A stretch of 64,000 nucleotides of DNA from Monocercomonoides exilis PA203. Taxonomy: Eukaryota; Protista; Preaxostyla. Location of the stretch: positions 372,001 to 436,000 of the forward strand of contig LSRY02000048.1 of NCBI GenBank assembly GCA_001643675.2, given 5' to 3'. The position numbers were made by a program, and so were the translations under genes. Below the pieces are notes generated by a model. The model did no database searches, was not told the DNA's origin, and was given only the letters and a program-made list of their open reading frames with translations. Of this stretch, positions 1 to 64,000 are shown piece by piece (within the stretch, counting starts at the first letter, position 1; each line of letters opens with the position of its first letter).

Positions 1-2752
1 GGCTGGCGAAGGACAACTTGTCGCCGGAGGAGGCAGGGAAGTTCTACGGGCAGCAGGCGAAGGACTTGGAGAAAGCAGGAAAACTGAAGGACGCGGAGAG
101 GTTGTATCTGAATGTGAACAATGTGAGTGGAGCAGCAGACATGTACAAGCGGAACAAGATGTATGACGAGGCAGTGCGGGTGATTGTGACAGCACGTCCA
201 GAGGAAGCGAAGAAAGCACATGCAGATGTGGCGCGGCTGCTGGAGAAAGAGCAGAAGTTCAAAGACGCCGAGAGGCATTATGTGGAAGGGAGGGCATACT
301 CAGAGGCAGTGCGGATGTACAAAGAGAGAGGGATGTGGGACGATGCACTGCGTGTGGCACGAACAGGAGGTGGGCAGAAGGCAGCGAATGAGATTGCACT
401 TGTGAGAGCGACGGCAGTGGGAGGAGAAGGCGGGGTGCAGATGCTAGTGCAGATGGGGATGGCTCCACTGGCAGTAGACTTTGCATGCGACAACGACCTC
501 TTCGACTTGGCGTTTGCGACTGCGAAGGAGCACTGCCCAGCCAAGCTGGACGAGGCGCGCATTCGCCAGGCAGAGAAGCTGCGGTCGCAGAGGCGCTATG
601 CCGATGCAGTGGCAGCGTTCCTGTCGGCGAAGGCGTACAAGCAGGCCGTGGCGATGCAGCTGGAACTGCACGACTTTGCATCAGCGAAGCACATTGCAGA
701 GACGAACGACCCATCGCTGCTGGATGATGTGCTGGTGGCTGAGGCGAAGCTGTGCGTGGAACAAGGAGAGCTGCATCAGGCTGAAGAGCTGTTTGCCCGC
801 GTGCGAAAGCCGCACTTGACGGTGCAGATGTACATCGACTTTGGCAGATGGGGCGATGCGCTGAGGATTGCAGAGGAAGTCGAAAAGGGCATCAAAACAG
901 GCTCGCTCTCGACCGCAGCGCTTCCAGGCGACGATGGCGAGAAGATACGAGCACTGCTCAGGAACACGGTGCAGAAGTATGGAGACTATCTGGATGGCTC
1001 AGGTGCGATGGAGCGGGCGAGTGTGAGGGAGCTGAGGGAGATCGCGAGGGTGTTTGAGGCGAGTGGAGATGCAGAGATGGCCATCAGGGCATGTCTGACA
1101 GCGTCGACTACGTCTCCTAGCGGAAGAGGCGCTGACGGGATGGGCGACGACCAAGGCGTGATGTTTGGAGGAGAAGGGGTGACGGCAGACGAGCTGGAGG
1201 AGATCTGGTTGAATGCAATCCGCGTGGCTAACAGAGCGAGCGGTGTGAATGCACAGGAAGTTGCATCGAAAGTGGCACAGAGGCTGCTGACGATTAAGAG
1301 ATTTGACGGAGCAGCGAATGTGCTGAAGGAGGTGGGACTCACATACAAGGCGATACAGGCGTGCATGGCTGGGCAGATTTGGGATAAAGCGATGCAACTG
1401 GCGAAGGGAACAGACTACGAAAAGATGGTCACGGATGAGTTTGTTGATCAGATGAAGAAGCAAAATAGGGTTTGTCAATTATAATTATGAATTATTTAAA
1501 ATGGTTTTTTTCCATTTTAATTTTACTGATCATAAATTTTGTTTATTATTTTTGACATATAAAATGCCTTATCGAATTATTTTCCTTTCATTTCCCTTTC
1601 AAACAAAATCCAACTTCCTCTTCTCTTCAGGCGCAAGATCTGATGAGCCACGGCCACATCTCAGCCGCCATTTCTGTGTGGATGGCACAAGGCAACTGGG
1701 AAGCTGTCTTCCAAGCCGCTCCACGCGAAGGACCCACTGCGCCTGCGAAGTATGCTGCGATGTATGCTGAGAGGCAGGCACAGGAAGGCAACGTGACAGA
1801 AGCACTGTCGATTTTGGTGCGACACGGTGCCACAGCCAACCCAGAACACGCGCAACTGTACCGCAAAGTGGCACAGCACGCACTGGGACAAGTGGGCATC
1901 GACATGATCGATGTTGGAATGCTCGACAATCTGAAGTCCTTCCTCCAGAACCTCATCACCGCCTCGCGCGCTGCCCCATCGTCTGCGTTCCCTCTGCAGC
2001 AGTTCATATCTCTTTTGTCAGCAACATACTTCACACTCCATTTGGATGTCTGCAAACAGAGAGGATACAAAGACTTGGCAGCTACTGTGGCAACGGGGAT
2101 GCTGCGCTATCTGGACTTCTTGCCAGCCGACAGGGCATTCTACGAGGCAGGTGTGTGCTGCAGAGACCAGGGCAATCTGAAATATGCGTATGTGTTCCTG
2201 AACCAGTATCTGGATATAGCAGATGCGATTGACATGAAGATGAAGAGACGCGATAGATGTGTGCTATTTATTTGTTTAATTATGAATAAAAATTTTATTT
2301 ATTGTGATTAATAAAAAATTATTATTGTCTTGCTTTTTGCAATACTTTCAATCACTCATTCAGATTCATCTGATCTTGGAGACATGTACGACTTGAACCT
2401 GCCCGCGAACATCAGAGTTCCCGACAGCCACTTCAGAGGATCGACTGAGCTGCTGAGGAAGCAGATCAAAAGCTGGGGCATCAAAATCGCGATGGAGAAG
2501 TCCGTTGAAAACATGACTGACCAACAGGAATGTGCATATTGCGGTGCTCTTCTCAGAACATCCACGTTTGAGTGTGCTCAGTGCAGCCGCACAAGAGAAG
2601 CCTGCATTGTGAGCGGAATGCTGATTACGAAGCCATCAGAAAGAGTGGAGTGTACGTCGTGCCGGATGCCTGCGAAGAAAGATGCATGGAACCAGTGGAT
2701 TCTGTCGAATAGAGACTGCCCGTATTGCCACACTCAGGGAAGACCTGTCTGA
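1..2752 (+). CDS. IFT172: Intraflagellar transport protein 172, 3' part (5' end outside window); exons <1-1469, 1631-2258, 2364-2752
   Basis: TPR/alpha-solenoid repeats typical of IFT172 (KLKDAERLY, AADMYKRNKMYDEAVR, FKDAERHYV, AVRMYKERGMWDDALRVA, LFDLAF), then MLRYLDFLPADRAFYEAGVCC, AYVFLNQYLDIADAID, EACIVSG and AKKDAWNQW. Splicing GTTTGT..CAG (phase 0) and GTGTGC..CAG (phase 1) joins the three ORFs in frame. Ends with TGA. The frame is open from the window start, so the TTG at 18 is not a real start. Confidence 0.93.
1470..1630 (+). other. Spliceosomal intron of IFT172 (161 nt, phase 0)
   Basis: GTTTGT donor, AT-rich body, pyrimidine tract, then TTCAG. Removal gives the in-frame junction ...KQNR|AQDLMSHG... 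Confidence 0.88.
2259..2363 (+). other. Spliceosomal intron of IFT172 (105 nt, phase 1)
   Basis: GTGTGC donor, AT-rich body with an in-frame TAA (2309-2311), TTCAG acceptor. The junction T|AT gives ...RRDR-Y-SSDLG... Confidence 0.8.
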
Positions 2753-3225
2753 GAACGAATGAAAATGTGTTGCAAATTGGTTCCGTATATATTAACTTTT
2801 TCAATTAACATCGTGTTTTTCATAATTTATTTTGAAATCATTTTTATCTTTATTTTCGCATTTCCAAAGGGCATCATTGTAAAAATAGAATGCTCTTAAG
2901 CTAAAATGTTTTTTCTTGTGAAAAACGTTGATTGAAAATGAAAAAAAAAGACACAACAAAAAGACTTAAAAAACATTGAAGATAAATTACACACAAAAAG
3001 AACAACATTCAATTTTGTAATTTGCTCTCTTTGTAGAAATAATTAATCATTCAGATGCAAATGAATAATGCATAAATATGAATATAAACAACAAAAGATG
3101 TCAGAAATTAAAAAAAAAAAGTTGATGCTTTTCTACAATAACTTCCAGTTATAATTAAAAACATCACTAAACTATTAAAAAACAAGAATAAAAATATCTA
3201 TTCACAAGTATCCAACAAATTATGA

Positions 3226-6200
3226 CTAGTAAGGTGCTTTGGAAAAATACATCTCCATTTCTGATGGATTATAATCAAAGTACATAAAGCAGCCCTGCCG
3301 CTCCCACTGATAGAAGGAGTCGTGGAGCACAACCACTCGGCACTCCGAGGTCTCCTTCGTGACAGAAGTGTAGATGAAGCTCTCGTGCAGCGTGGGCTGG
3401 CGGAGGCGAATGTGCTTCTGGAGAGGCTGTGGAGAAACTGACAGAGCGTCTGATTGCTCTGTCATTGAAGCCGTGTCTGAGTACAAAGTTGACATTGTCG
3501 CTCCTTTCGTTTGAGCGCTTTCATCAGCAGATATGGATGAAGATCGCGATGGCCGACAAGAAGATGTTTGAGAAGCTGTCTGATCCATAGATGCAGAAGG
3601 TGAGGTGCTTGATGCAACCGCATCTTGCACTGGGTGAGTCGTTAGAGTCTCCTGAGACATTAACTGTTCAAGTTGCTTTTTCTTGCTTGCTTCTTTCTGA
3701 GAATGATGAGCCCTATTAAATGCCTTTGTATCAGGTGCGATAAGCAGAGATGCACATGCATCCTTCAGTGCAAGTGATGAAGAGAAAAACATTCTGTCTC
3801 TGAATGTGTCATTGGACAAAAGCTGCTTTCCGATGTTTTGATGAGAAAGACGAAGAAGCGACCGCTTCTGCTGAGCAACAAAATGAGCATTCGACATAAC
3901 CCCTCTTCTCACCTTGCGCATTTTCGTGAGGCGCAGTTTTTCTCTTTCGAGTTGTTTTGCATACTTGCTCCACTTCGACCGTTTTCGGATCTCTTCGTTC
4001 CATCCCAGCTGCTCAAAATACAACGTGTGCAGCCAATCCACAGGCGCAAAGCGAGGCATCATCCTCGGCGCCTCAATGCTGCTCTTAACGAATCCGTATT
4101 CTTCATCCAGGTCACACACTTCTCTCCCGGTTGAATCAAACACTGGCCTTGTTTCTTCTGCACTTAGAGAGTCCATCACAACATGCGGCTTCATGGCAGA
4201 ATCTGGGGAAGCTGAGGGAGAAGAAGAAGCAGAAGCAGCACTCGCAGAAGAAGAAGACAGTGCCCATGCAGAAGCCCACGTAGATGCAGGAGCAGGTGCA
4301 GGAACAGGCCGTCTCCTTTTGGGGGGTACCTGAGGGCGGGTGTCGATGTGAGCAACGACAGACTGATTGCCCTGCGTCCACTGCTCAGTGTATGTCTGAC
4401 CGGGCGGATGATACGAGTGAGTGTATCCAGGATACACCAGCGACAATCGAATAACAGGAGTTGTGGTGGATGTGAGAGGAAAGCCCATCGCATTCTCAGT
4501 CACAAACTCTCCAGAAACATAGTCCCAGGCGAAGCCCCTGAGCGATATGCCAACAATCAGACAGCTGGCTTCCCCGTTGGCATCCTCAAACGAAAACAGG
4601 TGGGGCTTTTCGTAGCACTGGGAGTCCAGAGGCAATGAAGAGGAAGGCAAGGCATCCGGATCTTGAGCCATTGGCGAAAATGAAGACGAAGAGCCAGTCG
4701 CAGCAGCAGAATATGAAGAAGAATAAGTGGAATAAGTGGAAGAAGAAGAAGAATGAGCGTGATGATACGAATGGCTGGTAAGAAAAGTGCGTGGATCGAC
4801 AGGAAGGAAAGTGAGGGCGATGTATGCGTCCTCAAGAAATAGTGCACGGCACCCTTGCCGCAGCGCTTTTCTCAAAGACAGCAGATGGGCCTCGTGTCGG
4901 AAGGCCGAGAAGAAGCCGACCGGAGAAATGAGAAGCGACACAGGAAAAGCGATCGGGCGGAGATGATCAGCGTTTGTCATCCAGTTGATCAGGAACTGTT
5001 TGCGCAGATACAACCACGAAGACATTATGGGTATGTTCAGCGCAACATGGGCAGGGAACGGAGCGCAGCTGAGGTATCTGGGCGGGATGGCATCTCGGCT
5101 GGACTCCCTAGCAACGTCGAGGATGTAGTGATAGGAACCAGTGAAGGTAGTGAACCGCCGGAGGATAAACGTACAATACATGGTGATTGCCGAGGAGATG
5201 GCTGAAATAGCAGAGTTGAACGTTTCAGCCTCCTCGTTTATGACAGAGAAGAGAAGAGCTTCTTGATGTGACGCTCTGGAAGACCGATACGCAGTTAGAA
5301 TTTCTCTGCTGATGACTGAAGGAAGACTCATTCCGATGCGATATTCGCGGGTGATGAAGGCATCAACAATAGAAAGTGTGGAGAGCTGTGTTCTGCGCAT
5401 TACAAGTGTTTCATCGAAAGAGGGCGAGGAGGAAGAAGAAGAGGAGGAAGAGGAGGACGATGTTGAAGATGATACAGAAGAAGCACTCGAATAAGCAGGG
5501 GAAGAGGCGCAAGCAGAGTCTGCAAGAGGCGAAACTGACGAAGTTGATGAATAATTAGATGAAGCAAAGGAGTAACAGGAAGAAGAAGTCGGAGACGCTT
5601 TCTGCAGAGATGGGGAAGTGAATGGAGATACAAGTGAAGCGTTGGACAGCCGCTGTGTAGAGTTTGCAGCAGAGGGAGAGGCAGATGCAGGCGATTGGGG
5701 CCGAACGGGAGAACACGAATGATCAGACGAGTCGGCAGATGGAGAGCGCTTTGGCGAGCAGCTGCGTGCTGTGAAGATGGTACGGGCTCTGTGCTCAAAG
5801 TCGACATCAGTCTTGGCACTTATCTGAGTACGAGACTTGGCAATGGTTGGCGATATGATCTGTGGCGTTGAAGCCAGACTGGATGAGGCAGAAGAAGGAA
5901 GTGAATGAATGAGATTCAGATCGTATGCATTTGCCAAGTACTGGCACCGCAGCTGTGGATGCAGTTGCTGCTGCTCGATGGAGCTCTGCAAACAAGAATA
6001 GTTGCGTCTCTTTAAGTAGATAAAGCCGTGAGGAAGAAGATTGCGTGGCCCACAGAGCGGAGCGAGAGTGGAGAGCAGCCGTCTCGATGCCTCGAGGAAC
6101 GACTGCTTCATGACAGAGTATTTCAGATGCAGATTTGGCAGGCTGAAGCGAACAGGCGCTTTCTCCATGACAAACGAGGCAATCTTCACACGGTCGAAAC

Positions 6201-9200
6201 GGGAGCCTCTTAGTGACAGCGGAAGTTTGAGTGTCAGCTTCTGCTGGATACTGCTGGCGATGGTTCGGCTGAGGTTGCTGAAGTTGTTGATATTGTCTTT
6301 GTTTGTGGTGCTGTTCTCAATTGTGCCTGTGCGCGATAGATAGGAGAATGGGTCATAGCTAATGAATGTGTTTGCAGTTGATTGCAGCGACAAGTTGTGC
6401 AGAGGAGACAAGAAGTCGAAGTCTGGGTGGAATATCTCCAGCTTCAAGTACTCATTCAACAGTCTCGAAAGGAAAGTCAGCTCCTTCTTGTTTCCGAACA
6501 CCAGTGGAAAGATGCACGACAGGAATTCCGTCTTTATCAATGTTAAGCCGTTGATGAGGAGTAGTCGCAGAACTCTTGGATAAGGGTACTTCAGCCTACT
6601 TGACCACTTGTCCACCATCTTATCTGTGTTCAGGTGGATCGAGAACTGCGCATCCGACGGGAATGAAGTTGAGAACATGTCACGAGTGTTTGGCGGCTCT
6701 GTGTTTTGCATCGTGTTCTGCTCAAACTGAGGGAAAGAAGACGACAATCTTCTCTGCTTCTCTGCCTCGTCTTCGTACTCTGCGAAGAGCGCAAAGATCT
6801 CTTTGTTGGCCAGCATCCAGTTGTACATGAGGATGCGCAGTCTTTTGATCAGCATCACAAACGTGCCCTGTGAATACACACGCGGCGGGATGGTTGAACC
6901 AATCCTGCTATCTACCAGATTTGTCGCTTGGTCGTATTCGCCAATCGGAGCAGTGTTGTTCAGAAGAACAATTCGCGAGCGGTTCCTTGCCACAACAAAT
7001 GTCAGACACACGGCAAACAGCAAGGGGCTCCAGAACATGCAGAATGGATGCAGGAACTCGAACTCTGGTGGAATCCACGTGATGACACGGGCGAAGCAGT
7101 AGTTCGGCGAGTGATCAATATCTTCAGTGTGCAGGTTGAGCCACGAGATCATCTGTGATGAATATGCCTCGCTCTTTATCCCTTCGTTCGTGATGATGTA
7201 CAGATGCGTGCATGGCCACGGATAGCGCGGATGAATAGGATATTCAAGACGACCCAGTTGCAGTTGGCTTTTCGTCTGTTGGGAGACTGCAGGGAACACA
7301 GCATCAAGCAGATAGTGCGGAACAGATGGCTGGAAGATCCTCTTTGTCAGCTGGTCCCAGAAATCACTGGCGCGCTGGTGGTACATAAAGATCCTCCATC
7401 GAACAAGTGCATTTACACTCATCTTGTTCACAGGAAGTGCTCGCCGTCGCTTTTGCTGCGGTGCCATCAGCTGCTCCCGGCCTTCAAGTTGCGCAGCATT
7501 TCGAGATGGCCTTTGGTTATCCATTGCAATTCCAATCATGTTTGAATTTGCACCTCCTGAATCATTCTCATTGATCGTCTGGTTGCCTGAGATTCTGTTT
7601 GCAAAGAACGGTTTTGACACATTTGAAGCTATGTGTCTTCTGTTGGGTAACTCGAAGTTGTTCTCTTGTTCGTTGTTTCTGTGATGCTCGTCTATCGGAA
7701 CAGTGAACTGTGGATACACAATCGATGGAGGAAACGAGGAAAAGCGGTCAAACATGCGAGTTGTGAAGGCTGCTGACAAAAAGCCGTTGATCATCAGAGA
7801 GTGAGGGACAATGTGCCACACTGGCCTTCCCTTTCTGTCGCCATTCAAAATTTGTGTTGTAATTTTGTTTGCAATCTGGGAGTTTGCATCCATATTTGAC
7901 TTGTACTTGATTGAGGCCTTGTTGATCGCCTGCATTGTTATAGGGCCGTGCATGGCAGTTGTGTAGTCGATGCACAGCGGACTCAGCACAGGAACAAGCA
8001 GCTTCGGTACAGTGACTGACGCAGCAGGCAGCTGGCAAGAAATGATGTTTGGCACAAGCTGATACTCGTTCTTCTTCGTGAACTGCTTTCGGTTGAGAGA
8101 TGGCAGATAAACAGAGGCGTTGAACAAGCTTGGATGTGCAGATGTGATTGTTGGTGTGTAATAGCTGACGTTTTCTACTTGCTTCTGGATCATCTGCTCC
8201 ATACACGTCATCACAGGCATTGACATTCCCTGTGTTGAAAGCAGCCAGATATACACAGATTCTATCAGTTGATGAGGAAGCAAGTGTCTGACCAGCAAGA
8301 GCCGTGCAAGTGGTGTGATGATTGTGTCCAAATTATCAGGCAGTGGGACAAGCTCAACATGCTGTGTGGTTATCCACTTGATCCACTGTGATGTGTGATT
8401 GAGAAAAGATGTGGTGAATGGTGACTCTTCTGAAAGAAGCTCAGATTTTTTGTGAGCGAAGAACGGAATGGCATTGATGTAAATGAACGAAGACGACTCG
8501 TTTGAACGCTTTGCCACTGAGAAGCACTCGTCAAGAAACCGGAAGCATGCCATTGCCTGCAGCCACACACCAACTGGAGGATCACACACATTATTGTTGG
8601 AAGCAGAGGAAGATGAAGAGGGCAATGGAAGAGCAGCCATTCCAGGAGAATATTCACCGATTTTGCTGAGTAGATAAGCTTTGAGGAAATTGGTGCTTGA
8701 AGAAGCTGGATCAAATGCGGATGGGCCGGTTGCAGAATAGTCAGCCCTTTGACTGCCCATTCTGTCACCGTGAGTTGCCTGGGCACTCTGCTTGCTTTCA
8801 TCATACTGACCTGCCTCCAAAAAGAATGGAGACAGCTCCTTCATTGAAAAATCGTCCATTAGTTCAAATGTCTTTGGCTTTGTGCTGTTTTCGTCATTCA
8901 TTTCAGCTGCTTCTGCGAAGTGACGAGTGAATTCGCGAGTAACTACAGTGTTTGTCTTGAATCCCAGAATATCTTCAGGTATTTTCATTGGATAGATAAG
9001 CGACTTCAGCATGTGGCAGTTGTTGTCCTTGCTGTCCATCTGCCACAGCTTCGTTGCAAATGACTCCTCGTTGTACCAGAATCTCTCTGACGATGGCGGA
9101 AATACATTGAACATCCCACTGATCTTCTGAGTTGCTCTGATCGATGTGCACATTGCCAGCAGGAACATGAAAGAAAGACGTGAAAACTGGAAGGGACTGT

Positions 9201-12200
9201 TGCCCAGTGAATCTGTTTGGTTGAAGTCGATGAATTGCAAGATGCGGTTGGCAAAGACGTATCCAATTGTCTGGATAAGAGAGGTCACATTTGGATTAGC
9301 AAGAGTCTCTGCGTCAAATGCAGTCGATTGAGAAGATGATGATACAGATGAGAAATACGAGTAACTGTCTGCTTCCACTCTGTCAAATGCTCCATACCTC
9401 TGTGAGTTCACTGATGAATATGCCGAGCTTGCTGGCGAATGAATACGCGATGCAACATTTGAAGAAGCTGAACTGTCGCTGGGTGAATATGGAGTGTCTG
9501 GGCGTGAGGCAGTCGAGTAGGTGACTCCATATGGCTGCATAATCGGATCAGTTCGCTGCATCCGCGAGAAGTCTGAGCTCAGCGAATCGACAGTGGCATC
9601 CGACGAGATGAAGAAGAACGGTGACAGCAGCGCCATTTTCTGCTCTTTCTCAGAGACGGGCGCAATCGGCTTGATGCTTTCCTCGTCAATCGACCACAGA
9701 TGCATCCCTCTCCTCATTTGCGCTCCCTTCCGTGCTTTCAGACTCCTCCGCGCAAATGTCATTTCCAAGCTTTCCTCCTGCGACGATGTGCATTCGTCGT
9801 CTTCACTCACAGAGACATCCTGCACACGTCCCTTTGGTGACAAGCTATCTGATCGCATTCTTTCATTCGCATGTTTCGTTGAGAAGCTGGCAGACGAGTC
9901 ATCTTCGGTACGGACTGGCATTGCAGACAGCTCAGCTATTCCATACCGCTTCTTCGGCTGCCGACTGAGAATGGCTGATTCGTCAATTGTTGGAACATTT
10001 GAATGTGTTGAACTGACAGAATTGCTTCTGATTGAATCGTGCGTAATGCGGAAGCTGTTGCTTCTGGTGTTTCGAGGTCGGTGCTTGAGCTTCCTCCTCG
10101 GTTTTTCAACAGCGTTTCCAATGACTGTTCCTGATGTTGTTTTCAGCATTTGTTGTGAAAGATCACACTTCAATGTGTCGCGAATCACATTTGCAAGAGT
10201 TGAAAATAGCTGATATGCAGTGGGCAAATGATGCACACGGAACATGTTCATCATCAACTTCTTCAGTGAGAAGAAATGCTGATATTCGTACAAGTTGGAG
10301 TGTGCAAAGGTCAGAAGACTCGCATAGATATCTCTCACATAGCATGCAAGCGGGGCAAATCCAGAGATCGCGTTTTCGTACCGCTCGATTAGTCTGAGAA
10401 GATCAAAGCTTTTCTCTCTTGAAGCAGACACCTCCGCAATGAAATCTGAAGAAACAGCAAAGAAATGTGATGTTATTTGCGTGCTGAGCTGATAAATGTA
10501 TGTTCCCCAGTCATTCTCTTTGACGCACAATGTGAACATCATCTGATGGATCACCATTAGAGCATCCAGCCTCCTCCAAAAGGCTGATGGATGAAGCGAT
10601 GGTGCAATGACTGAATATAGAAGCTGAGTCTGGAACGAGCGAGGAATAAACATCGGAGACCAGTTGATGAGCGTACAGTTCTGGAAGAGCTTTGTGTTGG
10701 CCAGCGTGATGTTGCTTCCGTGTCCAGGGTACAGCGACATCTCGTCCTTCACAAAGAGATACAGACTGAAACCCGGCTTTGGCTCGAAAGTGTGTCCGAA
10801 GAACTGGAATGGCTGCACAGGTACTTTGTCAGAACAGATGGCAAGAGTATCCAGAAAAGCAAAGATGTTGCAGCATCGCTCAGGAGTGACCTCTTCGTTT
10901 ATGGAGATATACTCCACAAATAGCGGAAGACCGCTCAGCGCAGCGTCAATTGCATGCTGGAAGAACAGAGTGCTTAAGATATGTGTGCACACCACAGGTG
11001 TTGTGCGCCGCTTCTTCCGCATCATCCAATACTGGGCTGTTCCCAGCGGGTCGATGAACACACACACAGGCGACGAGCATGCTGCATGCACCATCGTCGC
11101 ACCTCCGCTTGCCCTGCTCAGCATTCCGAGTGCTGTGTGGGTGGCAGCAGCAGACAGTAGCGACTGCTCGTCGGGTGGAACACCTTCGCTCATCACCTGG
11201 AAGACGCTCGAAGGGCCGTGAAGGACCGTCCAGATCGGCCGCATCACAGGTGCTATCAAAGAGCTGAATGAGTTCAGAATGTCTTCGTTGTATACCAAAT
11301 CGTCTAACGTTCCAGTGTCAATGCAAGTGTTTGGATCAGGAATGAAATCACCGACCAGCTTCGATGAAAAGCTGCTTAATGCATAAGAATCAGGCTTGTC
11401 CTTATCTGAAGGTTCATCTGTGGATAAATCAGATGCCTCTATGTTCTTTCTTTTGCTCGAATTATTCGAATTGTTTGAATTTCTTGATTTCGTTTCTTTT
11501 TGTTTCTCCTGTGATGAAACCTTTGGCGAGCCAAATGGATCATCATAACTATCAGTCGATGAGGAATCTGAAGGAGAAACACAAGAACTCGCATTTTTGT
11601 GTTTTTGTGTTGGACTCTTTGGCTTCTCGTAAGGTGAATGTGCCGCCTTTGGATCAGTTTGTGACTGTTCATTGTTCTCTTCATCTTTGTCCGTGGAGTA
11701 TGGAATTTGTGCAATGTCAAGAAAAGTCTTCCATTTGCTCACAACAGAATGCATCAACTGAGGTGGAATAACACCATTGAACGTGAGAAAAGCTGCAGCC
11801 AAAATGCAATCTCCAACACATTTTTTCAGATTGTTGTCGATTCGCAGCTCTTCCAGTCTCCAACAGATGAGAAAATGCTCAAAGGCTCCAAAGCTGGTGT
11901 CTTTATCTGTCGAACTGTGGATCAAGTCGCCCAGAAGTGGATGGAATGACAAATTGCTTGCATTCGAATGAGTAGGCAAAGAAAAGCCTTCAAATCGGTT
12001 TGTGGTTGAAGGCAGCTCTTTTGCCTTAAGATCGCTCATTTCTTTCTCATCTTTTGCATTTTCGACTGCTTGTTGTTCCGAAGCATTTACATTTTGGATG
12101 CAAATGCTAGATACAGAATGCATCAGTTCTGCATTTCTTTTTGACGATGCTTTTGATGATAAAACATCAGATGAAGAAGGTGTGATTGAAGAAGAAGAAG

Positions 12201-15200
12201 AAGACGATGATGAAAGACTGTCATCATCTTCTTCTTTGCTTTTCAGTGTCACTTCAGTCTGAGAAGATAAAAGTGAAGTCACAGAAGATGTACCAGGAGC
12301 ATATGTCGTTATAGTCGTTCCAGTTGTTGACGGAGTCATAAATCCAATCGAAGCTGAAGGAAGAAGCGACACAGTAGCCGCAGCAGCTGCATCTATTGAA
12401 GTAGGATGCTGATCAATCAACATGTCAGACGAAGAACTTGAAGGAGAAAGGGCAGATGCTTCAGACGATGTGGATGTGACTGATGAGACCGAAGAAACAG
12501 TAGACGTCAATGAAGATGTTGTCTGCGACTGCAAAAGAGGAGGATATGCTTGCTCTTCTGTGTAACTGACTGAAGAACTGTCTGTTTCTATCTCTGTTTC
12601 TATCTCTTCACTGAAGCTTGTCTCTTCAAAGCTTGATAGTGTTGCTGCTTTTTGCAGCGATGCACTCGAATTCTGCTGGCTCAAAGACGAATGAACATTG
12701 ACTGGCGAGCTAATCGCACCGCCCTGTACTGAATGTCTTGCATTTCGACTGCGGCGCTTGTGTCTTTCGGCGTCTGAGTCGAATCTTTCCGCCTCGCTGA
12801 AAGTGAGCAGGTTCATGTCAGTGACCACAAACATCTGACTCAGCAGCTCAGCGCAGAGTGTCTGCTCCGCACTCGTCTGCTGCACCAGCCGCTCCAACTT
12901 CTCCAGCTCTGTGCTGACGCTGTTGCTGATCACGGACAGTGAGTCCAGGCGAGGAACATTCTGCTGCGGGTGCTCTTTCTCCCACACAGCAGCAGTGATG
13001 ATGTCGTACACAGGAAGCAGCCGTTCGCAGTTCAGTTCGATGTCTCTTCTGTTCAGCTCGCCCATTGCCAGGTATGGATACAGCAGCTCAATCTGCTCGT
13101 CGGTGAGTGTCAGGTCGGCCAGAGAAGCAAGTGACGTCTGGAAGGCAGGCTGGTTCATCATCGCTTGCACAATGTCGAATGAGTCGACAAGCAGAAACTC
13201 TGTTTTGGTCTGTCTTCTGGCTGCTAGTGAGGAAGGCGTGGGTGAAGGCGATGGAGAAGGAGAAGGTGTCTTGTTGGTTGAACTTCGATCGCTTTTCAAG
13301 GGACGAGAATCTTTGCTCTTTGCGTTAGCATTCTTGCTTGAAGAGATTAATAACTTTGGCACTCCTTCATTTTTACTTGCTTTTAGTTGAGCAGGCTGTG
13401 TCAGAGTCGATGAACGACTGCTTGTGTTACTCAAAGATCCATTTTCTTTTGTGTTTGAAGGTGATGCTGCTAGCAAAAACGGAGCAGCACTCGAACCAGC
13501 TGTGGAAGAAAGAGAGGACGATGCAGCATACTCACAAGAAACTAATTTTCCCGTTTCATTCAATTCAGAATCTCCACTTTTTTGTGCTTTTGGATTGACA
13601 ACAGTCGAATTCAGAGCGGAAGCAGAGTCTGAACTGTGATGCTGTGAAGGAAGAGGGAAAGTGCTGTTCAAGTGAGTCGAGTCATTCCATGGCGAATTCG
13701 AAGTATGAGTAGCATTCGCTGCATATCCAATTCTCCGCTTCTGCACTGTCTTGAATTCAACAGCATGCAAGTTCTTTCGAAGCGCAATCAGAATCATGTC
13801 GAACATCAGGCGGATCACACGAGGCGGCCGGTGCAGCCGCTTCACCCACAGCAGATCACCCAGCTTTGCGTCTTTCTTCCTCTTCGCAATCTTCTCCCTC
13901 ACTTCGTTCTCCTTCACTGCCCTTATTGTCATTTCCAGTATAGTCACTGAGCGTGTTCTTTCTTCTGAAGACGCCTCGCACAGTGTCTGCAGCACATTCT
14001 GCTGCTTCGCCAGCTCCTGCGACAGACTATTCAGTCTGCTCAGACACATCTTCAGTTTCTCTCTGAAGAAGAAGTACTTTGAGCCAAGCACAGGAAACAT
14101 CTTATATGACCGCAGAACATAAGTCAGGTAATGGAAGCGTGTAACGAATGTGATCTGAACAGAAGTCAGCCTGTTAATGATGCGGGAGAAAACGCCTTTC
14201 ATGTGGAGCAGGTCCTTCATGCGCTGATTAGAGAGTGTCTCGAAGATGTGGCAGAAGCGGATGAAGAACGACACGTCCACAAATCCTGCCCGGAAGAAGA
14301 GCCACTCAGGCATCAGCTGGCGATGCAGGCAGTAGTCGCAGAGCTGCTTGACGTCTAAGTAAATAGACGAGATTGTCGCTGCAATAGACTCCATTTGGGC
14401 AAAAACGACATGCTGGCGGAGATTCATCAAGTGTTTCTGCACATTCTGCTGTGTCCGGCTCGCAATGTGCTCAATCTGCTCGTTGCTGTTAAACGCGTGG
14501 AAATGGCGCTGGCTGGTCAGATTGTCAAATAGCGCAAGAGAAGAAGAAGAGCCAGGCGCTGCCAGACTTGGGTTGGAGTCATACATAAAGCCAGCGGAGC
14601 TCATTCCGTTGTGCATTGCAGATGCAGTTCCAGATGCAGATGACATTTGCATCATGCTGTTGTCTCCCTTTCGCAGTATTGGCGATGGGTGGTCGTGATC
14701 ACGATCAAACACAGAGGCAGAGGCAGCTGCAGCTGCAGAGGAAGAATCAGCATTTGCAGACCGCTCAACGACACGGTTGAGGAAAAGAGACAGACGCTGG
14801 TTCAGTTTGATGTCGTAGATGTGCTGCTCAAGTGATTTTAGTGATTGTATCCTTGTCATCGAGAATCCCGAGCGTATCAGCTGCGAGCGGTGTGTTCTTG
14901 TCTTGCGTGCGAGTGTGCCCACACTCGACTCTTCAGACGACTCCTTGTCGTTGCTCCGTGTCTCTGGAGATCCCTCGTTGCTGTTACTGTTGCTATTACT
15001 GTTGCTGTTTCCACTGCCGCTGCTGTTGCTGGCGCTGTCTGCGCTGTCGCTGCTGGCAGACATGTTGTTTCCGCTGTCTGACTGATTCTGCAGTGACTGA
15101 GGCAGACAAATGGAAATGTTGTTCTTCAGTAAAAACGATGGATACTTCATTGTCAACAGAGTTGAGCCCAGCTGATGCAGTTGTGGTTGTGGTTGTTCTG

Positions 15201-18200
15201 ATTGCTGTTGAGGTTGTGGTTGTTGTGACGGTGGCAAGTCAGCATCTGTCCTCAAAAGAGCATTGGCTGACTTCAGAGAGAGTGCTGAAAGTGAGTCGGT
15301 GCTTTCATTGTGCAGCAGCTCTTCAGGTATCTCTTTGATCGACCCAATCTTCGAGAAGCGCATATCAGTCAGGTTGATTTCTGGAGCACGTGTCAACTGC
15401 TCATCTTTGGCCTTTGAACGGAATGTCTTGCCTTTCTCTATCTTTTGTGGTGGAACAAACTTGTCGTGACGCAATACTTTTGTAAAGCGCTTCAGACGCG
15501 ATGTAGTCAGTGGCTTGCCGCTGTTTGATCTGTCCAAAGAAGGTGAAATCATTTCTTTCGGTTTCGGTTTGGCAGCAGAAGCAATGGCATGTGGAGAGAA
15601 AGAGCCGAAACGAGTTCTTTTGGTATCTGGCGATTTTTGCAAAGGAGAACCCTTTTGATTGCTGCTCATTGAACGTCTCAAAAACGTGTTTGTTCTTTTT
15701 TGTGTGGATGGGCTCGATTTAGAAGTCAATGGAGATAAGCTGACTTCATCAGCTTCAGCACTTCTTCCTCTTTGTGCAGCAAACTCGTTCTCTGCAATTG
15801 CTTGCTCACTTGGCATCTTCCTCTGCTCGGAGCTTCTTCGCTTCCTCGCCATCTTCGTCTGTGTGCTTTGATGCTCACTCAGTGGATGTGAATGCTGTCC
15901 TTTCGAATGCATTGATCCTTTTGATTGCTGCTTGGAGTGCTTCGAATGACCGGAAGATGAGGAGGAGGAAGAAGAAGAGCGGTGCTTGCGAGGAAGGAAG
16001 CGGGGTGGAAGAGGAACAGGGCGGCAAAGCGGAGGTGGAGGCAATATTGGCAGCGCTTGAGTGGTGTGCCGTGCATACAGATTCCGAAACTCAGTGGCAT
16101 TGGCAAAGGAGACGTAGTTGACAGAAGGAATTCGTGTGGTCTGGCCGATCTCGAAGAAGTGGAGGTTGCACTTGCCCTTTTGAAGAGGATAGCTGTCGTA
16201 CAGACGGATTGGCAGCGGCACTGCAAATGAGTGGCGTTTGACCTGAGATGTGATGTCATCACCAGTTGGAGAGGAAGAGGAGGTGGAAGAAGAAGCTGAA
16301 GAAGAAGAAGATGATGATGATGATGAAGACGAGGAAGAAGACGAGGATGATGACAAAGTTATTGAACTGGCAGAGATAGCTGCTGCAGATGCAGTTCCTG
16401 ACGCGCTTGCATTCTTCAATGAAGCCATCTCAGTTGTGGGTGTTAAGACAATATCGAAATCACCTGAGCCAACCAAACTCTGATCTCCACAATAATCAGA
16501 ACTGGGAGAAGAGAACAAGGACCCGTCGAGTGAAGACAGAGTAGAAACAGATTGAGTATACTGCTGATCCATTCCTGTGCCATTCGCCAGGCGTGTCGAG
16601 TTGTTCTTCGCAGAGTCTAAAACGAGAGAAAGCAGCAAGAACCCGCTGTCCATTGGTGAGTATTTCTTGCTGTGCTTCGTTAGCCTGCACACTTCTTGTT
16701 CTGCTTCTGCTCCTGTTTCTATTTCTGTACCAACTTCTGAGTCTTGCCGCCCATGACTTTCTGAACAGTTCATTGAGCTTTCGTTGACAGATGAATGAGG
16801 ATAAGTTATCGACGACATTGTGGCAGGCAGGCTGTTTTCAGTCAGAATTGGTGGGAAGAACAAGTCCTTTGTGCATTTCACGAGTGCAACGTGTGTCGAT
16901 GGCTGAATTGTTTCATAGCGTACAAGTGGTGCCAGCCAAGTGAAATAGGATAGCCCAGGCACAAATGTCGTCTTTACAGAAGATCTGATTCGGTTGTTCT
17001 GGTTCAAATGATTATGAAATTCATTAGAAGCTGTTTGATGGTGCATAGGAGAACAAGGTGAAATAGATGAATAGAACGACGAACCAGAACTCGAGAGCGA
17101 TGAAGACGAATCTGATTTGAAGCTATTTGTAGCAGAAACTGAAGAAGAAACAGAAGAAGATGTCGATGAAGTTGAAGATGCCGAAGCCGAAGCTGAAGAT
17201 GATGAGTTTTGCGCAGCATGTTCTCCTTTTTTGAATGGAGAAGAGAACAAATTCTGTGCCACCATCAGTTTCCGAACAGACTCATTCTTCTTGTCTGTGA
17301 AACGCTGAATGAGCGATCCAATCCAATAGTCGCTTTTATCCATCAAACTAGCATCTTTCACAGCAACAGCAGAAGAAGAACTTGAAGCAATTGCTCCTTC
17401 ATTGCTCATATTCCCACTCAAATAATTCGCTCCTCCATAATTGTGAGCAAGAGGCATCTGCTCCTTCGGAAGTGATAGCGTCTCTGCAACAAACAAAAAT
17501 CGCAAGTTCTGCTTCAGCTGTCGCACCAGCCACTCTTCGTCAATTGCATCACTCCGCCCATTGATACGTGCCTCCAACAGAAGTGCAGCGACCTCTTCTT
17601 CAGAGAAGAGATATAGCAAAGATGTGGAAGAACTCACGATGCACTCCAGAATGGAGCTGATCTCAGACTCAGTCAAAGAGTCAGGGTTGTTCTTGTCCTT
17701 TGTGCAGAAGGCGACGGAACAGCTTCTCCGCACATCATCTGAATATGCATACTGCTCGCACCCTTTCAGCATCGACGACTGCGAACTAGCCAGCAGGTGC
17801 TCGCTCCAGTCATACCATGTCTCTTCAGACGGGTTGGCCAGCATTTCTCTGTCTGCTGTTCTGTCTGTCTCTCCAGGCACAAACCCGACGTCCACACGCA
17901 TCTTGCGGGAGGAGTCTACAAGATCACTGGGGGATGACATGTCAGCGATTTCAGACAGAAACACAGCTGCTATGATTTTGCTCTTGCAGAAGATGGCGGT
18001 CTCCATCAGCGAGCGGAGGGAGGAAATGAACGTGCCATACGATGGGACAAGTGGCAGAATCACAAACTGCACCTCCGCAATGGCAGAGACTGCGCCGAGT
18101 ATCTCAGGAGTGAATGAATGTGGGGGTGTGAACAAGCAGACATGTGAATCTGCAATTTTTTCAGCGATCTTCATCAGCTTTACCCCCAACGCATCGTCAA

Positions 18201-21200
18201 TGATGGGCATGGAGTGCACAAGCGACAGAGTGCGGAGATACCTCGAAAGCGAAGAGGAGCTGTCTTCGATTGTGATTTTGAACAGATGGAAGTGTTTCGA
18301 GTCAGTCAGCTCTGCCACAATCTCTTCTTCTGACTCGGGGTCTCTCTTATTCGGCAGCGCAATCACAAACTCCGCTAAATCGTCAAAGTTGATAAGCTCA
18401 TCTTTCAGCAAGCAGGAGCCAAAGAACGAGGCAATTGCATCGAAGGAAGCCATTTCAGAAGCTGTCAGTCGATCTGCAAATACATCACGACATGCACAAA
18501 TCCACGCCACAGAAAGCGACTCAGGAGAGCTGAGCACGTTTGTGTCTTCGTGGGCAGACTGCGAAAGCTTCTGAATGACCAGAAAAGACAACCGGAAGTT
18601 CAGAGGAGCAGAAGTGAATGAGGGCATAAGCTCAGCGATTTTGGCCTGCAATGCGCGATGAGTTGTTGTAAGCAGCATGTAATGTGGATGGAATGTCAAC
18701 ATATAGAAGAAAGAGAGTGTGAGCATTGGGATGCGATCAAGAGCGTTCTGCAAAGTCGTGGATGTTTGTGGAATAGAGCGGATGTTTACGTTTGATCCTT
18801 CGCCAGCAACAAGTGAAGCAGAAGATACAGTCGAGGAGCTGTCACTTTCTGTATCGAGACTGTTTTCCAGGCTCCTTTCCTCATCCAGCGACTCACTTTC
18901 AGTCTCCAGTGAGTCTTCTTTGTTGAAGCTGATCTCAGACATTTTGCTTTCCAGGTCGAAATCTGCTTCAGAATCAACCTCTGTCGCATGCTTCGAAGGA
19001 TACGTGTTGCTTGTGGAATCTCTTCCGCTCAGCATCTCAAAAGTGAGTGGAGTGAAATACGGATCACTTCCTGTTGTATTATTTGAAGACTCAGCAGTTG
19101 CAATACGAGAAGACGATGCAGGTGCTGCTGCACTTGTAAGTGCTGTGCCAGAACTGGATGTGTTGCCTTCATGTTGTTGCGTCTGTTGTGGATGCTGCTT
19201 TGCTGAAAAGACTGTTGAGCTATTTCCTCTCCTGTATGGCTGTTTGTCCTCATTGTTTTGCAGACCAGGCGCCATCTGGTACCATCGTGCCATTCTCTGT
19301 GAAAAGTACCTTTTTAACAGCGACAATCTTTCAGACGGTGTCTGCCCACGCACCGCAACTGGACAGAAGTGCCTTGCGAACCGCGGAGGAAGCCACAGCA
19401 CAATCGGCAGTGCGGCAAACACAGCAAAGTTGATGCCTTCTTTGCGGCTTTCGAGATACTGCTCATCAGCTGCTCTGTTAGAAAGGTTCACGAAATGCCT
19501 GCGCTCAGCGTAAGTTCTGATGATTTCGAGAGATTTTAGTGAGATTGGTGGGCAGATGTCGAATAGAACTGTGAGAGAAATAGAATGAATCCCCAAAGAA
19601 ATGGACTTCTGCACAATGGAGGTTGAAGATGTGAGTGGAGGTGTCATTGATTGTGTTGGATAAGATGTGCTCTTTTCCTTCTCAGTGAACGGCATGCCCT
19701 TTGAAGTAGTCAACGGCCCAGTGACAATTGAAGATGGTGTTGACACAGATTGCATTGGCGTATAGCTGAAGGAGTCCATCTCATCCAGGTCTCTTGCTGT
19801 GGGGATGGAGAGATATCTGCTCTGACAGTCCAGCGCAGATGCCTGAATGGATGAGACAGGCGTCGACACAGAGGCAGACGAAGGAGCAGCCCAGTTGGCA
19901 TCTCTCTCAGGAAGAACACTCATCGCATTCTGTGGGCCTTCCAATTGAATGGTGGTGTCTTCCTTTTGCGTGTTCTGACTGATGGTGCGCTGTGCTGAAG
20001 TTAGTGTTGCGTTGATCTTGTTGATGGCCCTCCACATTGCCAGCGGTGTTGTGTGTGGATAGATTGGGAAAGGAATGAAGATCGCATTTCCTCTCTTTTC
20101 GCTTCTGTTCTGCGGCAACGTGTACGGTGTGGAGTGCAGCGACTTCATCAGATCATGACCAGTCTGTGCATCACAATGAGCTACCATCACTGGTCTGTTT
20201 GCGAGGAGAAGCAGATTAATCACGTGGTTGAGAGGAGAGAATTGTGTTTGGAGTATCTGAGAGTGCATTGACAGATGGGAATATGTCGACTCAGCATGCG
20301 TCGGCTGGTTGGAGCTGCGTGTTGGCTGTGAAAGTTTGCTGGCATACACATTTCGAACACTTGTCGGGTTGGATGCAGAGGAAGAATCAACATGCAGCAA
20401 AGACTGAGAGGAAGACGGCAATGAAGTCATAGTGACAGGTGTGGCAGAGCCCGAGACGCCTGCACCAAATGGCATTGGCTGTGAGGTTGGTGTGGCTGGG
20501 ATTTCGCTTCTTCTGTTCTGCTTTGACATTAATATTTGCTGTGCGGGCGATAATCCTTCAGCCAGCTGCTGCCTCGACAGGAAGAGGCCTGAATCGTGCT
20601 CTTCACTGTGCAGCTTGTTCTGGTTGTATTCCTGGAAGGACATCCACTCTCCGTTCTCGAGATTGACAAAGTAGTCCATCAGCGACTCCTGAAACACTTT
20701 TGGCGGCGATAGCGCGAAGAAGCTGTCGAGATTGTACAAATCATGCATCTCGGGTGAATCATCTGCTTTTGGATGATCTCTCACTTTGTTCAACTTGTCA
20801 GACTTTGGCGGATACGGCGTCAGTTTGCACAGAAACTCAGAAAACGCATCAGAAAACATCTGGTCTGCAAGTGAAAGTCCGCCCATTCCCCAATAGATGC
20901 AGTAGATGACAACATTGCTGATTGTCCGGAGTGGGTCAGTCATCAAACTTTGCGACGGAGCAAAACCAGATGAGACAGTCGATGTCTTTGTGATAGTGGA
21001 CGAAGGAGAATGCGAGTTTTGCTCGGCTTTGCTGCTGAGTGTGCCTTGTGTTGATAGTTCGTCTATTCGGCTGTCGTCCTTCTCATCACCCAGAGCCAAA
21101 GTGCTTTTGCTGTGTTTGCCCTGGCGCAGGTTGAACAGCTGCTGTTGCTGCTGCTGTTGAAGACCAGAGATCTTCTGCCCTTCATTCCGTGCCTCTCGTG

Positions 21201-24200
21201 AGTGTCTGCTTCTTTCAGAGGATAAGCTGCTCTTTGTGGCTTTGGCTTTTATGCGAGCACCTTCGTCGGGCAGACGCTTGTCCCGGAGCAGAACGGGCGA
21301 GTTGCCCTTTTCAGCAGCATTGCGGTTGTAGTTGGCTGTGACAGTGGTGATGAACTGGGGCAAGAAGCAGTTAGTGTGCGCAATGTACAGCGCAATCACA
21401 TTTGGCAGAAATGAGTGAATCATTTTGTCAAAGCGGTAGCTGTTTCGCAGGAAGCTTTCTTCAGCCAACGTCCATGGCGCATCGCAGCGTTCTCCACTCG
21501 CCATCTTATTCTTCTGATGAGGCTGCTGAGGATGTGGATGAGGATGAGGAGGCGGCTGCATGTCAGTCATTGTGGGAGAAGCAAAGATGCTGGATGGTGA
21601 GCTGTGTGCATGCTCAGGATCGGAAGAGGCAGTTAGCTCAGGTGAAGAGGAAGAAGAAGAGATGTGTGTGGAAGAGTTGGATGCTGAGTGAGCAGGAGAT
21701 GAAGAGTATGAAGAAGTGGTGGAGATTGAACGAGGAGAGAGAGTGGAAAACGGGGTGGAAGGACAATTTCCACAGGAAGAGGAGGAGGATGAAGAGGCAA
21801 TTCCAGAATTCATAGGAAAAGAAGAGGAAGAAGAAGAGGCTGTGCTTGTGGATGTTGGCGTTGTTGAAGGGAATGTCAAATAAGACGAAGCATTTGATGC
21901 TGAGGAGATGATGCAAGGTGTGCATTGATCTGCATGTGGCGAAGCTGATGAGAATGCATTATAAACAGTGCTTCGCTCAACATCAGGTGAAAAATGATCA
22001 AATTCCTGCGCCAGCGACGGAATAGAGCCGTCATCTAACTTCAGCACATGCCTTTTGCCGAAGTACTTGCGGATGAAGTCTCCTGCTTCCTGAATCCAAT
22101 TTGTCAGCAGTGCTGCAGCGTGGTTGATGAGTGCATAGCACAGTGTCAGAATCTTGCCTCTGTCAATAACAGACATCAGGTGGAACCGCTCAACCACAAA
22201 GTGAGTGATGAGGAGCTTCTGGATCCACTGGAAGATGATTGTCTTGGACTCGTTCAGAGGGCTGAGCTCTTTGTACATCAGCATCCGCACGGGCTTCTTC
22301 ACCAGGAAAGAAGGGATGGTCAGATACCGCATGGATGACAGCAGAGAAATCGGGAGGCTCTCCAGCGTGTCTGCCTCTATCACAATCTTCACATTAGTAG
22401 GTAGTGTGATTTTGTTCATGTTTGGAAGCACACAATGATGCTCCTGGAACTGATGGTAGCAGTACGACTCAATCAAAGTGTCAGTCGCCAAATATGTTTC
22501 GGGCTTGCTTTTGAACAGCTGGGCGAATGCGGGGTCGGACAGGATGAGACTGGCATAATACGCCTCTATCGCCTGCTCTGCTGCTTCGCTGTCGTCTTTC
22601 ATCTTCGTGTAAAATGGTATTGACATCAGCTTCGCCAGCTGTTTTGGTGTGATGGCGCGATATTTCTGCTTGTTCTTCCTCTTTCCCTTTAGCCCATTCA
22701 GAACTTTCCAGTAAAACGAGCGGTCCAGCTTCCATTCGTCCATCTGCTTCAGCGTCTCCAGCAGTTTCATCGACGTCTTGTTCAACTCTCCTGCTTGTAT
22801 GTTGTCTTCTCTGTCTGAAAGAGAAGGCGAAGAAGGAAGAGAAGATCCACTTGTTCCATGCAGAAAACTGCTGTGGCTCTTGTTCTTTGTTGAATTCTGG
22901 TTCGATGCAAAGACTGTCTTCTTCAGCTGTGACCGTGTCATTTGCAGCACAGTCTGACGAGCTGCAATGAAAGTTGCTGCAGAATGAGGGGCTGTAAGGT
23001 TGGCTGTTGTGGTGCTTGCTCTCGACATGTGGAAATAGCTGTCTTCGTCAAATCCGTTGCCAAACAGCCTTCCCGACAGGCTCTGCGCAGATTGTGAATG
23101 CATTTTGGAGTAGTTTGCACCCAAAATGCTCTGCAGTGCACTGCCTGATCTGATATTGGCATCAGTCGGCCTGCGTGTGCCTCCAACAGACGCATTGCCC
23201 CTCTGATTGCGTGTCTTCTGCACGAAGAGCCGCTTCTGGATGAGCTGCTTCGTTTCGAATCGGTCTCTTTTGATCAGATCCTGCCACAGCGCATTCTCAA
23301 ACCTGGTTGAAGGAGAGAGAAGGAGCATCAGATAGAGTATCCATTGCATTGATGGATCAATCTTATCAGGAGATAGAATGCTTGCAGGACTTCTTCCGCA
23401 CCCTCTTCCTTCGATGATCGATGGGTTGTTGCTGCACAAGTTGCTGATGGTGCACATGGAAGGGCACAAATCGACAACAAAGATCACTTCCTCTTCTTTC
23501 ACCATGCTCGATGCAATGCGATCACCCAAAGATGCTGGAATTGACGGCTGACCTGCCTCTCCTCTTTTGTTTGGCATATACACAGACGATGCTGCAGTCA
23601 CTTTTGGCATGCCAGCAATTGAAGGTGCCAGAGCGCTCGATATGTTGCTTCGCTTTGTGAACTCGTGGATGACTGACGTGAGCAGGCCGTGGTTGTAATC
23701 AGGCAGAATCTCGCCTGCTCCTTTGCTCTCCTTCCCCGAATGCGACAGGAGATCTCTCGTTTTGCTAGGAGTCTCCAGGACAACTGTGAACTGCGGCTCC
23801 GCTTTCCCCACATCTTGCATACTCTTCCCACTCTTTTTGGACTTTTGTCTGTCTCCTCGTTTCACATTCTGTTCTGTCACTGATGCAAAATCAAATGGAT
23901 TTGCAAAAGGAGTTGGGGTGTATTGAATCCCCGAAAACACCTCGTTTTCTCCTGCTTCTGTGTTGCTCACATCTTCCACATCAAAGTCACTCTTGTAGCT
24001 GGCAAGGTTGTTCCACCTCAGCCGCTGCATTCGATTGCCTTGCAGCTGCTCGTCTGATGCATCGCCACGGATCATCGTCTTCATCGACTTGAACGAGCCG
24101 AGCAGCTGAATCGGGTTGAGCGCGCCTGGATTCAAATGCACAACACGTGTTGGATGGCCAGCAGCTGTCTGAGCCTTTGCCAGAAGAGAGATGATAGTTG

Positions 24201-27200
24201 ACTTCCCACACCCAGCTTCACCAAGTACGACAACAGGACCTGCAGATGCTGTTATTCCTGAATTGAGTGGCTCGTGGAAGCCAGGTGGGCTGAGAAGCAT
24301 GTGCAGCTCCATCACTTTGCGGATGATGGCTTCTCTTTGCTCGGGATGGAGCTTAAACATTTCCTGGGGTGGGTTGAGCACATATGAAGATGATGAAGAT
24401 GATGAGGTTGATGAGGTTGATGAAGTTGAAGATGTTGATGAAGAAGAAGATGAAGGCGATGTTGCTGATTCTGATGAGTTTCCTCCAAAGAATACACTTT
24501 TTGGAGGTTTTGAAAGAGGAACCTGAGCAGAGCTTGCAGCAGAGGAAGAAGCAGACGAAGCAGTATCCAGAGGCGACTGAGGCGCTGCTTTAGATCCATC
24601 TGATCCATCAGAATTGACATTTCCATCAGGAGAAAGAAAAGAAAGATCAATCGAGCTTTCATCCGCATTCGAATCCACACTCACTGAACGAGGATAAGAG
24701 ATCGACTCTCTGCGGGCTTGTGCTCCCTGTGAAGCAAAAGAGCCATCGTAGATGCTATCCAAAAGCAAAGACGGTTCATTCTCTTTCTTGTTTGAATAGC
24801 CTGGCAGTCCTTGCTTTGCTGTTAGAGAAGGATGAGAGGCGTCTGCACTGAATGTGTAGCCTTCATTGCTCAAAAGCTCACGCTGCCTTTGATTCGAAGC
24901 ATTCGAAGAAGACTTTGTGTTTTGAATCACTTCTTCGAACAACTGGAAGTTGCTTTTGCTGTGCGGCCTCAGAAACGCCGGTTCCTTCGCCAGGCAAGCC
25001 TCAGCAGCCGCCAGCTCTGCGCTTTCGTGGAAAGGCCCATACGACGTGATGAGGTTGGAGGAGATGGGGGATTCCAGATAGCGCGTCAGGAATGAGGTGA
25101 GGCGGTAGGAGAAAGCAGACTTGTCGGGAAAGAGGATGTCGTACGTTTGAGACATCAGATCGCCGTGCTGCACAATTGGGCTGCCTCTGTCAAAAGTGCC
25201 CATATGCTTTGAGAATTCTTTGAGGAGCACTTCTGCCACTTCGGGAAAGATGGTGCAGAACAGGTGCTTCAAGCGCTCGGCTTCGTCATCTCTCATAATG
25301 CACGACACATGTCTGAATAGTGTGATACACACAGAGATGGACTCTGTCACGAATATCATCTTTTCACTTCGAAGTGCAAAATCCAGCATAGTCAGTTGAG
25401 GTTGTTCTGGATCGTTTATTGAGGAGAAAGTCGATTCAACAGAACCGGCTGCGCCTGAGCTGTTGGGACAAGTGCAGCGAGTAACCTTCTTTCGATACAA
25501 CAATGGAACTGATTGAATGTTTGCTTGTTTGTGGTTCGTGTGTGCATTGTTTGATGCAAAGTGATTTCCAGATTTGGACTGATGATGATTACGCTGTTGA
25601 TGAAATCCATCTGTTGCATTTGAATGTGCAAAATGAACTCTGTTCTCATATCCACTTTGTTGTTCTCTGCTGTTCACATGTGGCCCAATGTCTGCGGGAG
25701 AAGTTGGATGAGAAGGCATTTTAGCTTGCGCATTGAGTGTGCCTGCTAATTCTGAGCCGAAAAGTGCCTGGCTCATCGTGTCTTCTTTCATGACGTAGTC
25801 TTCCAGGAAAGAAGGGACGTTGTTGTTATCTCCAATCCATGTCAGTATTGGCAGTGCAAATTGAGTGGACAGCCGCATCGGATTCTCCAGAATAGGTTTA
25901 ATGTATCGCTCAATCACAAACTCCTTTGTCATTGAAGCATGTTTCCCAACTGTCGCCATGATTCCATCAGTAATGTTGATGTTTCTTTTCGAGAGAAGGC
26001 AGAACTCTGAGCACAGATATGCTGCTCTTCTCGAAAGCACCTCAGCATATTTGAACCCAGATAGCGTCAGATCCACCATCAAACTTGACTGCGGAGACGG
26101 ACGAGTCAGCACAACAGGTCTCAGCAGCCTTCTGAGCGATTCTGGATAATGTTCTCCTGTTGCATTCAAAGATGAGATGCCAAATAAGCAGAAGCCAGGC
26201 ACAACAAGCGTGCTGCTGTCTTCGGTGAAGTGGCATCTGTGCACTCCCTGCCGTGCTGCATCTGCCACTTTCTCCAACACAACGCCAAGTGTCTCAAGGC
26301 AACTCTGTGAAAGCAGGTGGATGTTGCCAATCACACCCCAGACACCAGAGCCCGCTATCCCCCTCACAAACGAGATGATTGTCCGCGCTGGATCGCAGTT
26401 CTCAGCAGCACCCACATTGAATATCGATCTGCCACAGTATGTGCCCAGCTCCTTGACGTAGTCAACCAACGGGTAGAAATACTGGCTCATCAGCAGAGCC
26501 ATTGAGGGCCTGTTTGAAGCAGGCATCACGAACGAAGCTTCAGTGAGCGAGGAGCGGAAAGCTGATGTGACGTCATCAGATGAAGGTGCTGGTGTTGGGA
26601 GAGATGAATTGACAGAAGACAGAAATTGCACAGCAGATGGGAAAAGATGCTCTGAAGTGGATGAAGGAGAAGGCCCTTCATTCAAGAACTTCACCATTGA
26701 TGGAGGGAACATTGAAGAGATGCAAGATGTGATTTTGGTCAGCAGCTGAGAGGCATACAAGGATGAGTGAATGGTATCGCTCAACTCCTTCACGATCCCA
26801 TCATCCACAAAAGTTGTTGAGAAGAATGTGTATGATGTGAGTGCAGACAGCTCAAAGCCCAGATACTGGAAACCATATGGCAGCATCGTTGGGCCAAACA
26901 GCACAGACATCACAGGCTGTGAATAATCAGTGATTTGTGTAGATGTGTTCTTTGTCATCTGTTGGAATGTGCTGATGGGTGTTGTGCCAGGTCTGTTGAA
27001 CAGGAAAGACGAGGAACGTTGCATTCCTCCAGTTTCCACTTGCTTTGAGTTCATTGCGTGTGCTGACACTTCCTTTACCAGTTTAGAAAGCGCTTCTGTG
27101 GCAGGAATGTAATAAAACGGGAATTGGTACGCGAACACTGTCATATTGATCAGCTTTGTCAGTCGCGAAATACTATTCTTGTTTCTGTTGATGAACGAAA

Positions 27201-30200
27201 TCGCCCTCATCACAGGCAACAGAGTCAGCATGGCATGCTCCACTTTCAGCCGCACAGGCGAAGGAACATCATACGACTGCATGATCTGCAAAGCAGAAAA
27301 TAGCAACTGCACCTCTGCCTGCATCTGATGTAGATTGAGGAAGACTAATCTCAATTTATCTTGGAATTGCTCATCGGTGATCAAAGGAGCGCAGAACTGA
27401 GGCATCTTCGCTTCTTCCTCAGAAGAATAGCGAGCAACAGCGTCTCGTTCAGTCAGCAGCTTCTGCAGTTCGGACAGCAGCGCTACCAGACGATAATTGA
27501 AGTGTGCAGTGAATGATACAGACACAGCTTGTGCGATGGTCTTTTCCAGGAAGAACCGGACACGAGGCGTCACTCCCATCAGAAGTGCAGAGGAAATGAA
27601 CTCCAGCTGCTCATCGAGAATCTGATCCATCAGACTTGGAGCCAGTCCCAACATCTGATTGAATGGGCGGAGTGTTTGTGGAGTCTTTGCTTTGCTCTCT
27701 TTTGCGTGCTCGCTCTCGCTGATGGACTCAAAGATCTTGTCCAAATGGGATGGGTTGTGCGGCAGTGGGCTTTGTGGGTTTGCATCTGCTGCTTCATTTT
27801 GTGGTGATAAGTTATTTTGATATGTACCTGTGCTTCGTGCTTTTGAATGAATAGCTGCCACAACCTCAGGTGGCATTTGCAAGTGCACATCTTGACCCTG
27901 ATTGCCTTCTTCACCCAGTCCTGCTTTCATTGAAGCATTCCAGCTGCCTTTCTGTCTGGCACCTCCTGCTCCAACAACAAAGCGGTCATACACAGTTGCA
28001 TCTTCACAGGCCTCTTCCTCTTCACCCGCAAACCCTCCATCCAATTGTTCCAGCGTGAGGAGATCGTCTTTGGTGGATGCAGGAGACAAGGATTCCAGTG
28101 GCTCATTCATTATGTCCACCAGCTGCTCCTCGTCATTTCTCGAAAATTCTTCCATTTCTTGCTCCAATCTGCGGAGGTGCCTCATCTTCCTCTTCTGTTT
28201 GTGGTGATGCTCAATCATCCTTTTGTCTCTCGGGATTTTCACACCAAAGATAGAATGCCTTCTTTTTCCCTTCGAATAATTCTTCCTTTCAACGTCTGCA
28301 AATGACACCGAATCCTTGCTGATTTGCTCGATGAAGCTGGGTGACGACTGATGATACTCACCAATGGACGGAATGGCTGAGTTGTACAGCTCCAGCGGAA
28401 GTGTAATCACTGCTTTCATAATCAGATTCATCAGCTCCGTTCTGACAGCACTGTCAAATGAACGAAGGAAGCTAATGATGTTTCTCCCAGGAACAAAATC
28501 AATAGGACGCTCAAACACAAAGTGCTCCCCTAAAATCCCATGTGCTCCAGATACGCTAAACCGCAGGTTTGCACAGCTGTTTTGGCTTCCACTGATCATT
28601 CTGTTCTGATTTGAAGAATAATTCAGCAGTCTGTTTGGGTGTCTGAATTCAAATGGCATTCCAACTATGTTGCTTGAGGCAGCAGTTGACATGCGCTTGG
28701 GAAGTGTTGAAGAAGATACTTGATGATACTGATCTTCAACCACGCCATCTTCTAACAGATAATCTTCCTCTTGTTTTTGCAGCAAATATTCTTCGTCCAT
28801 CTGCATTTCAGCCAGTTCGTCTCCTCCCTCGTTGTCATTCACTCTTTCTTTGCGCTCATTCATCTTTGCCAAAAAGTCCCTCATCTGCGAATTACTCACG
28901 GCCTTGCTGCGTTTTTCACTGAAAGAGTTGCGTTTTCCAATGCTTGACAGAATCGGCAAAGCAGAACTTCGCCTTCCTTTGAAGTACTTTCGTGGATGCT
29001 TCATGTCTGATTCACGAGAAATCGAGCGTCTTTTGTTCCTTTCACCAGATCTTCTCAAAAAAGCAGCCATTCCTCGCTCGCTTCTGTCTCTTCCTCTCGA
29101 AAGAGAGGTTGAATCGACGCTGTCTGTTGCAAAATTGAAGGAAATGGACATCGAATCCGCAGCTGATGACTCAGAAAGCGATCTCCTTCTGCTCGTTCTT
29201 TCAGATGTGGTGCTTTCAGATGAGTCGCTTCCGATCATAGAAGACGATTGGATGGTAGTTTTGCTGGACTTTGAAGAGTGCTGGCGAGAACGACGCATTG
29301 GCGACGAATCGAGAGCGGACAGTGAAGAGTCGATGTTATTTGACGATGTGCTCTGCTTCATCTCAGAAGGAGGCGGAAGATAATGGAACGAAGATGAGAT
29401 TTGTGCTTCATTCCCCACATTGAAGTGTGGATGGGTCACCTGCACAGTCGCGGCAGATGCCATCATGTCGCCGGCCGAGCTGAGGCTGCCAGAAGGTTTT
29501 CTGCTGCTGCTGATGGAGTCACGGAGAGGCACCAACGAAGACTGCCGAGAATGTGAATGGAACACAGAAGATGAATCTTCCTGGTCAGACTGGTACAGTC
29601 GTGAGTGTTTGAGCAGCGATGATTCATCGTGTGTCGAGCTGGCAGCGACAGACACAGCCATCTGCCCCATCCCTTCCCACTCCATCGAGTTCTGCCTCAG
29701 AAAGGCCTGCGACGGGATGGACATGTATCTTTTCCGCATTTCTCTGCCAGGCTGCGAAAACGACCTTCGGCGCAAGTCCTGTGGGCCGAAGTTGGAGACG
29801 GAGAGAGAAGATTGCTGCAAGGAATCAGAAGTGAGTGTTGACTGCAGCTCTGAATACTGCTGATGCGGTGAAATCATCGTTGGAGAAGTTGTCCTCTGTT
29901 GAGAGTGGTGTGATGAAGGCACAAGCGACGATGAAACCAACGGAGGCAAATTACGCCTCGAGGCGCTTAAGTATGCAGCATTTCCATCTGGTGGAAGCGA
30001 CTTGTATCTCAGCCGAGCAGCATTGCTGATTTTGGGATGGCTCTTCCCAAAGTTCTGGGAAGAGTCCAAGGCATCGGAAAATGGGCTGTTGGGAATCATC
30101 ATTCCACTCATCTGCTGCGAACTGTCGTTTGATTCTGCAACAGAAATGCCTGTGATCGTATCGTGTCGTGTGTCAATCGAAGGATCTGTCAAACGTGGAG

Positions 30201-33200
30201 AGCCTGTTTTTCTCTCACCTCCTGTTGTTTCTTCATCATTCTGTCCCATTCCCTGCTGTTGTGTCTTTCCTCTCCTGGCACCGTTTGTTCCATTGTCAGA
30301 AAATGCTCCAAAAGTTCCCTTTGAGCTGAGTGTGCGTGAGTGTGCTCGCATGTGTGACTGCACTGCAGCTGCTGCTTCTGCAGCCTGTGGGTCGCCCACA
30401 GTCTCAAAAAAGGTGTCGCTCGAATCGTCTGCGCAGACAGTGCTGTTGTTCATGTTGTTCTCATTCCATTCATCATCCCCAAATGACTCAGAAGACAAAG
30501 CAGACGAGTCGCTTGATGCTCCGTCGAAGTACATACGGTTGGCGCTTCTGCCTCTTCGGGGAGATCTTCCTTCACCAGTGCCAGTCAGCTCCAAGGAAGA
30601 AGTGGAGGTTGAGGAGTTACAGCCAAGTAGCTCAGAAGACGAGTCGGTTGAATCTCCTCTTGTGTTGCACGCCTCTTCTCGACGAAGGCGCCTTCGTTCC
30701 TTTTCAATCATTATTCTTGCTTTAAGTGTGCTGCTCTTCTTCGCCTCTTGTCCTTCTTCCTCCATCAAACATACATCTCGGATGTTCGGAAACAAACGTT
30801 GCAGACATGTCTTTATTCCGTGTGGAGAGCGTGTGAATGACAGAAGTTGTGTTATTTCTTCTTCAGACAGCAGGAACAGCCTCGGAAACTGGTCCTGCTT
30901 CTTCAGAATGAACGGCTTGAGGAGGTCTTTGCAGTCACTCAGCTGTTTGTGGATCGAAGGCAAGATGTGCGAGATGAAAGAATCCGGTGCAAACGAATGG
31001 ATAACCACTGGATCTTCTCTAATTTTGTTCATGAGCATCTGCCAGTCATCGCGAATCTTCACAAACAAACGCATTTCTCCGCGAAGTGCAACTGCCACAT
31101 CGTATGACTCAAACAGACCCCGCAGCGACATCCACAGCCGCTGTGCGTTGATAAACAAGGAAAGAATAGAAGTCAATGAATCCACAGTGGCAGAGAACGG
31201 GAGCAGCTGGTTGAGGAACACAGAAACATGTGCGGAGTATGTGAGAGAAGAGAGAGTCACAAGTGTTTCATTGGCTTCAGAAATTGCAATGTCGCATGAC
31301 TGCTCTGAAATAATGACATCTTCAAACTTGCGCAGTGAATCTGTGGAGTTCGAATCAGGTTGGTGGCCGTGCATTCCCTTGTTGCCCATGTGATCCATTG
31401 GCATGTCAGAATGAGGGGCATCAATCATCGAAGCATCGATTATTGGCACAGCACACCCATCGTTCTGGTCGCTGATCTCGCAGAACATCAGCCGGATGTC
31501 TTCTTCCCACTTTCGCTGCAGCCTTTTGAGCTCCTCTTCGACTTTCCTCTCACCAAACACAGAAGAAATGAGCGATGCCAGTTGTGCGCTGTGCAGATGA
31601 GGCTGTGCATCGATAAGTGTGCCCATGAGTGGCGAGATAACCTCTTCCTGAAGAGAAGGTGTGTGTTGCATGCCAGACAGCACTGCTGCTTTCATCTTCA
31701 GCGCCTTCTGCTGCCGCGCAGTCTGAATGAGAAAGTGCGGATTCTGCGAATGGAATGAGCAAAAGCGCTGTGTTGAGGTCTGATCGCTTGTGATGCTTGG
31801 AGATTGTTGAGGAAACGAGCCAGACAGAGACGACTGGTAGAACAGCGCAGGCGATGAATCAGGCAAAAGATCGGATTTGTCGTCGCTCTGTCCCTTTGAA
31901 AGTGAAGCGATTTCAGCCAGCAGCTGTGTGTGCCGTGTGATGAATGCTACTTTCTCCCAGTGGCGCTTCCTGAAGTCTCTATGCGGGATGTGTGCGATGG
32001 AGTGCAGTGGCTGGGCAACAGAGCTTATATCGCTTGCTAGTTGCTCCTGTGTCTGCATTGCATGTGATCTGTAGTGCTTTGAAGCCTTCACTCTCATCTG
32101 CTCCATCACTTCTATGTCAGCCATGAACCCGTTTGCACGCACCTCCGCCTCAGCTGCCACTTTGTCTGTGAATGGCTCTTTCCTCAGGTCCTGCAGCCAC
32201 TGGTGGAACTGTGTGTATGTTGTGGCCAGCTTCTCCTCGTACTCCATCTTCAGCAGCTCCGACTCTAATGCCTGTGACTTTGTCTGAGGGATGTTCAGCA
32301 AGATCTCGTTGCGGTTGATGGAGACAAGCTGGTTGAAGGCTTCCTTCAGATGGTCGACAAACATTTGGATCTTCTCTTTCTTCAGCATCATCGACGTCAC
32401 ATCGTTGTCGCTCCGCTTCAGCTGCAGCTTCCGAAACAGCTTCGACTGGTTCAGCATAATCTGCAGCGACATCTCAAAATTGTTCTTCTTCGACATCGTC
32501 TGCGACAGAAACGCTATTTTCTTGCTTTCCAATGTGGCGAAAAACTCTTCAGAGGCGATTCTTATCTCGCTCGATGCGTCCTTCAGCTTCATAATCAGCA
32601 CTTTCAGCTTCTTGTTTGTGTGTCCGCTTGCAATCTGTTCGAGCGAGTCCACCGTCTCCTTCGCATCGTCATAGCACAACTCGCATTGCTCTGTATCGTC
32701 CTTGTACTCATTCAGCAGCTCTGATATTTTGTTGATTTCGTCCATTGAGCTGCAGTTGTTGATGATCGAAGAAGCAGATTTTGACTCAACTGGAGATGGT
32801 GCAATCAACGGTACATATGAAAGTGTGCCCTGATCGGTAGATTTCGGCAGTTGATTTGCTTTGCTTTGTTCTTTGCTTGTTTGAGTTGAATAAGGAGAAG
32901 GAGAAGGAGAAGAGGAGGAAGCAGCCAGATTAGCTGTGCTGTTTTCTTCAATAAATGGTCCCTGTGTCTTCTGCGTGGCTGCTGCGTTGACAATAGCAAG
33001 AAGCCTCTTTTTGAAGTTTGAGAGGCGCAGATCCAGCAGTTTCAGGTGCTCAACTGTCATATCTTCCAAAAAAGTGACAAAATGCTGTCGCCAGCTGAGC
33101 AGTTTTTCAATCAGATAAGGCAAAAGAATCCGTGAGGAAGTTAAGACCATCCCACGAGTGACAGGGAATGGGGAGAAAATTAGAGACAAATACTCAGCCA

Positions 33201-36200
33201 GCTGGGAGATGGGGTACTCCATCGAGAGGTCAGAGATCTTGGAGGTGTCAAACCCGTCTCGTTGGTAGGGAGATAGTGATGCTGACATTGATGACACTGA
33301 TGATGATGATGATGCTGAGGCTGAAACTGAAGCTGATGGAGGCGATTGCAGTGTTCCAGAGGGCTGGTGCATCTCTCTCAGCAGCAGCTCCTGCATTAAG
33401 TGTGCTTCTGATGGTGCAGAAATGCCAGGCTGGTCAAGCAGCATTTGAACAGAGTTATACGACGACTTGTCCAAATGCGAGGATTTCAATGAAAAATCTT
33501 TCAGAATCTGTTTCAGATTTGCTTCCTTCTGCTCTCTGAGGATGTTTAAATCAGCAGAATATGCCTTCGCCTTCTGATGCACTCTGTTCATGTTCACGAT
33601 CGTCAGCACCACAATCCACATCGACAGCCTCCGGATGGAGCGGAGCACGTACTGCCGGATCGCAATGAAGAACGCTCGCTTCTTCTGCACATCTTCTCTG
33701 CCTTCGAGACACTTGTGCATGTGATTCGACAGAGAAACAATGGAGCAGAAATACGAACCACAGATAGTGCAGCGGTAGGGCTGGGGGTCTGGAATGAATG
33801 TCTCCACAGGAGATGTGGGATCGTGGGGTACTACAGGGAACAAAGCACAGAAGCTCGGAGACACTGCAGACGAGTAGGAAAGCCGCACTCTATCGTAGAC
33901 AGATTGGTGGCGCTGGTCAACACACATTGAAGGCACTGTGCACACGATAAACTGCTCATTCGGAGCGATCTCAATCACATTGCGTGATCTGGGCGCACAA
34001 TACTGGAGCCTGTCTCGGATCTTCTTGTTTGTGGCATTTTCGCCTTCGGATTCAGAACGCTGTGTCTCTTCGAATGTGTTCTGGCTGCTTTCCTTTGTGG
34101 CCAACGTGGAGAGAGAAGTTAAAGATACAGAGGCTATTGAAAGAGATGGGATGTTCAGTTTATTTACAGCTGATGTCTTTGACTCATTACCTTGTGAACT
34201 TTTTTGTCTGTTGTGGTTTGTTCCATGCTGCTGCTTCTTCTTCTTGTCATCCAAATCTGCATCGATTTCTTTTTGTTGTTTTTCGTTTATGATGCTTTGC
34301 TCTTCTTCGTCTTCGTCTTCTTCATCGTTGTCTTCTTCCTCTTCCTCTTCTTCATCCTCCTCCTCCTCTTCTTCTTCTTCTTCATCTTCACCTTCGCCTT
34401 CAGCAAATCTCTCCGTTTCCTTCTTTCTCAAATGATTTTCTGTGCGAAGTTGATCGTTTTCATTGGAATCGTTGCTTTCTTCATCAGAACTTGTCTGATA
34501 TGTCTTTATCCTGTTATTCATTGAGTTTCTGTTCCGTTTGGCTTTGGCAGAACCTAAAGCAGAAATATTACGTGAATCAGATGAAGAAGAAGAAGATGAT
34601 GATGATGATGAAGTATTATTATTTTCACCACTTGCTTTGTTTGCATTCATTCTTTCTTCATTTCTCTTCTTTCGTTTTGTGGCAATCCCTTTCAACAATT
34701 CAGAATTCTCCACTTCACTTGCTTTTGGCTTCTCAATCGTCTTCCTCCTCACCAAATCCGCTCGATCCAAATGAGCAAAGCGTTCAGGTGCAGAAAACGT
34801 GGGTAGATCTCTTCTCTGCCCAGGAGCAGATGCCAAAGAAGAGAGAGTGGAGCAGATGAGCGAGATATCCACAGTAAATGCCCAGCGAATCACAGCAAAG
34901 CGGTTGAGGAGCGTCGTACGCAGGTTTGTTGGCCCCACGTAGCAGATGGAAGTACAGAGCGTTGCCACAATCAGAGGACGCGAGGAGGAAATCAGCTCCC
35001 ACATTGAGTCTTCTGCCTTGATCTGATCGGCTGGCTGCTCAGCTATTGTCAGAAACCGCATGTTCGACGGGATGGTTGCATTGATGGCTGGCGAGAACGA
35101 CGACGGCATCTGCTCCGGGTGCCTGTTGGTATGCAGACGCGTGTCAAACCCATTTTTCACTGAAGACGCCTCAGAGTCGCTTTCAGAATAGCTGTTTTTC
35201 TCCTTCACTGCTTTCAAGCGAGGAGAAGATTTTCTGGGTGAAGAAATGCTTTTTGCAGAGAGGCGGTTGTTTCTGTCGAGAAAAGCTCGTTTTGAACGAG
35301 AAGGTGACTGCGAACGAGAATACAAGTGGAAAGCGGATGAGAGCATCGGAGAATGTGAATACGAGCTGCGAGAGCGATGGTGCTGAGGCTGCGAAAGAGG
35401 GCGTCTTGTCTTGCTGGTGGTGTAGTTGTAGCTATTGCTATTGTTATTGCCATTGTTATAATTGTTAATACTGCTGCTGCTGCTGCTGAGGTTGATGCTT
35501 GCATTGACTGAGCCGTTTCTGCCTCTCAGTTGCCCACCAAAGTCCAATTTCCTTCTGAAGAGGCTGTTGGCATACTTGTTCTGGATCGATGAACCCAGAC
35601 GCAACGAACGCGAAAGAGGAAATTTCTTAATTGCCAGCAAAGAATCAGGCTTTGTGAGCTTCGACTGTGTCTTTTGCTGCTTCTGCTGGCGAAGAAGCTG
35701 ACGCTGACTTTGCCGCTGGCGTTGTGCCAATTGCAATTTCGGGATTATTTTGCTCTCATTTTCTGAAAGAATACCACTTGGTGGGAGGGAAACAGTCAAC
35801 GAGCGGTTTCTCTGAACAATTGCATTAGAAGATGCTTCTTCTTCTTCTTCTGATGTTGGCGCTGATGATGAAGGAATCACCATCGACATCGCCATCTTCT
35901 TCATCCTCTGATTGAACTGCGGCCTTTGCGGATGGAAATGTGATGGCTGAAAGCTCGTCAGGTTTGTGTAATCATCTGTTACTTTCCAATCCTTCACACA
36001 CACACTCGTCTCCAGCTTCGGCAAGTTTTGCACTGTTTTGAAGAGATACTGGAAGATGTCGTTGATCCCGACTTGCACAACAGAGGCGCTGGGGCCGTAG
36101 ACAAAGCGGTTGTTGGAGAAGGAGAGGTCGAAGTACAATGGAGCAACCTCACCAGACTTGTAGTAATACACATTTGTGTGGAATCTTTCAGAAAGAACGT

Positions 36201-39200
36201 CGTTGAAGGCTTTGGTGAGAACTGAAGGATCTGAAGAGGAAGAAGAGGAAGAAGAAGGTGATGATGATGAAAAAGTTGAATGTGACTTCTTCTTCTTTGT
36301 TGAATGTTTCTTACTTCCGTGATGAACTGCTGTTGACTCCAGAGGCCTCAAAAGAGGCATAAATATGTTCAGCGTGGACAGGATGCTGTGGTGTATGCAC
36401 TTCATATAAGTGTCTTGAGCACTCACCAGCACCTCCATAAACCCTCTTTTCAGCTCATCGTACACTTTCCGGCCGTAATGGAACACTTTCTGATGCGGAT
36501 CCACAGGAATTCCTGTGAAAAACTGAGAAACGTGCATCAATTTCTGGCTTTTTGAGGTGTTTGCTTCAGTTTCGTCGTTCAATTCGTCAATTCTCCACTC
36601 ATTTTTCTGTGCAGCTGCAGCAGCAGTATTCAATGTCGAATTCGCAAGTTTCGTCTTTTCCACTTTCCTTTCACTCTGCCTGCTCAAAAACGAGTCAACG
36701 GGAAGTGAGTTGTCTTCAAACAAGTGCGACGTGATGTTTGCCACGTAGTAGATGATCTCCTTGTTCATCATCGACAGTGTCTCCTCTGCATACGTCCCTG
36801 TGTTAGACACAATTTTGATAGGTGTATTGAAAATATTCCGCAGCTCCTGGTATCCTCCGACAATATCGTCAAAGTACATCACCAGATCCATCCTCACCAT
36901 CTCGCTCAAATACCTCAGTTTTCCGCAGTTGAACAGAGCAGCAGCTGTTTGATACTCGTTGCAGTCTTCCAGTCTCGTTGGGTAGTCCTCATCGAAGCAG
37001 GAATACCTCAGCCTCGCTATCTTCAGCAGCGTCGAATCGATCCGCATGTGCCTCTTCACCAGACTCTTCACAAAGTCGCAGAAAAACACTGTTGTTGCAC
37101 CAAAGCGCATGTAAGTGAGTGTCTGCGGCAGCTTTCTCCACGTGCACGTTGCACGCATCTGCTCCAGCTGCCCTTCGTAGAAGTCGACAAAGGGCTTCAG
37201 CACTGGAATCGCTGAGTGCGGAATCAGGCTATAGACAGCTTCTCTCAGCCGCAGCGTCTGCTGGATCACCATCTCGGTTGCATGAACCGCTTCTAGCAAA
37301 AAGGGCGCGTTTGTGTGAATGACAGGGTGGAGTGCCTTCTTGAACAGTGCTGACTGCCAGATGCCCCTGTCAAAAAGAGCTTTGATGTCCTTGAAGAGGT
37401 TCATGTGCTTCGGACTGACGGTGGAGGAGAAAGTTGGGATCTGCAGCTCAGTCACAATGGGGAAGGAGTCGATGGTGGAGGAGGCTGTGCTCGAGGCAAG
37501 GAAAACTGGCTCACGGGGCTGCAGCGTGCGGGAGAAGGAGAGAACAAGCTGGGCTGTGTTGTTCCATTTTTCCTGCTTCCTCTTATTCAGCTGATGCTGA
37601 TTATGATGCTGATGCTGTGAAGAAGAAGAAGAAGAAGTTTTGTCATCTGCTTCGTTCTCTTGCAGTGCCTGTGCAGGTGTTGCATAGTCGAAGAACGGCT
37701 GGTCTAAAAACTCCTTTAATCTTTCTGGGATGCGTGACGCCCACACACGCATGCAGAGCCAGATTGCTTTTGTGATGTCTTCAACCATCGACAAGAAAGA
37801 GGCTTCTAATGAATTCAGCTGAGAAATGGTGGTCTGATAGATCGGATGGATACATGGGAGCAGCTGGGCTTGGCTGTTAGCTGCGGTTGTTAGATTACTG
37901 TGATTGTTATTGTTATTGTTATTGTTATTGTTACTGTTGTTGAGGTTATTTTGATTATTTTTCACAGCTGAATTGAAATTGTTAGCATTGTTGGAATAAT
38001 TGTTTCCTGTGTTGTTTGATTTTGTGGAAGAAGATGGAACAGAAGAAGAAGGGGAAGTGGAAGCCCCATCTAACAATGCAAGCGTCTCGAGTGTGGAAGA
38101 ATGCGACGCAGAGGACGAAAACGGATACTGTGCAGACGCCAAAGAGGAAGAAGATAGCATTTGTGGTATGATGTTTGGAGGAGAAGATTTGTTGGTGCGA
38201 ACAGAAGGTGCATCAAGACTTGTTCTCCAGTGCTTTGCAGCAGCAGATGTGGTGCGGGACGACGAAAACGCAGAGGAGAACGCAGAGGGAAACGGAGCTG
38301 TCTGTTTGGACTGGCTGTTGGGAGTGCTGTGTGATTGAGAGTGGGAATGAGAGTGAGAATGTGAATGAGAATCAGATTGTGTGTGAGAATGCGAATGAGA
38401 ATGCAAATGTAAATGATCATCTGAATCATTCTTTTGCATCGACTGCATCTGCATTTGCGCAAGTGCTTCCTTCAGAACCGTCTCTCTGACACGCTCAATG
38501 AACGGCAGAGGGCTCGAAAGGGTGGACACGACCTGTTTTGTGGCAAGGAGGAACGAGCGGACGATGGACGCCTGGCGATAGGAAGACAAGTTGGAGATGC
38601 GCAGCACAAGTACAGGGTCATAGGAGCTTTCCTGTTGCGGAGGGAAGGAAAGATTTTGTGGCAAATGATTTGGTTGGTTTAATTGGTTTGGCTGGTTTGG
38701 TTGATAAAATTGAGGATGTTGCTGTTGAGACTGCAAAGATTGGTGTGATTGAAGTAAATTCTGTGCATTTTGTGTTTGATGAGGCAAAAGGGGCATTAGT
38801 TCAGCTGAGGGGGCATCAGAAGCAGGGATGAGTGGATTGAATGTGCCATTGTGTTGCTGTTGTTGTTGATGTTGATGAGAAGGAAGAGGAAAAGGAGGAG
38901 AAGGGTGAAGATGAGGACTATAATGAGGCTGTTGAATTTGCTGCAGCTGGAGCTGAAGCTGAAGATGTTGCTGTTTAAAACGATGTTGATTGTGATTATA
39001 TTGATAAGGTTGATAATGTTGATTATTCTTCTCAGCTGAAGCTGACTGCAGATCCAAAATTGGCACACGAGGCAAAGAAGGCAAAGGCGTGGTCTGGTTA
39101 AAATTACTCCGAATTTTCGCTTGTTGTCTTGTCGGTGGACGGAAATACTCATTCTGTTCGTTAAGATCATTCATTTGTCTTTGTTCAATTTGCTTCAGTC

Positions 39201-42200
39201 TTTCTTCGGGCATATCAGCATCAACAGCTGATCCTGTTGCGTGTGCATCAATGAGCGACGAAAACGCTTCGGAAAGAGCAGCGTTTGTGCCTTCTGACGA
39301 AGCAGGAGAAGATTCAACTTCGTTCCCGTCGATCAATCCGCACATCATTTTCGCTTCTTCTGGAATGTTTTTCTGGCTCAGCATCATCTTCATGAAGGAC
39401 CTTGCATTCACTTGTTTAATCGACGCCTCCCATCCTCTTGCAATCTTCGTCGCAAACTCCGCAAAACACAATTTTACATTCTCTCTTTCTGTAGTTGTGT
39501 CAGCCACCACACGCATCCATCTGTTGGCTGAGGCAGCGTGTGTGCCCCTTCTTGTTGATCGGGTGGATTCAACATATTCTCCATAACTCCTGCTGTGAAT
39601 GGAGTCTGTTGGGTAGTAGCAGATTTTCTTTGTCCGGGGCTGGAGAAGAGGAGGGTACATGAAGTTTGTTGGCATGCCATTGTTTGACTGCTCATTTGAG
39701 AAAGTATTCATCTGCATTGTCATTGGCATTGGCATCTGCATCTGCATCTGATTCTGCATCGAAAGGTGCATCGGAATCTGTGTGGGTGTCTGCAGAGGGG
39801 TCGAATCTGCGCTTTCTGTCACGCTGCTCGCTGTCTGCTCGCTCAGCCTGCTCTGAGTGGGCAGTGATCTTACAGACACATTCGAGACGAGGTTGAAGAA
39901 CGAAGGCGTGGTTGATAGCGTCTCCGCAGAGGAGGACTGAGAAAAACAAGAGTCAGAAGGAGAAACGGGAGGGATTAGCTGGCCGGCAGAGGCAGTTAAA
40001 GGAGGGGTGTTGGCAGGAGGGGAGGAAGAGAGTGCTTGAGGAAGGGCAGAGGCAGATTGGGATAAGAGAAGAGGCATGTGGGGCTGGGTGGAGCTGTTGG
40101 GAAGAGAGGAAGACGGGATCGAATGGATCGATTGGGAGGCTAAAGAGGAACGAGAAGAAGAAGAATCAGAAGAATGAATCGAATGGATGGAATGGATGGA
40201 GTGTGTTGATTGAGATGATTGCAGAGAAAGCTGAGTGAAAGAGGAGGAGTTGTTTGTGGAGGAAGCAGAAGGATGTGTCTTCAGGGCATAAGAAGAAGGA
40301 GAAGAAGACGGAGAAGAAGAAGAAGATGATGATGATGATGATAACATATTTGACTGGAGCAGATTAGCAGAAGCTTGTGGAAGAGAAGCAAACGACTCAG
40401 ATTGCTCAGAGTGAATTGAATGGTCAGCAATAAAGGCGTTTTCATTGCCCTCAGGGTTTGTTGGTGTGATGGCTGTGATCAAATAGGATGTTGAAGGAGG
40501 AGGAGAAGCTGACTGAAAGGGGGAAATAGTGGGAGAAGGGAGAAGAACTTGAGATTGGTTGGCAGAGGGAATGGAAGAGAACTGTTGATTGGATGATGGT
40601 GATGATGGTGATGATGATGGCGATGATGATGATTGGATGGTTTCTGAAGAAGAAGAGGAGGAGGAGGAAGAAGAGGAAGAAGAAGAGGAAGAAGGATGAG
40701 GAGGAGGAGAAAGAAGAGCAGAAGAAGGCAGGATTTGAGAAGGCAGCAGAGAAGCAGAAGCATTTTGAGGCAAAAGAGAAGCAGAAGGAGAAGTTTCGCT
40801 GATTGAACGGAGCGAAATAGAGGCAGGTGCAATGGAAGACGTTGGAGAGGCAGTTGAAGACGAGGTGGGAGATAAAGAAGGAGAAGAAGATGGGGATGAG
40901 GAAGGGGAAGGGGAAGAAAGAGAAGAGAAAGGAAAGTTCTGATTTGCGTTTGTGTTTAGGTTTATATTCATGTTCATATTCATGTTCGTGCTTATGTTTG
41001 AGGCTGGAGGTGTGGAAGCAACAGAACCAGAAGCAGAGGGAGAAGTAGAATGAGAAAGGGAATGAGAAGGAGAGACAGTAAGTGATGTGTTAGCAGAGGC
41101 AGATGCTGACTGTTGCGCCTGTGTTTGTGACATTGTCTGTGAAATCGTCTGTGTGTGAGAGAAAGCTTGTGACTGCGAAATGGAGCTTGTATTCGAATGA
41201 GGCTGAGAATGAGAAGAAGATTGTGAATGAGGCTGATGCTGTTGAGCAGCACTGCCATTATGAGGATGATTATAATGATGATGATGGCTATGAGCATAAC
41301 TTTGACTGTTACTTTGGCTATGGCTTTGGCTATGGCTTTGACTGTGATTATCATAATGGCTGTGTATATGTGTCCCAACGGACTCAGCAGTGCGTGCAGT
41401 GGAAGAGAACTGGGTGGATGTGTTTCCCGACACGACAGACGGGGTGGGAGTGGAAGAAGGAAAGATCAGATCATTGCGAGGCAGAGGAGACAGTTGTGAC
41501 AGTTGTGTGACTGCATCCTTCACTTCCCTCCTCGAATCCAGCAGGTCTGAGTACTCCTCATTCACATCCGGTCTTATCAGCTCTTCGAGCGTGCGGCACA
41601 GGAATGAATCGATGTTGGTTATATCCTGTGCCAGCGACGCCACGCTCCCGTCAAAGGAGCTGTCGTCCATCCAGAAATGCAGCTTCAGCAGGTTCTGTGC
41701 TCGCACAAAGGCAGTCAACACCTGGTGTGCTAGGCACATGCAGATTTCGATGCGGTAGATGGAAATGGCTGCTAATGAGCAGATCTCATTGATGATGCCT
41801 CGAAGCACATGCAGTCTTGTTCGCAGGCGCATGGGCAGCTCCAAAAGGATGGGGGTGATGGTGGCAGAGTCAGAGCATTGAGACAAGATGCGGGAGATGA
41901 CGTGGGAGCTTGCGGGGGAGCGTGTGGGTGGCGATAAGGAAATTGAAGAAGCGGAGGAGGAAGAGGAGGAAGGAGAAGGAGAAGCAGAACAGGAAGGAGA
42001 AGGGGAGCCGCAGATAGAGGCAGCGGCAGAGGCAGCAGCAGAAGTGCCGAAGGTTGGTGAGTTCGGCATAGAGGCGAGGGAGATGTGGCGTGAGGATGGA
42101 TGAGAGGAAAGATTGAGAAGGGTGTGATTGAAATGGCTGGTGTTGCTGTAATTGCTATTGATGTTGACATTGTTGTTATTATAAAGATTATGATTATGAT

Positions 42201-44478: not shown

Positions 44479-47037
44479 TTGCGATATTAAATTTACAAAT
44501 GTATTAAGGAATTTTTCTGTTGTTTTGGACTCCAGTTTGATAAAATAGAGCTTTAATTAATGGAAGAGTTGAAAAACATAAAAAATTACATAACAGATCA
44601 GCAATAATGAAAAAACATCTTTTTTTTCATAATGAGCCGATGATTTGCATTGCCCTAATCAAAAATAACTTATTTGCAAAAAGCTCGTTTGTTTGCAAGT
44701 GGAAATATTTGTTCAATTTTACAATTTCTTGATCCCGAAAAAAGCATCAAATTATTCTAATTCATAAAAATCAAGAACCTTTAAACAATCAAAAAAGCAT
44801 AAATAAATATATAAAAGAAAATAAAAATAAAAAATAAAAAATCAGTTGATCTGGAAGCATATTGAGTAAGAGGAGATTTAAAAAACTGAGTTTGGAGAAG
44901 TGCTATATGCACAAAATAGAATCTTTCAAACAAGCTGTGAAAGCAGAACTGGTTGATCTGTGTGCTATTGTCAATTTGAGAATAAGTGATTGTTGCTGAA
45001 GATGAAGGTGATGATGATGAAAATAACAAAAAAAAAAGAATAGAAGGAGAATATGAGTCCAACGAAGAGATGAGCTTTTCCCTTTCTTTTCTTCCTTGTT
45101 TTTCTTGTAAAAGAGTCAAAAAAAGTCAGATCCAGATTGGATGAGCAGCCAATCTGATTCAGTATCTGTCCAATTCAGTGAAGGCAAGTAAAGATATATG
45201 AAACAAAGAAGATTGAAGAACAAAATAGACGAAAATGGGATGAGTTTTCGATGAGTAAACTATCGAGATCGATGAAAAAGAAGAAGATGATGATGATGTT
45301 GGAGAAGAACAAATTGGCAACAATGACAGAACATATTGTCAATGTGTAAAAAAATATAATCTGTTTCTTCCCTTTTCTCTTCTTCTTCTTCTTCTTCTTC
45401 TCTGCTGCTCAATCACCATGAGTTGAATTGATTTTCCTCCCAGAATTCATAAGAGAGGAAGAAGTGAAAGTTAGCTTCAAATAATCAGAGGCAGAAGATA
45501 ATTCTCATATTTTGTGCTTTTCATCCACTTCCAAAGCAATTAGTGAAGATTGTGAGGAAGGAGTTGATGATGTTTGAAGTGTGTTTGGTGACTGTTGAGT
45601 TGAAGAAGATGAAGAAAAAAAACTTTGAAAATCAACTTTATTCACCAATAGCTCATGATTCCTTATTTTCTCGTTCCAAATGAAAATTTTGTCGCGCCTG
45701 TGAATATGACGATTTGTGCATCCAAATCTCCTTCTGCTGCTGTGGTGATTCTCTTTTTCCTCTGCTTTGCATTTCTCTCTCTTTCTCTCTCTCTCCCAAT
45801 CATCCTCACCCAAATTCGCTCATAACCCTTTCCACTTCTGCTGCTTCCAAGCATTCTCATTCAATGCCGGCTCACACAAATAGAACTTGAAATCGAAGTG
45901 ATATCTCCTTCACTTCAAGTTTCTATCTGATGCCTTCGTTGTGCAATCATCAGCACAATTCTTGTTCTTTCTTCACTTCAGCAGCAATCCAATCCCAAAT
46001 CGTCCTCCACACCCAACACATTTCTCCATCGCTTCCACCAAAAAGAAAAAACATCATTCATCCATCTTCCATCTCACTTCGTTATTTCTCCACTTTTCCA
46101 AAGCTCCTTGTGTTCGTCTGCTCATTTTTCTTCCTTTGCCTCTTTCACCAAAGCAATTTGTCAAACAGATCTGCCAGAAACAAGGCGCATGAGACGTTGT
46201 CCATTGCTCTAGAATTGTTCAATTGAAATAAAAAATATAAATAGACAAAAGCAGGTGAGGATTTCCATTCCAATAAATAATCAAACAAATGGTTTTGTTT
46301 TCTTGAAATTGTTCGAAAAAATAAAAATTTGGCAAACATTTCATTCAAAATTCATCTTTACCAATATTATCTTTGTTTTTTCTAAAATTTTCCATTTTCA
46401 AGTGTTTCAGCCTTTGGCAAATTTCTTTTGACTGAAATAGCATCTTTTTCTGCTCAAAGCATGCAAAATGCGCATCATTGAATAAATTAATCGTGCGTGG
46501 ATCATTTCTTTGATTGAAAATGTTCATTTCGGACAGGATTCGCTTTTCAAACTTGTATTCAGAAATCAATCATTGTTTCTGACATTTGAAAATTAATTAA
46601 ATCTAAATTCTCAACAAATATAAAATATCACACTGCGATATGAAATTTTAAATATTTCTCCAAAAACTCTTTAATTCTTTAAATAAACTAATGTTTTAAA
46701 CAACAGCCATTTGCATGAGGCTATATTTGAGTGAATAGACTAATCTCTCTCAGATGCTTTTAAATATAATATGGCATCATAGAAAACACATTATATCGCT
46801 GTCCACTCGTTGGTTAATGAAATATCAATACATCAAAATTGTTGAATTCTCAATTAATATTATTCATTAGATCAACTTTATAATTTTTATTCTTTTAAAG
46901 AATGATGAAAAATTGCAACTTTGAAAAAAAATACAATTCCACTTTTGAAATGATTATTTTTCGAAGTTTATTACCCATATTAGAAAAAAGAATTCAGGAA
47001 AAAAAGAAAAGGAGATTCCACTTGGGTGCTGGGCTCA

Positions 47038-50000
47038 ATGCTGTCGGGAATATGCTGTTTTGTCTGCATAATATATTTTCAGTGCATGTGCATTGGAGCT
47101 GCAAATGAAGAAACATTTCAGATGAAGAAATACAAGAAAGAAAGAATTGATGATTATCTTGAGAGAAATTGGTCGGACGCCTTTCAAAAGGATGTTTTTG
47201 CCAATGAAATTGGATTGGAAACAAACAACGGTGGAAGAGAATGTGGAACGAAAATAACGAAGAAATGTGAAAAAAGGATGAATGGAGATTCGAAAGAAGA
47301 GAATGATGAAAAACTCAAATTCAGAGAAGCCAGCCGAACTGAAATGGTTCGAGGAACAAACATGTCTGCTGAACGAAAAATGAGGAAACAACAAAGATAT
47401 GAGGGTGAAAGTTTGATTGAAGGATGTTTGATGATTGCCAATTCTTCAATAAAACTCCACTCCCTGGGATTGGTGCTAAATGATGGCCAAAGTGTATTGA
47501 ATGCTGCAAATGGATGTTTCATCGAAGTGAGCAGATGCAGGATAGAGATTGGAGGAGAAATGCCACCATTTTGTTTGAGTGGAAGTTGTGGGCTGCTCAC
47601 CAACATATCTCTCCGATTCCCTTTGAATTCACATTTTCAGAAATGCCCGTCTCTCTTCTCTTCAAAACCATTTGAAGGGATTCATTCAGAAAAATGTCAT
47701 GTTTCTGTTTGTTACTCTCATTTCTCCTCTTTTTGTATTTCTTCAGCCCCATTTCTCTCATCTGCATTTGTTGAGAGTATTTCACTTTCCAATTTGGATT
47801 TCTTCAACTTCTCAACAACTCCAGCAAAAACTGAATCACACTCAACTTGCCAATGTGGAAAAGCAACCTCGATGAATTCGTGTTCATTTCATTCAGTTTG
47901 TGATGCATACGATGGAGGAATTGTTCCCTCAATCAACAACCCCTTTGCATCTCTGACAGCTTCAAACACCTCTTTTGTTGTATGTTGCAGAACAAAAAAT
48001 GTTGTTTGCGAAGGAACTGCAGATGGAAAGTTGACTCCAGGGAGACAAAACGAAACAGAAAATGGAGCAAACACATTCACTTGGTGTGAATGGAACGGGT
48101 CGAAAACGACTGGAAACAAAGATGATTTCACTGATGATGCTTCAAATGGTGGAGCAATTCGAATGTACAATCTCAATTCTGGAGAACTAACTGTTTCTCA
48201 TTGTGCGTTCAATGATTGCCACGCTCATTATCGAGGCGGTGGGATTATGTGTCACACAATCAAGACTGTGCGTATCGAAAATAATGTATTCAATTCGTGC
48301 TCAGTGCAAACTTGGGCAGGAGGAGGGGTGTACACCTGTAATATAACTTCGAGTGTTCTGATCAGTGGATGTGAATTTCAAAATTGCAAAGCAAATAGAT
48401 ATGGAGGAGGTCTTGATCTTGAAGATATTAATTGTTCAGGAACAGGATGCATTGAAGCAGAAAATGGTGGAGGGGAAAGTGTGTGTGTGTTTGATTGCAG
48501 TTTTTCTTCTTGCTCAGTTTCAAGTTATTATGGCGGAGGCATGTTTTGCGAAACTGTTCCTAAAACTCAATTTAAAATAAGGTTCATTCAGTTCATTTCA
48601 TGCTCAGCAGCATCGTGTGGAGGTGGTTTGAGGTTTCATCTTTCAAGACAATCATCACAAAAGGATATAATTTATTGTGATTATCTTTTCTTTCACGAAT
48701 GCGAATGTTCAGGAAATCCCCCCTATGGCCATGATATAATGTTTTTTGACCTTTTTAATGCTTTTTTGTCTTCGGGCAATCCGTTCTTTGAATGTTACAC
48801 AACAAATACAAATGATCAGAGAGTGTGTTATGGATATGATAATATGGGAAGCAGTTGGTCGTACTATCACACAGAAAAACAGTGGTGGATAAACAATGGG
48901 ATTCTGAATCGGTTTGTTGCAGTTGATGGTGGTTTTGAAGACAAGATGTGTGGAATAGATGAGTCAAGGGCTTGCAAATCAATTGGCATTGCTGTTCATC
49001 AAAGCAAAACACAGACAACCTTGGTTGTCATGCTAATGGAAGGGAATTATAAAAGAGAGACCACTCCTATTGATATTGAATCAATGAAGGTATCAGTCAT
49101 TGGGGCATGTAAAGATAAGAGTTCGATTGGAACAGGAGCACTTTCATCTGTAGGAACGCTGTTCAGTGTGACGACAGGTCACCTTGGTTTATTGCACATG
49201 AAGGTTGATTGTAACTCAAATTTTAGTCCTTCTACGCCGAGTGTGGTTGTGGTGTCTGATGGAGGTGGGTCACTCTCATTGGAGGATGTTGTGATCACCA
49301 CAAGTAACAAGGAAGGATATGTGATATCATCGTCTTTGTTTGTGGTGCAGCTGTCGCAGCTATCGATGGTTGGTGTGGAGATCAAAGATATGAATGTCTC
49401 AAAACCATTGTTCTCTGAGCCGGATCTATCTTCTTCTTCTTCTTCTTCATTGCCGTCATTATCGTCATCTGCACTGCATCTGACAGCCACAGTATCAGGA
49501 GATAGCGTGCTGGCAAATGTGAAAGTGATGAATGTGAAGTTGACTGAAGGAGATGGGGTAGTTGTGGCAAAGAGTGTGAAGGAAGGGGAGATATTTTCTG
49601 TGAGCAACATAACAATAGAGGGATGTGAGTGTGAGGAAGGAAATGGAGGAGGAATGAGTATTTATTTGGTAGACAATGGAGAAGTGGTGATGAATGGAAC
49701 AACTGTCATTGATGGATGCAATACGGTGAATAATGGAGGGAATGGAGGGAAAGGAGGAGGGATGATGATTGTGATAGAGAGTGGAGAGTGTGGATTGACA
49801 ATTGGGAAGAATGTTGAGTTTTCGAAAGTGAATGGGAATGTGGCCTCATATGGGAAGGATGTGTTTGTTCAATGTGGGTGTGGTGTGTTTTTGGAGTCAA
49901 AATTGAATACAGACACATTTGCCTTTTTTGACACAAGTGTCATTCCATCAGATGTGTTGAGGTTGAGTGGGAGTGAAAATGGGGATGAAAGAAAAGTGAT

Positions 50001-53000
50001 TCCACTGTTTGTGTATTTGTGCTCAATGGGAACGAAGGTGATTGTTGATGGGAGTGGAGGAAATGGGATGGACCACAACCATTGTGGATTTGAGTCGTTC
50101 AGGTGTCAGACAGTTGACTATTGTGCAAACTCAAGAATGAGCAGCACAGCGAATGAAATAGAAGTTGTCTCATCTTCGTCAATAACCAAGGAAATTACAG
50201 GACCTTCATTTGATGTGAATATTTCAGGTAGAATTGTGTCATTCGAAGAGGGAGAGAGAATTCTGGTGAATGTGATTGATGGAGGATCAGCCACACAAGA
50301 CTGGCTTGTTGGATGTTCGAGTTCACTGACAATGAGCAGACTTTCATTTGTTGTGAAAGGTCAGTTGAATTCAAGGAGAAGTGCATTCATTCTCTCAAAT
50401 TCAACACTCAGTGTGACGAACTGTTCAGTCTCATTTGAAAGTGGCTCATTGACTGACGGAAAGATAGGATATAATGTGATAAGCATTGAGGGAGGAGAAT
50501 TAATTATGAATGGATTTGTGATGGAAGGGCCAGTGACAACGAATGGGAAATCTCCAATATCAATGAAAAATGTAATGAGATTGGAGATGAATAACAGCAG
50601 AATGAGTGGAGTGGAGGTGACAGGTGGAATTGGAGGAGGATGTTTGAATGTTGGGATGAATGAAGAAGGAGGAAGTGTGAATACTGAAGAAAGTTATATA
50701 TCGTCAGTGTGTTCAGGTGGAAGTGGGATGAAAGGAGGAGGGATTATGATATCAGTGGGGAAGGGAGGGAGTTTGGAGATGAAAAATGTGAACTTATCAG
50801 GATGTGAAGTTCCATCAGAGGATAGAGAGGATGGAGGAAGAGGAATTGGAGGAGGGATGTTTGTTGAACTTCCTAATCAAATGGGATCATTTGTGATGGA
50901 AGGAATGACATTTGAGGGATGCAATGCCTGGAAGGGGAAGAATATGTTTGTTTCAGGATGGGATCTGAGTGAGATTGTGAAGAAGGAGCATTTGAAATGG
51001 GAGATAAAGGAAGAGGAGTTGGGATGGTTGGATGAGTTGTGTGGATGGGAGAGGATGACAACAGGAGAGGAGGGATATGTGATTCCGTTGGTTGTGTATT
51101 TGTGGGACAATTGGAGTGGGGATGGGTTTGTTTCGAAGGAAAAAGGAGGAGACTTCAATGGGTGTGGATATTCCGAAGCGCCATGCTCATCAATCAATCA
51201 CTTGATATCGCTGAGATATGGAACGCTTGAAAAAGGCGAATCACGTATTAAAATTTCTGGTTCAGGGTTGCTTCAAAAATCGATTTTATTTTTATTATCA
51301 TCATCTTCAAAAACTCCAATTGTGTCAATTGAGGGAGAAATTGAAGGAACAATTTTGAAAGTGAGTGAGGGAGGAAGGAATGAAGGTGAAGAAGAAGGAG
51401 GGGGAATGATAACATTGAATGTTGTTGCTTCATTCACGAATTTGTTATTTTCTCTGCCAAATGGACTTGTTTCTCATTCATCACTTATTCACTCAACTTC
51501 ATCTTCAGCAACACTTTCTATCATGAGATGCTCATTTGTTTGTGACGATGCAACAAAGGAAACGAAATATTGTCTGATAAAAGCAGATGGAGGGAGTGTG
51601 GTGATTGAGGATTGCACCCTTTCTCAATTCAGTCTGGTAAAAGGGCTTGTTGAATTCATAGCAGATGTGAAGAGTATTGATGTGATGAATGTGTCAGTTT
51701 CAAACACAACAATCTCAGGAAGCAGTCTGATATCGCTGAGTCAGCCATCCCCAACAAATGTGTTGATCAACAAAGCAAGAGAAAACACAAAACAAATTGT
51801 GAGGGTGAACAGCTCCTCTTTTGCAAACATCACATGCGTGGAGAACAGAGCATGTGTGATGAGTGTGGGATCATTTTCATCTGGGATGGAATGCGTGATT
51901 GAAGGATGCGTGCTGACGAAGTGTATGAGTGAGAGGAGCAAAGAAGGAGGAGGGATGAAGATGTTGATGAAGAGAGACGAGTCAGAGGTGAAAGTGAGTG
52001 GGTGTTCATTTGGGATGTGTGTGTGTTTCACAGTGAATGGGAGAGGAGGAGGGATGATGATTGATGCAATAGATCCGAATGTGGAATACACAGAGACCAA
52101 AATACCACCACTTGAGCTGAGATTGGAGAACATTCGATTCATGATGAATGATGCGTTTGTGGGGAAGGATATGTTCATCCGATGTGAATCGATTGCCTCA
52201 CAGATCAATGAAAGACTGTTTTTGTTGGACTTTAATCAGGAATCATTGAAGTCGAACAACTCGATGTGTGGGAGCGATGGAGAAGAGAATATTGATGTTG
52301 ATCTGATTCCGCTGGTCACATTCTATTATTCTTCACAGGTATTTGTGTGTGTGAATGGGAGTGACAGCAGGCAATGTGGAGCACAGAACAATCCGTGTGA
52401 GAGCATTGGAAATGCTGTGCAACACATCGAACGAAGTGTTGTGAATATGATTATAATTGACGGAGCAGGGAAGATAGGAGGAGAATGTGTGATTGGGGAT
52501 GTGAGGATGGAGCCTGTGAAGAAAACAAAGGGGAATATTTGTTTTGATGGGAAGATTGAAAAAACATCTGAGGAGGACGGCATCATGAAGTTTGTGAATG
52601 AAAGTGCAGTGGAAAGATGCTCATTTGAGTTTGGAGGTGAGTTTGAAGCAAGTCATAAGTTCATTTTGAAAGTGAAAAACGGCTCAATGGAGATGCGAAA
52701 TTGCAAGTTTATTTCGTCTGCTGTTGAGCTGAAGTTGGACAACACGATTGTGAGCGTGGAAAGTGGAGAATTGAAAATGTGGGAAATGGAGTTCAACAGT
52801 TTGCATCTGAGAGCGGCGTTGATTGTGTTGTGTGAAGAGTCGAAAGTGTTTTTGGGAGAAACAAACATTTGGAATGTGATGTGTCAAGCAGATGCAGCTG
52901 TTGTTGTTGTTGGAGGGAAAGCAGAGTTTGAGATGAAAGAAATGAGCTTTGAGAATATTTCGCTGTTGACGGATGGATGTGTAATGGTGATTGATGAAGC

Positions 53001-55218
53001 GGAAGAAGAGATACGAGTGACTAATTGCTCGTTTGTGAAATGTGTGAATATGAATGGGAAAGGAAGCGCGATGGAGATGAAAGGATGCAGAAAAGTGCAG
53101 CTTGAGGCATGCTTGTTTGATGGAGAAAGAGGTGAAAGCGGAGAAAAGAAAATCTATGGGAAAACGAATGTGGAAGAAGAGAGGTGCAGATGGGAAGGAT
53201 CTCTTGTGGATGTTTTGAAGAGTTCTGTGATGATGAAAGATTCAACAATATCGAATTCACCAGAAGGTGGAATAACGATGAGTGGAGGAAGCGTTGTAAT
53301 TGAGAAAGGAGAGTTTTTGAATAACAATCCATCAATTGAAAATTATCCATCGTTGAGAAGAAATATCATTTGTTCAGATTCAGGAATATTGAATGTGATG
53401 AGTTTGAAAGGAGGAGATGGATTGGAGAGAAATACATCACTTTGGATGCTGAATGATGGATGCAGTTTTGAAGGGATTGCTTCAGAAAGGGATTCGTCAT
53501 TCTTCATTTCTGTTCTGGAAAGTGTGGAAGCAAAAGAAGAAGCAAACAGAATGAAGCTGACATTCAAAGGGATGCTTCTTATTCCATGCAATCTGTCATT
53601 CTCAGTTGTGAAGAGAAAAGGAGAAGAGAAAGAGATTGGACATTATGATTTTGATTCAAAGGGATTCCTTTCAGAAAGAGAAGTTGAAGGAAGCGTTGCA
53701 AAAGATTCGATCGGCAGTTGTGGAAATGATGTTGAGGTGAGCGTGCATGTTTTGTTTGGGAATACGGAATCTCCTTCTTCGACACAATCTTTCGTACTGA
53801 AGAATGCAAGTGAATCCAAAGAGAAAGGAGACGAAAACATTGTTGAAAGTGGAAACAAGAATGCATTCCATTGGATTATCATTGTTCTCGTGTTGTCAAT
53901 GTTATTTTTGATTGTTTTGATTGGATTTATTGTGTTCGTCGTTCGGTGGAGGAAGGCAAAGAGACGAACAGAAGAACTGGAGGAGATTGTGAACGACACA
54001 GTGAAGAAGGATCCGAAGGCATTTGAGATGGTGACGATGGAGATGTCACCTGAGGAGCAGTGGAGGAGAGCTGAGAGAGAGGCAGAGAAGAAGAATGATG
54101 AAATGATAAAGAAGAGAGTGTATGAGAAGAGCTTGGGACACTCCGAGTCATCAGAGCACCTTCTGTCTGAGAGTGGTTCCACTGAATACATTCTAGGGAG
54201 AGATTCAGACAAGATTCCTCAGTGGGTATTGGAGAAGGTTGAAGAAGAGGAAATAAGAAAGCAGACTCCATCACCATCCATATCATCCACTTCAACCACT
54301 TCAACAACTGATTCAGATTCAACATTTGTTCGAGGGGAGGATTTGTGTCCAACCACTTCATCGATGTCGAATCTGGTGGATGCAATGGCCTGTTCCTCGC
54401 CTCATGAAAAGCTGATTGTGGACTTGAGGGATTCTCTGTTCATGTTGTTGCATGGAAGGAATAAGACAAAAGAGATGGCGATTGGGACTCTGCAGGAGAG
54501 GGAGATGACAGCTGCCCAGATCCTGTTCTGGGTGGCAAATGGAGCACTTCACTCGTTTGAAGAAATGGAAAATCCTCTTCAGTCATTATCCAGTCTGAGT
54601 CCTCACATTGGGCTGTTCTCAGAACACATGGTCATCTGCATTGTGATGCACTCAGACTTATTGTCTGATGATGATTCTGATTCATCGTCCGTCTCATCAT
54701 CAACAGCCGTGACTTCTGCAAGTGATGATGATGATGAAGATTCTCTTCCTTCATCTGCTTTTGAGGATGAAGATAGCTTCAAAAAAGAGTGCTTAAGATG
54801 GAAGGCACCTGAGATGCTGATCAACAAGAAGTTGGGAGCAACAAAGAAATCAGTTGTGTTTTCGATAGGGATGATGCTGTGGGAGTGTTTGACACTGCAG
54901 ATTCCGTTTGGTGATTTTGAAGCGGAGCTGGCTGGACAGAAGATTGTGAATGGTGAAAGTGCAGGGCTTGAGAAAATCCGAGATTCGACTTTTTATGAAA
55001 CAACCAAAAGCGCAATGTCAATAGAACCGTTTGAAAGACCGACATTGATCACTTTGAAGCGAAAGTTTTACGAGCATTTTCCATCAGGAACAAATATTGT
55101 GACAGTTTCTGATGCAGTGGACTTTGACATTGATGAAGATGAAGAAGGTGGAGGAAGCGAAGAGAAAAATAGCAGGAATGGTTTTAAAAGTGATGCAACC
55201 TTCTATACGACAAGTTAA
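47038..55218 (+). CDS. Large type I membrane protein (2,726 aa): signal peptide, Cys/Gly-rich right-handed beta-helix (pectin-lyase-like) ectodomain, single TM helix, degenerate protein-kinase-like C-terminus
   Basis: First ATG at 47038 (47026 is GTG) followed by hydrophobic MLSGICCFVCIIYFQCMCIGA. Repeated C.F..C...GGG/GGAI units. TM WIIIVLVLSMLFLIVLIGFIVFVV (53872-53943) followed by basic RWRKAKRR. Kinase subdomain VIII/IX/XI-like motifs LRWKAPEML, VFSIGMMLWECLTLQIPF, ERPTL. TAA stop. No introns are needed. Confidence 0.85.
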   Translation: MLSGICCFVCIIYFQCMCIGAANEETFQMKKYKKERIDDYLERNWSDAFQKDVFANEIGLETNNGGRECGTKITKKCEKRMNGDSKEENDEKLKFREASRTEMVRGTNMSAERKMRKQQRYEGESLIEGCLMIANSSIKLHSLGLVLNDGQSVLNAANGCFIEVSRCRIEIGGEMPPFCLSGSCGLLTNISLRFPLNSHFQKCPSLFSSKPFEGIHSEKCHVSVCYSHFSSFCISSAPFLSSAFVESISLSNLDFFNFSTTPAKTESHSTCQCGKATSMNSCSFHSVCDAYDGGIVPSINNPFASLTASNTSFVVCCRTKNVVCEGTADGKLTPGRQNETENGANTFTWCEWNGSKTTGNKDDFTDDASNGGAIRMYNLNSGELTVSHCAFNDCHAHYRGGGIMCHTIKTVRIENNVFNSCSVQTWAGGGVYTCNITSSVLISGCEFQNCKANRYGGGLDLEDINCSGTGCIEAENGGGESVCVFDCSFSSCSVSSYYGGGMFCETVPKTQFKIRFIQFISCSAASCGGGLRFHLSRQSSQKDIIYCDYLFFHECECSGNPPYGHDIMFFDLFNAFLSSGNPFFECYTTNTNDQRVCYGYDNMGSSWSYYHTEKQWWINNGILNRFVAVDGGFEDKMCGIDESRACKSIGIAVHQSKTQTTLVVMLMEGNYKRETTPIDIESMKVSVIGACKDKSSIGTGALSSVGTLFSVTTGHLGLLHMKVDCNSNFSPSTPSVVVVSDGGGSLSLEDVVITTSNKEGYVISSSLFVVQLSQLSMVGVEIKDMNVSKPLFSEPDLSSSSSSSLPSLSSSALHLTATVSGDSVLANVKVMNVKLTEGDGVVVAKSVKEGEIFSVSNITIEGCECEEGNGGGMSIYLVDNGEVVMNGTTVIDGCNTVNNGGNGGKGGGMMIVIESGECGLTIGKNVEFSKVNGNVASYGKDVFVQCGCGVFLESKLNTDTFAFFDTSVIPSDVLRLSGSENGDERKVIPLFVYLCSMGTKVIVDGSGGNGMDHNHCGFESFRCQTVDYCANSRMSSTANEIEVVSSSSITKEITGPSFDVNISGRIVSFEEGERILVNVIDGGSATQDWLVGCSSSLTMSRLSFVVKGQLNSRRSAFILSNSTLSVTNCSVSFESGSLTDGKIGYNVISIEGGELIMNGFVMEGPVTTNGKSPISMKNVMRLEMNNSRMSGVEVTGGIGGGCLNVGMNEEGGSVNTEESYISSVCSGGSGMKGGGIMISVGKGGSLEMKNVNLSGCEVPSEDREDGGRGIGGGMFVELPNQMGSFVMEGMTFEGCNAWKGKNMFVSGWDLSEIVKKEHLKWEIKEEELGWLDELCGWERMTTGEEGYVIPLVVYLWDNWSGDGFVSKEKGGDFNGCGYSEAPCSSINHLISLRYGTLEKGESRIKISGSGLLQKSILFLLSSSSKTPIVSIEGEIEGTILKVSEGGRNEGEEEGGGMITLNVVASFTNLLFSLPNGLVSHSSLIHSTSSSATLSIMRCSFVCDDATKETKYCLIKADGGSVVIEDCTLSQFSLVKGLVEFIADVKSIDVMNVSVSNTTISGSSLISLSQPSPTNVLINKARENTKQIVRVNSSSFANITCVENRACVMSVGSFSSGMECVIEGCVLTKCMSERSKEGGGMKMLMKRDESEVKVSGCSFGMCVCFTVNGRGGGMMIDAIDPNVEYTETKIPPLELRLENIRFMMNDAFVGKDMFIRCESIASQINERLFLLDFNQESLKSNNSMCGSDGEENIDVDLIPLVTFYYSSQVFVCVNGSDSRQCGAQNNPCESIGNAVQHIERSVVNMIIIDGAGKIGGECVIGDVRMEPVKKTKGNICFDGKIEKTSEEDGIMKFVNESAVERCSFEFGGEFEASHKFILKVKNGSMEMRNCKFISSAVELKLDNTIVSVESGELKMWEMEFNSLHLRAALIVLCEESKVFLGETNIWNVMCQADAAVVVVGGKAEFEMKEMSFENISLLTDGCVMVIDEAEEEIRVTNCSFVKCVNMNGKGSAMEMKGCRKVQLEACLFDGERGESGEKKIYGKTNVEEERCRWEGSLVDVLKSSVMMKDSTISNSPEGGITMSGGSVVIEKGEFLNNNPSIENYPSLRRNIICSDSGILNVMSLKGGDGLERNTSLWMLNDGCSFEGIASERDSSFFISVLESVEAKEEANRMKLTFKGMLLIPCNLSFSVVKRKGEEKEIGHYDFDSKGFLSEREVEGSVAKDSIGSCGNDVEVSVHVLFGNTESPSSTQSFVLKNASESKEKGDENIVESGNKNAFHWIIIVLVLSMLFLIVLIGFIVFVVRWRKAKRRTEELEEIVNDTVKKDPKAFEMVTMEMSPEEQWRRAEREAEKKNDEMIKKRVYEKSLGHSESSEHLLSESGSTEYILGRDSDKIPQWVLEKVEEEEIRKQTPSPSISSTSTTSTTDSDSTFVRGEDLCPTTSSMSNLVDAMACSSPHEKLIVDLRDSLFMLLHGRNKTKEMAIGTLQEREMTAAQILFWVANGALHSFEEMENPLQSLSSLSPHIGLFSEHMVICIVMHSDLLSDDDSDSSSVSSSTAVTSASDDDDEDSLPSSAFEDEDSFKKECLRWKAPEMLINKKLGATKKSVVFSIGMMLWECLTLQIPFGDFEAELAGQKIVNGESAGLEKIRDSTFYETTKSAMSIEPFERPTLITLKRKFYEHFPSGTNIVTVSDAVDFDIDEDEEGGGSEEKNSRNGFKSDATFYTTS

Positions 55219-56037
55219 ATAACAAAATAATTCTCATATTTTTGTGGAGAGGACTGATGTTTGTTCATGTATATTTGATTTTTTTAGCTTTCTTTATTAA
55301 GAATAACAAAAATGTTGAACTTTTTTTTTCTGTTTCTGTTTCTGTTTCCATATTTGAGAAATTTTTTGATAACTTTACCAACAACTTTGCTCTTTTCAAA
55401 CTCTTTTATTATATTCTAACTCTGATGTTCTTTGATTGTCTTTCATTTCAAAATCACCTTCAAACTTTGACATTTCATTTTTATGTTTTTATTAGGAAGT
55501 TATGATTTTCTGCGATGTATTGTTCCAAATTTTTGTGTTCATACATATTCCCATTGTTTTTGTTTCATTCAACATAACGCCAATCCTTTATTTTTTACAA
55601 ATCATTGTTTTATTATGTTCAGTGTTCAATTTTTGTATTCATTCATTTTATCTTTTTTATTCTGGTAATTTAAAAACCAGAATATTCTTTATAAATCAGA
55701 ACAAAACTTTTATGGCGTTTCTCCTTTGAACATTATTTAAAACGTAAAAAGTGCAATCTTTTTCTTTTCTTTTCTTATTTGAGATATTTATTTAATGAAT
55801 AATATTATTGAAATAAAGAATATCTGATCATAATCGATAAGATCGACACCATAAAAAATCGTTAAATCAACTTTATCCACAAATAAAAATGTATGTTTTG
55901 CAAATATGAGTATTTTGACACACTTTTAACAAAGTTGATTTTTCATATTTTTTTTCCTAAAAAAAAGAAGAAATATTTATAAAAAAGTGAATCATGTCAT
56001 TAACTTTGCCTAAAAAGAATTTGATTTGTAAAATGGG

Positions 56038-56850
56038 TGATTATTTTTAAAATCACTCATTTTTTCGGGGTGTTAATTTTTCAAAAATTGTTTGTCATTG
56101 GGAAGTGTTTTTGAATTCTGATGATAAAATTATCACCACTGCTTTATTGACAAATGTTATTTCCGAACCAAAGATAAAAATGTCTTCAATAAACCTTATC
56201 ACTTTTCAATTTTTTTTTTATTGATATTCAAAAAATAATTTCGCACAGAAATTTTTGATGAAAAAATATGATTTCAAAAATAATTACACAAATGGGGGAA
56301 AATATGGACTTTTAAGCTTTTTTTGCACAAGGCATTGAAAAAATGCTTCACTCATAACATTTTTAAACTTAACCAGATTTCAAAATAAATTTGATTTTCA
56401 TTTCAGAAAACAGGCATCGTTGAAATAGAAACATAAAGTTTTGTGACATTTCACGAACTCCAAAAAATGGACTCATTTTTATTGAATTTTTTAATCTCAA
56501 AAAGATCATCTTTGATACGCAATTTTTCAATGCAAATGCCTGAAGCCAAATATTTTGTCCCAATTTTTTAAAAAACATTATTCATGAAAGTTTAATGGTG
56601 AGTTTTTTTTTTTGATATCATATTTTTTCCTTCTAATATTTCGGTGCAAAATATAATGTAAACAAATGTGATTAAACATTGAAAAGAAATTTCACAATTG
56701 ATTGATAGTATTATAATGAATTCATCTTGGACATCATTTTTTTGAAACAATTGTGAAGCTTTAAACATTTGAGTGAAATACATCGTGCCAAAAATTAAAA
56801 CCTAAGTAATATAAACATCCCGAAAAAAATTCTGATATTTATAATAATCA
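56038..56850. mobile_element. Degenerate foldback/inverted-repeat element that encloses 270-bp element copy 1
   Basis: Outer arms: TGATTATTTTTAAAATCACTCATTTTTTCGGGGTGTT (56038-56074) versus the reverse complement of 56814-56850, TGATTATTATAAATATCAGAATTTTTTTCGGGATGTT. Inner arms at about 56235-56280 and 56608-56655 also pair (GCAC.GAAAT.TT...AAAAAATATGAT.TCAAAAA). Confidence 0.55.
56293..56562. mobile_element. 270-bp MITE-like element, copy 1
   Basis: Aligns end to end with 57899-58168. Imperfect terminal inverted repeats TGGGGGAAAATAT ... ATATTTTGTCCCA, plus subterminal GCATTGAAAAA / TTTTTCAATGC. Confidence 0.7.
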
Positions 56851-56930
56851 TCTGTATGAAAATTTCTCTATTGACAAGTTTTGATTAAAAATGTTTCCTT
56901 ATAATAAACATATATAAAGATTCAAGCCAC

Positions 56931-56980
56931 AAAACACAAGTCATTCATATCACAAATAAAAAATTTCCATTTCGAAATTG
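56931..56980. repeat. About 50-bp dispersed direct repeat (second copy 59059-59112)
   Basis: AAAACACAAGT.ATTCATA.CACAAATAAAAAA...TTTCGAAATTG is present at both sites. Confidence 0.65.
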
Positions 56981-57520
56981 CACTTTTTTTAGAAAACTGA
57001 TTGTTTTTGATGAGTTATGTTACACAACATAATGTTTTCTTATCAACGATTGTCCCAAACAAATATGATAACAATCAAAACCGTATATAGTCACATTGCA
57101 TATAGTCAGCATCGGTCTACACATCATTTTTCGATGAACCGACATTTTTTGCCAATTTTTCATTCATTTTTCATCACATGCATTTAAATGGCAAAATATT
57201 TGTAATCATATATTTTAATGAAATGGGTTCATTTTTCGTTGAAATATCGATTTTTTGATCAAAATTTTCAATTTTTTATTTTTCAAAATTATGTTTAAAA
57301 AAGTCAAAATAATGTGTATTAATGAAAAAATTGATTTCGCAAGTGAAAAATGCGTTTTAATGAAAAATTTTCAAAAATTAAAAGTTTCACATAAATTTAT
57401 TTAATTAATTAATTAATTTTTATTTTTTTCTGTGTGAAGCAGCATCGAATATTGACACAATCGGATAGTCACAAAAAGTTGTGCAAAACCCAATGTGATT
57501 AAATCCGATATTGACTGATT

Positions 57521-57521
<1 letters not shown>

Positions 57522-57562
<41 letters not shown>
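57522..57562. repeat. Poly(T)41 homopolymer
   Basis: Uninterrupted T run directly abutting the 57556-57780 palindrome. Confidence 0.9.
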
Positions 57563-57563
<1 letters not shown>

Positions 57564-57780
57564 GAAAGTTCTTATTGTTTTATTTTCAAAAAAATGAAAA
57601 GTTCATATTTCTATCAAATTTTTGTTCCCACTCAAGAAACTTCACGACAATGGAAATTATAACATTGTCGACATTTTGTTTTCATGACAGTGAAGTTTCG
57701 TGAGAGAGAACCGAAATTTGATCAAAGAATGAAATTTTAGTTTTATTTGAAGACTAAACAAAAGGAACTTTTCAAAAAAA
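57556..57780. mobile_element. About 225-bp imperfect palindrome (foldback/MITE-like) centred on GTCGAC
   Basis: Left arm TTTTGGAAAGTTCTTATTGTTT...ATCAAATTTTTGTTCCCACTCAAGAAACTTCAC matches the reverse complement of the right arm GTGAAGTTTCGTGAGAGAGAACCGAAATTTGAT...AAACAAAAGGAACTTTTCAAAA. Centre at 57667-57672. Confidence 0.72.
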
Positions 57781-57898
57781 TATTGACAATTTTTTCTTTA
57801 TTTCAATAATATAAAATAATTGACAAAAAATAGAAAAAACTATTTATATCATTTTATCAAATAAGTTCTTTGATACTGTTTCAAAATAAAAGAACATT

Positions 57899-58168
57899 TG
57901 GGGGAAAATACGGACTTTCAAGCTTTATTTGCACAAGGCGTTGAAAAATTGCTTCACTCATAACTTTATTTTGCTTTCTCAGATTTCAGAATAAATTTGA
58001 TTTTCATATCCGTAAACAGGCATCATTGAAATCAAAACACAAAGTTTTGTGCCATTTCACGAATTTCAGAAAATGGACCCATTTTTGTTGTGTGTTTTGA
58101 TATAAAAAAGTCGATGAAAAATGCATAATTTTTTAATAAAAATGCCTGAAGCTTTATATTTTGCCCCA
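57899..58168. mobile_element. 270-bp MITE-like element, copy 2
   Basis: Same length and orientation as copy 1, with many substitutions. TIRs TGGGGGAAAATA ... TATTTTGCCCCA. Confidence 0.7.
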
Positions 58169-58466
58169 TTTTTTCAGGTTGTGTGAGATTTATTTATCAT
58201 CAAATCGAAAAATTGGTTGACAATCGAAAATTCATCTTACAAAAATAAAATAGAATTTATTATAAGGTTTGGTGATAAAATTTGTATTAACTATCAAAAT
58301 CATTAATGTTCATTCGACAATTATAAATTTCATCATTTGTTTGGTATGTGTGATTCTTTTTGAAATCATATCTTTCATCGTTGTGTGTGTGATCGCAAAG
58401 TTTTCAGTTGTTGATAAAAAGATAATTGTTTTCATTTCCATTCACTGATAATTTTTCGAAAAACAA

Positions 58467-59189
58467 CACCAAAAATAATTCTAATACGAAAAAGAATAAT
58501 TTAAAATCGGAATTTATAATTCGAATTCGAAAAAAAATAATTTGATTTCATAATTTATTTATTCAATTTCGAAATTCATTTAAAACTGAAATTTTTAATT
58601 TTTCTCGGGTATGGATTTCTGAAAATTTCAAGTTATTTTTGACCAATCAAATATTATTACTCAAAGAAAACAGTTTTTTCTAATTGAAACAATCAATAAA
58701 TCAATTTTTTGAATTTTTTTCACTTTCGAAAATCATCACTCAAATGATAAAAATATTTTGAAAAATTCATTCTCTATAATACACAATTAAAAATTGAAAA
58801 TAATCAATCACAAAATTTTATTGAATAACAAAAAACAAGAATTTATTTCTCAATTATATTTTTCAAGTTTTTGGAGTAAAAATAGAAAAATATCAATTTT
58901 TAATACTAAAATGAATTCATTTTTATTTTTTGAATTACTTCTGTAAAAGAAATATGAATTCAAAATGAATGAATTTTTTTTTATGAAAATGCATCATTTT
59001 TCAAATATAGATAAACAAAGTGAACTGATGAAATATAAATAAAGAGAATTAAAAACCCAAAACACAAGTTATTCATACCACAAATAAAAAAAAATATTCA
59101 TTTTCGAAATTGAATTAATAAATTACGAATTTGAATTATAAATTTTCGATTTTGAATTATTCTTTTTCGAATTAGAATTATTTTTCGTG
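58467..59189. mobile_element. About 720-bp non-autonomous element with long terminal inverted repeats (about 85-105 bp)
   Basis: CACCAAAAATAATTCTAATACGAAAAAGAATAATTTAAAATCGGAATTTATAATTCGAATTCG... at the left pairs with ...CGAATTTGAATTATAAATTTTCGATTTTGAATTATTCTTTTTCGAATTAGAATTATTTTTCGTG at the right. The interior is AT-rich and non-coding. Confidence 0.65.
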
Positions 59190-59562
59190 AAACCAACACT
59201 TCAGAATTAACAAATGCAACAGAATGTTTAATTTTGTTTTTATTTCCTTTCTTGTTTTTTTAAAATCGAAAACAATATTTATGTCTCTCTGTTTTTCTTG
59301 ATATTGCTCAAATAAAAATACTTTTTCTGTTTCAATTATTTTTCAAAAAGGATAACATATAAGTGAATAACATATTCATTCCCTCATAACACACACCGTC
59401 GTTAATAGATGATGCTATTCCCTATCAGTTTTCATTTAACATCTCTATTAGTAAAAGTATTAATAAAACCATTTCATGTTGGACCCACAATTTTTTGAGA
59501 AAAACCATTGATAATGGTTAAAACAAACAAATTTTCTATTTATTTTACAACATAGCATCAAA

Positions 59563-60207
59563 ATGGGGTTGCTAACGTCAAAGATCAAGAACTTGTTTGG
59601 CAAAACAGAAAAAAGAATTTTTTTGTTTGGATTGGATGGTTTGAATGGAATTGATTAACTTGTGAAATGAATTATTTCATTAATGAATTTTTTTATCATC
59701 TTAACGGCAGCCGCTGGAAAAACTTCAATTTTGTACAAGCTGAGCCTGAACAAATTTATTCAAACAATTCCAACAATTGGATTCAATACGGAAGAAGTTC
59801 ATTACAAAAAAATCACTTTCAATATTTGGGATATTGGAGGAGGAAAAGAAATAAGACGTCTTTGGCACGTGTACTGCGAAAAAATGGATGCTCTCGTTAT
59901 TGCAATAGACACTGCAGATGTTTCTCGCATTGCTTGTGAAACAATGGGATGTGGCGATTGCTTAAAGGAATATGTTCACTTTCTTCTTCAACAAAAAGAA
60001 GCAGGAAATATTCCACTTTTGATATATGCGAACAAGCAAGATCTGAGCGGGGCAGTCGGTCCCGAATATATTCGGGAAAAGCTGGAACTTGATCGAGTTT
60101 GTGCAGAGAGATCTTGGCACATTCAACCATGCTCTGCTTTGACAGGGGATGGACTCCTCGACGGATTAGAATGGCTAACGAATGAGTTTGCTAGCAAACG
60201 GAAATAG
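59563..60207 (+). CDS. ADP-ribosylation factor (Arf)-family small GTPase, 190 aa; exons 59563-59638 and 59711-60207
   Basis: MGLLTS myristoylation motif; spliced G1 GLD|AAGKT; switch I TIPTIGFN; G3 WDIGGG; G4 NKQD; G5 [14 protein letters not shown]; TAG stop. Confidence 0.93.
59639..59710 (+). other. Spliceosomal intron of the Arf gene (72 nt, phase 1)
   Basis: GTTTGA...GGCAG. Removal restores the P-loop GLDAAGKT (G|CC = Ala). Confidence 0.9.
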
Positions 60208-62694
60208 AGTAGCAACACAAATGGGTTTTTCTTTTCATGTTTTTCAAGAAAAAATTGTTTTTCAGGATTGTTTATAATTGGATTGGATAAAAATATTTTT
60301 TTTTTGTTGAACGCTCAATTCAAATTTTTGTGTTGAATATCGAAGTGAAGTCTTCACTTATTTTTTTGTTGGAGTTTCCTTTTCCTTTTCCTTTTCCTTT
60401 TTATTTTCTTCCTTTTTTTAAGAATGATTTTTCTTTGAGCACTTTTCACTTTGTTTTTGAGCGAAATGAGGGATTTTACTTATGATTATCATTTTTTTTT
60501 TTGTTTTATTGCTTTTTTCAAACGAGATCTAGGACTTTTTTTAACTCTGAAAAGAGGTTATTTGTGACTTTATATTTTACTCATTTCACTTTCCGTTTAT
60601 TTTTTGTGATGAATAAGAGAAGCTTGATTATTGCGTTTGATAAATGAAGCTTGATGCAAATGTATTTGAATTAAATTGACAAAGAAAATACATTTCTTTC
60701 TATCTTTGCTTTTTTCTTTATTTTTTTGTATTTTCAAAATTTGATTTTGACAATGAACATCATCTTTAATTTGACAAAAAAAAAAGAGAAATTTTTTTCC
60801 AATTTCGTTGGTCATTTCAATAAATTGAATTTTGAAGTGATACTTCTTTATTTATTTGAGTGACTTTTATCTTGATATAAATTCAGAAACCAAATCAAAT
60901 TGTGAGTTTTTAATAAATAGCATCCTTAAATGAAGAAAAAGAAAAATGGCTTAATACCACACAAAAAGAAGAAAAAGAAAATATTTCTTTCTGTGCTGGT
61001 TGAATTCTGCCTTTGAGCTCTGCCTTCACACATAAGCAGAGGATCGCCTGCCTTCAACGAGGTTGCTGAAGAAGAAAGGCGCAACGAAGAGAATAAGAAG
61101 AAGAATTAGAAGCAGAATCAGAAACAGAAGAAGAAGAGCAAGTTGAAGATGCAACATAAAAGAGTGCATTTTTTGAGAATCAGCCACAATCAGTCAAAAA
61201 TGATAAGTTAATGACTTCATGCAGAATATTGATGAAAACACATTGCCTCATTTATTGTTATTCCCCTTGAAGCATTCCAGAGAGGTTTCATTTCTGTTGC
61301 TTTTTGTGTTTCTTTCAGTCTATCTTATCTCTTCAGAGGCTCCATCTTTGCATTTTTTGCCTCTCTTCACCTGCCAATGAACTGCAATGCATGCAATCCA
61401 GACTCCCAATGCCGCACTCATTCCATGTCCCAGCCATTCCTCGCTTCGATTGGACTGAAAAAAAGACAGGAATAAATTGTACATATTCGAAGATGCTATC
61501 AAAAATATCCTTTTGCAGAAACGTTTCTGTATTTTCCCCTTTCTCCTTTTCCCCAAATCGAATGAAGCGTACTCAATAGCTTCAGCTGCCGCGCGTATTC
61601 TCCACGAACAATTCTGCAACTTGGTGTTCCATCGCACACTTGCGAAGTTGAAATCCACAAACTTCATGAGCTGTGATTCGTTTCTCTCAACTTCAACTCC
61701 TGCCTTTCTTCTGCTTCATGACCCAGCTCGCCATGACGGAAGCAGAAAGATCTGCTTCACAGATTTCCCCGAACTTCATCTTACTTCCTGTGTTTCCCTC
61801 TTGAAACAGACAGCTTTATCTTCATGTTTTATTGGTAACCTTCGGAGGTGATAAAATTCGCTATGAATGCTTTACACTCCTTTTTCTTTGAGCGTTGCTT
61901 TCAACGTAAACAAATCTTCGTTGCTCTCCATCTTTCATTTTATCGTGCCATTGATGCTCGCTTTATGTGATCTTTCAGTTTGATCATATTTTTCAGTTCT
62001 ATTGTTGGAGAAGCTGTTTTTTTTAAAAAAAAATTGTTTCGTTTTCAACATGTCGATTCCCGAAGAATCCGAGGCCCCCAAATCAGCTTGTCTGCAAATC
62101 ATGGTTCTTCTGTTCCGTATTCTTTTCGGACGAAGTTAAATCGATAAGCTTGATTTTTCATTTTTAATAATCTGTTTTTTATTGCTTTTGCCAACAAGAA
62201 TATCACAAACAATATCACAAACACCTTCAAATTAAAAGAATTGTGCAAAAATGCAAACCTCCAAAATCTTGCTCCCCCCACAGAAATGACTGAATCAACT
62301 TCAATTAAAGACTTTTGCTTTTCATCAAAAAACAGTCTGTTTTGCCCTTTCCATTTCCTGATAAAAATTTTCATTGGAAACAATGGCCTCATACCTAAAG
62401 TACAGAAAAATAATCAGGGGTTGTTTCCTCAGAATTTTCACACAAACAACATCCGAATTTTGATTTTTTCTTATGCAATTGATCACTCTAACGAAAAAGA
62501 ATTTGCTTGATCTCCCAGCAAAACGCATTGAACAGGCTTTATTTAAGTTATTTTCTAACAAAGGCAAATATTTGTCAAGTGAATCTGCTTGGTTTATTTC
62601 ATTTTCGCAGCACTTGTTTGACAAATAAAGATGTTTGTGTTTTTTGTGTTGTCTAATTTCAAACTTTGAGTTATTTTTCATATGCTCAGAACAA

Positions 62695-64000
62695 ATGATG
62701 AACAAAAGAAGTGCGTCTGATCATTCTGAAGAGGAGGAAGAAGAAGGAGAAGAAGGAGAAAGTGAAGAAGATTTTGAAGAAGATATGGATTATTATGAAG
62801 ATTATGATATGGATAATCTTGACGAATATTATCAATCAGAGCTTACAGAAAAGTTTTCAAGTATGCTTTGTTTGTTGCTTTTATAATGTTGCAAAAAAAT
62901 CAAAAAATTTCAGATTTATTTTCTGAATTAGGAAATTGCTCTGAAGACAATCAAAAACAGAAAATCGAGGAAATGATAAGTACTGTAAAAGAGATGGATA
63001 AACTTGAGATTTTCTCCATTTTATCGATTGAAATGTACGAAGATATTGATGAGATGATTGGAAAAATGAAATTGCCATTGACTAACGCACTTGAGCTGTT
63101 GATACACATGGGCCAATGCAGAATATTTAACCTTGTATACTTCACGCACTTTGGTGAAACTTCTTTACACTTGAAATTAAAGAAGATGATTCTTGATGAA
63201 GAAACGAAGGGAAAGGAAGAAAAGAATGAAAAGCTTTTTATTTCCATTTGTGAATGCTATTTGTTGCATTATCACTATTTAATAAATAATAACTTACTTG
63301 TGATTATTGTTCCTTGTCTCTTGAAAGTTGCATTGAACAAAGAGGGAAATGAGGAAACGCAAAAAGAAGTGGAAATGGCTTTGTTTGCCTTGTGCAGCAT
63401 CAACAAACGACAAGTATCAACTTAATTTAATTTTTTCAATGAAATTTTAGATGCTAATGCTTATAATTTTTTATTTGGATATATTAGAAATTGAAGCGAA
63501 AACTGTTTGTGAATGAGATGTCAGAAATCATCCAATATCACCAGTCACATCGAAATCTGACGCAACTGGCATATCAATCAGCTTGGGAGTTCATGATGGA
63601 CAGATTCAACGATAATGATAATTTGAAAGATGCAATTGCGGATAAACTGCATTTCGTGAGTGAGGCAGCAAGAGAATTAGATGAACTGAAGAAACGCGTT
63701 GATTGGAAGAGAAAAAAAGAAGAAAATGAAAAAAGAAGAAAGGAATCGAAAGAAGAGCTTATTTTATTAAGATGGCTCAGAACATTGAAGTCTTTCTTTT
63801 TCTTCTTCCAATTGCGAAATGAAGAATTTGTTAGGATTATCAGCAGCATTGTGCAGGTGTTTCAAGCAGCAAAGGATCATCACAGAGAAATTGAAGAGCT
63901 ATGCGTTTGCATATTTGAAGTGGTCGTAAGAAAAAGAGCTGTGAAGACTGATGATTTGTTGAAAAGTGGAACAGTTGATGCTGTTTTTGAAGAACTTCAT
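62695..64000 (+). CDS. Lineage-specific, predicted alpha-helical protein of unknown function (runs off the window); exons 62695-62860, 62914-63413, 63488->64000
   Basis: ATG plus an acidic N-terminus. Introns GTATGC..TTCAG (62861-62913, phase 1) and GTATCA..TTAG (63414-63487, phase 0) join three segments in frame, and the last exon is open to the window end. Motifs EKFS.LFSEL...QKQKIEEM, ICECYLL, IVPCLLKVAL.KE.NEETQKEVEMAL and NLTQLAYQSAWEF resemble an expanded hypothetical family I recall from Monocercomonoides. Confidence 0.75.

What the first reader, a model, noticed from the sequence alone, without database searches (positions are those of the whole stretch)
3226..44478. A giant pseudo-dynein of about 13,750 aa: a complete heavy chain inflated threefold and predicted motor-dead
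Seen: a stop-free 41.2-kb frame with tail, linker, AAA ring, stalk, MTBD and C-terminal landmarks in correct order, separated by many low-complexity inserts of roughly 100-750 aa or more. Known: dynein heavy chains are about 4,000-4,700 aa and need AAA1 ATP hydrolysis for motility. Inference: no stop or frameshift in 41 kb of microsatellite-rich DNA implies purifying selection, so this is an expressed protein (roughly 1.5 MDa) and not a pseudogene. It could be a static microtubule cross-linker or scaffold with disordered, phosphorylatable arms. Oxymonads have unusual cross-bridged microtubule organelles (axostyle, preaxostyle, pelta) that are plausible destinations. That localisation is speculation.
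Basis: partly seen in the sequence, partly recalled or inferred. Interest (0 to 1): 0.92.

Follow-up and report, generated by a model that had tools for sequence, protein, structure and literature searches.

The report
Giant motor-dead dynein of oxymonads
A gut protist transcribes an unbroken gene for a 13,700-residue version of the dynein motor protein that has lost its ATP-burning engine, one of a family of such dead motors in oxymonads that probably act as fixed struts on microtubules rather than as motors.

Summary
Real. The minus strand holds one stop-free frame (3226-44556; 13,721 aa from the first ATG at 44391). Dynein modules run in order from late tail to C-sequence; the first ~2,300 aa are not recognisably dynein. 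RNA contigs run unspliced through the inserts tested and stop at the 5' end, so those inserts are exonic. AAA1 keeps its fold but has lost Walker A, Walker B, both sensors and the AAA2 arginine finger. AAA3 and AAA4 P-loops are gone. The AAA2 P-loop and its AAA3 arginine partner survive. The microtubule-binding domain is predicted to fold around a ~165-aa insert. It is not a one-off: ten Blattamonas paralogs (full-length ones 6,000-7,000 aa) share a family-specific tail zinc finger and, where long enough to check, the same losses. The family probably derives from the outer-arm gamma/DNAH5/8 class (moderate support). About 7,200 aa are polar inserts, mostly expanded at sites Blattamonas shares, so the size looks like lineage-wide inflation. 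Non-motile dyneins are known in animals (DNAHX, DNHD1); I found no paper on this oxymonad family. The scan noted the family earlier on other DNA (s1-471129). An axostyle role is untested.

The parts
3226..44391 (-). Coding frame, 13,721 aa plus TAG; frame stays open to 44556. Residue numbers below count from 44556.
   Evidence: RNA contigs cover 40800 to about 44535 colinearly and fall to near zero upstream
34567..37629 (-). Tail remnant (aa about 2310-3330), matching Blattamonas family tails and only weakly canonical tails
33577..33852 (-). Family-specific C2H2/C2HC-like zinc-finger region in the tail (Cys/His core 33709-33771)
   Evidence: alignment A1; weak zf-C2H2 hits in 7 of 9 rows, below Pfam cut-offs where shown; HMM finds all 10 Blattamonas kin, two of them held out, and no other dynein
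28372..32409 (-). Neck and linker (DHC_N2), split by the largest insert
   Evidence: Pfam E 4e-33
28579..30780 (-). Largest polar insert, 734 aa (168 aa at the same site in Blattamonas P0001)
   Evidence: all sampled words of 27300-33200 are held by four RNA runs
25912..26538 (-). AAA1: fold kept, all catalytic motifs lost (Walker A site about 26458-26487 shortened and replaced; Walker B site about 26314-26331; sensors I and II)
   Evidence: AF2 pLDDT 82.5; Foldseek to dyneins E 1.5e-10
24199..24222 (-). AAA2 P-loop GEAGCGKS, the only intact Walker A
22324..22350 (-). Position of the AAA2 arginine finger that serves AAA1: arginine lost
19282..20229 (-). AAA3 remnant: Walker A lost; arginine motif PRFARHF facing the AAA2 site kept (19363-19392)
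17467..18759 (-). AAA3 lid and AAA4 remnant: Walker A lost
12757..14076 (-). Distal stalk and gamma-type microtubule-binding domain; Ser-rich insert of about 165 aa (13222-13707) between the two flap strands
   Evidence: AF2 model; best structural matches are dynein stalk/MTBD entries, Z 13-15.5
11929..12795 (-). Polar insert of about 290 aa interrupting the base of stalk CC2; much shorter in Blattamonas P0001
10177..11319 (-). AAA5 region
   Evidence: hhalign E 2e-11
8017..8424 (-). AAA6 region
3229..5289 (-). C-sequence region with inserts; last 80 aa conserved with Blattamonas kin

Best explanation
A functional but non-motile dynein heavy chain of an oxymonad-specific family, probably derived from a duplicated outer-arm gamma/DNAH5/8 chain. 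Shown: the module order, loss of every AAA1 catalytic element and of the AAA3/AAA4 P-loops, retention of both halves of the AAA2 nucleotide site, a foldable microtubule-binding domain, and transcription with inserts in the two regions tested. Inferred: with no hydrolysis there is no linker swing or stalk sliding; ATP held at AAA2 stabilises the ring; the protein is anchored by its tail and contacts a microtubule or another dynein through its head, as a static strut or spacer. The 33 inserts loop out as disordered surface and mostly reflect lineage-wide protein inflation. The most likely site is a microtubule array of the oxymonad cytoskeleton (axostyle, preaxostyle or pelta); the flagellum is the alternative.
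For: Motif loss shared with all 8 Blattamonas kin that span AAA1, while the fold is kept. AAA2 P-loop plus AAA3 arginine kept; a non-hydrolysing AAA2 ATP as glue is described for RNF213, which shares the AAA2/3/4 architecture with dynein (PMC7311170). MTBD helices and flap modelled around the insert. Nineteen collinear blocks with P0001. Family is one clade at 100. Gamma-class affinity by MTBD and AAA2 profile scores, PDB ranking and trees. RNA. Bridges within axostyle rows resemble dynein arms (PMC2114570, PMC2110753).
Against: No protein-level evidence. RNA covers about 9.6 of 41 kb and comes from one study, as contigs. Microtubule binding is unproven: the ORF lacks the basic residue of helix H3, proximal CC1 is atypical and CC2 carries a 290-aa insert; in DNAHX similar inserts are argued to abolish binding (PMC11785096). 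The axostyle bridges studied classically are ATP-sensitive and spaced about 16 nm (spacing from memory), in motile genera from the other oxymonad branch. Gamma origin drops to support 77 without the long-branched Clytia row.
Confidence: 0.6

Rival explanations
1. DNAHX-like regulator: the dead chain pairs with an active heavy chain and holds it in an inhibited or transport-ready state during flagellar dynein assembly, without itself binding microtubules.
For: DNAHX comes from the same outer-arm class, has a degenerate AAA1, a pre-H3 MTBD insert and stalk inserts, and forms a heterodimer. An AAA1-dead Clytia chain joins the family in two trees.
Against: Ten or more paralogs per genome fit a structural role better than a single chaperone (inference). 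The gamma-type dimerising tail is barely recognisable. The MTBD helices are conserved. Clytia scores near the bottom on family profiles, so the join may be long-branch attraction.
Confidence: 0.22
2. Slowly decaying ghost genes: duplicates kept in frame because truncated products would be toxic, drifting and accumulating inserts with no positive function.
For: Very long branches, with only about 30% identity to the nearest kin. The idea was proposed for DNHD1 (PMC8754002). Inserts are unconserved in sequence.
Against: The same selective pattern (AAA2 site, AAA3 arginine, zinc finger, MTBD, C-terminal 80 aa) is kept across deeply diverged paralogs in two genera. The 41-kb frame has no stop and is transcribed.
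Confidence: 0.08
3. A motor or switch that still works through the AAA2 site or through a coupled active partner.
For: AAA2 Walker A is intact in all members checked.
Against: In dynein AAA1 is the site that drives movement and AAA2 is non-hydrolysing. I did not locate an AAA2 Walker B, since that stretch is broken by inserts.
Confidence: 0.05
4. The mature product is smaller than the frame: untested inserts are spliced out or the chain is cleaved after translation.
For: About 31 kb of the frame were not tested against RNA, and no protein data exist.
Against: No joints inside the frame in 40800-44535; the 734-aa insert is present in RNA; the inserts are GC-rich, stop-free and in frame, unlike the AT-rich flanks.
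Confidence: 0.05

Closest known systems
DNAHX / probably Kollmar class 12 (animal non-motile heavy chain; PMC11785096, PMC5100056)
   Same: Outer-arm DNAH5/8 origin, degenerate AAA1, extra length from disordered inserts, insert before MTBD helix H3, stalk inserts.
   Different: DNAHX is about 5,300 aa, reported absent from protists, and still binds ATP at AAA1. The Clytia chain P0154, which I take for a likely member, keeps the AAA3 P-loop and a clear gamma tail. Here the AAA1 P-loop is shortened, AAA3/4 are dead, the tail has a zinc finger, and the family has ten or more paralogs.
DNHD1 (human orphan heavy chain)
   Same: Divergent heavy chain lacking AAA1 Walker B, with disordered inserts.
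   Different: Animal-restricted class and single gene. No DNHD1 sequence was compared here.
Outer-arm gamma / DNAH5/8 heavy chains
   Same: Module order, flap-bearing MTBD, best PDB sequence matches.
   Different: Active ATPases of about 4,600 aa with intact AAA1 motifs and no zinc finger.
Blattamonas nauphoetae 'putative dynein heavy chain' proteins (e.g. KAK2962130.1, KAK2958275.1, KAK2958153.1, KAK2951150.1)
   Same: Same family: collinear, same motif losses, same zinc finger, shared insert sites.
   Different: Full-length members are 5,966-6,966 aa, about half the size. They carry automatic names only.
RNF213
   Same: Six-AAA ring with a non-hydrolysing ATP at AAA2.
   Different: Not a dynein; AAA3/4 are active and it is an E3 ligase.

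Membership tests
Dynein heavy chain superfamily | Linker (DHC_N2) followed by six AAA modules in order | tested here: met
Dynein heavy chain superfamily | Coiled-coil stalk with six-helix MTBD between AAA4 and AAA5 | tested here: met
   proximal CC1 atypical and CC2 interrupted
Dynein heavy chain superfamily | C-sequence after AAA6 | tested here: met
   hhalign E 2e-4 and 2.5e-3, weak but in place
Dynein heavy chain superfamily | Long N-terminal tail (DHC_N1) | tested here: inconclusive
   no Pfam hit; weak hits aa 2427-2973 only; kin P0008, P0012, P0003 score 1e-7 to 1e-3
Active dynein motors | AAA1 Walker A, Walker B, sensors I/II and AAA2 arginine finger | tested here: not met
Active dynein motors | ATP hydrolysis and microtubule gliding | not testable with these tools
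   needs biochemistry
Outer-arm gamma/DNAH5/8 class (as parent) | Groups with the class in motor-domain trees | tested here: inconclusive
   SH-aLRT 100 with Clytia included, 77 without; very long branch; careful tree did not finish
Outer-arm gamma/DNAH5/8 class (as parent) | Gamma-type MTBD with flap | tested here: met
   top eight profile scores are gamma-class rows, 29-43 bits against 18 or less; highest identity match 6l4p_B
DNAHX / class 12 | One clade with DNAHX | tested here: inconclusive
   joins the Clytia chain at 89, flagged as long branches meeting; that chain's identity as DNAHX is my inference
DNAHX / class 12 | Well-conserved gamma-like tail | tested here: not met
   Clytia 505 bits against below zero for the ORF on a gamma tail HMM
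DNAHX / class 12 | Folded PS2i insert in AAA4S | not tested
   no DNAHX C-terminal half was fetched
DNHD1 / class 11 | Orthology to DNHD1 | not tested
   no DNHD1 sequence among the hits
Oxymonad dead-dynein family (described here) | Tail zinc finger, AAA2-only P-loop, one clade with Blattamonas kin | tested here: met
Pseudogene | Stops, frameshifts or no transcription | tested here: not met

The most novel reading that the evidence does not exclude
This family is the long-unidentified dynein-like cross-bridge of the oxymonad axostyle: an outer-arm chain recruited to a cytoplasmic microtubule bundle, then multiplied and switched off in Monocercomonoides and Blattamonas, with kin in the motile-axostyle genera (Saccinobaculus, Pyrsonympha, Oxymonas) either keeping a live AAA1 or serving as the passive links beside an active motor.
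Probability: 0.25. Interest if true: 0.9.

Novelty: new variant of a known kind. Interest (0 to 1): 0.72.

Why it matters
Non-motile dynein heavy chains have been described as single genes in animals, and DNAHX was reported absent from protists. Here a protist lineage keeps ten or more, probably from the same outer-arm parent, with a cleaner loss of catalysis and one conserved structural nucleotide site. That is a natural experiment on what a dynein does without its engine. It offers named candidates for the dynein-like axostyle bridges seen in 1973-1986, and the idea is testable now because single-cell transcriptomes of Saccinobaculus, Pyrsonympha and Oxymonas were published in 2026 (PMC13002328). 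The size alone matters less, since many proteins of this genome appear inflated.

Tried and rejected
Chance frame or assembly artefact: rejected. Inserts as introns: rejected for the two regions tested. DNA contamination of the RNA runs: unlikely, because the upstream 2 kb is almost uncovered. Inteins: not tested directly; the inserts are low-complexity and gave no Pfam hits. Word-based search with the P0001 AAA1-AAA2 piece: blank; the P0008 search returned no other family member, so these searches are insensitive here and say nothing about Streblomastix, Paratrimastix or Trimastix. Whole-family MAFFT timed out. Careful IQ-TREE run unfinished. Base differences in RNA contigs were too few and of unclear origin for pN/pS. 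No insert-stripped, joined sequence was handed to any database search; blocks were concatenated only in local alignments for trees. Oxymonad genome papers do not describe these proteins in their main text; the 2019 supplement was not available.

Full report
Observation. Six-frame translation gives one minus-strand frame from 44556 to 3226 with 13,777 codons and no internal stop, against 441-605 stops in each other frame. Base composition predicts about 645 stops. Residue numbers here count from 44556. The frame is about 45-51% GC over most of its length; the flanks are 33-41%. All tandem arrays inside it have periods divisible by three.

Source. The nearest kin are all Blattamonas nauphoetae. 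The scan lists 99 pieces for this genome and the Monocercomonoides exilis assembly has 101 contigs. A large receptor-like gene with a kinase remnant lies next door, and other scan notes name M. exilis. M. exilis is therefore likely, by inference.

It is a dynein heavy chain. Pfam finds DHC_N2, AAA_6 and Dynein_AAA_lid in order and nothing in the C-terminal third. An HMM from 19 canonical chains hits 11 places in strict order from tail to AAA6. Profile-profile alignment of family blocks to canonical blocks supports AAA3, AAA4, AAA5, AAA6 and the C-sequence, but not the N-terminal tail. The first 2,300 aa match nothing; aa 2310-3330 match the tails of Blattamonas kin. AlphaFold2 folds AAA1 as a regular AAA+ domain (pLDDT 82.5) whose Foldseek matches are dyneins (E 1.5e-10). 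The stalk tip folds as CC1, H1, H2, a flap strand, about 160 disordered residues, the second flap strand, H3-H6 and CC2; the four best structural matches are dynein stalk/MTBD entries. Both models used canonical dyneins in the alignment, so they show compatibility with the fold, not independent proof.

The motor is dead by sequence. In AAA1, Walker A GPAGTGKT is replaced and shortened by about five residues and Walker B FDEFNR reads IGNIHL. Sensor I, the sensor II arginine and the AAA2 arginine finger are lost too. AAA3 and AAA4 have no Walker A. AAA2 keeps GEAGCGKS, and the AAA3 arginine motif that faces the AAA2 site (RxxRHF) is kept. AAA1 is the site that drives movement in dynein, and a non-hydrolysing AAA2 ATP acts as glue between domains in the related RNF213 ring (PMC7311170). 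Selective survival of both halves of that site argues for a folded ring under selection.

It is transcribed with its inserts. Four RNA runs of one 2024 study hold all sampled words of 27300-33200, which includes the 734-aa insert. Laid on 40800-46700, RNA contigs cover the frame colinearly to about 44535, one 3.7-kb contig runs unspliced through two large inserts, no joint lies within the frame, and coverage falls to near zero upstream apart from a few short matches. The upstream gap argues against DNA carry-over, though the tool warns that holes in contigs prove little. About 31 kb remain untested, and translation is not shown.

It is one of a family. The best hits among 1.8 billion proteins are Blattamonas paralogs P0001, P0003, P0005, P0006, P0007, P0008, P0010, P0012, P0038 and P0109, plus a 276-aa metagenome fragment, P0004, whose nearest relative is this ORF at 37%. 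P0001 aligns in 19 collinear blocks from aa 3574 to the C-terminus. The eight that reach AAA2 each have only that P-loop and lack the AAA1 motifs. All ten share a C2H2/C2HC-like zinc finger in the tail that none of the other dyneins fetched has; two members left out of the alignment were recovered at E 3e-25 and 1e-7. The family is one clade at full support. Scan notes report further dead chains of 9,000-12,000 aa in this genome, and one follow-up reached the same family reading; I did not check those loci.

Origin. PDB sequence matches rank DNAH5 and other outer-arm chains of that class first, and the only dynein hit for a Blattamonas stalk-AAA5 piece is Chlamydomonas gamma. On the family MTBD profile the eight best rows are gamma-class. 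Trees put the family with the gamma clade at SH-aLRT 100 when an AAA1-dead Clytia chain is included and at 77 without it. The branch is very long, so I call this likely, not shown. Rows left out of the IQ-TREE runs for speed are listed in those scripts.

Size. By a hydrophobicity proxy the ORF has about 6,200 ordered-like and 7,500 polar residues, against 4,600-5,400 and 1,300-2,100 in Blattamonas kin and 3,400-4,100 and 500-950 in canonical chains. Gaps between conserved blocks are longer than in P0001 at all 18 sites, typically two to four times, for example 734 against 168 aa in the linker. Motor loss thus predates the threefold size. Unchecked scan notes describe the same inflation in many unrelated proteins of this genome, so I treat the extreme length as mostly a lineage trait. 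The neighbouring IFT172-like gene shows no such inserts in the part seen, so inflation is not universal.

How it most likely works. Shown: architecture, motif pattern, foldable MTBD, transcription in two regions. Inferred: no power stroke; a ring held by AAA2-bound nucleotide; tail anchoring; head contact with a microtubule or a partner dynein; inserts as disordered loops. I put 0.6 on a static structural role, 0.22 on a DNAHX-like partner of active dyneins, and the rest on ghost genes, residual activity or a smaller mature product. Microtubule binding is the weak link: H1 keeps basic residues but the H3 basic residue is lost in this member, and CC2 is interrupted by about 290 aa.

Comparison with what is known. 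DNAHX is a non-motile animal chain from the outer-arm DNAH5/8 class with degenerate AAA1, stalk and pre-H3 inserts, reported absent from protists; DNHD1 is a second case (PMC11785096; PMC8754002). Kollmar's survey lists divergent classes and orphans but did not analyse their ATP sites (PMC5100056). The oxymonad genome papers describe a near-complete axonemal set and do not mention this family in the main text. Classical work found a dynein-like ATPase and dynein-like bridges in motile oxymonad axostyles (PMC2108841, PMC2110753, PMC2114570), in genera from the other main oxymonad branch (PMC13002328). So it works like DNAHX/DNHD1 in being a dead heavy chain, but it fails the DNAHX tail test and is best filed as a separate, lineage-specific, expanded variant. 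The paper library omits most subscription journals, so 'undescribed' is provisional.

Verdict. Observation confirmed; interpretation partly supported; new variant of a known kind; interest 0.72. 

Noticed in passing
window 3 to about 2750, + strand: 3' part of an IFT172-like intraflagellar transport gene (Pfam TPR_IF140-IFT172 E 2e-15), intron-split, convergent with the dead dynein and not visibly inflated.
   Followed up: partly
window 46984-55218, + strand: 2,745-codon frame for a receptor-like protein: signal-like start, repetitive ectodomain, one transmembrane stretch and a kinase remnant at the C-terminus (Pfam PK_Tyr_Ser-Thr E 6e-7). Likely one of the large tyrosine-kinase-like family of this genome.
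   Followed up: partly
window 59671-60207, + strand: Arf-family small GTPase exon (Pfam Arf E 2e-48).
   Followed up: no
window 44551-44600, - strand: Possible intron 3' end (branch-like CTGAT, pyrimidine tract, AG) at the very start of the open frame; an upstream exon could add a few residues. RNA contigs end at about 44535 and do not test it.
   Followed up: partly
window 44900-46120: Ser-rich, coding-like but stop-broken sequence upstream of the gene with short RNA contig matches at 44952-45033 and 45945-46113; perhaps a decayed repeat or gene piece.
   Followed up: no
window 41200: One RNA contig (run X1) carries a 12-base, frame-preserving insertion inside a His/Gln/Ser insert: length variation without frameshift.
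   Followed up: no
P0154 (Clytia hemisphaerica, 3,323 aa): Animal heavy chain with a clear gamma-type tail, degenerate AAA1 Walker A and B, and intact AAA2 and AAA3 P-loops; probably DNAHX/class 12.
   Followed up: partly
L001 129-959 (JGI 3300042616): Metagenome fragment encoding a linker piece whose closest relative is this ORF (37%): a family member in a third, unidentified organism.
   Followed up: partly
Blattamonas P0005, P0006, P0008, P0010, P0109: Several family members are annotated as partial chains (1,352-4,758 aa) on long contigs; split gene models or true truncations were not distinguished.
   Followed up: no
window 62823-64000, + strand: Two frames of a helical, Glu/Lys-rich protein with no convincing Pfam match.
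   Followed up: no
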